Positions 1-62,599 of a stretch of 62,599 nucleotides of DNA are shown here, one piece after another; the first letter of the stretch is position 1, and each line of letters begins with the position of its first letter. The position numbers were made by a program, and so were the translations under genes. This DNA comes from Rhodocyclaceae bacterium. Its GTDB lineage: Bacteria > Pseudomonadota > Gammaproteobacteria > Burkholderiales > Rhodocyclaceae. The stretch covers positions 1-62,599 of the forward strand of contig JAIEOJ010000004.1 of the NCBI GenBank assembly GCA_019750575.1, given 5' to 3'. Below the pieces are notes generated by a model, which saw only the letters and a program-made list of their open reading frames with translations, did no database searches and was not told the DNA's origin.

Positions 1-7
1 AACTCAT

Positions 8-562
8 TTATTTCTGTTGCGAAGTTTTTTCGGCTTTCTTCGTGACGCGCGGCTTCACCAATAACTTCGTACTCCAGAGGAAGAGTTCCTCTATGCTGAA
101 GCGGATGACATCACCGTTGGCGATCCGGTAAAACGGAATGCCAAGCCGCAGGCGTTCCTGATTCTGGTGAATCCAATACGCGGGCAATCCGGTGATATCG
201 ACCACATCCTTGGCGGAGTAGAAAACACGATCACGGCGGCCCGGCCGCCTTTGCATCATCTGTTCGATGGCGTTTTCGCGTGCCGTGGGCGAGGATTCGG
301 ACAAAGGGCGTCCGGAGGTTGATTTCCACGTGACCCGAGCCTTGCGTTCGAAAGCCTCGACCTCCATCAGAAGGTAGCGGACAGTTCTGTTGAGGTGCCA
401 GGCGGGTGGGCCGATCCCCTCAGAGCGCCAGCGTTGCAGCGTCTTGGGCGAGAGATTCCACCGTGAGGACAACTGTGGTTCATCGAGGACTGGATACGTG
501 ACGAGTGGTGCATCAGGGCTGGGATTGCCGCCCAGATCGTTGGAATCAACCTTGGGCTTCAT
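8..562 (-). CDS. DNA-binding protein with two excisionase/AlpA-like (MerR-superfamily HTH) modules
   Basis: ORF 8..634 trimmed to the ATG at 562 (MKPKVDSN...). It has the motif LSPKTLQRWRSEGIGPPAWHLNRTVRY plus a second HTH-like segment near the C-terminus. Its start overlaps the end of the upstream paralogous gene by 17 nt. Confidence 0.55.
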   Translation of the reverse strand: MKPKVDSNDLGGNPSPDAPLVTYPVLDEPQLSSRWNLSPKTLQRWRSEGIGPPAWHLNRTVRYLLMEVEAFERKARVTWKSTSGRPLSESSPTARENAIEQMMQRRPGRRDRVFYSAKDVVDITGLPAYWIHQNQERLRLGIPFYRIANGDVIRFSIEELFLWSTKLLVKPRVTKKAEKTSQQK

Positions 563-908
563 CGCGCACCTCCGCCAATGCGACCTCGGCCGCTTCAAGA
601 CTGCCGTACTGCGCGATGAGTGCAAAGGCCTCACTCAAGTAGTACCGTTTTGGTTCGGGTGCGGCGGGCGCTGGTGGCTCGACGACGGGCTGCGTGTCGG
701 TCAAGGATGGCAACGGTACGTCGTTGGACATCCCCTGGCGGATCGCCTGCTCGTAGGTAACGATCTCGTCGACTGGATAGCGGACGGCCTTGGAGAGTTT
801 GATGTACGGCGGGCCGCGTTCTTCGCTGCGCCAGCGTTGGAGGGTCTTGATGCTGACGTTCCACCGCCGAGCAAGTTCGGTTTCGGTGAAGGCGGGTTCG
901 GTTTGCAT
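546..908 (-). CDS. Excisionase/AlpA-like helix-turn-helix DNA-binding protein
   Basis: The 120-aa ORF contains ELARRWNVSIKTLQRWRSEERGPPYIKLSKAVRYPVDEI, a typical HTH_17-type motif. It is a paralogue of the downstream gene. Confidence 0.6.
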   Translation of the reverse strand: MQTEPAFTETELARRWNVSIKTLQRWRSEERGPPYIKLSKAVRYPVDEIVTYEQAIRQGMSNDVPLPSLTDTQPVVEPPAPAAPEPKRYYLSEAFALIAQYGSLEAAEVALAEVRDEAQG

Positions 909-1163
909 GGCTTGTCCTTTCGTAGTTCGTGCCGGGCATTACGGCGACAAACGAGAGGAAAGCCAAGTTGCAGCCCCGAGATTCCCTGGCAGTCACGGCA
1001 GCTGCGAGTGCCAATCTGCCTCTCTGAATTTACAATCATGGGCATGCGCGGCTGCGCGAAATCCTTCCCCGGAATCGCGCGAAGGTCTCAAGGCTTCCGA
1101 CCGGGGCTGAGAGACTGCTGATATGTGGGTTTGGTTTTCTGTTAAACTACACCACCAGACACG

Positions 1164-1189
1164 CAAAGGCCGCCTGCGGGCGGCCTTTG
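1164..1189. other. GC-rich stem-loop (11-bp stem CAAAGGCCGCC, loop TGCG) with no obvious gene to terminate
   Basis: Perfect palindrome read directly from the sequence. It lies between divergent genes, so it may be a relic terminator or a boundary structure. Confidence 0.3.
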
Positions 1190-1215
1190 CACATCAGTGA
1201 ACGAGGTCGCGATAC

Positions 1216-2142
1216 ATGCCATTGCTGCTTGCTGCTGACGCCCTCGGGCTGTACCGCGATGCCGCGGCACGCGCGCGCACCTATCTCGAGCTGCCGTTTG
1301 GCAAGCCGGGCCGCGTGCTGAAGAAATCGGTTTACGGCGAGAAGTTTCTCTACCGCGAAGTGTGCGTGCTTTCCGGCGATACGCGTTTGCGCAAGCTGGG
1401 GCCGGCCGGTTCGCCGCTGAGCGAGGAGGCCGATGCCGTTTTCCACGCCTCGGGCTGGATGCCGGCGACGGTCGCGCATCTGCGCGAAGCCGGTTTCTAC
1501 ACGGCCGCCCGCCAGCTCGAGGAGCCGCTGGTGAGCTGCTTCAACCTCGGCCTGTTCGCCGCCGGTGCCGTACTGATCGGGCCGCTGGCGCGCCTCTACT
1601 GGCTCAACGAGCTGGGTGCGCGCGCTTCCGAGCATGCCGTGGCCGGGCCGGACCTGGATCTTGCCCTGCCCGAGCAGGTCACGCTGGATGATGCCCAGGC
1701 CGCCTTCCTCGGCAAGGCCATCCGCACCCGAAATTCCCGCCTGCACGTGCATTTCGGGATGACTGATTACTCGCTGTATCTGAAGGATCGAGTCCGGCTG
1801 CCCTACGAGGCCCTGCTCAAACGCCACTGCTTCATGCACAACCTGCACTATTTGACCCGCGCGGCGCGGCCGGCGACGGCACTGGTCGGCGACTACCTGG
1901 TGCCGGTGCGCCTGCCTGCACCGGGCCGCGTTTACTGGCAGAAGCTTTACTGGAGCCGCCTGCCCGACAATCCGCGCGCCGAAACGGAGCGGCATGAAGC
2001 GGCGCAGCTCGGCGAGGCCATCCAGCGTGTGTTGCCCGGCGAACTGGAGGCGGCTGCGCGCGCGATGCCGGCGCAATGGCGGCGCCAGTTTTCTGCCGAT
2101 GCGCGCAGTGGGGCCTGGGCCGAGTTGCACACCCTGGCCTAG
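1216..2142 (+). CDS. Nucleotidyltransferase-fold protein (GSU2403/AbiEii-like family, assigned from memory)
   Basis: 308-aa ORF with GAGG 9 nt upstream of the ATG. The N-terminal pattern (G..L.KK..G..FLY...LG) and a later GPDLDLAL segment resemble AbiEii-type NTase-fold proteins. No search was possible. Confidence 0.4.
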   Translation: MPLLLAADALGLYRDAAARARTYLELPFGKPGRVLKKSVYGEKFLYREVCVLSGDTRLRKLGPAGSPLSEEADAVFHASGWMPATVAHLREAGFYTAARQLEEPLVSCFNLGLFAAGAVLIGPLARLYWLNELGARASEHAVAGPDLDLALPEQVTLDDAQAAFLGKAIRTRNSRLHVHFGMTDYSLYLKDRVRLPYEALLKRHCFMHNLHYLTRAARPATALVGDYLVPVRLPAPGRVYWQKLYWSRLPDNPRAETERHEAAQLGEAIQRVLPGELEAAARAMPAQWRRQFSADARSGAWAELHTLA

Positions 2143-2160
2143 CCGGGCGCGCGTACCGGT

Positions 2161-2874
2161 TCAGGACCCGCGCCCCAGCAGGCGTTCGCGGCACCACGCA
2201 AGGCCGGCTTTCAACGCGACCGGCAGTGGCTTTAGCGTCAGCTCCTCTGCACCCACCATGCCGGTTTTCTCCGCCAGCCGGTCCAGCGAGCAGCCGCGGC
2301 CGAGCATGAGCATGCGCGTATGCAGGTCCTGACGGCGGATTTCATTGACCTGACGACTCAGATAGCACAGACGCTTGTTGCGCAGATCCACGTAGGTCAG
2401 GGGATAGCGTCTGGACAGCTTGTGCCACAGCGCATTCGCGCCGACCGACTGGCGCGCGCCGCTGATGATGCAGTTGCCGGCATCCAGCCACCAGCGATAG
2501 ATGGCGCCGGCGATGCCGAGACGCTGGTACTCCGCCGCGAATTTCGCGTGCGGTGCGCGCAGGTAGGGATCGGCGCGGCGACTCAGCTCAACCAGGCGGT
2601 TGAAAATCACGTAGCCGGCCAGGCGTCCGCGCTGGCGGTCCTCGACATAGATGTAGTGTTCGCCGTCCGCCTCGCGGTAACGGAAGGTGAGTCCACGATA
2701 GTCGAGCGCGAGCATGGGCAGGTTGTAGAGTGCATCACCGGGCTGATTGAGGCGCGCGTACAGACCGTCAAGCTCGCGGTTGATGCCCGAGGGATCGAGA
2801 CTGACATCCACGCGCAATTCGGTGAAGGGATTGCGCCACGGCGGGACGGGAAAGGGGATCAGCAAGTCGTGCAT
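2161..2874 (-). CDS. GNAT-like acetyltransferase-fold protein (hypothetical)
   Basis: 237-aa ORF. The segment AAEYQRLGIAGAIYRWWLDAGNCIISGARQSVGANALWHKL resembles the acetyl-CoA-binding core of GNAT enzymes. It lies 33 nt downstream of the beta-helix gene on the same strand. Confidence 0.45.
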   Translation of the reverse strand: MHDLLIPFPVPPWRNPFTELRVDVSLDPSGINRELDGLYARLNQPGDALYNLPMLALDYRGLTFRYREADGEHYIYVEDRQRGRLAGYVIFNRLVELSRRADPYLRAPHAKFAAEYQRLGIAGAIYRWWLDAGNCIISGARQSVGANALWHKLSRRYPLTYVDLRNKRLCYLSRQVNEIRRQDLHTRMLMLGRGCSLDRLAEKTGMVGAEELTLKPLPVALKAGLAWCRERLLGRGS

Positions 2875-2907
2875 GGAGACTCCGGAAGAGAGTAAAGGAA
2901 TGAATAA

Positions 2908-3777
2908 TCAGAAATCGGGCGCGACCCAGCAGCCGCTCATCAGTCGCTCCGGCCGGGCGCGCGCACTGACCTGGGCGCTGGCCTCCCAGGCATCGACCTG
3001 GACGATCAGGCCGGCGTAAACGCCGTAACCGGCACCGGCACGGATCTCAGCCTCGCTGTAGAGGCTTTCGCCGACCTTGATGGCGCCATGCGCTTCGATA
3101 TCGCCGCGGGCGCGGATGCCGCGGCCGGCTTCGATATGGCCGGCGCCGCGAATGTCGCCGCCCGCCTGTATGCCCTTGGCCACCTTCAGGTCGCCGGCAC
3201 AGTCGATATCGCCGATCACGTTGAGGCCCTGGCCGCAGCGGCTGGCGGCACTGCAGATCATGTTCTGGCCGATGTGCATGCTGCCGTCCACATGCAGCGC
3301 GCCAAGGCACTGCACGTCCCATTCGACGCGCAGATCGCCGCCGCAACTGAGCATGCCGTCGACCTCGACCCCCCAGCCGGCGCGCAGGTTGCCGCCGACT
3401 GTGAGTGCCTCCGCACAGCGGATATTGCCGCCCGCGCGCACATCCTCGCCGGCAACGATGCCGCCGTTGCTGCGCACGCCGCCACCGGCGACGATGCTGC
3501 GGCCGGCGCGTAGCAGGGTGTCGACCTCGATATTGCCGCGCACCTCGATGCTGCCGGCAAAGACGATGGCGGTGGCTTCGAGACTGTCGAGATGCAGGAC
3601 GGCATCGGTCGGCCCGAACTGGTCAAGCAGCCAGCAGGCATCGTTGATGCGCCCTTCGCTTACCAGGGCGTCGAGCAGGGGCTGATAGTCGCCACCGTCG
3701 CGATGAGTGCGCAGGAACCAGCGAAAGCCGTCCGTGCACGGGCGCTTGGCCTTGATGAAGTCGCGGCTCAGATCCAT
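2908..3777 (-). CDS. Beta-helix repeat protein (bactofilin-like / polymer-forming repeat) with a distinct N-terminal domain
   Basis: ORF 2908..4023 trimmed to the ATG at 3777 (MDLSRDFIKAKRPC...). About 13 consecutive ~12-aa units follow the pattern (V/I/L)R..G.(I/L)...G. Confidence 0.55.
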   Translation of the reverse strand: MDLSRDFIKAKRPCTDGFRWFLRTHRDGGDYQPLLDALVSEGRINDACWLLDQFGPTDAVLHLDSLEATAIVFAGSIEVRGNIEVDTLLRAGRSIVAGGGVRSNGGIVAGEDVRAGGNIRCAEALTVGGNLRAGWGVEVDGMLSCGGDLRVEWDVQCLGALHVDGSMHIGQNMICSAASRCGQGLNVIGDIDCAGDLKVAKGIQAGGDIRGAGHIEAGRGIRARGDIEAHGAIKVGESLYSEAEIRAGAGYGVYAGLIVQVDAWEASAQVSARARPERLMSGCWVAPDF

Positions 3778-4409
3778 GGCCACTCCAGCAGCAGAAACGC
3801 GGCGGCGCAGGCCGCCCCGATGATCAGGAAGAGTCGCCCCGGCAGCGGGAAGCGCGTGGCGTGGCGATGGCGGGCGCCAGCGCGCCAGACCAAGGGGGTC
3901 GGACGGCGCTTGCGTCCGTGTGGCCGGGCGAGGCCCGACGTGGCGGCCTTGAGCCGACCGCGAGGATAGGGATGCATTGCAAGACTCCGGAAGCGCAGCC
4001 AGCCCCGGAAAGGGCGGCCGCAATCGCGCCTGGCTTAGGCCCGGCGATGGAGTTTGCGCAAATGGAGGAGGGGGTTATCGCCGGGCTAAGGTATCTGCGT
4101 CCGGCTGGCAGGTGGCCATGTCCGTCAGCTTGCGCACGCGTGCGCACACCCCGGCCAGCAGAATCTGGCGGGCGGCAAAAGTGCTGATGAGACGATCGAG
4201 GGCAACCATGGGCCCGAAGTTAGGACACTTGCGCGGAGATGTCAAGCCGTGGCGGGCCGTGAGCTGCGCGCGGATGTTGAGGCGCATACCAGAACAGGCT
4301 TTGGCGGCAATGGCGCGGCCGTCGCTGCGCCTGCACGCCCCGTCTGATACACAGCAGACCGGATTGACGGTCTTTGCGTGTGCTGGATCTTGGGCGCCTC
4401 CGGCGCGGC

Positions 4410-4727
4410 TCAGTGGCGATGGTGCCGGCCGCCGCCATGGTGGTGATGGTGACCGCCATGGTGATGATGACGGTGACCCCAGCCGTGATGGTGGTGGTGG
4501 CGATGCGGGTGATGGTAGTGGTGATAGCGCGGCGCGTGGTAGACCGGCTGTCCGTAATACACCGGCGCGGGGCGGCCGTAGTACACCACCGGCGGCGGTG
4601 AATAGTAGATGCCGGCGTGGTGGTGGCGATCGTTCACGACAATCGCGCCGCTGACCATCTGGGCGCTTGCCACGCCCGTACCCAGCATGCTGCCGAGCAG
4701 CAGTGATGCGAACAGGATCTTCTTCAT
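4410..4727 (-). CDS. Small secreted histidine-rich protein (putative periplasmic metal-binding)
   Basis: Start at MKKILFASLLLGSMLGTGVASAQ (Sec signal). The mature part contains RPAPVYYG and ends in long His runs (HHYHHPHRHHHHHGWGHRHHHHGGHHHHHGGGRHHRH). Confidence 0.7.
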   Translation of the reverse strand: MKKILFASLLLGSMLGTGVASAQMVSGAIVVNDRHHHAGIYYSPPPVVYYGRPAPVYYGQPVYHAPRYHHYHHPHRHHHHHGWGHRHHHHGGHHHHHGGGRHHRH

Positions 4728-4795
4728 GATCTCCTCCATGAGTGCGGGCACGGCCCGTGTCAGGTCAACGCAAGCAGCGCGTACGGGCTGACGTG

Positions 4796-4811
4796 CCTTA
4801 CAAAGCCTTAC
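4796..4811 (-). promoter_or_regulatory. Direct-repeat box CCTTAC-N4-CCTTAC (plus strand), 69-84 nt upstream of the His-rich gene start
   Basis: A 10-bp-phased direct repeat. A near-identical box sits at the same distance upstream of the neighbouring His-rich gene. This architecture is typical of OmpR/PhoB-type response-regulator sites. Confidence 0.4.
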
Positions 4812-4848
4812 TTTCGAGGCGCGGAATCCGCTTCAGTTGCGCAAACCG

Positions 4849-5265
4849 TCAGCGCCAGTAGCGGTGCTCGTGATGCCGGTATTCACGGACCGGATGGTGA
4901 TGGGCGCGCGGGTGCGCGTAGCGCTCCATCATGACCGGATAGCCGTGGGCCGGCGGTACGGCGTAGTACACCGGCGCCGGGCGGTGGCCGTAGTAGGCGG
5001 GCGCAGTGTGATTTGCATAATGGACAGGTCTGCCGTAGCCGCTGTTGACAGGGTGCGGCCCGCGGTTGCTGGCCAGTGCTGCGCCGGCGAGGGCGCCGAC
5101 CAGACCACCTACAACTGCGCCGTTGCGGCCGCCCATCGAGTGGCCGATCAGGCCACCCACGCCGCCGCCGACCACCGCGCCAACGGCGGCATCGCCGGCC
5201 TGTGCGCTGGTGGCGGCGAGGCTGCCGGCCAGTGTCAGGGAAAGCAGAAGCATCTTGTTCATCAT
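4849..5265 (-). CDS. Secreted glycine-zipper protein with a His-rich C-terminal tail
   Basis: Start at MMNKMLLLSLTLAGSLAATSAQA with GGAG just upstream. It has a glycine-zipper block (GAVVGGGVGGLIGHSMGG...GGLVGALAGAALA). Its C-terminus, RPAPVYYAVPPAHGYP...HHHPVREYRHHEHRYWR, shares the RPAPVYY motif with the 4410..4727 product. Confidence 0.7.
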   Translation of the reverse strand: MMNKMLLLSLTLAGSLAATSAQAGDAAVGAVVGGGVGGLIGHSMGGRNGAVVGGLVGALAGAALASNRGPHPVNSGYGRPVHYANHTAPAYYGHRPAPVYYAVPPAHGYPVMMERYAHPRAHHHPVREYRHHEHRYWR

Positions 5266-5331
5266 GTTCTCCACGGGCGGGATGTGAGCGCCCATGCAGG
5301 CAATAACGCGCGCACCGGAGAAGCGCTGACG

Positions 5332-5348
5332 CCTTTACAAACCCTTAC
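5332..5348 (-). promoter_or_regulatory. Direct-repeat box CCTTTAC-N3-CCCTTAC, 67-83 nt upstream of the glycine-zipper/His-rich gene
   Basis: Same TTAC-N6-TTAC phasing and the same distance to the start codon as the box at 4796..4811. Confidence 0.4.
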
Positions 5349-5366
5349 CCGCAGAAGCAGCAGCGC

Positions 5367-6638
5367 TCAGCGTGCCTGGACCACGCGCAGATCTGCCCAG
5401 CGCGTGGTGAAGCCCCGGGCCGGAAATTCGCGGCGTGCCTGCCAGCGTGGTGTGGTGTTCATGGCGGTCGCTGCCGAGCGCAGGGTGCCGTGGCCGAAGG
5501 TGGCATTGACGCGGTCCATGACCTGCATCAGGCGCGGATTGTCGCGCACAGGGCTGAACAGGTCGGGCTGGCGTGGTGGCGCATCCGTCAGCTCGAGCAG
5601 CGCAATCCCGACCTTGTGATAGGCCCGCCCCTGCGCAAAGATGCGCCGCAGGCCCCACAGGGCGGCGCGCGTCAGGCGCAGGGTGTCGTTGCTGGGTGCG
5701 CTCAGGGGGACGCTGATGCCCTTCTGGAAATACGCATCGCCATCGTGATGACTGGTGCGGATGTGCACATGCACGATGGCTGCCCACGAGCCCTGCTGGC
5801 GCAGCTTCACCGCTGCCGATGCAACATGCGCCGCGATCGCTTCCTCCAGCTCGCGCAGCGCATAAACCCGCTGGCCGAAGGAGCGCGAGCTGATCAACTG
5901 ACGCTTGCCCTCATCCATATCCGCGCTGGACAGACAGGGTATTCCGTTCAGTTCGCGCACCATGTTCTCGACGACGATGGAGTGCTGCTTGCGCAAGGCG
6001 GCAGCATGCGCCTGCTTCAGGTCCGCGACCGTGTGCAGCCCCTGCGCAGCGAAATGTTCGCGCAGCCTGCGCCCGACGCCCCAGACCTCGCCGACCGGAA
6101 TCCGCGCAAACAGCGCATCAAGCTCGGCGCTGTCCATGCGCGAAAAATCGCACACGCCAGCATGGCCCGCCAGTGCCGATTTGGCGCAGTGATTGGCAAG
6201 CTTGGCCAGGGTCTTGGTGGCGGCGATGCCGACGCAGACAGGCAGCCCCAGCCATTGCTGTACGCGCTGGCGTATCTGCCGGCCGTAGTCGAGCAGATCG
6301 AGATGCGTGTAGCCGTCGAGGCCGAGAAAGCATTCGTCGATGGAATAGATTTCCTGGTGCGGAGAAAACTGCAGGAGCACATTCATCATGCGATTGCTCA
6401 TGTCGGCGTAGAGAGCGGGATTCACCGAGAACACGGCCACCTGGTGGCGTTGCGCGAAGTCGCGGATCTCGAACCAGGCCTCGCCCATGCGTATGCCCAG
6501 CGCCTTGGCTTCGGGCGAGCGGGCGATCACGCAGCCATCGTTGTTGGAGAGTACGACCACCGGCGTGTGGCTCAGCTCCGGACGAAACACGCGCTCGCAG
6601 GAAGCGAAGAAGTTGTTGCCATCGACCAGCGCGAACAC
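5367..6638 (-). CDS. umuC: Y-family translesion DNA polymerase V catalytic subunit
   Basis: 423-aa ORF starting MFALVDGNNFFASCERVFRP...VVVLSNNDGCVIARS, with SIDECFLGL. These are hallmark UmuC/DinB motifs. Confidence 0.9.
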   Translation of the reverse strand: MFALVDGNNFFASCERVFRPELSHTPVVVLSNNDGCVIARSPEAKALGIRMGEAWFEIRDFAQRHQVAVFSVNPALYADMSNRMMNVLLQFSPHQEIYSIDECFLGLDGYTHLDLLDYGRQIRQRVQQWLGLPVCVGIAATKTLAKLANHCAKSALAGHAGVCDFSRMDSAELDALFARIPVGEVWGVGRRLREHFAAQGLHTVADLKQAHAAALRKQHSIVVENMVRELNGIPCLSSADMDEGKRQLISSRSFGQRVYALRELEEAIAAHVASAAVKLRQQGSWAAIVHVHIRTSHHDGDAYFQKGISVPLSAPSNDTLRLTRAALWGLRRIFAQGRAYHKVGIALLELTDAPPRQPDLFSPVRDNPRLMQVMDRVNATFGHGTLRSAATAMNTTPRWQARREFPARGFTTRWADLRVVQAR

Positions 6639-6645
6639 AGCAGTC

Positions 6646-7050
6646 TCAGGTGCTGGTGCCGCTCAGCGGATGCAGCGACCAGCGCGCCACGCCCCAGACG
6701 CTGAAGTCCTCGCCGAAATTCACGGTGCGGTCACGATAGGCCGGATTACCGGCACGCAGGATGAAGCGCTGCCCGTCGCGGCGCAGCTGCTTGAGCGTGA
6801 ATTCGTCGCCGATCACGGCGAGCACGATATGGCCGTCCTGCGCCTCGACCGAGCGATCGACGATCAGGGTGTCGCCGTCGTGAATGCCGAAGCCGGTCAT
6901 CGAGTCGCCCTCGACGCGCACCAGAAAGGTGGCGTCGGCCTGGCGGATCAGATGCGCATTGAGGTCGATGCGACCGCTGCTGCGCTCATCGACCGGGGCA
7001 GGAAAGCCCGCCGGCACCGGCCGGTCGAGCAGGGGGAAATCCTGTTGCAT
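6646..7050 (-). CDS. umuD: Polymerase V accessory subunit, S24 self-cleaving peptidase
   Basis: 134 aa with an AG cleavage context (PAGFPAP), the GDSM serine motif and a TLKQL lysine motif. It lies directly upstream of umuC. Confidence 0.85.
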   Translation of the reverse strand: MQQDFPLLDRPVPAGFPAPVDERSSGRIDLNAHLIRQADATFLVRVEGDSMTGFGIHDGDTLIVDRSVEAQDGHIVLAVIGDEFTLKQLRRDGQRFILRAGNPAYRDRTVNFGEDFSVWGVARWSLHPLSGTST

Positions 7051-7053
7051 GAG

Positions 7054-7644
7054 TCAGTGCGAATAGCGCCGTACCAGCCCGACCATGACACCGAAGATTT
7101 CCAGCTCGCCCTGCGGGCGGATTACCGGGTAGGCCGGGTTGTGCGGAATCAGGATGAAGCGGCCGCGTTCGAGACCGAGTTCCTTGAGCGTGAATTCATT
7201 GTCGACAATGGCGACCACAAAGTCGCCCTTGCTGGCGCCGGTGCCGCGTTCGACCACGGCGATGTCGCCGCTGTGGATGCCGGCATCGATCATCGAATCG
7301 CCCTTGACCGGAATCATCACCGTGCGCGACGGCTGCTTGACCACATAGTCGTCGAGCATGAAGGGCTCGGTGCCGTTCTCGGCCGCCACCGGCATGCCGG
7401 CAGGCACATGGCTGTCGGCCAGCGCGCGCTCGAAGAAGCGAGTGGATGGCATCCAGGCATCGTCGTCCGGCGTGCGCTCGACAAAGCCCTCGTTCTCAAG
7501 GCGCAGCAGCAGTTTCTTGGCCGCCGTCTTGGAGGCGAAACCCATCAGTTCGCAAACCCGTTGCAGCGAGGGAATGCGCTTGCTGTCGGCGTAGTAGTCC
7601 TGGAGTCGCCCCAGATAGTCGCGGTCTTTTTCATTTTCGGCCAT
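7054..7644 (-). CDS. LexA-like S24-family repressor (divergent N-terminal HTH)
   Basis: Trimmed to the ATG at 7644 (MAENEKDRDYLGRLQDYY...). It has the winged-HTH-like segment IPSLQRVCELMGFASKTAAKKLLLRLENEGFVERT, a PAGMP cleavage context, and KGDSM and TLKEL motifs. It is the first gene of a three-gene cassette with umuDC. Confidence 0.8.
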   Translation of the reverse strand: MAENEKDRDYLGRLQDYYADSKRIPSLQRVCELMGFASKTAAKKLLLRLENEGFVERTPDDDAWMPSTRFFERALADSHVPAGMPVAAENGTEPFMLDDYVVKQPSRTVMIPVKGDSMIDAGIHSGDIAVVERGTGASKGDFVVAIVDNEFTLKELGLERGRFILIPHNPAYPVIRPQGELEIFGVMVGLVRRYSH

Positions 7645-7657
7645 GATCACACCTTTG

Positions 7658-7697
7658 GTGTTCAAACGTGCACCTATTGTGGTGTGCGTTTGAACAC
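7658..7697. promoter_or_regulatory. Perfect 11-bp inverted repeat GTGTTCAAACG-N18-CGTTTGAACAC, 14-53 nt upstream of the LexA-like gene
   Basis: Read directly from the sequence. This is a candidate operator for the LexA-like repressor. I saw no canonical CTGT-N8-ACAG SOS box in this region. Confidence 0.4.
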
Positions 7698-7735
7698 TCG
7701 TCAAGGGGGCTGTGCGGCTTTCGGCATGTGGGTTG

Positions 7736-7752
7736 CCCCATAACCTGCAATT
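7736..7752. repeat. Left copy of the 17-nt inverted repeat CCCCATAACCTGCAATT bounding the lower-G+C island
   Basis: The reverse complement of 24589..24605 is CCCCATAAGCTGCAATT (16/17 identical). TTG lies immediately outside both copies. The G+C drop starts here. Confidence 0.5.
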
Positions 7753-7861
7753 GCTGACTCATATAGTGTTTTAGCTGCTCCAATAACCAGGGGCATCGAC
7801 CACCATTTGACCCGACACCACCTCATCAAAGGTGCGAAGTTGACGCTATAGCTAGAGCATT

Positions 7862-7898
7862 AAATGAAAGAGCCCAGCAATGCTGGGCTCTTTCATTT
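7862..7898. terminator. Bidirectional rho-independent-type hairpin (17-bp stem, 3-nt loop) downstream of ilvD
   Basis: AAATGAAAGAGCCCAGC-AAT-GCTGGGCTCTTTCATTT, with A/T runs on both sides. Confidence 0.75.
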
Positions 7899-7924
7899 AG
7901 AAGGCTAACGCCTTGTTAACGCAT

Positions 7925-9847
7925 TTACTGGCAGTTCTTTGTCCAGTCCTCTTGAGCTGGGCACTTCACTGTAGATGAGGTGAGTCGTTCTACCTGAGTG
8001 ACGTCCCGAACTGCTCCGGTATCAGCGCTGGTGGTTAATGCACCATAGGCCTTTAAAGCCGGAGAGACAACGCGATGCCTTTTTAGAGGCTTCCAGGCTT
8101 TGTCGCCGCGTTGCTCCATGATCGTCTGACGTTTGGTCATTTCGTCGTTGCTGATGCGTAGAGCGATGGTGCGGTTGGGAATATCGATGTCGATGATATC
8201 GCCGTCATTGACCAGTGCAATCGCCCCTCCCATGGCTGCTTCCGGAGAGACGTGGCCGATTGAAAGACCCGAGGTGGCGCCAGAGAACCGACCGTCGGTT
8301 AGCAGTGCGCAAGCTTTACCTAGACCCTTGGATTTGAGAAAGCTGGTTGGGTAGAGCATTTCCTGCATGCCGGGGCCGCCCTTAGGGCCTTCATAACGGA
8401 TGACGACGACATCACCCGCCTTGACCTTGTCCCCCAGAATTGCTTCGACCGCATCATCCTGGCTTTCGAAGACGACGGCCGGGCCGGAGAACTTGAGGAT
8501 GGATTCATCGACGCCGGCGGTCTTGACGATGCAGCCCTTGAGCGCGATGTTGCCGGATAGGACGGCGAGGCCGCCGTCTTGCGAGAAGGCGTATTCCTTG
8601 CTGCGGATCACGCCGCCTTTGCGGTCGATGTCGAGCTCGTTGTAGCGCCGATCCTGAGAAAAGGCGATTTGTGTCGGGACACCACCCGGTGCAGCACGGT
8701 AGAACTTCTTGATGCTCTCGTCGCTGGTGCGCATCACATCGTACTTATCAATGGCCTCACCCAATGTCCTGGTATGTACGGTCGGAACATTGCGGTGGAG
8801 CAGGCCAGCACGATCCAGCTCGCCGAGGATGCCCATGATGCCGCCGGCGCGATGCACGTCTTCCATGTGCACATCGCTCTTGGCCGGTGCTACCTTGGAC
8901 AGGCAGGGGACCCGACGTGAGACTCGGTCGATGTCGGCCATCTTGAACGGCACGCCGGCTTCATTGGCTGCAGCCAACATATGCAGCACGGTATTGGTCG
9001 ACCCCCCCATGGCCACGTCCAGGCTCATTGCGTTTTCAAACGCTTCAAAGCTGGCAATAGACCGCGGCAGCACTGAGGAATCGTTTTGTTCGTAATAGCG
9101 ACGGGCAAGATCGACAACAAGACGGCCGGCTTCCAGGAAGAGCGCTTTCCGGTCAGTATGTGTCGCAAGCACCGAGCCGTTTCCCGGCAGGGACAGGCCC
9201 AGCACTTCGGTCAGGCAGTTCATCGAGTTGGCGGTGAACATGCCGGAGCAGGAGCCGCAGGTCGGACAGGCCGAGCGCTCGTAGGCTTCAGACTCTTCGT
9301 CCGAGCAGGTCGGATCCGCACCCTTGATCATGGCGTCGACGAGGTCGACGGCGATGATCTTGTTGCCGCCTTCGAGATCGGACAGGTTCACCTTGCCGGC
9401 TTCCATCGGGCCGCCGGAAACGAAGACGGCGGGGATGTTGAGGCGCATGGCGGCCATCAGCATGCCCGGGGTGATCTTGTCGCAGTTCGAGATGCACACC
9501 ATGGCGTCGGCACAGTGCGCATTGACCATGTATTCAACCGAGTCGGCGATCAGTTCGCGCGAGGGCAGCGAATACAGCATGCCGCCGTGACCCATGGCGA
9601 TGCCGTCGTCCACGGCGATGGTGTTGAATTCCTTGGCCACGCCGCCTGCCGCTTCGATTTCGCGGGCGACCATCTGGCCCAAGTCCTTGAGGTGGACGTG
9701 ACCCGGCACAAACTGGGTGAAAGAGTTGACCACGGCGATGATGGGCTTGCCAAAGTCGCCGTCCTTCATGCCGGTGGCGCGCCACAGTGCGCGGGCGCCC
9801 GCCATATTGCGGCCGTGGGTAGAAGTCTTTGAACGATAGTCAGGCAT
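7925..9847 (-). CDS. ilvD: Dihydroxy-acid dehydratase
   Basis: Start at [53 protein letters not shown]. It is collinear with enterobacterial IlvD along its length ([31 protein letters not shown]) and has a short extra C-terminal tail (..[16 protein letters not shown]). Confidence 0.9.
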
Positions 9848-9888
9848 GGTTAGCAACTAAAAAATGTGTATGCAGTAGGTGTGAGTGA

Positions 9889-10611
9889 TTACGCCACAGG
9901 ATGATCGATGGAACCCTTCATGATGGCTTCCCGCTTTTCTATCAGATGGTCGCGAAGAATTTCTGCCAAACGCTTTCCATCACGGGCATCCAGTGCCTTA
10001 AGCATCTCTTCATGTTCTTGAATGGCCTTGTCCCATTTCGCAACATCAAAGTTGGAGCGGAACCTTAGGGCTTTGATCCTGCGGTTAAGTGATGTGTAGG
10101 TTTGCCTAAGGGCGCTATTACGAGCAGCCTCATTGATGCGATCGTGAATTTCCTGGTTGTAGCGGTAATAGTTCGAGAGGTCGTTCTTCTCTCTGCAGGT
10201 AATCATCGCGTAGTGCAGCGCTTTGATATCTGCAATTTCGGTAGGGGTTATCCGCTCGCAGGCGAGCTCACCGGACAGCGCTTCGAGGCCGCTCAGGAGC
10301 TCAAACATCTCCCAAATTTCTGTCTCACTCAGTTTTGAAACAGAGGCTCCTCGGTTGGGCTCGATATCAATCAAGCCTTCGGCTGCCAATACCTTCAGCG
10401 CTTCGCGCAAAGGTGTCCGAGAAATACCCAGGGTCTCGCAGATCTCTCTCTCATTGAGCTTCATGCCCGGTGCGAGCACGCCTTCAACAATGAAGTTGCG
10501 AATGTGCTCCACAACAGTGTCATGTAGTCGTTGTCGCTCCAGCTTGGGCATTGCTAGCTTGGGAGCTGAACTGGGAGGCTGAATTTCTTCAGGGTCAATG
10601 GAATTTTGCAT
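9889..10611 (-). CDS. GntR-family transcriptional regulator (FadR/FCD-type C-terminal domain)
   Basis: N-terminal winged HTH (KLNEREICETLGISRTPLREALKVLAAEGLIDIEPNRGASV) followed by an all-helical FCD-like domain. It lies 41 nt upstream of ilvD and is divergent from the aminotransferase gene. Confidence 0.85.
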   Translation of the reverse strand: MQNSIDPEEIQPPSSAPKLAMPKLERQRLHDTVVEHIRNFIVEGVLAPGMKLNEREICETLGISRTPLREALKVLAAEGLIDIEPNRGASVSKLSETEIWEMFELLSGLEALSGELACERITPTEIADIKALHYAMITCREKNDLSNYYRYNQEIHDRINEAARNSALRQTYTSLNRRIKALRFRSNFDVAKWDKAIQEHEEMLKALDARDGKRLAEILRDHLIEKREAIMKGSIDHPVA

Positions 10612-10737
10612 ACAAAAAATCTGCCCGCTAAGGATGTGAATTCATTATACAGAAATCAATTGGTTGCACCGCAATGGTTTTTAAGGGTTTTTTGTGTCAA
10701 TAAAAAACCCTTTGCTTTTATGAATTCGTCTGATACA

Positions 10738-10756
10738 TTTATTTTGCATGCAATAT
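10738..10756. promoter_or_regulatory. Candidate operator TTTATTTTGCATGCAATAT (near-palindrome ATTTTGCATGCAATAT) in the gntR/aminotransferase divergent region
   Basis: 18/21 identical to a motif at 20739..20759 in front of the ALDH operon. It sits just downstream of a possible TTGCTT-N16-TACATT promoter. Confidence 0.4.
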
Positions 10757-10782
10757 GCAATGGACAAAGAAAAGAGGAACTC

Positions 10783-12024
10783 ATGGTTAAACTTGATTTT
10801 CACCCCACTGGTCATCACTTTCTGCAGATCCCGGGCCCCAGTCCGGTGCCTGACCGCATTCTGCGGGCGATGAGCTTTCCTACCATTGACCATCGTGGCC
10901 CCGAATTTGGTGCCCTTGGCCTCAAGGTATTGGCTGGCATCAAAGACATTTTCAAAACGAAGCACCCGGTCATCATCTACCCGGCCTCCGGTACGGGTGC
11001 CTGGGAGGCAGCACTGGCAAATACGCTAAGTCCTGGCGACCACGTCCTTATGTATGAAACCGGTCATTTCGCCTCGCTGTGGAACAAGATGGCGACACGC
11101 ATGGGCCTGAGCACGGAATTCGTTGCATGGCAGGGCAAGGATGAGCATTTGCCACATGCTCCCAGCTGGCGCCGTGGTGTTCAGGCTGATCTGATTCAAG
11201 AGCGTCTGATGAAGGATCCGGAGCACCGAATCAAGGCGGTGTGCGTGGTTCATAACGAGACCTCGACTGGCGTTACTTCCGACATTGCATCGGTACGCAA
11301 GGCTATTGATGCTGCTAAGCATCCGGCGTTGTTGATCGTTGACACCATCTCCGGTCTCGCGAGCGCCGATTTCCGCCATGACGAATGGGGTGTCGACGTC
11401 ACCGTGAGCGGTTCCCAGAAAGGCCTGATGCTGCCGCCGGGCATTAGCTTCAACGCCATCTCGCCGCGCGCGCTGGAAGCAATGAAATCCTCGAAGATGC
11501 CGCGCTCGTTCTGGGCCTGGGATGAAATCGTCGAGATGAACAAGGACGGCTACTGGCCCTATACCCCGAATACGAATCTGCTCTACGGCCTGTCCGAGGC
11601 GTTGGACATGATCGCCGAAGAAGGCCTGGACAAGGTTTTTGCTCGTCACCATCGTTGGGCTGCAGGCGTCCGTGCTGCAGTTAATGCTTGGGGCCTGCCT
11701 ATCCAATGTGATGACCCGAGCGTGTACTCCCCAGTCCTGACGGGTGTCATTACTCCGGAAGGTGTGGATGCCGATGCTGTTCGTCGCACCATCTACGAAC
11801 GCTTCGATCTGTCGCTTGGAACGGGTCTGGGCAAGCTCAAGGGCCGAATGTTCCGTATCGGCCACCTGGGAGACAGCAACGACCTGACGCTCCTGGCAAC
11901 GATCGCTGCAGTCGAAATGGGCCTCAAGCTTTCCGGCGTGAAGCTTGCTGAAAGCGGCGTGCACGTCGCTATGGACTACTTCAGCAACAACCCTTCCAAG
12001 GTGGTACTAAAGAAGGCTGCCTAA
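10783..12024 (+). CDS. Class-V PLP aminotransferase (serine-glyoxylate / alanine-glyoxylate / serine-pyruvate type)
   Basis: Trimmed to the ATG at 10783, preceded by AAGAGGAA. The protein starts MVKLDFHPTGHHFLQIPGPSPVPDRILRAM..IDHRGPEF and has SGSQKGLMLPPG (PLP lysine context). Confidence 0.8.
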   Translation: MVKLDFHPTGHHFLQIPGPSPVPDRILRAMSFPTIDHRGPEFGALGLKVLAGIKDIFKTKHPVIIYPASGTGAWEAALANTLSPGDHVLMYETGHFASLWNKMATRMGLSTEFVAWQGKDEHLPHAPSWRRGVQADLIQERLMKDPEHRIKAVCVVHNETSTGVTSDIASVRKAIDAAKHPALLIVDTISGLASADFRHDEWGVDVTVSGSQKGLMLPPGISFNAISPRALEAMKSSKMPRSFWAWDEIVEMNKDGYWPYTPNTNLLYGLSEALDMIAEEGLDKVFARHHRWAAGVRAAVNAWGLPIQCDDPSVYSPVLTGVITPEGVDADAVRRTIYERFDLSLGTGLGKLKGRMFRIGHLGDSNDLTLLATIAAVEMGLKLSGVKLAESGVHVAMDYFSNNPSKVVLKKAA

Positions 12025-12236
12025 ACGAGCGTGGCGTGCGCACTCCATTTAACGACCACCCCCCGCGAGTCGAAGAATGGGGTGCGCTATGCCGGCCTTG
12101 GTGGTTAATAAAGATTCATCGGTTTTCCAGCGTTACCCGAAGTGCAGTGTTTTGCTTGGCTAGAAAAAGCCAAATTTCCAACAGTGTGAGTCGTAAAACG
12201 ATCACCCAGTATTCGGATAAATAAGAGGAGAAGCAA

Positions 12237-13229
12237 ATGAAGATCAGCACCCTTTCGGTTGCAACCTGTATGGCCCTCACGATGGCAGCACCGGCCGCCT
12301 ATGCACAATGGCAGCCAACCAAGGCTATCGAAATTGTTGTTCCGTTTTCCCCCGGTGGTGCTTCTGACCAAATGGCGCGAGTTGTTCAGGCCATCATCAC
12401 CAAGAACAATCTAATCAAACAACCTATCGTCATTCAGAACAAGGCAGGTGCTTCCGGGGCCGAGGGTCTGATTGATGTAGCAAGCGACAAGGGGAATCCC
12501 CACAAGATCATCGTTGCTTCAACCGCCATCTACACTGTTCCTCTGGCGAGTTCCGTTCCTTTCAACTGGCGTGACCTGAATCCGATTGCCATGATTGCGC
12601 AGGATCAGTTTGTTCTCTGGGTCAATGCGAGTTCGCCTTACACCACGGTAAAGGAATACATCGCTGCCGCCAAGCAAAAGCCGGAAGCCTTCCGTATGGG
12701 GGGCACGAGCTCGAAACGTGAAGACCAGGTCATCACTGCGCAGATGGAGCAAGCCACGGGCGCGAAGTTCACTTACATCCCGTATAAGGGTGGTGGCGAA
12801 GTCAGTACTCAACTTGTCGGAAAACACCTGGAGTCCTGCACCAACAACCCGAGCGAGTCGGTTGCCCAGTGGCGCGCCAATCAGCTACGCGCATTGTGCG
12901 TGTTCGATAGCAGCCGCATCGGCTACAAGACAAAGATCACCGAAACTCAGGCATGGTCGGATATCCCGACGTGCAAGGAAGCCGGCCTTGATGTCCAGTA
13001 CACGATGCTTCGCGGGATCTTCATGCCGACTGGTGTGACTGCCGAGCAAACCAAGTTCTACGTTGATCTGTTTGCCAAGATCGTAGCTACGCCTGAGTGG
13101 AAGGAATACCTCGAAAAGAACGCGCTCAAGCAGGAGTTTGTCACCGGCGAGGCATTCAATACCTTCCTCGCAAAGGATGAAAACCGTCACCGTGAAATCA
13201 TGAAGGCTGCTGGCTTTCTGAAGCAGTAA
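12237..13229 (+). CDS. tctC: Tripartite tricarboxylate transporter (TTT) periplasmic substrate-binding protein (Bug/TctC family)
   Basis: Signal peptide, then QWQPTKAIEIVVPFSPGGASDQMARV, typical of the Bug/TctC family. AAGAGGAG RBS. Confidence 0.85.
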   Translation: MKISTLSVATCMALTMAAPAAYAQWQPTKAIEIVVPFSPGGASDQMARVVQAIITKNNLIKQPIVIQNKAGASGAEGLIDVASDKGNPHKIIVASTAIYTVPLASSVPFNWRDLNPIAMIAQDQFVLWVNASSPYTTVKEYIAAAKQKPEAFRMGGTSSKREDQVITAQMEQATGAKFTYIPYKGGGEVSTQLVGKHLESCTNNPSESVAQWRANQLRALCVFDSSRIGYKTKITETQAWSDIPTCKEAGLDVQYTMLRGIFMPTGVTAEQTKFYVDLFAKIVATPEWKEYLEKNALKQEFVTGEAFNTFLAKDENRHREIMKAAGFLKQ

Positions 13230-13241
13230 TAGGTGGCTGAC

Positions 13242-13760
13242 ATGAGTGTGACTGAACTTGTTTCTGAAGAAGGAGCCCAGGAGGGCAAAGGTATTTCACG
13301 GCGAAGCGTAGAGCTCGTCGTGGCCTTTGTTCTGATGGTGCTCTGCGCTGCCCTTGCCTGGGATAACAACAAGATCGGGGCCGGATGGGGAGGCGCCGGG
13401 CCGGAGGCCGGCTATTTCCCCTTTCGACTTGCGGTAGGCGTTGGTCTCTGCGGGCTCGCTATTTTCATCTCGGCTTTCAGGGAGGGGAATAGCGAGCTCT
13501 TCGCGACCTGGCTTCAGCTCAAGCGCGTCTTCCAACTGCTTGTTCCCTTGTTGGTCTATGTGGCTTCGATCAGCTACTTGGGAATCTACCTGTCTTCGGC
13601 CCTCTTTATTGCCTGTTTCATGAAGTTCGCCGGTGGCTACAGCATTCTCAGGTCGCTTGCCACTGGGGTGATTACCAATCTCGTCATGTTCTATGTATTT
13701 GAGCTTCAGTTCTCGGTTCCCCTTCCCAAAGGTCCGATAGAAGCCTTGTTCGGATTCTAA
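13242..13760 (+). CDS. tctB: TTT small membrane subunit (TctB family)
   Basis: Four predicted TM segments. It lies between tctC and tctA. Start uncertain (GTG 13233 or ATG 13242). Confidence 0.7.
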   Translation: MSVTELVSEEGAQEGKGISRRSVELVVAFVLMVLCAALAWDNNKIGAGWGGAGPEAGYFPFRLAVGVGLCGLAIFISAFREGNSELFATWLQLKRVFQLLVPLLVYVASISYLGIYLSSALFIACFMKFAGGYSILRSLATGVITNLVMFYVFELQFSVPLPKGPIEALFGF

Positions 13761-13772
13761 GGAGATCAGGAA

Positions 13773-15290
13773 ATGGAAGAACTAAGTCTCTTAGCAAATG
13801 GTTTCGGAGTCATCCTGACCTGGCAGAACATCGGCTTGATGATGATCGGCATTCTCCTCGGCATCATCGTAGGGGTATTGCCCGGTTTGGGCGGCCCGAA
13901 TGGTGTGGCAATTCTGCTGCCGCTGACCTTTGGCATGTCGCCTACCTCGGCCATCATTCTCCTCAGTTGTATTTATTGGGGCGCATTGTTTGGCGGCGCA
14001 ATCACTTCGGTGCTGTTCAATATCCCAGGTGAGGCATGGTCAGTTGCGACAACCTTTGACGGTTATCCCATGGCACAAAATGGGCAAGCCGGCGCTGCAC
14101 TAACGAACGCATTCTCCGGATCGTTCATCGGTGCGATTACGGGTGTTCTTCTGATTACCTTCCTTGCACCACGGGTAGCGGCTTTCGCCCTGGAGTTCGG
14201 CCCACCTGAGTTCTTTGCAGTCTTTTTCCTGACCTTCTGTAGCTTCATCGGTCTTGGGAAAGAGCCTAAAGCAAAGATCATGGCCGCTATGGGCCTTGGC
14301 CTGTTGCTCGCGGCAGTCGGGATGGACACTGTATCCGGCGACCTGCGCATGACCTTTGGCAGTCGTGAGCTGATGCGTGGTTTCGACTTCCTGGTTGTTG
14401 TGATTGGTCTCTTCGGTATCAGCGAAATCCTGATCACCATCGAGGAGGGGCTTGCCTTCAAGGGTAAGTCAGCCAAGATCGACCTCAAGGTTGTGCTGAA
14501 GACCTGGGCTCAATTGCCACGCTACTTCGTCACCATGATCCGTTCATGTGTCGTCGGCTGCTGGATGGGCATCACGCCGGGTGGTGCGGTCGCTGCGAGT
14601 TTCATGGGCTATGGTTTGGCTAAGCGTTTTTCAAAGGAACCTGATAGCTTCGGCAAGGGGAATCCAGAAGGCGTTCTTGCTCCTGAAACGGCTGCGCATG
14701 CGGCAGGTACTGCAGCACTGCTGCCGATGCTGGCACTGGGCATTCCTGGTTCGGCGACGGCTGCTGTGTTGCTTGGCGGTCTGATGATCTGGGGCTTGCA
14801 GCCCGGTCCGCTGCTCTTTACCGAGCAGAAGGACTTCGTGTGGGGCCTGATTGCGAGTATGTATCTGGGCAACATCGCCGGTCTCATCATCGTGCTGTCG
14901 ACGGTTCCGTTGTTCGCTGCAATCCTGAAGGTCCCGTTCTCGATCATCGCTCCGATGATTCTGATGGTCTGTGCGGTAGGTGCCTACACTGTTCTGGGTT
15001 CCGTCCACGACATCTGGATCATGGCTTTGTTCGGCATCGTCGGCTACATCTTCAAGAAGCTGACGTATCCCTTGGCTCCGCTAGTCCTCGCACTCGTGCT
15101 GGGTGATCGATTGGAGGATGCATTCCGTCAAAGCATGCTCACCAGCAAGGGCTCCCTGGATATTTTCTGGAGCAACGGATTGTGCGGTTCCATTACTACC
15201 ATTGCCATCCTGCTGCTGATATCGCCGGCATTTGGTTGGATTCGTGACCGTATCAAGGCTTCCAAGTCTGCTGAGTCGAAGTTCGCATAA
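13773..15290 (+). CDS. tctA: TTT large permease subunit (TctA family)
   Basis: 505-aa polytopic membrane protein whose N-terminus (...LLGIIVGVLPGLGGPNGVAILLPLTF) is typical of TctA. Confidence 0.85.
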   Translation: MEELSLLANGFGVILTWQNIGLMMIGILLGIIVGVLPGLGGPNGVAILLPLTFGMSPTSAIILLSCIYWGALFGGAITSVLFNIPGEAWSVATTFDGYPMAQNGQAGAALTNAFSGSFIGAITGVLLITFLAPRVAAFALEFGPPEFFAVFFLTFCSFIGLGKEPKAKIMAAMGLGLLLAAVGMDTVSGDLRMTFGSRELMRGFDFLVVVIGLFGISEILITIEEGLAFKGKSAKIDLKVVLKTWAQLPRYFVTMIRSCVVGCWMGITPGGAVAASFMGYGLAKRFSKEPDSFGKGNPEGVLAPETAAHAAGTAALLPMLALGIPGSATAAVLLGGLMIWGLQPGPLLFTEQKDFVWGLIASMYLGNIAGLIIVLSTVPLFAAILKVPFSIIAPMILMVCAVGAYTVLGSVHDIWIMALFGIVGYIFKKLTYPLAPLVLALVLGDRLEDAFRQSMLTSKGSLDIFWSNGLCGSITTIAILLLISPAFGWIRDRIKASKSAESKFA

Positions 15291-15337
15291 AAGGCACTTT
15301 TCCCGGGGGAGAATCCCCCGGGAAGTTAAAGAACATC

Positions 15338-16102
15338 ATGAAAGAAAAAGCTGCTCAAGAAGCGTTGGCCGTACTGATTTCAAGAAGGCCTGAGAAAAGT
15401 CTGCTGCTCGAAGATATACGGCACGACTTGTTCCCTGTCAGTGCTGTTGATGCGTATGCAATACAAGATCACATTGTTTCTCGTCGGATGGAAGGCGTGG
15501 GAGCATGGAAGGTCGGGGCTTCAGCCGAAGGCGTACAGCCACGGTGTTCGCCAATAACACAGGACACCCTTCATTCAAGCCCTGCAACACTGAATCAAGT
15601 TCAGTTCAGTCATTCGGGTATCGAGCTGGAAATCGCTTTCCGGATGACAAGAAGCTTTTCGAAAAACGACATTCCAGAAGAGGACAACGAGATATTGGCT
15701 TCGATCTCTTCGATGGCAGCAGCAATCGAGATCGTCAGCAGCCGATTTGTCGAGTGGCCAAACGTTCCTACCCTGATTCAATTGGCTGATCTTCTCAACA
15801 ACGGCGCACTGGTCGTCGGCGAGTTTGTGCCGTATGACAGCAACTACCCATTCCGTTCGCCACTAGGAGCGCTCTTCGTTGACGAAAATCAGGTTTCTCG
15901 GGATGACTTGAGTAATACATCTGGAGATCCTCGATTTCTGTTGCCATGGCTCATACGCCATAGCGTAGAGCGTGGGTTTGATGTGACGCCAGAAACCATC
16001 ATTACCACCGGCACCTATGTCGGAATGCATTTTCCAAGGCGGCCTAGTTGCATTCTTGGTTGTCTCGATGCGCTTCCATCAGTGAAGCTGACGCTTGCAT
16101 AG
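15338..16102 (+). CDS. 2-keto-4-pentenoate hydratase/decarboxylase-family (MhpD/HpcG-like, FAH fold) enzyme
   Basis: 254 aa with VDAYAIQD.. and GAWKVGA motifs and a C-terminal IITTGTY motif, characteristic of this hydratase family. Confidence 0.6.
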   Translation: MKEKAAQEALAVLISRRPEKSLLLEDIRHDLFPVSAVDAYAIQDHIVSRRMEGVGAWKVGASAEGVQPRCSPITQDTLHSSPATLNQVQFSHSGIELEIAFRMTRSFSKNDIPEEDNEILASISSMAAAIEIVSSRFVEWPNVPTLIQLADLLNNGALVVGEFVPYDSNYPFRSPLGALFVDENQVSRDDLSNTSGDPRFLLPWLIRHSVERGFDVTPETIITTGTYVGMHFPRRPSCILGCLDALPSVKLTLA

Positions 16103-16148
16103 ATTCTCGTATCAAGGCTTCACCGAAACTCGCTTCTGAAGGTTGAAA

Positions 16149-19100
16149 ATGACAAAACAAAACTCCCCGCTTCCTCCTCAGCCCGTCTTCTTTCAAAAGA
16201 AATCTGTAATGGCTCCAGCCGGATTGATGGCGGCACTGCAGAAAGAACTTAGAGGTGACGTCATTTTCGATACGGCGGGACGAGGCCGTTACTCGACTGA
16301 TGCCTCGATCTACCAGATCATGCCGATTGGCGTCGTTGTGCCCCGGGATCAGGACGATGTTCTCCTTGCACTGGAGATAGCCCGAAACTTCAAGGCACCT
16401 GTTCTACCTCGTGGCGGTGGTACCAGTCAGTGTGGCCAGACAGTGGGCGAGGCTCTGGTCATTGATAACAGCAAATGGTTGAACAAGATCGTCGATTTCG
16501 ACGCTGAGAAGCTGACGATCACCGTAGAGCCCGGCATTGTTCTGGACCACCTGAATGCCTGGCTGAAGCCCTATGGCCTTTGGTACCCAGTCGATGTATC
16601 CACCGCCGCACAATGCACGCTTGGCGGTATGGCAGGCAACAATTCCTGTGGCTCCCGTTCCATAGCCTACGGCAACATGGTTCACAACGTTCTCGCAATT
16701 GACGCGGTGCTGGCAGACGGAACGATGGGGCATTTTGGTTCGTTGAAGCATGCCGTTGCTCCTGGCCGGATGACACAAATTCTGGATGGAGTCAGAAGCA
16801 TTGCTTTACGCGAGCAAGCTGAAATTCGTGAGCGAGTTCCCAAGGTTCTGCGCCGCGTTGCCGGCTACAACATTGATATTTTCGACTGCCAGAATCCGCT
16901 TGCCTATACCGATGATGGACATGCCAACTTGTCTCATCTGCTGGTAGGTTCGGAAGGCACGCTGGCCTATACGCGCCAGATCACGCTGAAGCTGGCTCCG
17001 CTGCCGACGCATAAGGTGCTGGGTGTTGTGAATTTCCCCAGCTTCTATCAGGCCATGGACCTGACGCAGCACATCGTCAAACTGCTGCCGACTGCCGTAG
17101 AGTTGGTAGACAGCACCATGATCACGCTCTCACGCGAAAATCCAGCATTCCGTCCAGTGATTGAGAAAGCCCTGATCGGCTCTCCTGCGGCGATCCTTCT
17201 GGTCGAGTTTTCTGGTGCCGATCGCGATTCACTCTTGATCTCTCTCAAGAAGCTAGGTGAGTTGATGGGGGATCTTGGCTTGCCGGAAAGTGTCGTCTTC
17301 ATGCCCGAAGAGGGCGCTCAGAAGGCGTTGTGGGATGTACGTAAGGCCGGCCTCAATATCATGATGAGCATGAAGGGCAACGGTAAGCCGGTGTCCTTTG
17401 TCGAGGACTGCGCAGTACCGTTGGAGCACCTTGCCGAATATACGTCTGAGTTGACTGAGATTTTCCACAAGTACGGAACGGAAGGCACTTGGTATGCCCA
17501 CGCAAGTGTCGGCACTCTCCACGTACGTCCTATCCTCGATATGCGCAACGATGGCGCCGCCAAGATGCGCGAGATTGGGAATCAGGCAGCAGAACTGGTG
17601 CGCAAGTACAAGGGGGCCTTCTCTGGCGAGCACGGCGATGGCTTGTGCCGAGGAGAATGGGTGTCCTGGCAGTACGGCCCCAAGATTAACCAGGCATTTA
17701 GCGAGATCAAGAGTCTGATCGATCCTGATAACCGTTTTAATCCGGACAAGATTGTTCGTCCTCCCAAGATGGATGACCGCAGCAACTTCCGCTACAAGCC
17801 CGGTTATGAAGTCAAATCGATTAGACCAGCGCTTGATTGGTCGGAGTGGAATGTTCACCGCGACCCCCTGACTGGCGTGGAAACCGCGCCGGGTACAGGC
17901 GCAGACCCTTCCAACGGTTTGGCCTCTGCGGTCGAGATGTGCAATAACAACGGGCATTGCCGCAAGTTTGATGCGGGAACGATGTGCCCGAGCTATCGCA
18001 TCACGAAGGATGAATTGCATCTGACACGCGGTCGGGCAAATACACTTCGTCTCGCAGTTTCGGGCCAGTTGGGGGCTGAAGGTTTAGCCAGTCCTGAGGT
18101 CAAGGAAACCCTGGATTTGTGTGTCTCCTGCAAGGGCTGTAAGCGAGATTGTCCGACGGGTATCGACATGGCGAAGTTCAAGATAGAAGCGCGCTATGCA
18201 TGGGCCCAAAAGTATGGGACGACTCTGCGAGAGAAGCTGATTGCCTTCACGCCTCGTTATGCTCCGCTTGCGAGCCGCTTCCGTGCCTTAGTGACGGTGG
18301 CAGACAATATCCCTGTTGTGTCTGCCTTGGCGAAGAAAATCATCGGCTTTGCGCCTGAACGTTCACTCCCGCGTTTCAGCAAGCCCTTCCTGGACTCTGT
18401 TGAAGTCGACAGTTCGCTTGGCGTACGCGAGGTCATGTTGTTCGTGGATACGTTCAACAACTACATGGAGCCGGACAACGCCAAGGCGGCGCATCAGGTG
18501 CTTAAGGCCGCGGGCTATAAGGTTCATTTCAACAAGCGGCCGGGTGAGCGTCCCTTGTGCTGTGGACGGACTTTCCTTTCCGCAGGCTTGGTGGATGAGG
18601 CCAAGGCAGAAGCTGAGCGTGCATTGAACGCCCTCAAACCTTATGTTGAGCGCGGCATTCCGATCGTCGGCCTTGAGCCATCATGCTTGCTCTCCTTCAG
18701 GGATGAGTTCCTCAATTTTGGTTGGGGCGATCTTGCTGAAAAGCTTGCGCAAAACAGCTTTTTGTTCGAAGAGTTTCTGGTCAGGGAAAAAGAGGCCGGC
18801 AGGATGACGCTAGATCTCAAGCCTTTGGCGGAGTCAGAAGCGCTGGTTCATGGACACTGCCACCAGAAAGCGATGGATGCTTTTACTCCGGTTCAGAAGG
18901 TACTTGGCTGGATCCCGAATCTTAAGGTGTCACCCATCCAGTCGTCTTGCTGCGGCATGGCCGGCAGCTTTGGTTATGAAGCCGAGCACTATGAGGCCTC
19001 GCTCAGCATGGCCGAGCTATCCTTGCTTCCTGCGGTTCGCAAGCGCGGCTCCGATACGTTAGTCGTAGCGGATGGCACCAGCTGCCGCTATCAGATCCAC

Positions 19101-19160
19101 GATGGCACGGATGCTACGCCGCTCCACGTGGCACAAGTTCTGGCTAAGTCTCTGGCATGA
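16149..19160 (+). CDS. Fused FAD-linked oxidase / 4Fe-4S / CCG-domain dehydrogenase (YdiJ-like D-2-hydroxyacid dehydrogenase type)
   Basis: About 1000 aa. It has an N-terminal FAD-binding PCMH domain (PRGGGTSQCGQ), a central 2x[4Fe-4S] segment (CxxCxxC: CVSCKGCKRDCP) and C-terminal Cys-rich CCG repeats. The start is ATG 16149 or TTG 16143. Confidence 0.75.
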   Translation: MTKQNSPLPPQPVFFQKKSVMAPAGLMAALQKELRGDVIFDTAGRGRYSTDASIYQIMPIGVVVPRDQDDVLLALEIARNFKAPVLPRGGGTSQCGQTVGEALVIDNSKWLNKIVDFDAEKLTITVEPGIVLDHLNAWLKPYGLWYPVDVSTAAQCTLGGMAGNNSCGSRSIAYGNMVHNVLAIDAVLADGTMGHFGSLKHAVAPGRMTQILDGVRSIALREQAEIRERVPKVLRRVAGYNIDIFDCQNPLAYTDDGHANLSHLLVGSEGTLAYTRQITLKLAPLPTHKVLGVVNFPSFYQAMDLTQHIVKLLPTAVELVDSTMITLSRENPAFRPVIEKALIGSPAAILLVEFSGADRDSLLISLKKLGELMGDLGLPESVVFMPEEGAQKALWDVRKAGLNIMMSMKGNGKPVSFVEDCAVPLEHLAEYTSELTEIFHKYGTEGTWYAHASVGTLHVRPILDMRNDGAAKMREIGNQAAELVRKYKGAFSGEHGDGLCRGEWVSWQYGPKINQAFSEIKSLIDPDNRFNPDKIVRPPKMDDRSNFRYKPGYEVKSIRPALDWSEWNVHRDPLTGVETAPGTGADPSNGLASAVEMCNNNGHCRKFDAGTMCPSYRITKDELHLTRGRANTLRLAVSGQLGAEGLASPEVKETLDLCVSCKGCKRDCPTGIDMAKFKIEARYAWAQKYGTTLREKLIAFTPRYAPLASRFRALVTVADNIPVVSALAKKIIGFAPERSLPRFSKPFLDSVEVDSSLGVREVMLFVDTFNNYMEPDNAKAAHQVLKAAGYKVHFNKRPGERPLCCGRTFLSAGLVDEAKAEAERALNALKPYVERGIPIVGLEPSCLLSFRDEFLNFGWGDLAEKLAQNSFLFEEFLVREKEAGRMTLDLKPLAESEALVHGHCHQKAMDAFTPVQKVLGWIPNLKVSPIQSSCCGMAGSFGYEAEHYEASLSMAELSLLPAVRKRGSDTLVVADGTSCRYQIHDGTDATPLHVAQVLAKSLA

Positions 19161-20299
19161 AGCACAACAAAGGCGTTCTGACAGCCCCTGCTGCCGTTGG
19201 CGACCCGCTGTCGGCAGTTGATACGCCGTCTTTAGTTCTGGATCTGGATTCCTTCGAGTTCAACCTGAACCTGATGGCTAAGCGCTGCAGGCAAAATGGA
19301 GTGGATTTAAGGCCGCACGCGAAATCGCACAAATCCGTAGAGATTGCGCGCAGGCAGATTGCCGCAGGAGCGGTTGGTATCTGCTGTCAGAAGTTGTCGG
19401 AAGCCTATCCATTCGCCGAGGCCGGGATAGAAGACATCTTCGTGACCAACGAATTCGTGGGGGAGAAGAAGGTCGCTATGGCGATTGATCTGGCACGTCG
19501 GTGCCAGCTGACCTTGTGTGTGGATCATCCTTCCCAAGTGGTCGCCTTGGGCGCGGCAGCGCGCCAGGCCAAAGTGCGGCTACGTCTTATGGTCGAGGTT
19601 GATATCGGCGCGAAGCGCTGCGGGGTGACGAGCTATACGGCATTGCTGGAGCTGGTGGAATGTATCCGTGAGTTTAATGGTTCGCTCATGTTCGTTGGTC
19701 TGCAGGCTTTTCATGGCGGTGCACAGCATATTAAAGGCTGGTCGGAGCGTCATGAGGCGGTGTTGCATTCAAATGAGATTGTCACAAGTTATCTGCTGCG
19801 TTTGAAAGATGCTGGCATTGATTGTCCGGTCGTTTCAGGCAGTGGTACAGGTACGGCCGAGTTCGATTTGAGTTCTGGAATCTTTACCGAGATACAGCCG
19901 GGCTCATATGTTTTCCTGGATGGCCACTACGGATCCAATGAGTGGTCCGGTTTACCCCAGTTTCGACACAGCCTGTTTGTCTTGAGTACCGCCATGAGTT
20001 CGAATGGCGAATCACGGACAGTGTTCGATTTCGGACTGAAGGGTGTCTCGGTAGATTCTGGCGTGCCCAAGATTCTTCCGGAACAAGGTGGCCAGTCTTT
20101 GATAGTGACCCGTGTCAACGATGAACACTGTGTTGTTGAGTCCCAATCGTTGTCGGATCTGCCCCAGCTTGGGAAAAAGCTTCTGTTTGTACCGGGCCAT
20201 TGTGATCCGACAGTGAATCTGTATCAGCAGATTGTCTGTTTTAGAAATGGGGTTGTAGAGAGTATTTGGGATATTGATGCTCGCGGTCTGTCGTACTGA
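19157..20299 (+). CDS. DSD1-family PLP enzyme (alanine-racemase-fold; D-serine/D-threo-3-hydroxyaspartate dehydratase or D-threonine aldolase type)
   Basis: 380 aa with LRPHAKSHKSVEIARRQ (PLP-lysine motif of the family). It overlaps the upstream stop by 4 nt (ATGA). Confidence 0.7.
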   Translation: MKHNKGVLTAPAAVGDPLSAVDTPSLVLDLDSFEFNLNLMAKRCRQNGVDLRPHAKSHKSVEIARRQIAAGAVGICCQKLSEAYPFAEAGIEDIFVTNEFVGEKKVAMAIDLARRCQLTLCVDHPSQVVALGAAARQAKVRLRLMVEVDIGAKRCGVTSYTALLELVECIREFNGSLMFVGLQAFHGGAQHIKGWSERHEAVLHSNEIVTSYLLRLKDAGIDCPVVSGSGTGTAEFDLSSGIFTEIQPGSYVFLDGHYGSNEWSGLPQFRHSLFVLSTAMSSNGESRTVFDFGLKGVSVDSGVPKILPEQGGQSLIVTRVNDEHCVVESQSLSDLPQLGKKLLFVPGHCDPTVNLYQQIVCFRNGVVESIWDIDARGLSY

Positions 20300-20705
20300 T
20301 GAGGCTCGTCTAGGTTCCAGGATGAACGGAAACTAAGAGGCATCTAATTGCTCTTGGGGCAGGCGTAGTCGCTAGCACGACGCATGGTATCTGCGAGAGG
20401 CTGGTTGTGACGTTACGGTAGTCGAACAGCAAACCCTACGCCATTTCTGACTAGTCAATTCATGCCCCTTTTCAATTACCCAGGAAAACCTGGGAGCGCC
20501 TCACAACGTACGTCTCACTTCTTTGATCATGCTTGGTCGAACCTCGTTCTATGCAGCAGGTGTAGCCAAAGTGCGCTGTTAAAGGCGGCTTGGGGCGCCC
20601 GGGCAAGGGTTGGCACTGCCAATCATGCAAGCCGGCGTGAGAGCAGCCTTTAGGCATAAGCGTTTCTTGGGTGCATAAATAATTGATGATGTCCCCATAA
20701 AAATG

Positions 20706-20759
20706 TTGACATCTTTTTTTTGTCCGCTAATATTGCATTAATTATTTTGAATGCAATAT
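20706..20759 (+). promoter_or_regulatory. Sigma70-type promoter (TTGACA-N16-TAATAT) overlapped by the perfect inverted repeat ATATTGCATT-N10-AATGCAATAT
   Basis: Read directly. The -35 element is at 20706..20711 and the -10 at 20728..20733. The IR arms are at 20730..20739 and 20750..20759. The right arm with its flank matches the motif at 10738..10756. Confidence 0.55.
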
Positions 20760-20824
20760 CCAGTTTAAGGGCGGAGGCGGTAGCTTGTTCGCCACTCTGT
20801 TGTCACATGAGGAGGAAAAGAGAA

Positions 20825-20992
20825 GTGAGTAAGAAATACAAGATCTTGATTCTCGACGCATCTCACGGCTCACTTTTGGCAAGCAAGCTATTGTTGGCAG
20901 GGCACGATGCAACATTGGTGTGTCCGCCCTCTGAGGCCAGGCTGATTAACTCAGAGGGGAATCGCGCCGAGTTTGCCAAGCGCGCCGCATGA
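20825..20992 (+). pseudogene. 5' fragment of a ketopantoate-reductase/ApbA-like NAD(P)-binding oxidoreductase gene
   Basis: From the GTG preceded by GAGGAGGAA, the reading frame gives SKKYKILILDASHGSLLASKLLLAGHDATLVCPPSEARLINSEG. This resembles a Rossmann N-terminus, although the Gly-rich loop is degenerate. It ends after about 55 codons, directly before the ALDH gene. Confidence 0.35.
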
Positions 20993-21044
20993 CGAAAGGG
21001 GGGAGGGATTACTCCCTCCCTGAAATAACTGCGGACCACGAAGA

Positions 21045-22628
21045 ATGCAAAGCAGAAAATCAGCACAGCTCGTTGCCATAAGAAACACAGTGGGCGGCTT
21101 GACCGAAGACCATGCGGCCAGGCTAATTGGGCAGCTGGGATTGGCAAGCATCAACAAGGGTGCATATCACTCTGCGTTCGGCTGGATGGGCGACGAGCAG
21201 AACCTCCTTGAGTCGCGTGACCCCTCTAACGAGCAGGTAATTGGGTTCGTCGCACAGGCTCGAGCCGACGATCTCGAAAAAATCATTGCTGGAGCAGCAA
21301 AGTCTCAGCAGCATTGGCGATCCGTACCGGCACCAAGGCGTGGTGACTTGGTGCGCAGGATTGGTGGTGCAATTGAAGAGGTTTCAGAAAGCCTTGCCTA
21401 CCTGATAAGTCTTGAAACAGGCAAGCCGCTGGCTGATGCGCGTAGTGAGATTGCAGAGGCTGTCGAAATGGCCTCATTCGCAGCCGGCCAAGCACGCATG
21501 TTGAACGGCAGCGTTCAACAGTCGCGAAAAACCGAACATAAATTGCTGGAGCAATGGCATCCGCTAGGTGTCGTTGGCATTATTACTGCGTTCAATTTTC
21601 CAATCTCAGTGTGGGCCAGAAGCGCATTAATTGCAGCCGTATGCGGTAACGCTGTGGTTTGGCGGCCGAGCAGCAAAGTGCCGTTGTCGGCGATTGCGAT
21701 GCAGCGCATTGTTGAAAAGGTCATGGTCGAGGAGGATATCGAAGGCGTGTTTTCGCTCTTCGTGTCTTCAGACTCCAAACTTGCCGAGGACCTAGTTGTT
21801 GATTCCCGCCTTGCACTGATGACCTTCACGGGATCCAGCGTGACAGGTCGTCGGGTCAATCAATTAGTTACGCGAACATTAGGCCGGCATGCAATTTTGG
21901 AGTGTTCAGGTAATAGTGCGAGCATTGTCGATGAAACTGCGAATATAGATCAGGCAGTTGCGGCCGTTCTTCACAGTGCAATGAGTCTTTCTGGACAACG
22001 TTGCACTGCTACGCGCCGCTTGTTTGTACAACGCACGATAGCTCCATTTGTTATCAGCAAGCTCAAAGTGGCTATCGCAAACATCAAAATCGGCTCCCCC
22101 CTGCTACCTGATACGGATATCGGCCCGCTTTGCGATGGTGCCGCCGTTGCCGCATTCCTGGAGTCCGTGTCCGATGCGAGACGCATGGGCGGTGTGATTG
22201 AGATTGGTGGACGTGCCATCCAGCGACCGGGACATTTTGTTGAGCCCACTCTTATCAGCCAGGTCAGGAACGATTGGCATTGTGTGCAAACGGAAACCTT
22301 TGCGCCGATTCTTTATGTCATCGACTTTGATCACATCGAAGAAGCCATCGGGATGAACAACGACTCCGCCTATGGGTTGTCGTCCGGTTTGCACAGCAAT
22401 CATCTGAGAAACATTGAGCTGTTCTTGTCTGCTGCTGGCAGCGATTGTGGACAGGCACGAATCAATATGGGTACCGCAGGCAGTGACCCGAGTGCTGCAT
22501 TCGGTGGCGAAAAAGAGTCAGGTGGCGGTAGAACCGCCGGATCTGATGCCTGGAAATACTTTATGCGACGTCAGTCTGTTTGTATCAACTGGGGAGCTTC
22601 GGCTCCGTGGAGTCATCTTGTTTCATGA
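21045..22628 (+). CDS. Aldehyde dehydrogenase, ALDH7/piperideine-6-carboxylate (aminoadipate-semialdehyde) dehydrogenase-like
   Basis: 527 aa with WHPLGVVGIITAFNFPISVW, catalytic-Cys context SGQRCTATRRLFVQ, and ECSGNSA in place of ELGGNNA. Confidence 0.75.
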   Translation: MQSRKSAQLVAIRNTVGGLTEDHAARLIGQLGLASINKGAYHSAFGWMGDEQNLLESRDPSNEQVIGFVAQARADDLEKIIAGAAKSQQHWRSVPAPRRGDLVRRIGGAIEEVSESLAYLISLETGKPLADARSEIAEAVEMASFAAGQARMLNGSVQQSRKTEHKLLEQWHPLGVVGIITAFNFPISVWARSALIAAVCGNAVVWRPSSKVPLSAIAMQRIVEKVMVEEDIEGVFSLFVSSDSKLAEDLVVDSRLALMTFTGSSVTGRRVNQLVTRTLGRHAILECSGNSASIVDETANIDQAVAAVLHSAMSLSGQRCTATRRLFVQRTIAPFVISKLKVAIANIKIGSPLLPDTDIGPLCDGAAVAAFLESVSDARRMGGVIEIGGRAIQRPGHFVEPTLISQVRNDWHCVQTETFAPILYVIDFDHIEEAIGMNNDSAYGLSSGLHSNHLRNIELFLSAAGSDCGQARINMGTAGSDPSAAFGGEKESGGGRTAGSDAWKYFMRRQSVCINWGASAPWSHLVS

Positions 22629-22702
22629 AACTAAACAACACAGAGACATCAGTGTCCCTTGATAAACCTTCCTTGCACGCGGTCACCTCCCCCGCGTTTT
22701 AT

Positions 22703-22740
22703 GCCACCGGCGAACTGCCACTCGCCGGTGGCCCTTTTAT
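22703..22740 (+). terminator. Rho-independent terminator after the ALDH gene
   Basis: GCCACCGGCG-N10-CGCCGGTGGC followed by CCTTTTATT. Confidence 0.65.
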
Positions 22741-22811
22741 TCCGCTAATGACGCTATGGCGATCATGCATAGCGTCTGAGTTGTAGTTCTAACAACAAAA
22801 GGATATTTGAA

Positions 22812-23822
22812 ATGCAAGAGCAAACCTCAATGAAGATGGGCATCGTTGGTGTTGGCGCTGTCGGTGCGGCAACAGCCATGACCGTCGCATTGCGTGGTCA
22901 CGCGCGTGACTTGGTTCTCATTGACAAGGATGCTGCGCGTGCAAAGGCCGTGGCGACCGATATGCAGTATGGGGTTCCTCTTTCTCCGCTGATGACAGTT
23001 CGTGATGGTGGCTACGAAGACCTGGAAGATGCTGGCCTTGTCGTTATCACGGCAGGTATCAACGAAAAGGCAGGGGGGGCGACGAATCGCTCGGATCCCG
23101 CTGGGCGTTTGCGCTTGCTCGATACCAATGTCAGGGTATTCGAGGATATCGTGCCGCAGATCGTTAGGGTCGCACCGAAAGCCGTGATTCTGGTGGCGAC
23201 GAACCCACCAGAACCGCTGGTAGAGGTCGCAAGAAATCTCGCCGGTCATGATCACGTCATGAGTACCAGTACATCGCTTGATAGCCTCAGATTCCGGGTC
23301 CATTTGGCCCAGCGCTTGGGCGTGAGCCCGGTTTACGTAAATGCGCATGTGATTGCCGAACACGGAACATTCAGCGTATTCCTCTGGTCGTCAGCCCGTA
23401 TTGGCGGCTTGCCGATTAAAAGCTTTCTGGACAAGCAGAATATTGATTTCGAAACTTTTCGCAAAGCCGTTGAGGACGACGTTCGCTACGCCAATATCAC
23501 CATCATTGAAGGCACGGGTGCCAGCCAGTATGGAATCGGCATGGTGGTTGGGCGGGTTGCGGAGATCATCCTGAGAGATGAGCGAGCAGTTATTCCTGTT
23601 GGATCTCACAACAAAGACTATGGCGTAACGTTGTCTCTGCCAAGCGTCGTTGGTGCTGCAGGCGTGGTTGATATCCTGCAGCCTGAAATGACGGAGGAAG
23701 AGCTTGCGGGTCTTGTGCGTAGTGCGGATAGATTGCGTGAGGTGAGCAAGCAATACTTGGTTTCAAGAACTGCCCCTCACGGGCTGGTGCTCTCGGGCTG
23801 CGAGGATGCACACGCATTCTGA
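22812..23822 (+). CDS. L-lactate/malate dehydrogenase-family (LDH_1 type) NAD-dependent 2-hydroxyacid dehydrogenase
   Basis: MKMGIVGVGAVGAATAMT (Rossmann), ITAGI, ATNPPEP and an AEHG segment (in place of GEHG). Substrate unknown. Confidence 0.7.
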   Translation: MQEQTSMKMGIVGVGAVGAATAMTVALRGHARDLVLIDKDAARAKAVATDMQYGVPLSPLMTVRDGGYEDLEDAGLVVITAGINEKAGGATNRSDPAGRLRLLDTNVRVFEDIVPQIVRVAPKAVILVATNPPEPLVEVARNLAGHDHVMSTSTSLDSLRFRVHLAQRLGVSPVYVNAHVIAEHGTFSVFLWSSARIGGLPIKSFLDKQNIDFETFRKAVEDDVRYANITIIEGTGASQYGIGMVVGRVAEIILRDERAVIPVGSHNKDYGVTLSLPSVVGAAGVVDILQPEMTEEELAGLVRSADRLREVSKQYLVSRTAPHGLVLSGCEDAHAF

Positions 23823-23853
23823 CCAATCGCCTGCCAATATCCCTTACTGACTC

Positions 23854-24267
23854 GTGTTAAACATGCCTAATAGCAAACCGTTTTTACAATCTATCGATGT
23901 CAAGAAAGTTCTTGCTGCCGCAGAGTCACATGCACAGCAAAATGGATGGGCCGTACATATCGTTGTAACAGACGAAGGTGGTTATACCCTTGGCGCTTTA
24001 CGGCTCGATGGGGCGGCACCAATGGCGAGCTTGATTGCAGCAGAAAAAGCGCGCATTGCCGCGTTATCCCGTCGCGAGACCTGGTTTTACGAGTCCATGA
24101 TTAACCAAGGGCGGGCTGCATTCTTGTCGGCGCCGTTGGATGGATTCATTGAAGGTGGGGTGCCGATAATCATTGATGGGCAGTGTGTCGGTGCAGTCGG
24201 TGTTTCCGGCGTCAAGTCGGATCAGGATGCAGAAACAGCTAAGGCTGGGGTCGCCGCGTTGGCCTGA
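23854..24267 (+). CDS. GlcG/HbpS-like (DUF336) heme-binding/accessory protein
   Basis: 137 aa with the C-terminal GGVPIIIDGQCVGAVGVSGVKSDQDAETAKAG typical of the GlcG family. The start is GTG 23854 or ATG 23863. Confidence 0.7.
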   Translation: MLNMPNSKPFLQSIDVKKVLAAAESHAQQNGWAVHIVVTDEGGYTLGALRLDGAAPMASLIAAEKARIAALSRRETWFYESMINQGRAAFLSAPLDGFIEGGVPIIIDGQCVGAVGVSGVKSDQDAETAKAGVAALA

Positions 24268-24588
24268 TCCTGCTCTCTGAGGCATTCACCTTTCGCTGCA
24301 CTATGCGGCATGGCGACGTCGAGCCATCTTGGCCGGCCAACTGAGTTGTAGAAAGAATCCTGCTGCAAGCTTAGGGCACCCGAAAGGATGCACATTTTTT
24401 TGAGACTCTCGTTTCTACGCCCTAGACGCAGGGCAACTCGAAATTTTTAGCAGACCTAGCCCTGTAGAGGGATAACTCACAAAAACTCTGAGCAACTCTG
24501 TGGGTAAGCCGTGCACGAAGGTGTTACGTGCTTGATCAAACAATGAACTTTGGTCTTGCTTAATAAGTAAGCAAGACCAAATTGTGGA

Positions 24589-24605
24589 AATTGCAGCTTA
24601 TGGGG
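24589..24605. repeat. Right copy (inverted) of the 17-nt island-bounding repeat
   Basis: AATTGCAGCTTATGGGG is the reverse complement of CCCCATAAGCTGCAATT, matching 7736..7752 at 16/17 positions. Confidence 0.5.
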
Positions 24606-24736
24606 TTGGTGCTAGCGGTAACTAGCAATATATGAGGCTCTCAGCGTTGCACTATATAAGAGCCCCACATTCATAGGTGTCTGATATTACTAGCGCTTCG
24701 CTAACTGCTTATGAGTTAACCCACACGGGCAGGGAC

Positions 24737-24943
24737 TCAATCGGATCGTGACAGGCCTGTGGCGACAGGTGCGCTCAGGCCCCAGTCACCATGGGCCAAC
24801 CAGTCCTCGCCCAGCAGTTCCTGCGGGTGCTGGGTCCGGCTTGAACCGTTGCCGCAGGCCATGGCCGCGGCCGGGCAATACTTGTCGCAGCCCCAGCAGA
24901 TGCGCTCGGGATGTGCGGGGTGGAGAGGAAACTTGCGGAGCAT
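24737..24943 (-). CDS. DUF3079-like small Cys-containing protein
   Basis: 68 aa starting MLRKFPLHPAHPERICWGCDKYCPAAAMACGNGSSRTQHPQELLGEDW. Family assigned from memory. Confidence 0.45.
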   Translation of the reverse strand: MLRKFPLHPAHPERICWGCDKYCPAAAMACGNGSSRTQHPQELLGEDWLAHGDWGLSAPVATGLSRSD

Positions 24944-24978
24944 GGCGACATGCTCCGCCGCGCGCCTGTCTCCCGGCC

Positions 24979-24992
24979 TTGATCCAGATCAT
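24979..24992. promoter_or_regulatory. FNR/DNR-type box TTGATCCAGATCAT in the DUF3079/hemerythrin divergent region
   Basis: 9/10 match to TTGAT-N4-ATCAA. It ends 53 nt upstream of the hemerythrin ATG. Confidence 0.5.
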
Positions 24993-25045
24993 GTTAAAGA
25001 TGTATTTTGGGTGCAAGAATTGATGCGTAGTTTCAGGAGGACGCC

Positions 25046-25558
25046 ATGAGCATCCAGATCACCACCGATACAGTTGCCGATGAACGACCGCTGGAGCTGC
25101 TGTATGCCTGCCACGACAAGGTGCGGCGCTTTACGCGGCTGGCCGGGCAGCTGGGCACGCATGTCGTCACGCAGGGTGCCGACGCGCAGGCACGCGATGC
25201 GGCGACGCAGATCCTGCGCTACTTCGAACTGGCCCTGCCGAATCATCATGCCGACGAGGAGACGGATGTCTTCCCCGCCTTGCGCAGCCTCGATGATCCG
25301 GCCGTCTCTGCCGCCATTGCCGCACTCGAGCAGGAGCACGGCGTGCTGCACCGCATGTGGGATGAAATGGCGCCGTGGCTGCGCCGCATAGTCGAGGGCG
25401 AGGCCGAGCCGGCGCCGGAGTGCCTGCCGCGCTTTGTTGCCGCTTACGCGGCGCATGCCGAACGCGAGGAGCGCGAGGTGTTTTCCGCGATCGAGCGCCT
25501 GCCCGCCGCTGTCGTGGATGCGATTGCGCTGCGCATGCGCACGCGCCGGGGAGCCTGA
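25046..25558 (+). CDS. Hemerythrin-like (HHE cation-binding) domain protein
   Basis: 170 aa with an H/E ligand pattern (CHDKVRRF, HHADEE, EQEHG, HAEREEREVF). GGAGG RBS. Confidence 0.75.
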   Translation: MSIQITTDTVADERPLELLYACHDKVRRFTRLAGQLGTHVVTQGADAQARDAATQILRYFELALPNHHADEETDVFPALRSLDDPAVSAAIAALEQEHGVLHRMWDEMAPWLRRIVEGEAEPAPECLPRFVAAYAAHAEREEREVFSAIERLPAAVVDAIALRMRTRRGA

Positions 25559-25559
25559 G

Positions 25560-26762
25560 ATGAGAACCGTGACTGTTGCACCGCCCCCCACTGCCTGGGA
25601 ACTGCTGTCCCAGGTACCCCACCGCGCCTACTTCAGCGCCGGTGTCGGTGCCTTTGTCTTGCTGGCCTTGTGGTGGAGCGTGGCACTGCCTTTCGCCAGC
25701 CTCACCGCGCAACCTCCGGTGCTGGTGCACGGCCTGATGATGCCGCTGGGTATCTTCCCGCCCTTCATGCTCGGCTTCGTCTTCACCGCCGGGCCGCGCT
25801 GGCTGGGCACGCAGGCGCCCAGGGGGCATCTGCCGCTGGCGATCGGGCAATTGAGCGGCCTGTTCCTGATGCTGCTCGGCTTCATGCTCGGCGGCTACTG
25901 GCCGCTGCTCGGTCTGGCGGTGCTCTTCGTGGTGTGGTGGTGGGCGACCTGGTTGTGGTTCGACTGCATCGCACGCGCGCCGCAAGGCGATCATCGCCAC
26001 GCGCATTGCATCCTGCTGGCCATGCTCGCCGGTAACCTCGCGCTACTGGCGGTCATGGCCTGGGTGCTGAGCAATGACGGCGCATTCTGGCTGTTGGCGC
26101 GCAACCTGATCCTGTGGGGCTGGATCGTGCCCATCTTCCTGGTCGTCGCGCACCGCATGATTCCCTTCTTCACGCAGTCGGTCTTGCCGGAGCGCAAGGT
26201 GTGGCGTCCGGTACCCCTGCTGCAAGGCTGGCTGGCCGGATGTGCGGCTCTCGCCGTGGCGCTGACGGCGGGCCATGCGCAGATCGCCGCGCTGGTGGCG
26301 CTGGCTTTGGCGATTGCCACTGCCTGCACCGCGCTGCAATGGGCCGGCAAGCGCTTGCGCGGCGCCTGTGGCGGCAACCGCCTGCTGGCCATGCTGCACC
26401 TGTCCTTCGCCTGGCTGCCGCTGGCTTTCCTGCTGCTCGCGCTGGAGCAGGCAGGCCTTGCCGTCGGTACCGCCGCCACCCATGCCATCGGCATGGGCTT
26501 CTGCAGCACCATGATGGTGGGCTTTGTCACCCGCGTATCGCTGGGGCACAGCGGTCGTCCGCTCCAGGCCGGCAATCTGCATTGGCTGCTCTACCTCGGC
26601 CTGCACGCGACCGCTGCGCTGCGCGTGGTCGCCGCCCTGTCGGGCGCCGCGCCGTGGCTGCTCCATGCCACGGCGGCCTTGTGGCTGCTGCTGATCGTGA
26701 TCTGGGCCACGCGCATGCTGCCCTACTACTGGCAGCCGCGCGTCGATGGCCAGCCGGGCTGA
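25560..26762 (+). CDS. nnrS: NnrS-family heme/copper membrane protein (NO-stress associated)
   Basis: Trimmed to the ATG at 25560, 1 nt after the hemerythrin stop. It is a polytopic protein with conserved His segments (VLVHGLMMPLGIF, VVAHRMIPFF, THAIGMGF, LGHSGRPL). Confidence 0.75.
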   Translation: MRTVTVAPPPTAWELLSQVPHRAYFSAGVGAFVLLALWWSVALPFASLTAQPPVLVHGLMMPLGIFPPFMLGFVFTAGPRWLGTQAPRGHLPLAIGQLSGLFLMLLGFMLGGYWPLLGLAVLFVVWWWATWLWFDCIARAPQGDHRHAHCILLAMLAGNLALLAVMAWVLSNDGAFWLLARNLILWGWIVPIFLVVAHRMIPFFTQSVLPERKVWRPVPLLQGWLAGCAALAVALTAGHAQIAALVALALAIATACTALQWAGKRLRGACGGNRLLAMLHLSFAWLPLAFLLLALEQAGLAVGTAATHAIGMGFCSTMMVGFVTRVSLGHSGRPLQAGNLHWLLYLGLHATAALRVVAALSGAAPWLLHATAALWLLLIVIWATRMLPYYWQPRVDGQPG

Positions 26763-26771
26763 GCCGGCATT

Positions 26772-26785
26772 TTGACGCGGATCAA
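26772..26785. promoter_or_regulatory. FNR/DNR-type box TTGACGCGGATCAA upstream of nrdD
   Basis: 9/10 match to TTGAT-N4-ATCAA. The box centre lies about 96 nt upstream of the nrdD ATG. Confidence 0.55.
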
Positions 26786-26820
26786 GCAAATCAAAGATTG
26801 CCCGGTACCCGGATAGCGAC

Positions 26821-26868
26821 CTACTAGATGTAGTGCTAGCCTTCAAGCTCACCTACTAGATATGGGGG
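26821..26868. promoter_or_regulatory. Two candidate NrdR boxes (CTACTAGATGTAGTGC and CTACTAGATATGGGGG) spaced 32 bp apart
   Basis: Direct repeat of ACCTACTAGAT at a 32-bp offset. The boxes match the remembered 16-bp NrdR-box consensus acaCwAtATaTwGtgt at about 11/16 and 10/16 positions. They lie between the FNR box and the nrdD start. Confidence 0.4.
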
Positions 26869-26874
26869 CGTGTC

Positions 26875-28866
26875 ATGGTTCCGCAACATGTCATCAAGCG
26901 CGACGGCCGGATCGTCGATTTCGATATCGGCAAGATCCATCAGGCGATTGTTGCCGCCGGTGCCGCCAGCGGCGAGTTTGATGCCCCCGCTGCTACCGAA
27001 CTGACCGAGCGGGTCACCGCGTCCTTGCGTGAGCAACCCTGTCCCGGCATCGAAACCATCCAGAACCGCGTCGAGGAAGTGCTGGTAGCTGCGGGCTACT
27101 GGGTTACGGCGCGCGCCTACATCGTCTATCGCGAACAGCATGCGCGACTGCGCTCGCTGAAGCATACGCTGGTCGATGTCGAGAGCGCCATGGGCGAGTA
27201 TCTCGACCAGCGCGACTGGCGCGTCAATGCCAACGCGAACCAGGGCTACAGCCTCGGCGGCCTGATTCTCAACGTCGCCGGCAAGGTCACCGCCAATTAC
27301 TGGCTCAGCCATGTGTATGCGCCGGAGATCGGCACCGCCCACCGCGAAGGCGATGTGCATATCCACGATCTCGACATGCTGTCCGGCTACTGCGCCGGCT
27401 GGTCGCTGCGCCAGCTGCTGACCGAAGGCTTCAACGGCATTCCGGGCAAGGTCGAGTCGGCACCACCCAAGCACATGTCGGCCGCGATCGGGCAAATCGT
27501 GAATTTCCTCGGCACGCTGCAGAACGAGTGGGCCGGCGCACAAGCGTTCAGTTCTTTTGACACTTATATGGCTGCCTTCATCCGCCGCGATCAGATGAGC
27601 TACGCCGAGGTCAAGCAGTGCATGCAGGAACTGATCTACAACCTCAACGTGCCAAGCCGCTGGGGCACGCAGACGCCCTTCACCAATCTCACCTTCGACT
27701 GGACCTGCCCGCCCGATCTGCGCGAACAGATTCCCTATATCGGCGGCGAAGAAATGCCCTTCTGCTACGGCGACCTGCAGGCCGAGATGGACATGATCAA
27801 TCGCGCCTACATCGAAGTCATGATGGCGGGCGATGCCAAGGGCCGTGCCTTTACCTTCCCGATTCCGACCTACAACATCACGCCGGACTTCCAGTGGGAG
27901 CACCCGAACACAGAGCTGCTGTTCGAGATGACGGCCAAGTACGGCCTGCCTTACTTCCAGAACTTCCTCAATTCCGATCTCGAGCCGCACATGGTGCGCT
28001 CGATGTGCTGCCGCCTGCAGCTCGACCTGCGCGAACTGCTCAAGCGCGGCAACGGTCTCTTCGGCTCGGCCGAGCAGACCGGCAGCGTCGGCGTCGTCAC
28101 CGTGAACTGCGCGCGCCTCGGCTATCTGTACAAGGGCGACGAGACCGGCCTGATCGCACGCCTCGACTACCTGATGAACCTCGGCCGCGACGCGCTCGAG
28201 GTCAAGCGCAAGCTTGTGCAGCGCTACATCGATCAGGGTCTCTATCCCTACACCAAGCGCTACCTCGGCACGCTGCGCAACCACTTCAGCACGCTGGGCG
28301 TGAACGGCATCAATGAAATGGTGCGCAACTTCAGCGATGACGCCTACGACATCACCTCGCCCGAGGGCCACGCCCTGGCGGTACGCCTGCTCGATCACGT
28401 GCGCGAACGCATGACCGAGTTCCAGAACGAGACCGGCCACCTCTACAACCTCGAAGCCACGCCGGCGGAGGGCACCACCTACCGCTTCGCGCGCGAAGAC
28501 CGCAAGCGCTGGCCCGACATCCTGCAGGCGGGCACCCGCGAGCAGCCTTACTACACCAACTCCAGCCAGCTGCCGGTCGGCTACACCGACGATCCCTTCG
28601 AGGCGCTGATGCTGCAGGAGGAGCTGCAGGGCAAATACACCGGCGGCACCGTGCTGCACCTGTACATGACCGAGGCGATCTCATCGGCGCAGTCCTGTCG
28701 CCAGCTGGTGGAGCGCGCGTTGCGCAACTTCCGCCTGCCCTACATCACGGTCACGCCGACCTTCTCGATCTGCCCCAGGCATGGCTACCTGTCCGGCCAT
28801 CACGAGTTCTGCCCCAAGTGCGACAGCGAAGTGCTGGCGAAGAAGGCGGCAGCGTGTTGCAACTGA
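26875..28866 (+). CDS. nrdD: Anaerobic (class III) ribonucleoside-triphosphate reductase, large polypeptide lacking the glycyl-radical C-terminus
   Basis: 663 aa with an N-terminal ATP-cone (VIKRDGRIVDFDIGKI) and the class III core. It ends just after the Zn-ribbon-like ICPRHG...FCPKCD. No RVxGY motif occurs in this frame. Confidence 0.85.
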   Translation: MVPQHVIKRDGRIVDFDIGKIHQAIVAAGAASGEFDAPAATELTERVTASLREQPCPGIETIQNRVEEVLVAAGYWVTARAYIVYREQHARLRSLKHTLVDVESAMGEYLDQRDWRVNANANQGYSLGGLILNVAGKVTANYWLSHVYAPEIGTAHREGDVHIHDLDMLSGYCAGWSLRQLLTEGFNGIPGKVESAPPKHMSAAIGQIVNFLGTLQNEWAGAQAFSSFDTYMAAFIRRDQMSYAEVKQCMQELIYNLNVPSRWGTQTPFTNLTFDWTCPPDLREQIPYIGGEEMPFCYGDLQAEMDMINRAYIEVMMAGDAKGRAFTFPIPTYNITPDFQWEHPNTELLFEMTAKYGLPYFQNFLNSDLEPHMVRSMCCRLQLDLRELLKRGNGLFGSAEQTGSVGVVTVNCARLGYLYKGDETGLIARLDYLMNLGRDALEVKRKLVQRYIDQGLYPYTKRYLGTLRNHFSTLGVNGINEMVRNFSDDAYDITSPEGHALAVRLLDHVRERMTEFQNETGHLYNLEATPAEGTTYRFAREDRKRWPDILQAGTREQPYYTNSSQLPVGYTDDPFEALMLQEELQGKYTGGTVLHLYMTEAISSAQSCRQLVERALRNFRLPYITVTPTFSICPRHGYLSGHHEFCPKCDSEVLAKKAAACCN

Positions 28867-28889
28867 GTTTTTCAACCAAGGAGATCATC

Positions 28890-29072
28890 ATGCAGACACT
28901 GGAAAGACAGACCGACACCACCGCCCGTCCGCAACTCGACGACAGCGAGCGTACGCGTTGCGAGATATGGACGCGCGTCATGGGCTATCACCGCCCGGTC
29001 AGTTCCTTCAACACCGGCAAGCAGGGTGAGTTCAACGAGCGGCGCTTCTTCGTCGAATCGCAAAATGCCTGA
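28890..29072 (+). CDS. 60-aa protein carrying the NrdD glycyl-radical motif (separate ORF)
   Basis: AAGGAG lies 6 nt upstream of the ATG. The product contains CEIWTRVMGYHRPVSSFNTGKQGEFNERRFF (RVxGY glycyl-radical signature). Its stop overlaps the nrdG start (ATGCCTGA). Confidence 0.65.
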   Translation: MQTLERQTDTTARPQLDDSERTRCEIWTRVMGYHRPVSSFNTGKQGEFNERRFFVESQNA

Positions 29073-29742
29073 GACCGCGGTACCAGCGCCCTGTATCGGC
29101 GGGCTGGTACCGTTTTCCACGGTCGACTGGCCGGGCCGGCTCGCCGCGGTAGTGTTCGTGTCCGGCTGCCCCTGGCGTTGCCACTACTGCCATAACCCGC
29201 TACTGCAGGAACGCCGGCACGTGATCGAGTGGGAGCAGGTGCATGGCCTGCTGGCACGCCGGCGCGGCCTGCTTGACGGCGTCGTATTCTCCGGCGGCGA
29301 GCCGTGCAGCGATGCCTCGCTACCGTGGATGGTGGATGCCGTTCGTGCGCTCGGCTTCAAGGTCGGCCTGCATACCGCCGGAATCTATCCGCGCCAGTTG
29401 CAGGGCTTGCTCGATCGTCTCGACTGGGTGGGGCTGGACATCAAGTCGCTGCCGGCCGGTTATGCCGCACTGACCGGACGTCGTTACAGCTCTGCGCCGG
29501 TATGGACCAGCCTCGAGCTGCTGCTCAACTGGGGCGGCGAATTCGAGTGCCGCACCACCTGGAGTCCGGACTGGCTGAGTGAATCCGGACTCATTGATCT
29601 GGCGCAAGAACTGGCCTGGCGCGGGGTGCAGAATTATGCCGTGCAAGGGTATCGCGAGGGCGCCGTTGCGGTGACCGACATGCCCGGCACGGCGACGCAG
29701 GAAAGGCTGCGCCGCCTGTTCCCCACCTGGCAATGGCGGTGA
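29065..29742 (+). CDS. nrdG: Anaerobic ribonucleotide reductase activating radical-SAM enzyme
   Basis: Start at MPETAV... It has the CPWRCHYCHN (CxxxCxxC) motif and GGEP. It lies directly downstream of nrdD and the small ORF. Confidence 0.85.
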   Translation: MPETAVPAPCIGGLVPFSTVDWPGRLAAVVFVSGCPWRCHYCHNPLLQERRHVIEWEQVHGLLARRRGLLDGVVFSGGEPCSDASLPWMVDAVRALGFKVGLHTAGIYPRQLQGLLDRLDWVGLDIKSLPAGYAALTGRRYSSAPVWTSLELLLNWGGEFECRTTWSPDWLSESGLIDLAQELAWRGVQNYAVQGYREGAVAVTDMPGTATQERLRRLFPTWQWR

Positions 29743-29746
29743 AAAC

Positions 29747-30442
29747 ATGCGGTCCAAAACCGATCTCGGTGCACTGCTTCTGCACCAACCCCTGTTTCGC
29801 AATCTCGACGCCGACCAGCTTGCGCTGATGACGGCGGCCTGTCATCAGGTCAATGTCGGGAAACACAAGTTCGTCTTCCATCGCGGCGATCCGGCCAATG
29901 GCCTCTACGTGGTCGCGGTCGGGCATATCAAGCTGGCGGTGCCGGCGGCCAATGGCCAGGAAAAGGTGATCGAGTTCGTCGCGCCCGGCGAAGCCTTCGG
30001 CGAGGCCTTCATGTTCCTCGACAAGCCCTACATGGTCGAGGCGCAGGCGCTGGAAGATTCTCTGCTGATCTGGATCGACAAGCGCGACATCGACGCCGCC
30101 ATCGACTGCGATCCGTCATTTGCCAAGCGCATGCTGGCCGGCCTGTCGGTGCGCCTGCATACCCTGGTCCAGGACATCGAAACGGTCAACCTGCAGAACG
30201 CCACCCAGCGCGTCGTCATGTACCTGCTGAGCCAGCCGCGCGAAGAGGGCGGCATGCGCTTCCCCTTCAACAAGAGCATCATTGCCTCCAAGCTGGGACT
30301 CACCCCGGAAACTCTCTCGCGCCTGCTGCACCAGCTCACCGATGCTGGCCTGATCTCGGTCGACGGCAAGCGCGTGCACATCCCCGATGCCGCTGCGCTG
30401 GAGCAGTGCATCTACGAGGATGGCGTGCTGCGAATTGCTTGA
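29747..30442 (+). CDS. Crp/Fnr-family regulator of the Dnr/Nnr type (no N-terminal Cys cluster)
   Basis: 231 aa with a cNMP-binding-like fold and a C-terminal HTH carrying the E--SR recognition motif (LGLTPETLSRLLHQL). It lacks the FNR Fe-S cysteines. Confidence 0.8.
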   Translation: MRSKTDLGALLLHQPLFRNLDADQLALMTAACHQVNVGKHKFVFHRGDPANGLYVVAVGHIKLAVPAANGQEKVIEFVAPGEAFGEAFMFLDKPYMVEAQALEDSLLIWIDKRDIDAAIDCDPSFAKRMLAGLSVRLHTLVQDIETVNLQNATQRVVMYLLSQPREEGGMRFPFNKSIIASKLGLTPETLSRLLHQLTDAGLISVDGKRVHIPDAAALEQCIYEDGVLRIA

Positions 30443-30509
30443 CTGCGCTCAAGGAAGGCGCACAGCGACAAGCCTAGGATGGGCAGGTATTCCGTACAGG
30501 AGACCCATC

Positions 30510-30845
30510 ATGCAGGCAATCCCGCAATCCCATTATTTCGATGCGCGCGGCGTGGCCAAGCGCTTCCGCCATGCCGCCATCTTCGGTGCCCTGGAAGCCC
30601 TGGGCGATGGCGAAACCATGCGCTTCATCAATGACCACGACCCGCGGCCACTGCTTGAGCAGATCATCCAGCGCTATCAGGGTCAGGTACGCATCAACTA
30701 CCAGCAACGCAATCCTGAAGCGGTCATCATCGATTTCACCATCGACGTCGATGCGCGCGGCACGCCGGTCGAACTGCCGCAGGCTGCCATGGCCGGCGGT
30801 GGGTGCGGCGGTGCCGGCAGTGGCTGCGGCTGCAGCGGCGGTTGA
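30510..30845 (+). CDS. DUF2249-domain protein with a Gly/Cys-rich C-terminal tail
   Basis: Trimmed to the ATG at 30510 (CAGGAG RBS). It has RHAAIFGALEALGDGETMRFINDHDPRPLLEQ, typical of DUF2249, and the tail AMAGGGCGGAGSGCGCSGG. Confidence 0.6.
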   Translation: MQAIPQSHYFDARGVAKRFRHAAIFGALEALGDGETMRFINDHDPRPLLEQIIQRYQGQVRINYQQRNPEAVIIDFTIDVDARGTPVELPQAAMAGGGCGGAGSGCGCSGG

Positions 30846-31027
30846 AGCAAGTTTGCTTGCGGGCTTGGTCGATTGGCTAGTTGCTTTGTCAGAGGGGACG
30901 GGAAGAGGGGCAGGCAGCAACGCTGCCTTGCATCCCATCTGAGCCGCTGAGAGGTAAGTGATTGTGGCAGGGCTGACCGCCCGGATTTCCGTATCATGCA
31001 GCGTGTTTCGTTCTGACAGGCCCTGCC

Positions 31028-31399
31028 GTGGATTACCTTGCCCTGCGCCACCTTCACATTGCCCTCGCGCTTGCCAGTCTGCTGATGTTTTGCGGCCGCG
31101 GCGTGCTGCTCCTGTGCGGTCGTGCCATCCCGCGCCCGCTGCGCTGGCTGCCGCATGTGAATGACACCCTGCTGCTGGCGGCGGCGATCACGCTGGTGGT
31201 ATGGAGCGGGCAGTATCCGCTGCAGCAGGGCTGGCTGACGGCCAAGGTCTGTGCCCTGCTTGCCTATATCCTGCTCGGCAAGCAGGCGCTGCGCCGCGAT
31301 CTGTCGCGCGTGCAACGGCTGCCCTGGCTGGCCGCTGCGCTGAGCGCGATTGCCTACATCTTTGCCGTGGCGATGACGCGCAATCCGTGGCCGTTCTGA
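31028..31399 (+). CDS. SirB2-like small integral membrane protein
   Basis: 123 aa with four TM segments and a GTG start. Family assigned from memory. Confidence 0.45.
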   Translation: MDYLALRHLHIALALASLLMFCGRGVLLLCGRAIPRPLRWLPHVNDTLLLAAAITLVVWSGQYPLQQGWLTAKVCALLAYILLGKQALRRDLSRVQRLPWLAAALSAIAYIFAVAMTRNPWPF

Positions 31400-31483
31400 A
31401 GTCGCGCGCATGTTGTCGGGACTGCTTACTTGGCGGATACTGCGGAATAGATGCAAAAATCAGGCATCTTTGAAGAGGGACGT

Positions 31484-31813
31484 ATGAGCGAGCAACAAAG
31501 CCTGGCAGCAGTCGATGTGGAAGGCGTGCGCGATGCATTGCGCAGCGTGATCGATCCCGAGATCGGCATGAACATCGTGGATGTCGGCCTGATCTACCGC
31601 ATTGTGGTCGAGGGCAATGTCGTGGCGGTCGACCTGACCATGACTTCGCCGGCCTGCCCCATGGGCGACATGATCATCGAGGATGTGGCGGCGGTGCTGG
31701 CGCGCTGCCTGCCGCCGGGCTACACGCCGGATCTGCAACTGGTGTGGGAGCCACCCTGGTCGCCGGCATTGATGAGCGAAGCTGCGCGCAAGCATTTCGG
31801 CTGGGACGAGTGA
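31484..31813 (+). CDS. DUF59 (MIP18/SufT-like) metal-sulfur cluster assembly factor
   Basis: Start MSEQQS with a GAAGAGGGA RBS. It has DPEIGMNIVDVGLIY...LTMTSPACPMGD, typical of DUF59. Confidence 0.75.
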   Translation: MSEQQSLAAVDVEGVRDALRSVIDPEIGMNIVDVGLIYRIVVEGNVVAVDLTMTSPACPMGDMIIEDVAAVLARCLPPGYTPDLQLVWEPPWSPALMSEAARKHFGWDE

Positions 31814-31823
31814 GCGGGCGCGG

Positions 31824-32876
31824 ATGAACCAGCGTCTGCGTCTGCTGTTGTTTGTCGCCGCGCTGTGTGCCTTGGCCAGCGGCCTGCTGGCAGGACTGGC
31901 GCGCCTGGGTTTTGATCTGCCGGCGGCAACGCTGGCGGGGCAGCACGGACCGCTGATGATCTGCGGCCTGTTCGGCACCCTGATCAGCCTGGAACGCGCC
32001 GTGGCCATGGGCCAGTCCTGGCCTTACTGTGCGCCGGGCTTTTCTGCCGTGGGCGTCATTGCACTGCTGGCCGGCCTGCCGACCGACATCGTCGCGCTTC
32101 CCTTCATTGCCGCCGCCGGCGTGCTCAGTCTTGCCAGCCTTGTCTTGTGCCAGCGCCAGCCCGTGCTGCATCTGGCCACGCTGGCGCTGGCGGCGCTGAT
32201 GTGGCTGCTCGGCAACCTGCTCTGGTTGAAGGCCGGAGCGCCGGCAGCGGTGTCCGCGTGGCTGGCCTTTCTGGTGCTGACGATTGCGGGCGAGCGGCTG
32301 GAGTTGTCGCGCTTTCTGCCCACGCCGGCATCGGCGCACCGGATGTTTGCCGTGCTGGCCGTGCTGCTCGCCATTGGCGCCATGATCAGCACGCCATTGT
32401 TTGCACTGGCCCTGATGGCGCTGGTGGCCTGGCTGCTGCGCCATGACATCGTGCGTCGCACCCTGCGGCAGGAGGGGCTGCCACGCTATATCGCGGTCTG
32501 TCTCGCCAGCGGCTATGCATGGCTGTTGGTCAGCGCGCTGCTGATGCTGTGCGGCGCGTTCAGGCCCGAACTGCCGCTGCGCGATGCCAGCCTGCATGCA
32601 CTGCTGCTGGGCTTTGTCTTCTCCATGGTATTCGGGCATGCGCCCATCGTGCTGCCCGCGGTGGCGCGCCTGCGTCTGCCCTATCACCCCGTACTCTATC
32701 TGCCGCTGGTGCTGCTGCAACTGAGTCTGGCCGTACGCCTGCTGGCCGGCGTGCTGGATGACTTTTCCCTGCGCCAGCAGGCGGGACTCGTCAATGCCGG
32801 CGCACTGGCAGTGTTTGCACTGACGGTAGTCAGCCTGCTGCTGCGCGCCAGCCGCCAGCGCAAGACGTCGCGCTGA
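31824..32876 (+). CDS. Polytopic membrane protein of unknown function (about 10 TM; distant NnrS-like His-containing helices)
   Basis: 350 aa with conserved-looking GQHGPLMICGLFGTLISLERA and HALLLGFVFSMVFGHAPIVLPAV. It starts 10 nt after the DUF59 stop. Confidence 0.6.
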   Translation: MNQRLRLLLFVAALCALASGLLAGLARLGFDLPAATLAGQHGPLMICGLFGTLISLERAVAMGQSWPYCAPGFSAVGVIALLAGLPTDIVALPFIAAAGVLSLASLVLCQRQPVLHLATLALAALMWLLGNLLWLKAGAPAAVSAWLAFLVLTIAGERLELSRFLPTPASAHRMFAVLAVLLAIGAMISTPLFALALMALVAWLLRHDIVRRTLRQEGLPRYIAVCLASGYAWLLVSALLMLCGAFRPELPLRDASLHALLLGFVFSMVFGHAPIVLPAVARLRLPYHPVLYLPLVLLQLSLAVRLLAGVLDDFSLRQQAGLVNAGALAVFALTVVSLLLRASRQRKTSR

Positions 32877-32922
32877 TCGTCCATGCGCTGATCGTCCGTG
32901 CGTCCGCCCGTGCAATGAAAAA

Positions 32923-32940
32923 GGCCCGCAGAGGCGGGCC
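32923..32940. terminator. Hairpin GGCCCGC-AGAG-GCGGGCC between convergent genes
   Basis: A-run on the left and GTTTG on the right. It sits between the 31824..32876 (+) and 32960..33493 (-) genes. Confidence 0.55.
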
Positions 32941-32959
32941 GTTTGCGTAGCGGCAGATT

Positions 32960-33493
32960 TCAGAGTCCGCCCAGATCCTCGATGGCATCCACCACCATGC
33001 TGGTACCAATTGCGATCAGCAGGATGTCGGAGGCAACGCGCACATACTTGTGGCCGGCCGGCGGGGGCCCGAGGCGCGTGACCAGTGCGCCGGGCACCGC
33101 ATGGTAGGTGAGGTCGTGAGGCAGGCGTGCGCCCAGCCGCCATTGCTTGGCCTGGCCGGGCGGCATACAGCCGTTGTTCTTCTTCGCCAGTCCGCGCGGA
33201 CAGTGGCCGGCCCTGAATTGCGCACCGTAGTAGTCGTGTACGACGCTGCGCTGGGTGCCACCGAAATAGGCACCGATGCTGATGTTCACATCGCTACCGC
33301 CATGCCGGCCGCCATGGCCGTCATCGTTGCCACCATGCTTTTTACCGCCCTTGTGGCCCTTGCCGTGATCGTCATGGCCTGCCTTGTCATGCTTGCCGCC
33401 GCCGGCCCAGTCGGGTTTGTCGGCGAAGGCCGGGGCCGTGGCGAGGCTGAGGGAGAGTGCCAGCAGCAGGGGGGATGCAAGTCGCAGTTTCAT
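32960..33493 (-). CDS. RcnB/CigR-family periplasmic protein with a His/Gly/Lys-rich N-terminal region
   Basis: Signal peptide MKLRLASPLLLALSLSLATAPAFA, then KHDKAGHDDHGKGHKGGKKHGGNDDGHGGRHGG. The C-terminal ...GLAKKNNGCMPPGQAKQW..G.RLP....YVRVASDILLIAIGTSMVVDAI resembles the RcnB/CigR domain. Confidence 0.6.
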   Translation of the reverse strand: MKLRLASPLLLALSLSLATAPAFADKPDWAGGGKHDKAGHDDHGKGHKGGKKHGGNDDGHGGRHGGSDVNISIGAYFGGTQRSVVHDYYGAQFRAGHCPRGLAKKNNGCMPPGQAKQWRLGARLPHDLTYHAVPGALVTRLGPPPAGHKYVRVASDILLIAIGTSMVVDAIEDLGGL

Positions 33494-33700
33494 GGCTGAC
33501 TCCTTGTTGTTGTGATGCCGCCTACTTTACCTGCAGCGGGCAGGCGATGCCGCTTCAGCGGGGCCGATTTTGTGTCATTTTGTGATGCACATTTTCCGGA
33601 ATCAAGCATGCTTACTGCGGGCGTGCGCAGGTATTGCAGACAAGTCTTGTATTCCGGCCGAAGCGGGATACAGTAGCGTCTTTGCTACCTGGAGTACCCC

Positions 33701-33952
33701 ATGAGAAAACTCACCGTCCTGATTCGCGCCGAACTCGAAATTCCTGATGAATGGGAGTTCGTCGAGCATCCCTCGGGCATACAGGTGCTCAAGGTCGGCG
33801 ACAGTTTTGTCGACTTCGATATTGCGCCCTTGAGCACCACTTCCGACAGCCCGGATGCGACCTGGTCCGACAATGATGTCGAGCTGGTCGAGGATGTGCT
33901 GGCCTGTGTCAGCGGTCTCGATACCGACCTCGAGATCAGTTATCAGCAGTAA
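33701..33952 (+). CDS. Small acidic hypothetical protein
   Basis: 83 aa with GGAG 8 nt upstream of the ATG. No recognisable motif. Confidence 0.5.
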   Translation: MRKLTVLIRAELEIPDEWEFVEHPSGIQVLKVGDSFVDFDIAPLSTTSDSPDATWSDNDVELVEDVLACVSGLDTDLEISYQQ

Positions 33953-33956
33953 GGCA

Positions 33957-34196
33957 TCAGCCGCGCTGCCGTAGCAGCGCGTCGAGCCGGTCCACGACCG
34001 GCGCCCAGTCGGCATCGTCGCGCAGCGCCTCGCACAGGAACTGCGCCTGCTGCGGCGACCAGAATGGCGCCGCAGCCAACCGGATGTCATCTGCCAGACC
34101 GGCGTGTTGCGCGATGAAGGCATCGATCGCCTCACGCTCCGTGGCCAGGCCCAACTGCGCGAAAAGTTCGGACAAAGGGTGAATCGGGTCTTCCAT
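33957..34196 (-). CDS. DUF2789-family protein
   Basis: Trimmed to the ATG at 34196. The sequence MEDPIHPLSELFAQLGLATEREAIDAFIAQHAGL...FWSPQQAQFLCEAL..DADWAPVVDRLDALL matches my memory of the family pattern. Confidence 0.6.
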   Translation of the reverse strand: MEDPIHPLSELFAQLGLATEREAIDAFIAQHAGLADDIRLAAAPFWSPQQAQFLCEALRDDADWAPVVDRLDALLRQRG

Positions 34197-34352
34197 GAGC
34201 TGCTCCTTGTGCCGTTCAGCATAGCCCAAGTCCCCGACCTTGGTGCCCGGGCTTGCGGCAGCTCAATTGCCAGCGGCATGAAACGCGTTAAGCTCATGCC
34301 GCAATGAACTCATCTCGGGTGGCCGCGCCACCCACTGTCATCAGGGAGACGC

Positions 34353-37076
34353 ATGGCCACGCCACCCTCATCAAGCCCGCGTGACTGGCACGCTACCGAC
34401 GCAGCGCATGCAGTGCAGGCACTGGCGAGCGACAGGAAATCCGGTCTGACGGCCGCGGTCGCGGCTGCACGCCTCGCCGAACACGGCCCCAACCGCCTTG
34501 CCGCCAGCGAGCGCACGCCGGTCTGGGTGCGCCTGCTGCGCCAGTTCAATAATGTGCTCATCTACATCATGCTGGTCTCCGCCGTCGTCACGGCGGTGCT
34601 GCAGCACTGGATAGACACCTGCGTACTCCTGCTGGCCGTGCTGGTCAATGCGGTCATCGGCTTCATCCAGGAAGGCAAGGCCGAAGACGCGCTGGCCGCC
34701 ATACGCAACATGCTGAGTCCGCGCAGCATCGTGCTGCGCGGCGGCGAACGCATGAATGTGGATGCCGAGCAGCTGGTACCCGGCGACATCGTGCTGCTCG
34801 CCTCGGGCGACCGCATCCCGGCCGACCTGCGCCTGATCGATGCCAAGACCCTGCTGGTGGATGAATCCATCCTGACCGGCGAGTCTGTGGCGGTCGAGAA
34901 GCGGCCGGATACGGTGGCAGCGGATGCCGCGCTGGGCGACCGGCGCTGCATGCTCTATTCCGGCACCCTGGTGGCTTCCGGTCAGGGACTCGGCGTGGTG
35001 GTGACCACCGGCTCGCACACCGAGATCGGCCACATCGGCCGCCTGCTGGCGGAAGTTGAAACCGTCACCACGCCGCTGCTGCGCCAGATCGGCCGCTTCA
35101 GTCACTGGCTGGCCGCGGCCATCCTGATACTGGCCGCGCTGACCTTCTTCGCCGGCCTGATCTGGCGCGATCACACGCCGACGGAAATGTTCCTGATCGT
35201 GGTTGCACTCATCGCTTCCGCCATTCCCGAGGGCCTGCCGGCCATCCTCAGCATCACGCTGGCCATGGGCGTGCGCCGCATGGCGCGGCGCAATGCGATT
35301 GTGCGCAACCTGCCTGCGGTCGAGACCCTGGGCGCGGTGACCGTGATCTGTACCGACAAGACCGGCACCCTGACGCGCAATGAAATGACCGTGCAGCAAC
35401 TGGTCACGGCAAGCCGGACCTACAGCATCAGCGGTGTCGGCTATGCGCCGGAAGGCAGCCTGCATGCCGACGGCCTGCCGCTCACCGAAAGCACGCCGGA
35501 GCTGCAGCTGATCGGCCGCGCCGCGCTGCTGTGCAACGATGCCGAGCTGATCTGCCGCGACGCTGCCTGGCAACTGGCCGGCGACCCGACCGAAGGCGCG
35601 CTGCTGGCGCTCGGTGCCAAGATCGGCTTCGATGCCGCTGCCGAGCGGCAGGCCATGCCGCGTCTGGACGTGATTCCCTTCGAGTCCGAGCATCGCTTCA
35701 TGGCCACGCTCAACCGCGATCATGCCGGCCATGCCTGCATCTTCGTCAAGGGTGCGCCGGAGCGCATCTTCGCCATGTGTGCCGCACAGGGCGTCGAGGG
35801 CAGCGCCGCCTTCGATCCGGCGTACTGGCAAGAGGCGGCCGCCACCTGCGCTGCACAGGGCATGCGCCTGCTCGCGGTGGCGGTGAAGCGCGTCGACGAA
35901 GCGCGCCAGCATATTGATTTTGCCGATACCGAAAGCGATTTCTCGCTGCTCTGCCTCACCGGCATCATGGACCCGCCGCGTCCCGAGGCCACCGAGGCGG
36001 TTGCCGCCTGTGCCGCCGCCGGCGTGCGCGTCAAGATGATTACCGGCGACCATGTCGATACCGCGCGCGCCATCGCGCTGCAGATGGGCATCGGCAGCGG
36101 CAGGGCCATGACCGGCGCCGAGATCGAAGGCATCAGCGATGCCGAACTGCAGCGCGTGGTCATGGATGTGGATGTGTTCGCCCGCGCCAGCCCCGAGCAC
36201 AAGCTGCGTCTGGTCCAGGCTCTGCAGGCGGCGGGGCAGGTGGTGGCGATGACCGGCGACGGCGTCAACGACGCACCCGCCCTGAAGCGCGCCGACATCG
36301 GCGTGGCCATGGGGCAGAAGGGTACCGAGGCCGCCAAGGAAGCTGCGGACATGGTGCTGGCCGACGACAACTTCGCCACCATCGCCAACGCGGTGCGCGA
36401 AGGGCGCGGCATCTACGACAACATCCAGAAGTTCGTGCTCTTCATGCTGCCGACCAACGGCGGCGAAGGGCTGGTGGTGGTCACCGCCATCATGTTCGAA
36501 CTGATGCTGCCGCTGACTCCGGCGCAGGTGCTGTGGATCAACATGGTCACCTCCAGCACGCTGGGACTGGCCCTCGCCTTCGAGCGGCCCGAGCGCAATG
36601 TCATGCGCCGTCCGCCGCGCGATCCGCACGAGCCCCTGTTGTCCTGGCTGTTTGCCTGGCGCGTGCTGATGGTGTCGATGCTGATGATGTGCGGTTCGCT
36701 CGGCCTCTTCCTCTGGGAAATGAACCGCGGCGCATCGCTGGAAACGGCGCGCACCATGGCAGTCAGCGCCATCGTCGTCGCCGAGATGTTCTACCTCATC
36801 AACAGCCGCTACCTGTTCCGCTCCGTGCTGTCGCGCGACGGCCTGTTCGGCAATCCCTATGTGCTGGGCGCGATCGCCTGCTGTGCCCTGCTGCAACTCG
36901 CCTACACCGGCCTTGCGCCGCTGCAGGCACTGTTTGGTTCCACCCCCCTGGGTGCAGACGAATGGGGCCGCGTGCTACTGGCCGGGCTCTTCGTCTTTGT
37001 TGTTGCAGAGTGCGAGAAGTGGGTGGTCAAGCGCGTGCGGCGTCGTCCGCCGACTGCCGCCCCCGCCACGGCCTGA
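34353..37076 (+). CDS. Cation-translocating P-type ATPase (P2, Ca2+/Mg2+-type architecture)
   Basis: 907 aa with TGES, ICTDKTGTLT, KGAPE, MITGDHVDTA, MTGDGVNDAPALKRADIG and 10 TM segments. Confidence 0.9.
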   Translation: MATPPSSSPRDWHATDAAHAVQALASDRKSGLTAAVAAARLAEHGPNRLAASERTPVWVRLLRQFNNVLIYIMLVSAVVTAVLQHWIDTCVLLLAVLVNAVIGFIQEGKAEDALAAIRNMLSPRSIVLRGGERMNVDAEQLVPGDIVLLASGDRIPADLRLIDAKTLLVDESILTGESVAVEKRPDTVAADAALGDRRCMLYSGTLVASGQGLGVVVTTGSHTEIGHIGRLLAEVETVTTPLLRQIGRFSHWLAAAILILAALTFFAGLIWRDHTPTEMFLIVVALIASAIPEGLPAILSITLAMGVRRMARRNAIVRNLPAVETLGAVTVICTDKTGTLTRNEMTVQQLVTASRTYSISGVGYAPEGSLHADGLPLTESTPELQLIGRAALLCNDAELICRDAAWQLAGDPTEGALLALGAKIGFDAAAERQAMPRLDVIPFESEHRFMATLNRDHAGHACIFVKGAPERIFAMCAAQGVEGSAAFDPAYWQEAAATCAAQGMRLLAVAVKRVDEARQHIDFADTESDFSLLCLTGIMDPPRPEATEAVAACAAAGVRVKMITGDHVDTARAIALQMGIGSGRAMTGAEIEGISDAELQRVVMDVDVFARASPEHKLRLVQALQAAGQVVAMTGDGVNDAPALKRADIGVAMGQKGTEAAKEAADMVLADDNFATIANAVREGRGIYDNIQKFVLFMLPTNGGEGLVVVTAIMFELMLPLTPAQVLWINMVTSSTLGLALAFERPERNVMRRPPRDPHEPLLSWLFAWRVLMVSMLMMCGSLGLFLWEMNRGASLETARTMAVSAIVVAEMFYLINSRYLFRSVLSRDGLFGNPYVLGAIACCALLQLAYTGLAPLQALFGSTPLGADEWGRVLLAGLFVFVVAECEKWVVKRVRRRPPTAAPATA

Positions 37077-37093
37077 AGGCAGGGCTCAAATGC

Positions 37094-37126
37094 ACAGGGG
37101 CCGACCCTTGCTGTGGATTCCGGCAT
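37094..37126. repeat. Left terminal inverted repeat of the copper/redox island
   Basis: ACAGGGGCCGACCCTTGCTGTGGATTCCGGCAT. The reverse complement of 55214..55247 is ACAGGGGCCGACCCGCAAGTGTGGAATCCGGCAT. The outer 14 nt are identical and the inner block matches at 13/14. Confidence 0.65.
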
Positions 37127-37134
37127 TTATTGAG

Positions 37135-37168
37135 CAGTAGTTCCGGCATAAAAATGCCGGAACTACTG
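37135..37168. repeat. Perfect 15-bp-arm palindrome CAGTAGTTCCGGCAT-AAAA-ATGCCGGAACTACTG built from two inverted copies of the subterminal motif
   Basis: Read directly from the sequence. Further motif copies lie at 37118..37126, 37195..37203 (TTCCGGTAA) and 37226..37234 (TTCCGGCAA). Confidence 0.7.
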
Positions 37169-37244
37169 GGTTTCTCGAATTTCTGGCAGTGCATTTCCGG
37201 TAATTCATAAGCGATAAGACTGACTTTCCGGCAATTAATGCGAA

Positions 37245-38084
37245 CTAGTCGCAAGAGAGAGGCAATTGGCCGTGGCAACAGCTACTGATTTTGAAGAATG
37301 GGTCTCCTACAGTGCTAGATTCGAAGTGCGGGCAAGGTTTGTCTTTAAGGAAGGCTAGCCGATTGCTCTCCCACGTTACTCCTCGATTCCCATCGTACTC
37401 AATCATGGGAGTAATCGGGAGCATCCTATTCCAGGGCAGCAGGAGGGAAATCGCTTGGCCAACAGCGGTGGATGCCAAAACACCATTTGGCCAGATAACC
37501 TGAGGCCGCCCACCAGCGGCACCATACTTTTGATGCTCCAAGGCAAGTCGTTCATCCGTGATGAGGCCCAAGCATCTCAGGCAGAGACCGCCAGGTAACG
37601 ACGTAATTACCTGGCCTGTGATGCCGTACCCATTCACTCCTTTATGCACATCCATCCCAATATCGATATAGGGCACTAAGAAGCGGCGGCAAAACCGTTC
37701 AAGTTCATCGCGGACTTCATAGCCGTCTACGCACCCCATTACGATGTCGCAATTTCTCAGGGTCAAGCCAAAGTTTTGCCAAGGACCCTCGGCGATAACG
37801 ACGTTAACTTTCGGGTTAATGAATTGGATGAGCCGCTGAAGTACCTCAGTTTTTTTTCTCTCAGATTCGGCATCTTCTGGAGTACTACCAACCATTCGCG
37901 TCAGATTTGATTCATCGACGGTGTCAAAGTCGACTAACACGATCGTACCAACGCCAATGTGTGCGAGTTGCTGGCAAACATGCGATCCTCCCCCGCAGAG
38001 CCCGATAACAGCAATGGTTGTATCAGCGAGGTACGTTTCGCTGTGGTCACCAAGGAAGCTTTGGCGCGAATATCGTTTGCTCAT
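37245..38084 (-). CDS. ThiF/MoeB-family E1-like adenylyltransferase
   Basis: Start MSKRYSRQSFLG.., then the nucleotide loop IAVIGLCGGGSHVCQQLAHIGVG and DFDTVDESNLTR, plus CLRC and CPH Cys motifs. The ATG overlaps the stop of the JAB fragment (ATGA). Confidence 0.8.
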   Translation of the reverse strand: MSKRYSRQSFLGDHSETYLADTTIAVIGLCGGGSHVCQQLAHIGVGTIVLVDFDTVDESNLTRMVGSTPEDAESERKKTEVLQRLIQFINPKVNVVIAEGPWQNFGLTLRNCDIVMGCVDGYEVRDELERFCRRFLVPYIDIGMDVHKGVNGYGITGQVITSLPGGLCLRCLGLITDERLALEHQKYGAAGGRPQVIWPNGVLASTAVGQAISLLLPWNRMLPITPMIEYDGNRGVTWESNRLAFLKDKPCPHFESSTVGDPFFKISSCCHGQLPLSCD

Positions 38085-38365
38085 GCTATTGCCCTCACTC
38101 CAGGCATCTGTGGGCCGATCACAACACATTGTGAAATCGGTTCAGGAGGCGTTTCACCAGTCATCCAGCAAAGGCCTGCCATGCTGTCGTGGCTAAATAC
38201 AATCGCGCCGTGAGGCATTTCAGGCCTGACTTTGAAAAAGTCCGGAACAAATCGATGGCTGTGCCGCAAGTCAGTCCGACTAAATCTTGGTCGACCATTG
38301 TGCTCATGACGGTGCACATGGAACAAACCAACATTGCTACCCGTCTCTGCAGAAGGCTGGAACCA
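38081..38365 (-). pseudogene. C-terminal fragment of a JAB/MPN (JAMM-like) peptidase gene, lacking the N-terminal half
   Basis: The frame opens immediately after the stop that ends the sigma-factor region-4 frame. It contains GLFHVHRHEHNGRPRFSRTD, a JAMM-like H-x-H...S-x-x-D motif. No upstream Glu-containing segment and no good start were found. Confidence 0.4.
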
Positions 38366-38907
38366 CTACTTATCCAAGCATGAACGTAAGGCTAGACGGG
38401 CACGATAGAGTAGTACCCCACAATTGGTGAGAGTGATGCCCAATATCTGGCAGATTTCTGCCGTCTCGAATCCAAGCATTTCCCGTAACATGAAAGCAGC
38501 GTGCTGCCGCCTCATTGAGATAATAGGGACATGAATCGAGTATGGCTAAGAGAGTTTCTGTTGTTTCAGCGACTGCTCTGGCCTCCCCAAACTGCAGGCC
38601 AGTACTCTTCAATCCAGTCTCCGGATTCGTCAAAGAATGCGTCAATGCCATCAGCCTCCACGAACTGCAGGCCACTGTTACGTGAGCGGAGCATATCGAT
38701 GATCTTATTTCTCAGAATGGCAAAGAACCACGTCTTTAGACTACTGGAGCGACCACAAAAGCCATCGCGTTTCTCGTAGGCCGTAGTAAATGCCTCTTGC
38801 ACCAAATCTGCGGCGGCATAGTCGTCACGTAATTGGAGACGAGCGAAGCAAAGCATGTCGCGTCGGAGTGGCAGTAATTCTTGTACGAATTTTTCCTCGA
38901 GCGTCAT
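38366..38907 (-). pseudogene. ECF (sigma-70 family) sigma factor gene disrupted by at least two, probably three, frameshifts
   Basis: Region 2 (DLVQEAFTTAYEKRDGF...LKTWFFAILRNKIIDMLR) is in the frame of ORF 38566..38907. The linker (RPEQSLKQQKL / LLAILDSCPYYLNE) occupies other frames. Region 4 (AAFMLREMLGFETAEICQILGITLTNCGVLLYRARLALRSCLDK) is in a third frame ending at 38366. Confidence 0.65.
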
Positions 38908-38930
38908 AAGAAGTATGGGACTAGTTCGTT

Positions 38931-39695
38931 TTATCGAGGCCCTAGTACTTCAGAGATGCTCTGTTGCGGTAAGCCGCTGTACTTTTTTACGATACCGTTG
39001 CTGTCTCTTGTCACAATGCCTGGAGTACCTTGAAATCCAAGACTAGCCATCAAGATTTGGTTTTTCTCCAGTGTCTGTTGAATACTGTGGGGGATGTCCT
39101 TTGCCGGGGTGATGCCACCTTTTGCGAAATTGGTCTCGTTTTTCAATAGCGCTGCAGATCTATCTTGTGCACCAAGAATTGCCGCTGCTTTTGCAGGACT
39201 ACTTGCAGATATCACTCCCACAAGAATGTGGCGCAGCTGTACTTTTCCTGCAATAACCCAAGGACGGGCAGTCTCCCAAAAACGGTTGCAATAAGGGCAA
39301 TTGGGGTCGCTGAAGGTATAGATAACGCGTGGTGCGTCGGCTTTTCCATCAAGAATCCAGGACGCCGATTCCAACTGTGCCCAAATTTGGTCGCTCATTG
39401 GCTTTGCAACCAGCTTTTGGAGCGTTACATCGTCAATCGGTTCGCCGTTGGTACCAAGACGGGTCCCCACAATCGCTTTCCCGTCTGCGGTCACATACAC
39501 AGCAAGAGGGCGATCTCCTGCGACGCCAGCAAAAGCACGCATTCCGCCGCCAACATTAAACTCCTGAACGATGGTCAGTCCTTTGCCTTCGAGCGCATTA
39601 ATTACCGGAGGTTTGGCCGCGCTCTGCGCATAACCGAGGCCAGATGCCACCATCAGTCCACCTGCGACAATAGGTATAAGAGGAAATGGCTTCAT
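38931..39695 (-). CDS. dsbG: Periplasmic thiol:disulfide interchange protein (DsbG/DsbC type)
   Basis: Signal peptide, an N-terminal dimerisation-type domain and a thioredoxin fold with the CPYC active site (FSDPNCPYCNRFW). Confidence 0.8.
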   Translation of the reverse strand: MKPFPLIPIVAGGLMVASGLGYAQSAAKPPVINALEGKGLTIVQEFNVGGGMRAFAGVAGDRPLAVYVTADGKAIVGTRLGTNGEPIDDVTLQKLVAKPMSDQIWAQLESASWILDGKADAPRVIYTFSDPNCPYCNRFWETARPWVIAGKVQLRHILVGVISASSPAKAAAILGAQDRSAALLKNETNFAKGGITPAKDIPHSIQQTLEKNQILMASLGFQGTPGIVTRDSNGIVKKYSGLPQQSISEVLGPR

Positions 39696-39709
39696 GTGAT
39701 GCTCCTTGT

Positions 39710-41680
39710 CTAAAGCGTCGTGAGTTGGGGGTATTTCAAAAGGGGGCTATTGATATGAGACCGGCTGGCGGGACCGTCACCTGGTACCGATCCGGTTGGC
39801 AATGGTTGTGTCATGTTCAGGCGCTTCATGAATTCACTTGCGTTAATTTCCCCAACTACGCGGGCTTCTCTACGCTCTGCCCCATCCGGGCCCACAAAAA
39901 TCAGGGTGGGCGGTCCTGCGGCTCCCCAACGCCGGAGCAGCATCTGGCTATCGGTATCGTTATTGGTCACGTCCAACCGAATCACCTGCATGCCATTCAA
40001 GCGTTCCCGTACCGCGGGATCGCCAAACACGTTTCGCTCTATGACGTGGCAGCTGATGCACCAGTCGGCGTAGTAGTCGATCAGTGTCCAGCGACCTTGG
40101 TTACCTGCAGTAGCCAGAAGCATGTCCAGATCGTTCACAGTTTTGGCGTGGACGTAGGCAATTGGGTCACGGGCCTTGGATTCGGCGGGTGCCTGCAAAC
40201 GCGCCAACGGCTGGATCGGCGAGTCGGCGCCAGATGCCGCACCTACGAGCATTAATGTTGACCAGAGACTTAGCAACGCTGCGCCAAATCGCAGGCTCCA
40301 CGCCATTCGGTTTTTTACCAATAGGGCTTGTGCCCAGACAAACAGGCCAAACGCCAAGGACAAGGCCCAAGCGGCCCATAATGCAAGTGTCAATGACCCG
40401 GGCAGGAAACGCCCCAGCATCATGACTGCCATGCCCAGCATGGCGTAGCCAAAGGCGACACGCACTTTGTCCATCCAGGCGCCCGGTTTTGGAAGAATGC
40501 GAGCACCGAACACTGCGATCGCCAATAAGGGAAGGCCCATACCTAAGCCGAGCGCCAGCAATACGACCCCACCGTAGAGGGCACTGCCGGTTTGGCTGAT
40601 ATACAGCAGCGCCCCCGCCAAGGGGGCCGTCATGCACGGACCAACCAGTAGCGCAGATAGGAAGCCCATAATGGCGGCGCCGTAGATGTTGCCTCCCGGG
40701 CGTCCACGTCCCGATGATTCAAGACGATTGACCAGAGCAGATGGGAGCTGTAGTTCGAACAGGCCGAACAGCGAGCTGGCGAGAATCAAGAACAGGATTG
40801 AAAAAGAGCCGAGTAACCAAGGCGACTGCAGGGTTGCCTGGAGATTTGCGCCGGCAAGCCCGGCTGCGACACCGACCATTGAATAGGTCGCTGCCATGGC
40901 CAGTACATAGGATAGAGTGAGAGCAAAAGCACGGCGCGGTGATGCCTGGGTCCCGACGACCATTGTGGAAACGATGGGAATCATCGGCAACGTACATGGC
41001 GTAAATGCCAAAAGCAGACCAAACCCAAAGAACAGCAGCGTTCCGGACACGGGGCCAAGTGTTGCCAGACGTTGCGCAGCGGATTGGTCTTCGGCGACTT
41101 CGGTCTTGGTTGCGACCAAGCCGGTAATCGCGTCTACCGGAGGTGTCGTATGTGCCAAGGAGAGATATCGATCTGTCGATGAATCCCCGGAAATGCTGGC
41201 ATCCAATCCCTTATCCGGGACGGATGTCGCCTGTGGCGCTGCCGCCTCAAGAAGTACTATCTTGACGGCTTGCGGTGGATAGCAGATTCCCGCTTCCGCA
41301 CATCCTTGCCAATGAAGCGTTATTGGCCCAGCAACAGATGCCGAGAAACGTAGCCGCGCGACGCTGCCCTTGTAGATCTCCGTCTCACCGAAGAATTCAT
41401 CGTGCTTCTTCTGCCCTGCCGGGAGGTTAAGCGTGACGGCGTTCCCCTGCCCATCGACCAGTTTGAGGGAATGGCGATAAACATAGTAGCCGTCGGCGAT
41501 CTTGCCCTCCAACACCATCGTGTCGCCATTCTGCAAAGGCTTGCCTGGCCTGAAGACTTCCGTCGGGTCAAGAAATTCGGTGTCGCCACCCAAGACAGCA
41601 GAGCCGCCTCCTGCCAATGCGCTCCCGATAGCGGTGCAGCACAATAAAGCGGTGGCCAACCAGTTCCGATAGCGCGCCAA
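39710..41680 (-). CDS. dsbD: Protein-disulfide reductase DsbD (three-domain membrane electron transporter)
   Basis: 656 aa with a periplasmic N-domain, a central multi-TM domain containing conserved Cys (FTPCTLPMIP, VGPCMTAP) and a C-terminal thioredoxin domain (YADWCISCH). Confidence 0.85.
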   Translation of the reverse strand: MARYRNWLATALLCCTAIGSALAGGGSAVLGGDTEFLDPTEVFRPGKPLQNGDTMVLEGKIADGYYVYRHSLKLVDGQGNAVTLNLPAGQKKHDEFFGETEIYKGSVARLRFSASVAGPITLHWQGCAEAGICYPPQAVKIVLLEAAAPQATSVPDKGLDASISGDSSTDRYLSLAHTTPPVDAITGLVATKTEVAEDQSAAQRLATLGPVSGTLLFFGFGLLLAFTPCTLPMIPIVSTMVVGTQASPRRAFALTLSYVLAMAATYSMVGVAAGLAGANLQATLQSPWLLGSFSILFLILASSLFGLFELQLPSALVNRLESSGRGRPGGNIYGAAIMGFLSALLVGPCMTAPLAGALLYISQTGSALYGGVVLLALGLGMGLPLLAIAVFGARILPKPGAWMDKVRVAFGYAMLGMAVMMLGRFLPGSLTLALWAAWALSLAFGLFVWAQALLVKNRMAWSLRFGAALLSLWSTLMLVGAASGADSPIQPLARLQAPAESKARDPIAYVHAKTVNDLDMLLATAGNQGRWTLIDYYADWCISCHVIERNVFGDPAVRERLNGMQVIRLDVTNNDTDSQMLLRRWGAAGPPTLIFVGPDGAERREARVVGEINASEFMKRLNMTQPLPTGSVPGDGPASRSHINSPLLKYPQLTTL

Positions 41681-41802
41681 GGTAAATTCCTCCCAGAAAA
41701 GTTGGTCGGAATCATGGGCTCCTCGGATTAAGCGAGACTAAAGTCCCGCAATACAAATCTGTCCTAACATTGCGCCTACCTAAAGCGAAGTGGGGTCTGG
41801 AA

Positions 41803-42471
41803 ATGCGGGTACTCCTGGTGGAGGACGACGAGCTAATTGGCAATGGAATCCTGGCGGGATTGCGCCAGCATGGGATCACCGTGCATCACGTTCTGACGGC
41901 CGCCGACGCCCAGCTCGCACAAAGAGATGAAACCTTCCATGCAATGATCCTTGATCTCGGGCTGCCCGACGGTGATGGTATGGATTTGCTAAAAGTCGTT
42001 CGTGCCTTTGAACCCGACTTGCCCGTACTGATACTTTCAGCGCGAGACACGATAGATCACCGACTTACGGGCTTGCGTGGCGGTGCCGACGATTACGTGG
42101 TCAAACCGTTTGACCTGCGCGAACTGGCAGCTCGGCTGCATGCGCTGGTGAGACGCACCCAGGGCCGAGCCGCCCAGACGATCCAGGCCGGCCCGTTGCG
42201 GCTTGATCCCGACAGCGGGCTGGCGTGGTTTCACGGTATCCAACAACCACTTTCGCGGCGGGAAGTCGACCTGCTGGCGCATCTCGCCAGCTCCGACGGC
42301 CGATGGGTGTCGCCGGACGCTTTGAACCAATACCTGTATGGCTTTGGTGAAGAGGTTGGGAGCAACGCCCTCAACGTCCACATCTACAACATTCGTCGCA
42401 AGCTCGGGCCGGAATCGATAGAAACCGCGCGAGGCCTGGGCTACCGACTTGGCTGGAAACTTACTTCATGA
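41803..42471 (+). CDS. OmpR/PhoB-family response regulator (CopR/CusR-like)
   Basis: Trimmed to the ATG at 41803 (MRVLLVEDDE...). It has receiver Asp context MILDLGLPDGDG and a winged-helix C-terminus (GYRLG). Confidence 0.85.
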   Translation: MRVLLVEDDELIGNGILAGLRQHGITVHHVLTAADAQLAQRDETFHAMILDLGLPDGDGMDLLKVVRAFEPDLPVLILSARDTIDHRLTGLRGGADDYVVKPFDLRELAARLHALVRRTQGRAAQTIQAGPLRLDPDSGLAWFHGIQQPLSRREVDLLAHLASSDGRWVSPDALNQYLYGFGEEVGSNALNVHIYNIRRKLGPESIETARGLGYRLGWKLTS

Positions 42472-43829
42472 GTCTACGTCTCCGTGCGATTCTGATCGCT
42501 GGGATTTCGCTTGTTGTCCTTTGGGGGGCTGCAACCGCCTGGATGATCCGAGATGTACAAATCAAGTTCGACAGGACACTTGACGGCCGTCTTGCAATGT
42601 CTGCTCGTATGGTTGCCGGCTTGCTCGAACGATCGACGCTCTCGAAGAGCATCAGTAACGATGATTTCTCGAATGCGATCGGGGAAGGCGGAGTGGATGG
42701 GATTGCTTGCGAGATACGCTCGCTCCGCGGCGAGGTGCTGGCGAAGACGGACGACAGCCCCGACTCCGAATTCGGACACCTTGCGCCCGGCTACAGTACG
42801 CGGAAGGTCGACGGGCGTGACTGGAGAATCTATGTCTTGCGCGCTGATGGGTACCAAATAACAACTGCGGATTGCATAGATCAGCGGAATGTCCTGATCA
42901 ATGAGTTGCTATATGCGGCGGGTATTCCCTTCCTGATCGCCCTCCTGGGAGGGCTAGGGGCGCTTTGGATCGGCATCGGGCGCGGCTTCGCTCCATTGAA
43001 GGCATTGCACCAGCAACTGCATTCAATGGGGGCCGACGACACGACCCCGCTTGTCGTAAGGCAATCTCCGGCAGAACTGCACCCAGTCCTGGAAGCAATG
43101 AACGGATTGCTCAAGCGCCTTGCGCAGGCACTTTCGAGCCAACGTGCATTCACCGACGCGGCTGCGCATGAGCTTAGAACTCCGCTGACGGTCATCGATA
43201 CACACCTGCAGGTGGTTCGAATGACGGAGGGAAAAGACGCTGAATCGTCGCTTAGCCAGGCTGAGGAAGGTGTTAAGCGCTTACGGCACACCCTCGACCA
43301 AATGATGATGCTGGCTCAAGCTGAAAGCGCAACAGATAGCTCCAATGAATGTCCTTCCGTGCTGACGGCGGTTCATAACGTACTTGATCGGGTGAGCAAC
43401 TCCGGATCACGGCGACTAAGTCTGGCTGTCGAAGGGGCCGAGGCGGGGACGCCGATTCCTAGCGCTATGCTGGAAACCGCTGTACGCAATATCGTAGATA
43501 ACGCGGTTCGCTATTCTCCAGAGGATACGCCTGTCGAGGTCAAGCTGTTCTTCGACCATCGCATGCAACGGGGTCGAATCGACATTTGCGATCAGGGGCC
43601 GGGCTTAAATATGGAACAGGTGTCGAAAGTAGGAAGGCGGTTCTGGCGTGGCGACCAAGGAAGGCAACAGAAAGATGGGGCTGGACTTGGCATTTCGATC
43701 GTCCGCACCATCCTTGAACGGTTCGGAGGCTCACTGGACTTTAGCCCTCGGCAAGATGGTGGCCTGACCGTCTCGCTTAACTTTCCCTTGAACGGCGGGA
43801 CGCCGGAAGCCGGCAGGGGTGATTTATGA
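42468..43829 (+). CDS. Sensor histidine kinase (two TM segments, periplasmic sensor domain)
   Basis: H-box FTDAAAHELRTPLT, N-box NAVRYSP and G-boxes DQGPGL / GLGISIV. It overlaps the regulator stop by 4 nt. Confidence 0.85.
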   Translation: MSLRLRAILIAGISLVVLWGAATAWMIRDVQIKFDRTLDGRLAMSARMVAGLLERSTLSKSISNDDFSNAIGEGGVDGIACEIRSLRGEVLAKTDDSPDSEFGHLAPGYSTRKVDGRDWRIYVLRADGYQITTADCIDQRNVLINELLYAAGIPFLIALLGGLGALWIGIGRGFAPLKALHQQLHSMGADDTTPLVVRQSPAELHPVLEAMNGLLKRLAQALSSQRAFTDAAAHELRTPLTVIDTHLQVVRMTEGKDAESSLSQAEEGVKRLRHTLDQMMMLAQAESATDSSNECPSVLTAVHNVLDRVSNSGSRRLSLAVEGAEAGTPIPSAMLETAVRNIVDNAVRYSPEDTPVEVKLFFDHRMQRGRIDICDQGPGLNMEQVSKVGRRFWRGDQGRQQKDGAGLGISIVRTILERFGGSLDFSPRQDGGLTVSLNFPLNGGTPEAGRGDL

Positions 43830-44197
43830 AAAGTAAAGATCTTCTAGTGCTGGGCGTGATCATCGTCTTTGTCAGCACTGCTCAGCTAGGGATGACAATG
43901 TACAGGGATCACACCAATGAGCGGTATGCCGACGACGTGGTAAAAAATGCTCGAACAGGCGATATCGTCATGCTGTCGTCAGAGGGATGTCCATACTGTG
44001 CCAAGGCTCGTGCGTGGTTCGCTAAGCACAATGTTCCAATTGAGGAGTGCTTTATTGAGAATGATCCGGTTTGCGCGGATAAATTCAGTCGCTCTATGGC
44101 GTACGGTACCCCCGTCATCATCGTCAAGGGAAAACCCATCACAGGATTTGACGTTGAGGCAGTTAGTCAGGTTCTGAGTTCTGGAGACAAATCCTAA
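43826..44197 (+). CDS. Membrane-anchored glutaredoxin-fold protein (CPYC)
   Basis: N-terminal TM helix (LLVLGVIIVFVSTAQL), then IVMLSSEGCPYCAKARAWF and GTPVIIVKGKPITGF. It overlaps the kinase stop by 4 nt. Confidence 0.7.
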   Translation: MKSKDLLVLGVIIVFVSTAQLGMTMYRDHTNERYADDVVKNARTGDIVMLSSEGCPYCAKARAWFAKHNVPIEECFIENDPVCADKFSRSMAYGTPVIIVKGKPITGFDVEAVSQVLSSGDKS

Positions 44198-44235
44198 TAC
44201 CAACCAAGCAACTTTTCTCTAGAGTTCATGTGCCC

Positions 44236-44275
44236 GGAAAACATAGCCGTGCCATTGCGACACGGCTATGTTTCC
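44236..44275. terminator. Long hairpin between convergent genes (glutaredoxin-like gene and cusA)
   Basis: GGAAAACATAGCCGTG-N9-CACGGCTATGTTTCC (one bulged A). Confidence 0.65.
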
Positions 44276-44278
44276 AGT

Positions 44279-47200
44279 TTACTTCACATGTTTGTTGTGC
44301 CGCATCAAGCGATACGCAGCCGGCACAACGAACAACGACAGTAGTGGCGCGGTAATCATGCCGCCTACCATGGGTGCCGCAATCCGGCTCATGACCTCGC
44401 TGCCGGTGCCGCTGCCCCACAGGATGGGCAACAAGCCAGCGATGATGACAGCTACGGTCATCGCTTTCGGACGAACCCGTAGCACAGCCCCTTCCCTGAT
44501 CGCATCGAGCAAGCCCTCGTCGTCTTCCTTGCCGGCATCAATGCGCTCATGCCAAGCCTGTTTCAGGTAGACCAGCATGATGACGCCGAACTCGGCCGAG
44601 ACCCCGGCAAGCGCAATGAAGCCAATTCCGGTTGCAACCGATAGGTTGTAGCCCATGAGGTAGAGAAACCAGACACCGCCGGTCAGCGCGAACGGCAGCG
44701 TCGCCATGATCAGCAGCGCCTCGTCCATACGCGCGAAGGTCAAATACAGCAGCACGAAGATGATCAGCAAAGTCGCCGGCACCACCAGCTTCAGACGTGC
44801 ATTGGCGCGTTCCAGGAATTCGAACTGCCCTGAATAGGCAAGGCTCATCCCCGGCGCCAGCTTGACCTCCTTGGCGACGGCGGCGCGCAGGTCGTGCACG
44901 ACGGATGCCAGGTCGCGGCCGCGGACATCGACATACACCCAGCCCGAAGGACGGGCGTTCTCGCTCTTCAGCATGGGCGGCCCGTCCGATACCTTGACCT
45001 TGGCCACCATGCCGAGCGTGATCTGGCTGCCCATAGCAGTGACGATGGGCAGTTGCGTCAAACGATCGACGGTGTCACGCCATTCGCGTGGGTAGCGGAC
45101 GTTGATGGGATAGCGCGCCAGGCCTTCCACCGTCTCGCCAATGTTGTCGCCACCAATCAGGCTGCTAACCACCGACTGGACCTCGGCGATATTGAGGCCG
45201 TAGCGTGCAGCGGCCACACGGTCGATGTCGACATCCACATAACGGCCACCCGTCAGCCGTTCGGCCAGCGCCGAGGAGACGCCGGGGACAGTCTTCGCCA
45301 CATGCTCGACAGCCTGGGCCACCCGGTCGATGTCATCGAGGTTCGTACCGGCAATCTTCACGCCGATCGGACTCTTGATGCCTGTCGCCAGCATGTCGAT
45401 CCGGTTGCGGATCGGCGGGATCCAGATATTGCTGAGACCTGGCACCTTCACTGTTCGGTCCAGCTCCTCGACCAGCTTTTCCGGGGTCATGCCGGGACGC
45501 CATTCGTCGCGCGGCTTGAACTGGATCGTGGTCTCGAACATCTCCAGCGGCGCGGGGTCGGTGGCAGACTCGGCCCGTCCAGCTTTACCAAATACATGGG
45601 CGACCTCGGGCACTGTCTTGATCATGCGATCCGTCAGCTGCAGTAGCTCAGAGGCCTTCTGCGCAGAGAGCCCAGGCAAGGCCGACGGCATGTAAAGCAA
45701 ATCCCCTTCGTCGAGCGGCGGCAGGAACTCGCCACCGAGGCGGCTGGCCGGCCAGAGCGCCGTCAGAAAGACAATGCCCGCGACAAGCAGTGTGAACTTG
45801 GGGCGCGCCAGTACCTTGTCGAGCAATGGACGGTAGGCACGGATCAATACCCGGTTGAGCGGATTGCGCGATTCGTCCGGCAGCTTGCCGCGTATCCAAT
45901 AGCCCATCAGGATAGGAATCAGAGTGACTGACAAGCCGGCCGCTGCGGCCATCGCGTAGGTCTTGGTAAAGGCCAAGGGGCCGAATAAGCGGCCTTCCTG
46001 CGCTTCCAGGGTAAAGACCGGGATGAAAGACAGCGTAATGATGAGCAGTGAGAAGAACAGCGCCGGGCCGACCTCGATGGCCGCCTCCGTCATGACGTGC
46101 CAGTGCGTTTCGCCCTTGAGTTCCTGGTCCGGGTGCGCGTGTTGCCATGCCTCGACTTTCTTGTGGGCGTTCTCGATCATGACCACCGCAGCATCCACCA
46201 TGGCGCCGATGGCAATGGCGATACCGCCCAGCGACATGATGTTGGCGTTGATGCCCTGATGCCGCATGATGATGAAGGCGGCAAGGATGCCCAAGGGCAG
46301 CGACACGATGGCGACCATAGCGGAACGCAGATGCCAGAGGAACATCGCGCAGACCAGGGCCACGACGATGAATTCCTCGATCAGCTTGTGCGTGAGGTTT
46401 TCGACGGCGCGGTCGATCAGCTTGCTGCGGTCGTAGGTCGTGACAATTTCGACGCCCTTGGGCAGGCTGGCTTTGAGCTCATCCAGCTTGGCATGCACGG
46501 CGGCAATCGTCTCGCGGGCGTTCTTGCCCGAGCGCAGGATGACCACGCCGCCGACGCTCTCGCCTTCACCGTCAAGGTCCGCAATCCCGCGGCGCATCTC
46601 CGGCCCGAGTTGAACGGTCGCTACGTCGCCCAGCGTGATGGGCACGCTGCCGGCAAGCTTGACGGGAATGGCGCGGAAGTCGGCCACCGACTTCAGGTAG
46701 CCGCTGGCGCGCACCATCATCTCGGCCTCGCCTTGCTCCAGCACCGCACCGCCGGTTTCCTGGTTGGCCATGTTGATGGCCTCGATGACCTGCGCATGCG
46801 TGATGCCCCGGCTGGCGAGCCGCACCGGATCGAGCACGACCTGGTACTGCTTGACCATGCCGCCGACCGTCGCCACCTCGGCCACATTGGGCAAAGTCTT
46901 GAGTTCGAACTTGAGGAACCAGTCCTGTAAGGACCTCAACTGCGCCAGGTCATGCTGGCCTGTGCGGTCGACCAAGGCGTACTGGTAAATCCAGCCTACA
47001 CCAGTGGCGTCCGGCCCGAGGGATGCCTTGGCCGAAGCCGGCAGGCGGCCTTGAACCTGATTCAGATATTCCAGCACGCGCGAGCGCGCCCAGTACAGAT
47101 CGGTCCCATCCTCGAACAGCACATAGACGAAGCTATCGCCGAAGAAGGAGAAGCCGCGCACCGCCTTCGCACCGGGAACCGACAGCATGGTCGTCGCCAG

Positions 47201-47404
47201 CGGATAGGTGACCTGGTTCTCGACAATCTGCGGGGCTTGGCCGGGATAGCTGGTGCGAATGATGACCTGCACGTCCGAGAGGTCGGGCAAGGCATCGATG
47301 GGGGTCGTCTTGATCGACCAGATGCCCCAGGCCGTAATGAAGACGGTCGCCAGCAGCACCAGAAAGCGGTTCGCCACCGACCAGCGTATGAGCTTGGCGA
47401 TCAT
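44279..47404 (-). CDS. cusA: Heavy-metal (Cu/Ag-type) RND efflux pump, CusA/CzcA family
   Basis: 1041 aa starting [23 protein letters not shown]... It has 12-TM RND architecture and Met-rich periplasmic segments. Confidence 0.9.
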
Positions 47405-48876
47405 TGGGCTTTTCCTTCCAGTTTCTGCAGACGCTCAACGACTAGGCCATCGTCACCCTCACGCACGCCGACCCGAACGCGGTCGCCGGCCTTGAAGTCT
47501 TTGACCAGTTCCGGATTCGCTAGGGGGAACGGCATGGTCATGCCGGGCATGGACAGGGTTTTGAAAGGCCCGTGCGCCAGGGTGATTTCCTTGTCGCTGA
47601 CGTCGACGATGCGCGCATCGGCTTCATGCAGCGACACAGCCGCAGGCATAGTTGCCGCCGTCTTGGCGGTGATGCCCTTGAGGCTGGCTTCGGAGTCGAT
47701 GAGGAATTGGCCGCTGGCGACGACTTGCTGCCCCTCAGACAGACCGCTCTTGATGATGGTCCGGTCGCCAACATCGCCGCCCAGCACCACTTCCACCGGC
47801 TCATATCGACCTCCTTCCGTGGCAACCATGACCAAGGAGCGTTTGCCCGTACGAATCACTGCCTCGGTCGGTACGGATAGCGCGTTCTCCTTCGACGCAT
47901 TGCCGAGTGAAACCTGGGCCGACTGACCCGGATGCAACAGGCCCTTGGTATTGGGCAGTTCGACCCGGACGCGCAAGCTACGGGAGACATCGTTCAACAC
48001 CGGGACGATGGCCGCCACCTTGCCGGTTACCGGCGTGTCATTGCCTGCCACCATGGCAGTCGCTTTTGCACCGGGCTGAACTTGCGCGGCCAATGCCTCG
48101 GGCACGGCGACCTCAAGCCAAACCGTAGACAGGCCATTGATGCGGACCAGGGCTTGCCCAGCCATCAACGTCATGCCATTGCGTACGTCGAGGCTCTGAA
48201 TAACCCCGCTGATCGGCGCAGTGACGGTAAAGCGCGCCCTTGGCTGGCCGGACGACTCGACCTCACGGATCATGCCGTCGCTCATGCCGACCGAACGCAG
48301 GCGATCACGCGCAGCGGCGAGCAATGCCGGATCGCCGGCCGATTTGAGCGCCAGGAACTCATGCTGGGCCGAAAGCCAGTCCGGCACCTGGACGTCGACC
48401 AGCGCCTGCCCGGCCTTGACCACATCGCCGGGCGCCAGAGAGGCCACACGCTCGACGAAGCTAGCCGCCCGGCTCTGCACAATCGCCACATCCCGCTCAT
48501 TGAAGCCAATCACGCCGGTCGCATCGACCTGCGATGCCAGCGAAATGCTCGTCACCGGCGCCAGGCGCATGCCCAGGCTTTGGGTGATGGACGGGTCGAT
48601 CTTGACCCCGGCCGCCTCGCCATCGCCATCCGCATACTTGGGCACTAGCGCCATGTCCATGAAGGGCGACTGCCCAGGCTTGTCGAATTTCTGCTGCGGA
48701 TACATGGGGTCGTACCAGTACAGCACCTTGCCTTGGCCGCTCGCCTGCCCAGGCTCGCCCATCTCCATGGCGGCCATCGAGCGTTGCGACCACCACCAGC
48801 CGCCTGCCGCGCCGATAGCCAACAGTGCCGTGCCGACGGCGGCAGAAATCAGCGTTTGTTTGTTCATGCGTTTCAT
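47401..48876 (-). CDS. cusB: RND periplasmic adaptor CusB with a C-terminal CusF-like metallochaperone domain
   Basis: It has an N-terminal [27 protein letters not shown] heavy-metal-binding motif and a membrane-fusion core. The C-terminal ~90 aa ([39 protein letters not shown]) parallels the CusF at 50602..50934. Confidence 0.85.
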
Positions 48877-50147
48877 TGTTGTTCTCCAGAAACTTCGCCA
48901 TAGGCGTAGTGCAGCCGTGCCGCCATCTGCTGGCGTTCGCCTTCAACGGCGATGGCCTTGAGTTCGGTATCGATGCGTTCCCGACGAGCTGCGACAACGT
49001 CGGCCAACATGCCTTTGCCGCCGCGCCAGGCAGCGGTGGTAAGACGAACCTTTTCTTCGGCGAGGGGCAACAGAATGTCGCGTTGGCGCTTTGAGGCATT
49101 GCTCAAGCGCTGGTAGTCTGCCCAGTCCACATCCAGCATGGCGATGTGCTCGCGCAAGGTGGCTTCACGTTCCGCATCCAGGGCACTACGTTCGGCCTGA
49201 CGCGCCGCAATCTGCGGGCCCTGGCGCGATCCGGAGAACACCGGAAGATCGAGGCGGAGCTGCACGGAAACCATGTCGCCGAATTCCGGGGCGCGCTTTT
49301 GGTAGGCCACGTCGACACCCCAGTCAGGCCGCTTGCCGGCTTTGGCCTCGGCGAGTTCGGCATCCAGGACCTTGGTTCTGGGCTCGAACAAGGCGAGTTC
49401 GGGATGCTGATGCAGAGTGTGCACCAATCGATCGCGACTGAGATTCCAGTCCGGAGGGGCGCCGGCCAGCGGCAGTTCGCCATCTGAACCCAGCCAGCGC
49501 TTCAAGGCGGCCACGGCCTGTTGGCGTCTCGCGGCCAGTTCATCGCGGCGCTCTTCGATCATCGCCGCTTCCTGACGCGGCATGACGGCATCCGCCGCCG
49601 AGCCCTTGCCGCCAGCGAGCTGGGCGCGAACGGCATTGGCAAGGAGCGAATTCTCCGCAACCAGGGCATCGATACGCGCAAGCTGCTGCTCGACGGTGTT
49701 GCGGGCGATCCATGCAGTTGCGGTTTCACGCAGGACGGTGAGTCGCGTCACTCGCGTCTGCGCTTCGGCGAGTTCCACCCGACCGTTGGCGGCAGCGATA
49801 CGCGCATCGCGCTTTGCGCCATTGGGGATGTCCTGACTGATGCCGATGCGCTGCATCGTCATGGAGTCTTTGTTCAGGCTGTAACGATCCTGACCCTGGA
49901 TGGGCAGGTTGTCGATGCCGAGCGCGAGCTTCGGGTCTGGCAATTCGCCGGCCGGTGTGACGGAATAGCGCGCCGCATCGACTTGCGCCGTATTGGCGCG
50001 CAAGGCCGGCGTGTCGCTGACTGCCGTTGTCAGCGCCTTCTGGAAGGTCAAGGATTGGGCAAAGGTGGTCGATGACAATCCGATTAAAGAGGCGAATATC
50101 AGTGTTCGCGAAAGACTCGGTGTCTTTGCACAAATATGGGAAATCAT
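48873..50147 (-). CDS. cusC: Outer-membrane efflux protein (TolC/CusC family)
   Basis: 424 aa with a signal peptide and OEP repeat structure. It overlaps the cusB start by 4 nt. Confidence 0.85.
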   Translation of the reverse strand: MISHICAKTPSLSRTLIFASLIGLSSTTFAQSLTFQKALTTAVSDTPALRANTAQVDAARYSVTPAGELPDPKLALGIDNLPIQGQDRYSLNKDSMTMQRIGISQDIPNGAKRDARIAAANGRVELAEAQTRVTRLTVLRETATAWIARNTVEQQLARIDALVAENSLLANAVRAQLAGGKGSAADAVMPRQEAAMIEERRDELAARRQQAVAALKRWLGSDGELPLAGAPPDWNLSRDRLVHTLHQHPELALFEPRTKVLDAELAEAKAGKRPDWGVDVAYQKRAPEFGDMVSVQLRLDLPVFSGSRQGPQIAARQAERSALDAEREATLREHIAMLDVDWADYQRLSNASKRQRDILLPLAEEKVRLTTAAWRGGKGMLADVVAARRERIDTELKAIAVEGERQQMAARLHYAYGEVSGEQQ

Positions 50148-50233
50148 GTCGGGCTCCAGTTACTGTCTGGCACTCACAAGGTTTAGGGATAGAAAGGACA
50201 AACGGCAGAAGCCGTCTGTCCTCTCTCCTCAAC

Positions 50234-50512
50234 TTAGAGCTTCGGATTCAGCGTTCCTTTTTCGGAAAGCGTCTTCCAGATGGCGTCGTTTTTCATGACG
50301 TACGTCATTCCGTCTTTGCCTTGCATGGGGATGTTGTCGCGCATCAGGACACGTTTTCCGGCTGCATCCAGGTGAACCATTTCGCCGTTTTTCTTCACGG
50401 TCAAGGTGCCGCCGTCTGTCAGTTGAGCGACCTCACCGGACTTCATAGGCATGTCTGCTGCAAACACGGTGAGAGGGAGAGCCAGCATCAGAGAAAGAAT
50501 GGTGTTACGCAT
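50234..50512 (-). CDS. Small Met-rich periplasmic protein, CopK-like
   Basis: Signal peptide MRNTILSLMLALPLTVFA. The mature sequence ...GTLTVKKNGEMVHLDAAGKRVLMRDNIPMQGKDGMTYVMKNDAIWKTL parallels my memory of Cupriavidus CopK. Confidence 0.45.
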   Translation of the reverse strand: MRNTILSLMLALPLTVFAADMPMKSGEVAQLTDGGTLTVKKNGEMVHLDAAGKRVLMRDNIPMQGKDGMTYVMKNDAIWKTLSEKGTLNPKL

Positions 50513-50601
50513 AGTGGTATTCCTTTAAATAAACAAATAGATTGAATGCGCAGCCCGACACCGCTTGATGTAGCGGTTGCCTTTGGGTGCGTGGTTATTA
50601 A

Positions 50602-50934
50602 CTACTTCGCTAGTTCGAGCTTGGTGACCGTGATGGCGCCATTCACCATGTCTGCGGTGAAGTTGACCTGATCGCCGACCTTGATCTGTTTCAAGAGGGC
50701 GGGATCCTTGACACTAAAGCTCATGGTCATGCCAGGCATGCCAAGGTTCTTGAGTGGGCCATGCTTGATCGTGACGAGTTTCGCTCCGGTATCAATCTTC
50801 TTGATTTCACCGTGGGTCATATCGGTAGATTCCGGCATGGTTTTCATGTCGTCATGCGTCTTGTTGCTTTGAGCATGGACGAAAGTAGCCGGCAGGAGAG
50901 CCAGTGCGGCCACCAGTGGGATGGAGGTTTTCAT
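50602..50934 (-). CDS. cusF: Periplasmic Cu(I)/Ag(I) chaperone CusF
   Basis: Signal peptide, then GEIKKIDTGAKLVTIKHGPLKNLGMPGMTMSFSVKDPALLKQIKVGDQVNF. Confidence 0.8.
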   Translation of the reverse strand: MKTSIPLVAALALLPATFVHAQSNKTHDDMKTMPESTDMTHGEIKKIDTGAKLVTIKHGPLKNLGMPGMTMSFSVKDPALLKQIKVGDQVNFTADMVNGAITVTKLELAK

Positions 50935-51058
50935 GTGATTCCTTCGAATTCCAATTGGCTTACGGGCGTCCGAACAGAAAATGTTCGCAAAAGAACCCGC
51001 ATAGCCAAAGCGATGCGTGAATCCGTGCCAAAGGCACGGAGTTATCGGCCGCTAGGAA

Positions 51059-51430
51059 TTACGCGCGTGCTGGCGGACGCCAGACGCTAGATGCGTCGAA
51101 GGAGCGTACGGAATGTACGAGAGAGGGGTATTGCGTAGTTTGCTCCATCGGGAAATGGAGCGAAGGGGCTGTACTTACAGGGTATTGCGCGGAGACCGGG
51201 CAATCTTGTCCCGTCTTGCACATCTTGCCGGTCTTTGCAGCGGTACTGGCATCATTGCAACAGTCGTGATCGCCCATTGCCTGTTGGTGCGTGTCCGCCG
51301 CCTGCATTTGCGCCATACCACCAGACTGCTCCATCGGGCATGGTGCCGAGAGCGTGTGTACGCTAGCAATGCCCTGGAGGGGAATCGCTAAACACAACAG
51401 CATCAGCAAGAAAAGGCGGAACTTACGCAT
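51059..51430 (-). CDS. Secreted Cys/Met/His-containing hypothetical protein (possibly CzcI/DUF2946-like)
   Basis: Signal peptide MRKFRLFLLMLLCLAIPLQGIAS, with motifs CPMEQSGGMAQMQ, HDCCND and CKTGQDCP. Confidence 0.55.
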   Translation of the reverse strand: MRKFRLFLLMLLCLAIPLQGIASVHTLSAPCPMEQSGGMAQMQAADTHQQAMGDHDCCNDASTAAKTGKMCKTGQDCPVSAQYPVSTAPSLHFPMEQTTQYPSLVHSVRSFDASSVWRPPARA

Positions 51431-51598
51431 GGGCGAATTCTAGAATAAATTCCCGGTATCAGTAAAGCCGGGACCAACGTTAGATGCTTCTGGGCGGAAC
51501 AGTTCCTTGACTGATCTGAATTTTGACCAGAGCAGCCGAGGAGGTACATCAGCCATTTACGGGATTGCCGTATGGCCGATAGGTCGTGATTGAAACCC

Positions 51599-52234
51599 TC
51601 AACCCTCATCGCTATCAGTCACAACACCTATATTCCGAACTTCACCAACGGGGGGAATCCTGGGGCGGCGGCGAGGTCGAGCAAATAAGGTTGGTGTCAG
51701 AGTATGTTCGATCGGGACCCATACCCAGACGAACAGGGCTGGCAGCGGAATAGCTGTCGAAGGATCCGGCATACCGCTGGTAGGCGTATTTCCGCAAAAG
51801 TCGGCCAACCACGCGGAAGCCTCCTGAATGTGCGCGGTGCATGAATCGATACTGCGCCCATCAAGGCAAGCGGGATCGAGGAGTGGATTATTTGCGGACA
51901 GGGAGCCATCCGTGCGCTCGCAATGCACGATCAGCGAAGAGAGAGACGAGGTGCTATGTGCCGATCTCTCCGTCTTGTCGATACAGAGATGCTTTTTCCC
52001 ATACGCGATCAGTTGCTGAAGCATCGCTTCGACGTTTGGTCGGCGTGCCATGCTCATAACCGACTCTGCTTGTCTTTCGGTACCGGCTACGCTGGGTGAC
52101 GCGAGGCGAGGCTCGCTCTGCGTCTTCAACAAGGATGGGAAGCTCATGGCGACACTTGTCGTAAGCGGGCTATCGACCCGGGAAACGCGTGGCGAAACAT
52201 AGGATACCGGCGATAACGAGCCAATAGTATTCAT
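51599..52234 (-). CDS. Hypothetical protein (211 aa, six Cys, no signal peptide recognised)
   Basis: Strong AGGAGG RBS 6 nt upstream of the ATG. No recognisable family. Confidence 0.55.
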   Translation of the reverse strand: MNTIGSLSPVSYVSPRVSRVDSPLTTSVAMSFPSLLKTQSEPRLASPSVAGTERQAESVMSMARRPNVEAMLQQLIAYGKKHLCIDKTERSAHSTSSLSSLIVHCERTDGSLSANNPLLDPACLDGRSIDSCTAHIQEASAWLADFCGNTPTSGMPDPSTAIPLPALFVWVWVPIEHTLTPTLFARPRRRPRIPPVGEVRNIGVVTDSDEG

Positions 52235-52267
52235 ATGAGCCTCCTACTGAAAACCGTGAGCTAAAAG

Positions 52268-52546
52268 CTATTGGACTCCGTCTGGAGAGTTTGCGGCGAT
52301 CTTTCCCAGGCCAGTCCAGAGTTGTTCACAAGTCGGGTGTTTGCCGTTGTCGGTGCCATTGCACTCGGACATGAATTCGTCCCCGATATCTCCCAGGACA
52401 TCCGCTTCAGCCAAGTGCGTGGTACTCACTTGGGTCTGGATCTGGGGGTGAGCTTCATGCTTAGCCGGGAAACTCTTGGAAATGACAGCCCCACTGCTGA
52501 GGGCAAAAATAAGCGCTGCGGTACCGATGGAGAGAGTGCGTTTCAT
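52268..52546 (-). CDS. Small secreted hypothetical protein
   Basis: Signal peptide MKRTLSIGTAALIFALSSGAV. Two Cys (SECNG...HPTCEQLW). It lies between the redoxin and the 211-aa orphan on the same strand. Confidence 0.5.
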   Translation of the reverse strand: MKRTLSIGTAALIFALSSGAVISKSFPAKHEAHPQIQTQVSTTHLAEADVLGDIGDEFMSECNGTDNGKHPTCEQLWTGLGKIAANSPDGVQ

Positions 52547-52576
52547 TTTGAGCTTTCTGTATGCCTGTGTAATGGA

Positions 52577-53206
52577 TTAACCGTTGCTCCCGCGCCCATC
52601 TATTGGGGCGGAGGCGGCGTCTTTTGTATTTGCTTCACGCAACAATTGCTGGATGACCTGTTCGGACTCGACGTAGGCGCCTTCACCGAAGTGGTGGTAG
52701 CGAATCCGGCCGCGCGCATCGACAAAGTAGTGGGCAGGCCAGTAGCGGTTTTGGAACGAACGCCAGATGGTGTAGTTGTTGTCGAGCACGACCGGATGCT
52801 TAATGCCGAGATCACTGATGGCCTTCTTCACATTGCCTAACTCGCCCTCGAAGGGGAATTCCGGGGTATGAATGCCGACGACGACCAGTCCTTGCTTACT
52901 GTACTTTTCGGCCCATGCCTTGACGTAAGGCAGGGTATGCAGGCAATTGATGCAGGAGTAGGTCCAGAACTCGACCAGCACGACTTTGCCGCGTAGAGAT
53001 TCAGCTGTGATCGGGGAAGAGTTGAGCCACTGTATGCCCCCATCAAAAGAAGGTATGGGGCCCTCGTCAGGTAGCCGGGAAAAAGGCCCGGACGGAGCAG
53101 GCGCCTTGGCCTCTTGCCCAAACGAAAAGGTGGACAGGCCCAAGGCCAAGGTTGTTATCAGCAAGGTCACGAGGGATCTCGTACGAGCATGGGACGCAAT
53201 CGACAT
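52577..53206 (-). CDS. Thioredoxin-fold redoxin (DipZ C-terminal / TlpA-like), exported
   Basis: N-terminal hydrophobic anchor, then VVLVEFWTYSCINCLHTLPYV (CxxC) and YWPAHYFVDARGRIRYHHFGEG. Confidence 0.75.
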   Translation of the reverse strand: MSIASHARTRSLVTLLITTLALGLSTFSFGQEAKAPAPSGPFSRLPDEGPIPSFDGGIQWLNSSPITAESLRGKVVLVEFWTYSCINCLHTLPYVKAWAEKYSKQGLVVVGIHTPEFPFEGELGNVKKAISDLGIKHPVVLDNNYTIWRSFQNRYWPAHYFVDARGRIRYHHFGEGAYVESEQVIQQLLREANTKDAASAPIDGRGSNG

Positions 53207-53209
53207 GGC

Positions 53210-53652
53210 GTACCGATGCGCTGCTCACACTACTTTCCCATCTACCAACCGATATCGAAAAGCTTCTGATGGAAGGCGAAGGGCTTGGAGAGTTTGCCTT
53301 GGAGCTTTTCTTGCAGAGCTTGGGTTGCATTGGAACGTTAAAAGGAATTCTGACCTCTGCATTGGTGCGAGCCTTGAGAGGTAATAAGCCAATGACGCGG
53401 GGTTTAGTGCGTCAGTGTTTTTACCCATCTGCGCAGCTCGATAGATTGGAGCAAGAATTAACTGAAGGCATGAAGGCAATCAAGAAGTTCATGAGCAGTG
53501 AGCAATTGGCCTACCGAGCTGAAGCGCGTGGTTCGGATACGCCACCGAGGTCGAACCGGTCTGATTTGAAGCCCGGCGAAAGCAGGCCGTCGCATAGGCG
53601 GCAGGCAACTTCAAGCTGGGATCAAAAGGATTCAGTGCATGGTGATGAATAG
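53210..53652 (+). pseudogene. 3' remnant of a tniB/tnsC-like AAA+ transposition ATPase gene
   Basis: Only the last ~90 residues of the frame look TniB-like (..LELFLQSLGCIGTLKGILTSALVRALRGNKPMTRGLVRQCFYPS). No Walker motifs are present. Further upstream the frame runs antisense into the redoxin gene. Confidence 0.45.
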
Positions 53653-54994
53653 AGCCCCATTGCTGTTTCCTCCTGCCGTCCTGCAGTCAGGTGCTCAACG
53701 GGAGGGATTGAATTCACTCTTCAAAAGATTGTGTGGCTTTAACTATCTTTCGGTGAACGCCGTACTCGGGCAACTGGTTATGCCTATCACAGGTGGAGAT
53801 GGCAGACGACTAACCCGTATGGGATATCCAGGAGAGCTTATTAATCGTGGAATGGAGCCTTCTTCGAGAATCATTTCTGCCATCGCAAGGCTGACGGCCT
53901 GCCCACTGAATTTGGAGGCGCTTACGTTTGGAGAGCTTGCAGGCATACCTGGAAGTAGCGCCATCGGTATGGCCATGTACAGGAAATGGTGCCCCCGGTG
54001 CTTTGAGGACGATTTAGCGACAGAAGCTGGCGCCTATGAACGATTAATTTGGTCACTCTCATCTGTTGAAACGTGCCACACCCATGAGTGTTTGTTGGTG
54101 AACAAATGCCGGCACTGTGGGAAAGGGCCTTTCCGGATGCTGCTTGGCCGGGATCTGCCTGGTTTCTGTCCCGCGTGCCAAGCCTGGCTAGGAGACGAAT
54201 CCGTCGACCGCGTTTCAAAGCAAGACCCTAATGGGAGATTCCTAATCTGGGTAGCAAGCTCATACGCGACATTGTTGAACGATCCGTTAGATGATTTACC
54301 GGATGTTAGGGAGAGCTTCAGTCGAATTTTGTACGCACTTCTTGATCACCGCTTTGAGGGCGTCCAGGTTCATTTGGCAAATGCACTGCAGCGGAATCGA
54401 TCCGTTATCAATACATGGTTGCATAAGAGGGCGTCTCCGAGCTGGATGGTACTGATGGAGCTGAGTTACATGTTCCAGTTGCCAGTTGAAGAAATCCTGA
54501 GGGGCAATATAGATTGCGTCGAATTTTCTTCAGAGCAGGTACCACCCCCAACCACTTTGGTTCGGCTGTCTAATCCCAGAAAAAAGCCGAAGAAGCGGGA
54601 TCCAGATGAGCTGAGTCGGTTTCTTTTGCGCGTCGAAAATGGTGAGCTTCCTGGGGTGACCACAATGAGGGAAGTTGCCGTCAGGCTTGGTCTTGATCCG
54701 AGAGAACTCTCTCGTCTGTTGCCAGTTGAGTCTGCCCGGCTGTCGCAAATCTTGAAAGGAAGGCGGCAAGCTGCAGGGCAATTGAAGAGGCAGGAATATC
54801 GAGCATCTTTGCAGCGGCATGTTCCGATGGTGGTTCGACGGCTCCTGGATGACGGCATCACAGTTCACCGAAGATCGGTGGATCAGGCGTTGGCGAAGTC
54901 TGGAATCAAATCTCGGAGGAGTGAGGCCCGCTATGTAAAAGAGCTGGTAAGCGAGGCTATGAGCTTTTTCGACAGCCTAGAAGCGTCTTCCTAA
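53639..54994 (+). CDS. tniQ: TniQ-family transposition target-selection protein (intact)
   Basis: 451 aa with the N-terminal TniQ pattern (PLLFPPAVLQSGAQREGLNSLFKRLCGFNYLS) and a Cys4-type segment (WCPRCFEDD...CHTHECLLVNKCRHCGK...CPAC). It overlaps the tniB-remnant stop. Confidence 0.7.
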   Translation: MVMNRAPLLFPPAVLQSGAQREGLNSLFKRLCGFNYLSVNAVLGQLVMPITGGDGRRLTRMGYPGELINRGMEPSSRIISAIARLTACPLNLEALTFGELAGIPGSSAIGMAMYRKWCPRCFEDDLATEAGAYERLIWSLSSVETCHTHECLLVNKCRHCGKGPFRMLLGRDLPGFCPACQAWLGDESVDRVSKQDPNGRFLIWVASSYATLLNDPLDDLPDVRESFSRILYALLDHRFEGVQVHLANALQRNRSVINTWLHKRASPSWMVLMELSYMFQLPVEEILRGNIDCVEFSSEQVPPPTTLVRLSNPRKKPKKRDPDELSRFLLRVENGELPGVTTMREVAVRLGLDPRELSRLLPVESARLSQILKGRRQAAGQLKRQEYRASLQRHVPMVVRRLLDDGITVHRRSVDQALAKSGIKSRRSEARYVKELVSEAMSFFDSLEASS

Positions 54995-55213
54995 GCGATC
55001 TCTTAGGGGAGGCGTGAGCAGCAGCCCAAACAATTTTTGAAAGCCTCTTGGCCCCTATTAGACCCATGGGATGAAGGGTCTCAAGACAGGCGGCGTTTGA
55101 CTCTACCACCCGAGAAATCAGATGGTAGAGCCTTATGCTGTTGTTTTGAAGCGGATTCCGGCAATTTCTTGCTGTGTCGGAATTCCGGCATAAAGTGCTC
55201 AAACGAGCAATTT

Positions 55214-55247
55214 ATGCCGGATTCCACACTTGCGGGTCGGCCCCTGT
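55214..55247. repeat. Right terminal inverted repeat of the copper/redox island
   Basis: ATGCCGGATTCCACACTTGCGGGTCGGCCCCTGT. With the same-orientation copy at about 55169..55191 it forms a long imperfect palindrome. Further motif copies are at 55156..55164 and 55183..55191. Confidence 0.65.
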
Positions 55248-55256
55248 CATCGTGTC

Positions 55257-55333
55257 TGGCGCGCCCGAGACGATTCGAACGTCCGACCCTTGCCTTCGGA
55301 GGGCAATACTCTATCCAGCTGAGCTACGGGCGC
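55257..55333 (-). tRNA. tRNA-Arg (anticodon CCG)
   Basis: The reverse complement folds as a cloverleaf: acceptor GCGCCCG/CGGGCGC, anticodon stem TTGCC/GGCAA with loop CTCCGAA, T-loop TTCGAAT, and an encoded 3' CCA. Confidence 0.9.
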
Positions 55334-55505
55334 GAAGGCCCGAAGAATAGCGGTTTTGTGGCATGGAGTCCAATCTGCTTTGATCGGGATCAAGCGGGAC
55401 CCCCTTTATTCAGGCAGTTTATGTGGAAGCCGATATAATCTTTTCGTCTCAAGCGCTGCCCAAATATCCATTCGAACCCCAACCGCTTTCAAGGAACGTA
55501 CCCCC

Positions 55506-55946
55506 ATGTCAGCTCCACAAGAATCGAAGCAAGGTCTGAGCAGTCTGCAAATCGTTTTCCTGGTCATCGCCGGTTTCCTGTTGCTGGTGGCGATTGCCGT
55601 CGGTTTTTCCAAGACCACGCCGCCGGCTGAAGATGCGGATGCCGAAGAGCGCATTGCGCCGGTTGCCTCGGTGTCCATGAACGCGGCCCCGGCCGTTGCC
55701 GCCAATGCCGGCAAGCGTACCGGCGAGGAGCTCTACAACGCGGCCTGTCTGGCCTGTCACGGCAGCGGTGTGATGGGTGCGCCCAAGGCGCACGACAAGG
55801 CAGCATGGAGCGCCCGTCTGGGCGGTAACCTCAAGGCCCTGGTCGCCAGCGCCATCGCCGGCAAGGGCGCCATGCCGCCGAGAGGTGGTGCCATGGATGC
55901 CACCGACGAGGAAATCACCAGGGCGGTCGAGTTCATGATGAAGTAA
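55506..55946 (+). CDS. Membrane-anchored c-type cytochrome (cytochrome c5 family)
   Basis: Trimmed to the ATG at 55506. It has an N-terminal TM anchor, the heme motif CLACHG and a distal GAMPPRGG Met ligand context. Confidence 0.8.
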   Translation: MSAPQESKQGLSSLQIVFLVIAGFLLLVAIAVGFSKTTPPAEDADAEERIAPVASVSMNAAPAVAANAGKRTGEELYNAACLACHGSGVMGAPKAHDKAAWSARLGGNLKALVASAIAGKGAMPPRGGAMDATDEEITRAVEFMMK

Positions 55947-55968
55947 GTCGCTTCATCCGCAAACAAAA

Positions 55969-55995
55969 AGCCGGCGTATGCGCCGGCTTTTTTAT
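55969..55995 (+). terminator. Rho-independent terminator after the cytochrome c gene
   Basis: AGCCGGCG-TATG-CGCCGGCT followed by TTTTTTATT. Confidence 0.8.
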
Positions 55996-56054
55996 TGTGA
56001 ACAGGCAGAGGCTCTGCCGTGCATTGAACGTGGTGCTGTGCAGTGAACCGATGA

Positions 56055-56160
56055 CCGTTCAGGCTGAGCTTGTCGAAGCCGTGAAAACGGTTATGCGCGC
56101 CCAGTCAGAACCATTCGAGAACCTGGCTTTACAAGGCTTCGACAAGCTCAGCCCGAACGG
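56055..56160. repeat. 26-bp inverted repeat (25/26) with a 54-nt spacer, forming a large intergenic hairpin or MITE/REP-like element
   Basis: CCGTTCAGGCTGAGCTTGTCGAAGCC at 56055..56080 pairs with GGCTTCGACAAGCTCAGCCCGAACGG at 56135..56160. Confidence 0.6.
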
Positions 56161-56178
56161 TTTTTTGCTGCCGGGCGA

Positions 56179-58164
56179 TTAACCCTTCGACGCCAGCATT
56201 TCCTTGAGTCGTGCCAGCCGTGCCTTGCCTTCCTCGGCGCCTACCGTGGTCGTGGTGCGCGGGTTGTTGAGCTTGATGTCGCTACCCATCTCGCCGATGA
56301 AGCGCGAGGGTTCGCAGTCGCGCCACTCCTTGCCCTGCTTGCGTTTCTCGCAGTGTGTCAGGGTCAGGCTGTTGCGTGCGCGAGTGATGCCCACGTACAT
56401 GAGGCGGCGCTCCTCTTCCAGCTTGACCGGGTCCAGCGATTCGCGGTGCGGCAGCATGCCTTCCTCGACGCCGACCAGGAAGACATGGTGGAACTCCAGT
56501 CCCTTGGAGGCGTGCAGGGTAGCGAGCTGGACCGCGTCCTGATCCTGGTCCTGCTTGTCGAGCATGGTGATCAGCGCAATCGTCTGGGTCAGCTCGATCA
56601 GGCTCTTGCCTTCCTCGTCGCCCTTCCTGCCCAGCCAGCCGACGAAGTCCTGCACGTTGGCCCACTTGGTCTCGGCTTCGCGCGGTTCGGCGTTTTCGAA
56701 CAGCCAGGTCTCGTAGCCAATGGCGCGCAGCAGGTCATTGAGCACGACCGAGGCCGGCTCCTTCTGCGCCCGCCATTCCATGCGGTTGATGAAGTCGCAG
56801 AATTCGCGCACCGCGCCCAGCGCCTTGGCACTGAGGTGCTGCTCGGCGCCGGCCTCGCAGGCGGCGGCAAACAGGCTGATATGGCGCTGGCCGGCATAGG
56901 TGCCAAGTGCCTCCAGCGTGGCGCCGCCGATGCCGCGGCGCGGCGTGGTGATGGAGCGGATGAAGGCCGGATCCTCGTCGCTGTTGGCGAGCAGGCGCAG
57001 GTAGCTGATCACGTCCTTGATTTCGCTGCGCTCGAAGAAGGACTGGCCGCCGGAGATCTGGTACGGAATGCGCTGGTTGCGCAGCTGCTGCTCGATGGCG
57101 CGCGCCTGGTGATTGCCGCGGTAGAGAATCGCGTAGTGGCTCCACTTGCCGCGATGCTCGAACTTGTGCGTGAGCAGGCGCGTGGCCACCCATTCGGCTT
57201 CCTGATCGCCGTCGCGACACACCGTCACGGTGATCTCGGCGCCGTGGCCGTTGTCCGACCACAGGCGCTTGTCGAAGACCTTGGGATTGTGCGCGATCAG
57301 GCTGTTGGCGGCCTGCAGGATGCGCGTGGTGGAGCGATAGTTCTGCTCCAGCTTGATGACCTTGAGATTCGGGTAGTCGGTCTGCAGTGCGCGGATGTTC
57401 TCGATGTCGGCGCCACGCCAGGCATAGATGGACTGGTCGTCGTCGCCCACGGCCGTGAAGGAGGCGCGTGGTCCGGCCAGGAGCTTCATCAGCCGGTACT
57501 GGCAGGTGTTGGTGTCCTGGTATTCGTCGACCAGCAGGTGGCGCAGGCGGTTCTGCCAGCGCGACAGCACATCCGGATTCTGTTCGAACAGCATGACCGG
57601 CACGCGGATGAGATCATCAAAATCCACTGCTTGATAAGCCTGCAGCGTGCGCTGGTATTCGCTGTAGCACTTGGCGGCGGCGTGCTCGAGTTCGTTCTCG
57701 GCGGCCCTGGCGGCGGCCTCGGGATCGAGCAGGGCGTTCTTCCACAGCGAGATGCGCGTCTGCACGGCGCGCACATGGCCCTTGTCGGCGGTGCTGCCGA
57801 GGATGTCCTGGAACAGCGCCGTGGTGTCGGCGGCGTCGAGAATGGAGAAGCCGGGCTTGAGGCCGATATGCTTGGCTTCCTGCCGCAGCAGGCGTGCACC
57901 GAGCGAGTGGAAGGTGCTGATGGTGAGGCCGTCGGCGGCACTGCTGCCGAGCACCTTCTCCACACGCTCGTGCATTTCGCGCGCGGCCTTGTTGGTGAAG
58001 GTGATGGCGGCGATGTTCTGCGCATTGATGCCGCACTCGCGCACCAGATAGGCGATCTTGTGCGTGATCACGCCGGTCTTGCCGCTCCCCGCGCCTGCCA
58101 GCACGAGGAGTGGCGTATCAAGATGGCGAACCGCTTCGCGTTGCTGGGGGTTTAACTCACGCAC
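56179..58164 (-). CDS. rep: ATP-dependent DNA helicase Rep (UvrD/Rep SF1 family)
   Basis: 661 aa, collinear with E. coli Rep (LNPQQREAV...LVLAGAGSGKTGVIT, LLVDEYQDTN, VGDDDQSIYAWRGA, LEQNYRS, TLHASKGLEF, YVGITRA). Confidence 0.85.
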   Translation of the reverse strand: MRELNPQQREAVRHLDTPLLVLAGAGSGKTGVITHKIAYLVRECGINAQNIAAITFTNKAAREMHERVEKVLGSSAADGLTISTFHSLGARLLRQEAKHIGLKPGFSILDAADTTALFQDILGSTADKGHVRAVQTRISLWKNALLDPEAAARAAENELEHAAAKCYSEYQRTLQAYQAVDFDDLIRVPVMLFEQNPDVLSRWQNRLRHLLVDEYQDTNTCQYRLMKLLAGPRASFTAVGDDDQSIYAWRGADIENIRALQTDYPNLKVIKLEQNYRSTTRILQAANSLIAHNPKVFDKRLWSDNGHGAEITVTVCRDGDQEAEWVATRLLTHKFEHRGKWSHYAILYRGNHQARAIEQQLRNQRIPYQISGGQSFFERSEIKDVISYLRLLANSDEDPAFIRSITTPRRGIGGATLEALGTYAGQRHISLFAAACEAGAEQHLSAKALGAVREFCDFINRMEWRAQKEPASVVLNDLLRAIGYETWLFENAEPREAETKWANVQDFVGWLGRKGDEEGKSLIELTQTIALITMLDKQDQDQDAVQLATLHASKGLEFHHVFLVGVEEGMLPHRESLDPVKLEEERRLMYVGITRARNSLTLTHCEKRKQGKEWRDCEPSRFIGEMGSDIKLNNPRTTTTVGAEEGKARLARLKEMLASKG

Positions 58165-58213
58165 TGAAACACACGGGCGTCGGGCGCCCCCACCTTCCTC
58201 TGGTCAGACCGTA

Positions 58214-58448
58214 TTACTTGAGCTTGCCGCGCACGGGATTAACCTTGTCGGCTTCCTTGATGATGGCCTCGCCGCCATTGCCGCTGAGATTGCCGCAGTC
58301 GCAGGACGAGGGAATGCGCGGCACCGAGCTGATGACGCCGTTACACGCGGTACATTCGTAATAGATGTCGCCGCCACTGGGCAGCGCTGCGCCGGGGGGC
58401 GTGGTCCAGCGGCGTAAAGCGATAGATCTTGCGCAGGTCAATCTTCAC
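58214..58448 (-). pseudogene. Small Cys-rich (zinc-ribbon-like) ORF interrupted by a frameshift in a C6 run (or an assembly indel)
   Basis: A GTG at 58448 follows GGAGAGG and opens MKIDLRKIYRFTPLDHAP.., which stops after 35 codons. The adjacent frame continues PGAALPSGGDIYYECTACNGVISSVPRIPSSCDCGNL...RGKLK down to 58214. The frames meet at G6/C6, 58394..58399. Confidence 0.45.
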
Positions 58449-58542
58449 AACAGCCTCTCCTCTGATATTCGGGTGACAGCGCGCGCCAAAACCCGCAGAA
58501 TCCGGGTTACCTTTCCTTTTCCATCCATCCACGCGTGTTCTC

Positions 58543-59046
58543 ATGAACGGAAAATTCAAGGCGGCAGCGGGCGTATTGGTTGTTGTGGTCGCCCTGTGCG
58601 CGTATTTCATTGTCGCACAAAAGTCATCGGCGCCCGCAATCGCGCTGACCACCCTGCAGGGCGAAAAGCTGGAGCTGACGGCCCTGCAAGGCAAGGTCGT
58701 GCTGGTCAATTTCTGGGCGACCAGCTGCACTACCTGCATCAAGGAAATGCCGGCCCTGGTCAGCACCCATGAAAAATTCGCGGCGCGCGGCTACGAGACG
58801 GTGGCGATCGCGATGGACTACGACACGCCGGACTTCATCCGCGCCTATGTGCAGAAAAGCGGCCTGCCCTTCAAGATTGCGCACGATGCCGATGGCGGTG
58901 CGGCACGGGCCTTTGGCGATATCCGCCTGACGCCGACCACCTTCCTGATCGACCGTCAGGGCAATATCATCAAGCGCTATCTGGGCGAGCCCGACTTCGC
59001 CGCCCTGCATGCCGAAATCGAGGCCCTGCTGAAGGCCCCGGCCTAG
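58543..59046 (+). CDS. TlpA-like thiol:disulfide oxidoreductase (membrane-anchored thioredoxin fold)
   Basis: TM anchor, then KVVLVNFWATSCTTCIKEMP (CxxC) and RLTPTTFLIDRQG. Confidence 0.8.
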   Translation: MNGKFKAAAGVLVVVVALCAYFIVAQKSSAPAIALTTLQGEKLELTALQGKVVLVNFWATSCTTCIKEMPALVSTHEKFAARGYETVAIAMDYDTPDFIRAYVQKSGLPFKIAHDADGGAARAFGDIRLTPTTFLIDRQGNIIKRYLGEPDFAALHAEIEALLKAPA

Positions 59047-59054
59047 ACGGATTT

Positions 59055-60317
59055 TCAGCGATAGCGGCGTGCAGCCTCGACCGCGAGGCCGGCGCCGATG
59101 CTGCCGAAAGGATCGCACTCGACCGCACGCGCCTGCGGCAGCAAGGCCGCGATGCGTTCGCGCAGGCGCGGAATGCCGCTGGAACCGCCGGTGAACAGGA
59201 TGGTGTCGATAGCATCCGCCGCAATGCCGGCATCGCGCAGCAGGGCGTTGACCGTGGTTTCGACCCTGCCCACGAGCGGTTCGGTCGCCGCATCGAAGTC
59301 GCGGCGCGTGATGCCCTGGGCGAGCCCGGCCTGCAGGTAGTCAAGGCGCAGCGTTGCGCATTCCTGATCGGACAGGGCGATCTTGCCCAGCTCCACCTCG
59401 TTCGCCAGCCAGTGGCCGGCGCGCTTGTCGATCAGCGTCAGCAGGCGTGCCACCTTGTCCGGCTCCTGCGCCTCCAGTGACAGCTCGCGCTGCTCGGCAT
59501 ACACCTGCCGCGTGTAGGCGGAGTTGATGGTGTGCCAGGTGGCGAGGTTGAAGAAGATGTTCGAGGGCATTTCCAGCGAGCTTTTCAGCCGGCTGCGGTA
59601 GCCGAGCAGCGGCATCACGCTGTCCAGACTGAGCAGGCGGTCGAAGTCGGTGCCACCCACATGCACGCCACCGTTGGCGAGCAGATCGGCCTGGCGGTCG
59701 ATGTGTTGCGCGCGCGTTGGCGACAGGCGGATCACCGAAAAGTCGGAGGTGCCGCCGCCGATGTCGGCGACCAGCACCAGCTGCTCGTCGCTTATCGTGG
59801 TCTCGTAGTGGAAGGCCGCCGCGATCGGCTCGTACTGGAAGCTGATGTCGCGGAAGCCGACGGCGCGGGCAATTTCCGCCAGCGTGTTCTCGGCCTGCTT
59901 GTCCGCGACCGGATCATCATCGACGAAGAAGACCGGCCGGCCGATCACGACATGCTCGAGATCGCCGCCATTTTCCTGCGTCGCGCGCCGCCGCAGTTCG
60001 GCAATGAACTGCTGCAGCAGTTCGCGGAACTTGAGGGCGCGACCATTCACCTCGGTGCTGCCATCGATCAGGCTGCTGCCGAGCAGACTTTTCAGCGAAC
60101 GCATCAGGCGGCCTTCGTAGCCGGCCAGGTAGTCGTTCAGCCCGGCGCGGCCGAAGCGGGTGCGGTCATCCTCGGCATTGAAGAAGACCACGGAGGGCAG
60201 GGTGATCCGGCCGTCTTCCAGCGGCAGCAGGGTGGCTGCGCCGGCACGCATGCAGGCGACGGTGGAGTTGGAGGTGCCGAAGTCGATGCCGCAGGCACGT
60301 GGAGCAGGGTGGGACAT
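59055..60317 (-). CDS. Hsp70-family protein (YegD-like)
   Basis: Trimmed to the ATG at 60317. The sequence CGIDFGTSNSTVA, ...VIGRPV.., EPIAAAFHYE and DIGGGTSDFSVI gives actin-fold ATPase motifs, but the protein is shorter than DnaK. Confidence 0.8.
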   Translation of the reverse strand: MSHPAPRACGIDFGTSNSTVACMRAGAATLLPLEDGRITLPSVVFFNAEDDRTRFGRAGLNDYLAGYEGRLMRSLKSLLGSSLIDGSTEVNGRALKFRELLQQFIAELRRRATQENGGDLEHVVIGRPVFFVDDDPVADKQAENTLAEIARAVGFRDISFQYEPIAAAFHYETTISDEQLVLVADIGGGTSDFSVIRLSPTRAQHIDRQADLLANGGVHVGGTDFDRLLSLDSVMPLLGYRSRLKSSLEMPSNIFFNLATWHTINSAYTRQVYAEQRELSLEAQEPDKVARLLTLIDKRAGHWLANEVELGKIALSDQECATLRLDYLQAGLAQGITRRDFDAATEPLVGRVETTVNALLRDAGIAADAIDTILFTGGSSGIPRLRERIAALLPQARAVECDPFGSIGAGLAVEAARRYR

Positions 60318-60576
60318 GGGGACAGGCAGGCGACGCCGGCAGCAGCGCGCAGTGAGGCGGTGATCGGGCCGCGAATGGTAGTTCGAATGCCGGACGAGGG
60401 CAAGCCTTGACACGGCGGGTGGTGCTGCTTCGGGCGTGACACGGCAAGCCCCACCCGGCTACCTGCGGCTGGCACTTTCTTCAATTCGCATGGCGCTGCG
60501 CCGCTTGTGGTAAATCTCTGATCAGGTCTTGCGCGGCGCAGGCATGTCGTGGGCGGCCGGATCGGGGAGGAAAGCA

Positions 60577-62223
60577 ATGATTGCACTCATGGAGGCAAGG
60601 CAGGCCGGCCTGTTTGCACGCCAGCACTGGCTGCCGAATCTCGTGGCCGGGCTGATTGTGGGCATTGTCGCGCTGCCCCTGGCCATGGCCTTTGCCATCG
60701 CCAGCGGGGTCAAGCCCGAGCAGGGGCTGTACACCGCCATTGTCGCCGGCGTCGTGGTGTCCCTGTTCGGCGGCAGTCGCGTGCAGATTGCCGGGCCGAC
60801 CGGCGCCTTCATCGTCATCCTTGCCGGAATCACCGCACAGTACGGCGTGGCCGGCCTGCAGACCGCCACCCTGATGGCCGGCGTGATCCTGCTGCTGATG
60901 GGCTGGGCGCGGCTGGGCGGCATCATGCGCTACATCCCGGACCCGGTCATCGTCGGCTTCACCACCGGCATCGCCACCCTCATCTGGATCACCCAGTGGC
61001 GCGACTTCTTCGGCCTGCCCGCCGTCAGCGGCGCGCATTTTCACGAGAAGCTGCTGCAGCTGTTGCAGGCCTTGCCGGCCCTGCATTTGCCGACCACCCT
61101 GCTGGCTGCCTTTGCGCTTGCCCTGCTGCTGATCTGTCCGCGCATTCCCTGGCTCAAGGTCGTGCCTGCGCCGCTGACCGCCATGGTCGCCGCTACCCTG
61201 ATCGTGGTGATCTGGCAGCCGGCCGGCATTGCCACCATAGGCACGGCCTTCGGCGGCATTCCGCAAAGCCTGCCGGCGTTTCAGCCGCCCGAGCTGGGTT
61301 TCTCGCGCATGCTCGAGCTGATCGGTCCGGCCTTCACCATCGCCATGCTCGGCGCCATCGAGTCGCTGCTCTCCGCCGTGGTGGCGGACGGCATGGCCGG
61401 TACGCGGCATGACTCGAATCAGGAACTTGTGGGGCAGGGGCTGGCCAACATGCTCACGCCCCTGTTCGGTGGCTTTGCCGCGACCGGTGCGATTGCGCGC
61501 ACCGCCACCAACATCCGCAACGGCGGCAACAGCCCGCTCGCCGGCGTCACCCACGCCGCCGTGCTGCTGGGCGTGATCGTGGCGCTGGCGCCGCTGGCGG
61601 TGCATATCCCGCTGTGTGCCCTGGCCGCGATTCTTTTCGTGGTGGCCTGGAACATGAGCGAGCTGCCGCACTTCATCCGCATGGTGCGCCGCGCACCGCG
61701 CCATGATGTGGCCATCCTGCTCATCACCTATCTGCTCACGGTGTTCGTGGATCTGGTGGTGGCGGTGAATATTGGTGTCATCCTCGCCGCCCTGATCTTC
61801 CTGCAGCGCATGGCGGGCGCGGTCGAGGTGCGTTTGCATCAGGCCCCGGAACTGGCCGATGAACTGCATGCTGCCGGCCTGGATGCGCTGCCCGAGGACG
61901 TGCTGGTCTACGGCATCGATGGCCCCTTCTTCTTCGGCGACGCGGAGAACCTGCAACACGCACTGGTTTCCAGCCACACCCTGCCGCGTGTCCTCATCAT
62001 TCGACTGGCGCGGGTTCCCTTCGTCGACATCACCGCGATCAACACGCTGGAGGAAGTCATCACCACGCTGCGCAAGCGCGGCGTCGAGGTGCTGGTTAGC
62101 GAGGCAAATACGCGCGTCAGCGCCAAGCTGCAGCACGCCGGCGTGAGCGCGCTGCTCGGTTCAGGCGGTGTGCATGCGACGCTGTCGGCCGCCCTGCGCC
62201 AGGCGGTAGCGGGATCTGCCTAG
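60577..62223 (+). CDS. SulP-family anion transporter with a C-terminal STAS domain
   Basis: GGAGG RBS before the ATG at 60577 (start uncertain; alternatives at 60529 and 60589). It has NLVAGLIVGIVALPLAMAFAIASG, typical of SulP, and a STAS-like tail (VLIIRLARVPFVDITAINTLEEV). Confidence 0.8.
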   Translation: MIALMEARQAGLFARQHWLPNLVAGLIVGIVALPLAMAFAIASGVKPEQGLYTAIVAGVVVSLFGGSRVQIAGPTGAFIVILAGITAQYGVAGLQTATLMAGVILLLMGWARLGGIMRYIPDPVIVGFTTGIATLIWITQWRDFFGLPAVSGAHFHEKLLQLLQALPALHLPTTLLAAFALALLLICPRIPWLKVVPAPLTAMVAATLIVVIWQPAGIATIGTAFGGIPQSLPAFQPPELGFSRMLELIGPAFTIAMLGAIESLLSAVVADGMAGTRHDSNQELVGQGLANMLTPLFGGFAATGAIARTATNIRNGGNSPLAGVTHAAVLLGVIVALAPLAVHIPLCALAAILFVVAWNMSELPHFIRMVRRAPRHDVAILLITYLLTVFVDLVVAVNIGVILAALIFLQRMAGAVEVRLHQAPELADELHAAGLDALPEDVLVYGIDGPFFFGDAENLQHALVSSHTLPRVLIIRLARVPFVDITAINTLEEVITTLRKRGVEVLVSEANTRVSAKLQHAGVSALLGSGGVHATLSAALRQAVAGSA

Positions 62224-62245
62224 GCGCCGTGCTGCCGAGCCGGGT

Positions 62246-62599
62246 TCAGACAACCCCGGCTTCGTGCGCCTGCTGGTCGGCGTGGTATGAGGACCGTACC
62301 ATGGGGCCGCAGGCGGCGTGGGTGAAGCCCATTTCTTCGGCCACTGCGGCGTAGTGCTTGAAGACATCCGGATGCACGTAGCGCACCACCGGCAGGTGGT
62401 GGCCGGAGGGGGCGAGGTACTGGCCTATGGTCAGCATGTCCACGTCGTGGGCGCGCAGGTCGCGCATGACTTCGATGATTTCCTCGTCGGTCTCGCCGAT
62501 GCCGACCATAAGGCCCGACTTTGTCGGGACGTTCGGGTTCTGCGCCTTGAAGTCCTTGAGCAGCTTGAGCGAGTGCGCATAGTCGGAACCCGGGCGGGC
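62246..62599 (-). CDS. lipA: Lipoyl synthase, 3' part (gene continues beyond the window edge)
   Basis: The C-terminal sequence ...[50 protein letters not shown]...[18 protein letters not shown] is typical of LipA. The frame stays open to position 62599. Confidence 0.85.

Follow-up and report, generated by a model that had tools for sequence, protein, structure and literature searches.

A copper and thiol-redox island beside a tRNA-Arg(CCG) gene is very probably a defective Tn7-like transposon of the TnsA-TnsB fusion clade

The window analysed here, 62,599 nucleotides of contig JAIEOJ010000004.1 from a Rhodocyclaceae bacterium, holds a block of lower G+C between the stop codon of a P-type ATPase gene (37076) and a tRNA-Arg(CCG) gene (55257-55333, minus strand; ARAGORN and Rfam), and it raises the question of what brought the block to this position and whether it can still move. 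Both the placement and the compositional shift, taken from an initial sequence-only reading, were borne out: at the left edge, G+C falls from 0.66 to 0.50-0.59, beyond the right edge it is back up to 0.64, and the cusCBA segment within the island has a host-like G+C of 0.62-0.64. The island is very probably a defective Tn7-like transposon of the TnsA-TnsB fusion clade with a tRNA-reading TnsD, spanning 37112-55228.

The whole element is 18,117 bp long and runs TGTGGATTCCGGCAT…ATGCCGGATTCCACA, with termini that read TGT…ACA. Directly outside these termini are two copies of CTTGC, at 37107-37111 and 55229-55233, a 5-bp target-site duplication that is read directly from the sequence where none had been noticed before. 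The limits first given, 37094 and 55247, each lie 18-19 nt too far outward, and the distance of 9 nt from the tRNA gene that went with them belongs to one arm of a host hairpin, whereas 28 nt separate the tRNA 3' end from the end of the transposon. Inverted copies of ACAGGGGCCGACCC…GTGGA(T/A)TCCGGCAT are indeed present at both edges, but the 33-bp inverted repeat drawn from them is not a transposon end, as its outer 14 nt are flanking DNA outside the element. These are the left arm ACAGGGGCCGACCC (37094-37107) and the right arm GGGTCGGCCCCTGT (55234-55247) of a host hairpin, which together with the duplication makes up more than half of the reported repeat. When the flanks and one copy of the duplication are joined they form a stem of 14 perfectly paired bp around the loop TTGC, ACAGGGGCCGACCC-TTGC-GGGTCGGCCCCTGT (-44.9 kcal/mol, z = -4.4). 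The arms are absent elsewhere in the window, and the core of the hairpin is intact in five unrelated metagenome contigs. A true empty site, with ATPase, hairpin and tRNA gene without the insert, was looked for and none was found, so the hairpin is reconstructed from the two flanks. The uninterrupted site would have been the contiguous ACAGGGGCCGACCCTTGCGGGTCGGCCCCTGT; the insertion point probably chanced on the loop of the hairpin, leaving the arms outside, where they would mimic a longer terminal inverted repeat.

The motif TTCCGGCAW occurs nine times in the window (1.6 expected), and six of the nine copies are in the two end regions. The tRNA-distal end (37112-37249, plus strand) has the terminal TGTGGATTCCGGCAT and four more (T)TCCGGCA(T/A) sites in both orientations, at 37141 (+), 37154 (-), 37195 (+, one mismatch) and 37226 (+), giving four exact copies and one with a single mismatch; two of these sites form the perfect palindrome with 15-nt arms at 37135-37168 that had been pointed out earlier. 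The tRNA-proximal end (55150-55228, minus strand) has the terminal TGTGGAATCCGGCAT on the minus strand at 55214-55228 and, further in and on the other strand, two motif copies (55183 and 55156), that is two exact copies and a terminal one-mismatch copy, with a 17-nt palindrome at 94 %; its layout is the same in all relatives. The arrays described at first, five copies on the left and three on the right, are therefore there when one-mismatch copies are counted. The element is a non-autonomous or decayed DDE-type transposon whose subterminal repeats would be arrays of transposase-binding sites, with TnsAB predicted to bind the TCCGGCA motif.

The transposition genes within the island are, as previously listed, only a 3' stump of tnsC (tniB-type AAA+; 53212-53652, plus strand; residues 254-399 of 399) and an intact TniQ-family gene, the target selector tnsD (53639-54994, plus strand; 451 aa; Pfam TniQ, E = 9e-12; TniQ_IB in PADLOC), of which a sister copy, P0001, is 99 % identical. 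No transposase homologue was found anywhere in the window. A sister copy of the element, L001, from a public read-set assembly, is 99.7 % identical over 2,048 bp, occupies the same site with the same tRNA-side flank, and carries an intact 399-aa TnsC (99.3 % identical to the window remnant by tblastn) and the C-terminus of TnsAB, which is the 3' end of the transposase gene. As L001 keeps both of these, the window copy is a deletion derivative. The internal deletion junction is at 53211-53213, with the 3-bp microhomology TAC: similarity to L001 starts at 53211 and extends only to the right, similarity to L089 lies only to the left and stops at 53213, and L090 spans the junction at 100 % identity. 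Lost in the deletion were tnsAB, codons 1-253 of tnsC and additional upstream DNA, and what the window copy keeps of the transposition parts is the tnsC stump, the intact tnsD and both ends. The junction of L001 with its flank has one extra C, and the exact length and position of the duplication are uncertain in that copy.

Lower G+C and a site on the 3' flank of a tRNA gene are classic for integrase islands, and a tyrosine or serine recombinase might have placed this one, with the repeats as att or regulatory sequences and the tniQ and tniB fragments as unrelated debris. This is barely credible and was rejected, as there is no integrase among the ORFs, the tRNA 3' end is not directly repeated anywhere in the window, the junction does not overlap the tRNA gene, and repeat arrays, TGT/ACA termini and a 5-bp duplication are hallmarks of a transposon. 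Furthermore, in each of the relatives tnsD is immediately followed by this end sequence. In total 33 related TnsC clusters were found, of which nine were followed to their contigs, and these carry a conserved module of tnsAB (~900 aa), tnsC (~390 aa) and tnsD (~455 aa) that reads toward the same end, with the cargo upstream. In nine distinct relatives the distance between this end and the tRNA 3' end is 27-31 bp, and in eight of them (L082, L083, L085, L088, L097, L099, L102 and L110), as in the window, it is 27-29 bp. Most of these tRNAs are Arg-CCG and one is Leu-TAA, the spacers between end and tRNA are unrelated sequences, and one element, P0011, was found beside two different spacers. The distal end was recovered from none of the relatives followed, so the two-ended architecture and the target-site duplication are read from the window copy only. 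The fixed distance in the relatives matches the TnsD-directed homing to tRNA genes at 29±1 bp published for the TnsAB-fusion clade, which also has a 5-bp duplication and binding sites in both orientations within one end (PMC9881144). The tRNA-Arg gene is therefore no chance neighbour but probably the attachment site for which the element is programmed, through the retained TnsD, which is predicted to bind this gene.

The best match among solved structures for all three core proteins is PmcCAST, a type I-B2 CAST of the Peltigera membranacea cyanobiont (PDB 9bw1, 8v32 and 8fcu). TnsAB of the relatives matches 9bw1_M (PmcCAST TnsAB, 898 aa) at E = 7e-96, with residues 8-873 aligned to 2-871, full-length L001 TnsC matches PmcCAST TnsC at E = 2e-31, and the window TnsD matches 8v32_J (PmcCAST TnsD) at E = 8.5e-18 over partial coverage only. 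PmcCAST resembles this lineage in its fused TnsAB of about 898 aa and in TnsD-type homing to a site set at a constant distance downstream of a tRNA gene, but here there are no Cascade genes, second small TniQ or CRISPR array, the hosts are proteobacterial, the attachment tRNA is Arg(CCG) instead of Val or Leu, the proteins share little identity, and the window copy is without TnsAB and most of TnsC. Cyanobacterial tRNA-targeting TnsAB-fusion elements, including the type I-D McCAST (Hsieh and Peters, NAR 2023, PMC9881144), share the 5-bp duplication, strict orientation, insertion at 29±1 bp past the tRNA (27-29 bp here) and, with the sites predicted in the window, transposase-binding sites that face both ways within one end. 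However, TnsAB shares only about 27-29 % identity with its cyanobacterial and PmcCAST counterparts, the ends are TGT/ACA here and TAC/GTA in McCAST, and the metal and redox cargo is unlike that of the cyanobacterial elements. The ends, first suggested to be of an unrecognised family, are those of the Tn7-like clade with a TnsAB fusion and tRNA homing.

The Pfam signatures of the retained genes, TniB and TniQ, would also suit a decayed member of the Tn5053/Tn402 family (TniA-TniB-TniQ-TniR, a res-hunter) or a Tn6048-type metal transposon. That family likewise makes a 5-bp duplication, and a metal-related two-component system is in the cargo here as it is in Tn6048. Such an identity is nonetheless highly improbable. 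TniA has about 560 residues, whereas this lineage has a transposase of ~900 aa in which TnsA and TnsB are fused and which can be aligned over its full length with PmcCAST TnsAB. This copy contains neither a resolvase nor a res site, gene calling at the loci of the relatives gave no member of the resolvase family, the place of insertion is set by its distance from a tRNA gene instead of by a res site, and no plasmid record resembles the end at the DNA level. The call of a decayed or non-autonomous DDE transposon is retained and, of the three families proposed for it, Tn7-like is kept while Tn5053/Tn402-like and Mu-like are dropped.

The cargo (37245-53206; Pfam and NCBIfam searches) consists, in order, of a ThiF-family E1-like enzyme, a split ECF sigma factor, DsbG and DsbD, an OmpR-type response regulator with a sensor kinase, and glutaredoxin, followed by CusA, CusB, CusC, CopK, CusF and a CopL-like protein, and then by two ORFs without a family match and a TlpA/ResA-like thiol-disulfide oxidoreductase. 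Judged by these predicted functions, it is a mosaic package of copper/silver efflux and periplasmic thiol-disulfide redox. The likeness to Tn6048 that had been proposed for it fails, as the cargo of Tn6048 is the mmf genes, mmfA-S (PMC4914505), without Dsb, ThiF or Cus; a Tn5053-like or Tn6048-like identity was rejected on transposase architecture, absent resolvase and res site, choice of target, and cargo. Defence systems are carried by the proteobacterial relatives. A copper-resistance transposon of Pseudomonas syringae presumably has the classical Tn7 architecture and a different attachment site. Compared through its citation only, it is like this element in being of the Tn7 family with copper-resistance cargo (Aprile et al. 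2021, cited in PMC8649781).

In the mechanism proposed here, TnsD would bind the tRNA-Arg(CCG) gene and nucleate a TnsC AAA+ ring, which would recruit TnsAB bound to the TCCGGCA(T/A) arrays at both ends. The element would have gone in with one orientation, ~28 bp past the 3' end of the tRNA gene, where a staggered cut of 5 bp would have given the CTTGC duplication, and a later illegitimate deletion across the 3-bp microhomology would have removed tnsAB and the 5' two-thirds of tnsC. Tn7-like elements that target CRISPR arrays show the same pattern of decay, with degraded copies that lack tnsAB and tnsC and have tnsD and ends intact, and they raise the same issue of mobilisation in trans; those elements target CRISPR repeats and have almost no cargo, whereas here the target is a tRNA gene and the cargo is 16 kb (PMC11837452). 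As both ends and tnsD are intact, the window copy may not be dead but now mobilised in trans by an intact sibling, the window and L001 being independent insertions, and multi-copy degraded elements of this clade have been noted in the literature. At the junction a 1-nt difference separates the window from L001, and another separates L082 from L083/L084, which fits insertions 1 bp apart, although such differences could be indels or assembly errors; neither TnsAB nor a further copy of the ends is present in the window, and the deleted arrangement is found only in the same context (L090). We consider current mobilisation of this kind unlikely. As a defective Tn7-like transposon, the window element is an ordinary and tidy member of a known clade; this copy would be unable to move alone, and could move only with TnsAB and TnsC provided in trans by a related element.

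The copper/thiol-redox island is an exactly bounded insertion, with termini TGT…ACA at 37112 and 55228 and a 5-bp direct repeat, CTTGC, at 37107-37111 and 55229-55233, which is its target-site duplication. On the left, the TGA at 37076 that ends the ATPase gene is followed by …ATGC ACAGGGGCCGACC CTTGC and then by the element, which begins TGTGGATTCCGGCAT…; on the right, the element ends in …ATGCCGGATTCCACA and is followed by CTTGC GGGTCGGCCCCTGT CATCGTGTC and then by TGGCGCGCCC…, the tRNA-Arg(CCG) gene (55257-55333, minus strand, with Rfam support). The sequence-only reading was right about the ends, the motif arrays and the gene content. Its exact limits and its statement that no duplication is present have to be corrected, as its outer arms belong to a host hairpin and CTTGC lies on both sides of the element.

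The 14 nt outside each CTTGC (37094-37107 and 55234-55247) are mutually complementary, and taking out the insert with one copy of CTTGC joins the flanks into ACAGGGGCCGACCC-TTGC-GGGTCGGCCCCTGT, a perfect 14-bp stem. This rebuilt hairpin folds at -44.9 kcal/mol, a value that none of 200 shuffles equalled, and the unoccupied site would be expected to read as contiguous ACAGGGGCCGACCCTTGCGGGTCGGCCCCTGT, 9 bp from the tRNA 3' end. The 33-bp inverted repeat described earlier is a composite of a 14-nt host hairpin arm, the 4-nt loop and 15 nt of true terminus; the four loop nucleotides make up most of the duplication, and the arm's last base is also the first of the duplication. Because the insertion fell in the hairpin loop, the flanks resemble a longer inverted repeat; such an insertion, which doubles the apparent length of the terminal repeat and masks the target duplication, is a general trap. 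A REP element was considered as the source of the outer arms and rejected, as just two copies of the arms occur within the window. The hairpin core GGGCCGACCCTTGCGGGTCGGCCC (exact 24 nt) is intact in five unrelated metagenome contigs (L092-L096) with differing flanks, which fits a generic terminator-like stem-loop; in these contigs it typically follows a gene end, and once, in L095, it lies directly beside a tRNA gene. These five matches, all at unrelated loci, were the only ones when an empty site was sought in metagenomes with the rebuilt core. An exact look-up of the ATPase protein found no empty site, and a scan of genome contigs with the same protein gave relatives of at most 68% identity from unrelated taxa and no conspecific junction.

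Inside these borders, the motif TTCCGGCAW is concentrated at the two ends; of nine copies in the window, where 1.6 would be expected, six lie within the two end regions. The distal end carries five sites, namely the terminal one and those at 37141 (+), 37154 (-), 37195 (+, with one mismatch) and 37226 (+), and includes a palindrome at 37135-37168 with perfect 15-nt arms. The tRNA-proximal end carries three, the terminal site (minus, 55214-55228) and those at 55183 (+) and 55156 (+), and the 55183 site forms with the terminal one a 17-nt palindrome of 94%. The two ends, TGTGGA(T/A)TCCGGCAT (the end sequence can also be written TGTGGAWTCCGGCAT), agree at 18 of the first 21 positions and their sites lie in both orientations. 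The element has, in short, terminal inverted sequences with several asymmetric subterminal repeats of the kind bound by transposase, and sites in both orientations within one end have been described for the clade to which it is assigned below (PMC9881144). Two near-matches to the terminus, TGTGGATGCCGGCAT and TGTGCCTGCCGGCAT, occur elsewhere in the window at 7272-7286 and 7394-7408; both fall within the gene for a LexA-like S24 peptidase (7054-7704, minus), around the palindrome ATGCCGGCAT, and were judged coincidental. A BLASTN search of plasmids with the 151-bp distal end returned no match.

The cargo begins at the distal end with genes for a ThiF-family E1-like enzyme (37245-38129, -), an ECF sigma factor in two pieces (38566-38907 and about 38366-38515, -), DsbG (38931-39695, -; NCBIfam equivalog, E = 2e-91) and DsbD (39710-41680, -). 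These are followed by an OmpR-type response regulator (41770-42471, +), a sensor kinase (42468-43829, +) and a glutaredoxin (43826-44197, +), and then, all on the minus strand, by CusA (44279-47404), CusB (47401-48876), CusC (48873-50147), CopK (50234-50512), CusF (50602-50934), a weak CopL-like protein (51059-51430), two ORFs with no family match (51599-52234 and 52268-52546) and a TlpA/ResA-like oxidoreductase (52577-53206). Next to the tRNA-proximal end lie a 166-aa ORF with no Pfam match, which is a tnsC remnant (53152-53652, +), and an intact ORF for a 451-aa TniQ-family protein (53639-54994, +; Pfam TniQ at residues 20-153). The ECF sigma gene (38366-38907, -) consists of a 113-aa region-2 piece and a 49-aa region-4 piece, is split in the same way in contig L091, which is 100% identical to the window, and is probably a pseudogene.

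Precisely at the left border the G+C content drops from 0.66 to about 0.52, and past the tRNA it is back at 0.64. The cusCBA block (44279-50147) has a host-like G+C of 0.62-0.64 and the rest of the element 0.50-0.58, which suggests that the cargo is a mosaic from at least two sources. A second low-G+C block (0.49-0.56) is present in the window at about 10000-25000, with genes for a GntR regulator, an aminotransferase, TctC, TctA, an FAD/FeS oxidase, a D-serine-dehydratase-like protein, an aldehyde dehydrogenase and Ldh/Mdh, and no mobility gene was seen among its large ORFs.

The machinery that is missing from this copy was recovered from a sister copy. In a word-indexed search of 5.8 billion clusters, the TniQ-family protein had a single close relative, at 99% identity, on a 3.4-kb read-set contig (L001; SRR12900989). 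Positions 1344-3391 of this contig match 53211-55257 of the window at 99.7% identity, including the same end and the same hairpin/tRNA flank. The window has no counterpart of positions 1-1343, where an intact gene for a 399-aa TniB/AAA_22 protein comes after the final 196 codons of another gene, whose product shows a weak Mu-transposase C-terminal signature. The window keeps residues 254-399 of this ATPase only, and no transposase homologue was found anywhere in it. A second contig (L089; SRR30217688, the undeleted cargo side) follows the cargo to window position 53213 and then enters different DNA, and a third, L090, crosses the window's own junction at 100% identity; the deleted copy was seen in read sets SRR15085116 and SRR15085126. 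The parental sequences overlap by TAC at 53211-53213, and the simplest reading is that tnsAB, the 5' portion of tnsC and a stretch of upstream DNA were lost in an illegitimate deletion over this 3-bp microhomology. The window copy is unable to transpose alone. The literature describes degraded copies of this clade in which tnsD and the ends are retained, and proposes that they are mobilised in trans (PMC11837452).

When the L001 ATPase was used as a query, 33 clusters of 38-100% identity were obtained, and the contigs of nine were followed. Their module consists of an 895-910-aa protein, an AAA+ protein of about 390 aa and a TniQ-family protein of about 455 aa, often has one or two HTH regulators as well, and points to one element end with the cargo upstream. 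The large protein has a weak rve domain at about residues 541-611, and its residues 8-873 align with PDB 9bw1 chain M (898 aa) at E = 7e-96. According to a preprint, this chain is the TnsAB of PmcCAST, a type I-B2 CRISPR-associated transposon (CAST); in it TnsA and TnsB are naturally fused, with a PD-(D/E)XK nuclease at 73-172 and a DDE domain at 509-634 (PMC11915506). A tblastn search of plasmids gave cyanobacterial fusions, annotated as 'TnsA endonuclease N-terminal domain', which cover 88-97% of the length at 27-29% identity. Full-length L001 ATPase matches PmcCAST TnsC at E = 2e-31, and the window TniQ-family protein matches PmcCAST TnsD (8v32_J) over residues 114-386 at E = 8.5e-18, as well as the PADLOC TniQ_IB model. 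The matches of all three proteins to PmcCAST identify the genes named tniB and tniQ in the sequence-only reading as tnsC and tnsD of a TnsAB-fusion Tn7-like element. A single TnsA-TnsB polypeptide is present in the lineage and its gene has been wholly lost from the window copy, L001 retaining the C-terminal 196 aa; tnsC lies between transposase and selector. One relative on a Caballeronia chromid (H56) has a tnsAB-tnsC-tniQ module with no nearby tRNA, and was set aside as a different subfamily.

Membership of Tn5053/Tn402, including the Tn6048 named in the sequence-only reading, was rejected on several grounds. The lineage transposase is a TnsAB fusion and not a TniA lacking TnsA; there is no recombinase or resolvase domain in the element ORFs, no resolvase-family domain among the genes called in the relatives' loci and no res site; and target and cargo both differ. 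Tn6048 carries mmfA, B, C1, D, C2, R and S (PMC4914505), in contrast to the Cus, CopK, Dsb and ThiF genes found here. The Tn7-like part of the earlier interpretation is therefore supported, and the Tn6048 part, as mmf cargo is absent, is not. An integrase island would be suggested by the neighbouring tRNA gene, but the element encodes neither a tyrosine nor a serine recombinase, and its far border lacks a direct repeat of the tRNA 3' end, the 3' 24-mer occurring only once in the window with up to three mismatches allowed. A CAST of type I-B2 or I-D was also rejected: the element has no cas genes, array or second small TniQ, no ORF has a cas domain, there are no tandem or CRISPR-type repeats and no RNA family beyond the tRNA, and no cas-family domains were recorded among the genes called in the relatives' loci. 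The element belongs to the TnsAB-fusion, TnsD/tRNA-homing clade of Tn7-like transposons, as a defective, cargo-rich member inserted at tRNA-Arg(CCG).

Insertion at a fixed distance and in one orientation beyond an intact tRNA gene was found in the window and recurs among the relatives. Every relative whose contig extends past tnsD has an end …(A/T)TGCCGGA(A/T)(T/G)(C/G)CACA followed 27-31 bp on by a tRNA 3' end, and eight distinct relatives fall at 27-29 bp. In all cases the end turned toward the tRNA is the one next to tnsD, and the spacers have unrelated sequences. The target is tRNA-Arg(CCG) for the window (28 bp), L082 (27 bp), L083 and L084 (28 bp, the tRNA being seen on L083 only), L097 and L098 (29 bp) and L103 (about 31 bp, ambiguous owing to a CA run). 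In L001 (29 bp) the tRNA is off the contig and the flank is the same as at the window Arg(CCG) site. Arg-type 3' ends were found for L110 (27 bp) and L102 (28 bp), where the contigs stop inside the tRNA, and an Arg-type 3' fragment for L099-L101 (29 bp); L085 lies 28 bp from tRNA-Leu(TAA) and L088 28 bp from a tRNA-like 3' fragment. The hairpin spacer is confined to the window and its sister L001, the tRNA-Arg(CCG) genes differ between hosts, and the element with one identical TnsC (P0011) lies beside two different spacers, which indicates separate insertion events. No distal end of a relative was found within 10 kb upstream of tnsC in the family contigs fetched. The two-ended structure and the duplication are known from the window copy alone, and are backed by the hairpin rebuild and by the conserved proximal anatomy and spacing across the family.

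Several further observations were made at these sites. At about 12623-12680 of L099 (also in L100 and L101) there is a tRNA-Arg fragment whose 3' 28 nt equal those of the window tRNA and in which ARAGORN called no gene, so the attachment tRNA appears truncated or rearranged. The TnsDs of L085 (11160-12524) and L082 (2769-4166) are 60% identical and lie beside tRNA-Leu(TAA) and tRNA-Arg(CCG) respectively, a pair which may represent natural recent target switching. In the window (55356-55946) and in the host genomes of two distant relatives, L082 (4448-5026) and L097 (12816-13325), tRNA-Arg(CCG) is followed by a gene for cytochrome c, which suggests that the core-genome neighbourhood is conserved on this side of the attachment site. 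The proximal junction reads CCACA|CTTGC in the window (55228/55229) and CCACA|CCTTGC in L001 (3361/3362), and a similar one-nucleotide difference separates L082 (4223/4224, CCACA|TCTCC) from L083 (7445/7446, also L084; CCACA|GTCTCC); these offsets could be indels or assembly artefacts, or independent insertions 1 bp apart.

Most TnsAB-fusion elements reside at tRNA attachment sites recognised by a TnsD, and insertions of this clade fall 29±1 bp past the tRNA with a 5-bp duplication and a strict orientation bias (PMC9881144). The same behaviour is seen here, in spacing and orientation among the relatives and in the duplication at the window copy. CyCAST homes 30-33 nt downstream of tRNA-Leu (PMC10293859). 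By analogy with such systems, TnsD would bind the tRNA-Arg(CCG) gene and nucleate a TnsC ring on the downstream DNA, and TnsC would then recruit a paired-end complex of TnsAB assembled on the TCCGGCA(T/A) arrays. Staggered joining over 5 bp, about 28 bp past the tRNA, would insert the element with its tnsD-side end toward the tRNA, and this position would here be the loop of the hairpin lying 9 bp after the tRNA. We infer all of these protein-DNA contacts from the homologous systems.

The relatives' cargo, upstream of tnsAB, is mostly for defence (L085, L088, L099, L103 and L107), in contrast to the metal and redox genes of the window copy. It includes a 1277-aa RT-domain protein with HNH, type I restriction-modification, pPIWI_RE with BrxR, PRTase-CE with RT and a 1716-aa DEAD/UvrD helicase. 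It is conceivable, if rather doubtful, that the element and about 30 TnsC clusters form a proteobacterial lineage without CRISPR, as yet undescribed and sister to the I-B2/I-D CAST transposition machinery, that uses the tRNA-Arg(CCG) site and has switched recently to tRNA-Leu(TAA) at least once, between 60%-identical TnsDs, with the deleted copy still moved in trans, and with the one-nucleotide offsets marking independent insertions.

What appeared to be an orphan island with odd ends becomes an exactly bounded mobile element of known insertion mechanism, with its boundary, duplication and family assignment corrected. Current understanding is not overturned; no description of tRNA-Arg as a Tn7-like attachment site was found in the literature searched, and the principle of such homing is established. 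Characterisation of the TnsAB-fusion, tRNA-homing Tn7 clade has until now centred on cyanobacteria and CASTs. The CRISPR-free relatives lie on contigs labelled Pseudomonadota or with betaproteobacterial-type flanks, insert at tRNA-Arg(CCG), a safe site, and carry genes for copper/silver efflux and for thiol redox in the periplasm, or defence systems. Their TnsDs form a small natural set with differing tRNA targets, which could aid the study of how TnsD specificity changes.
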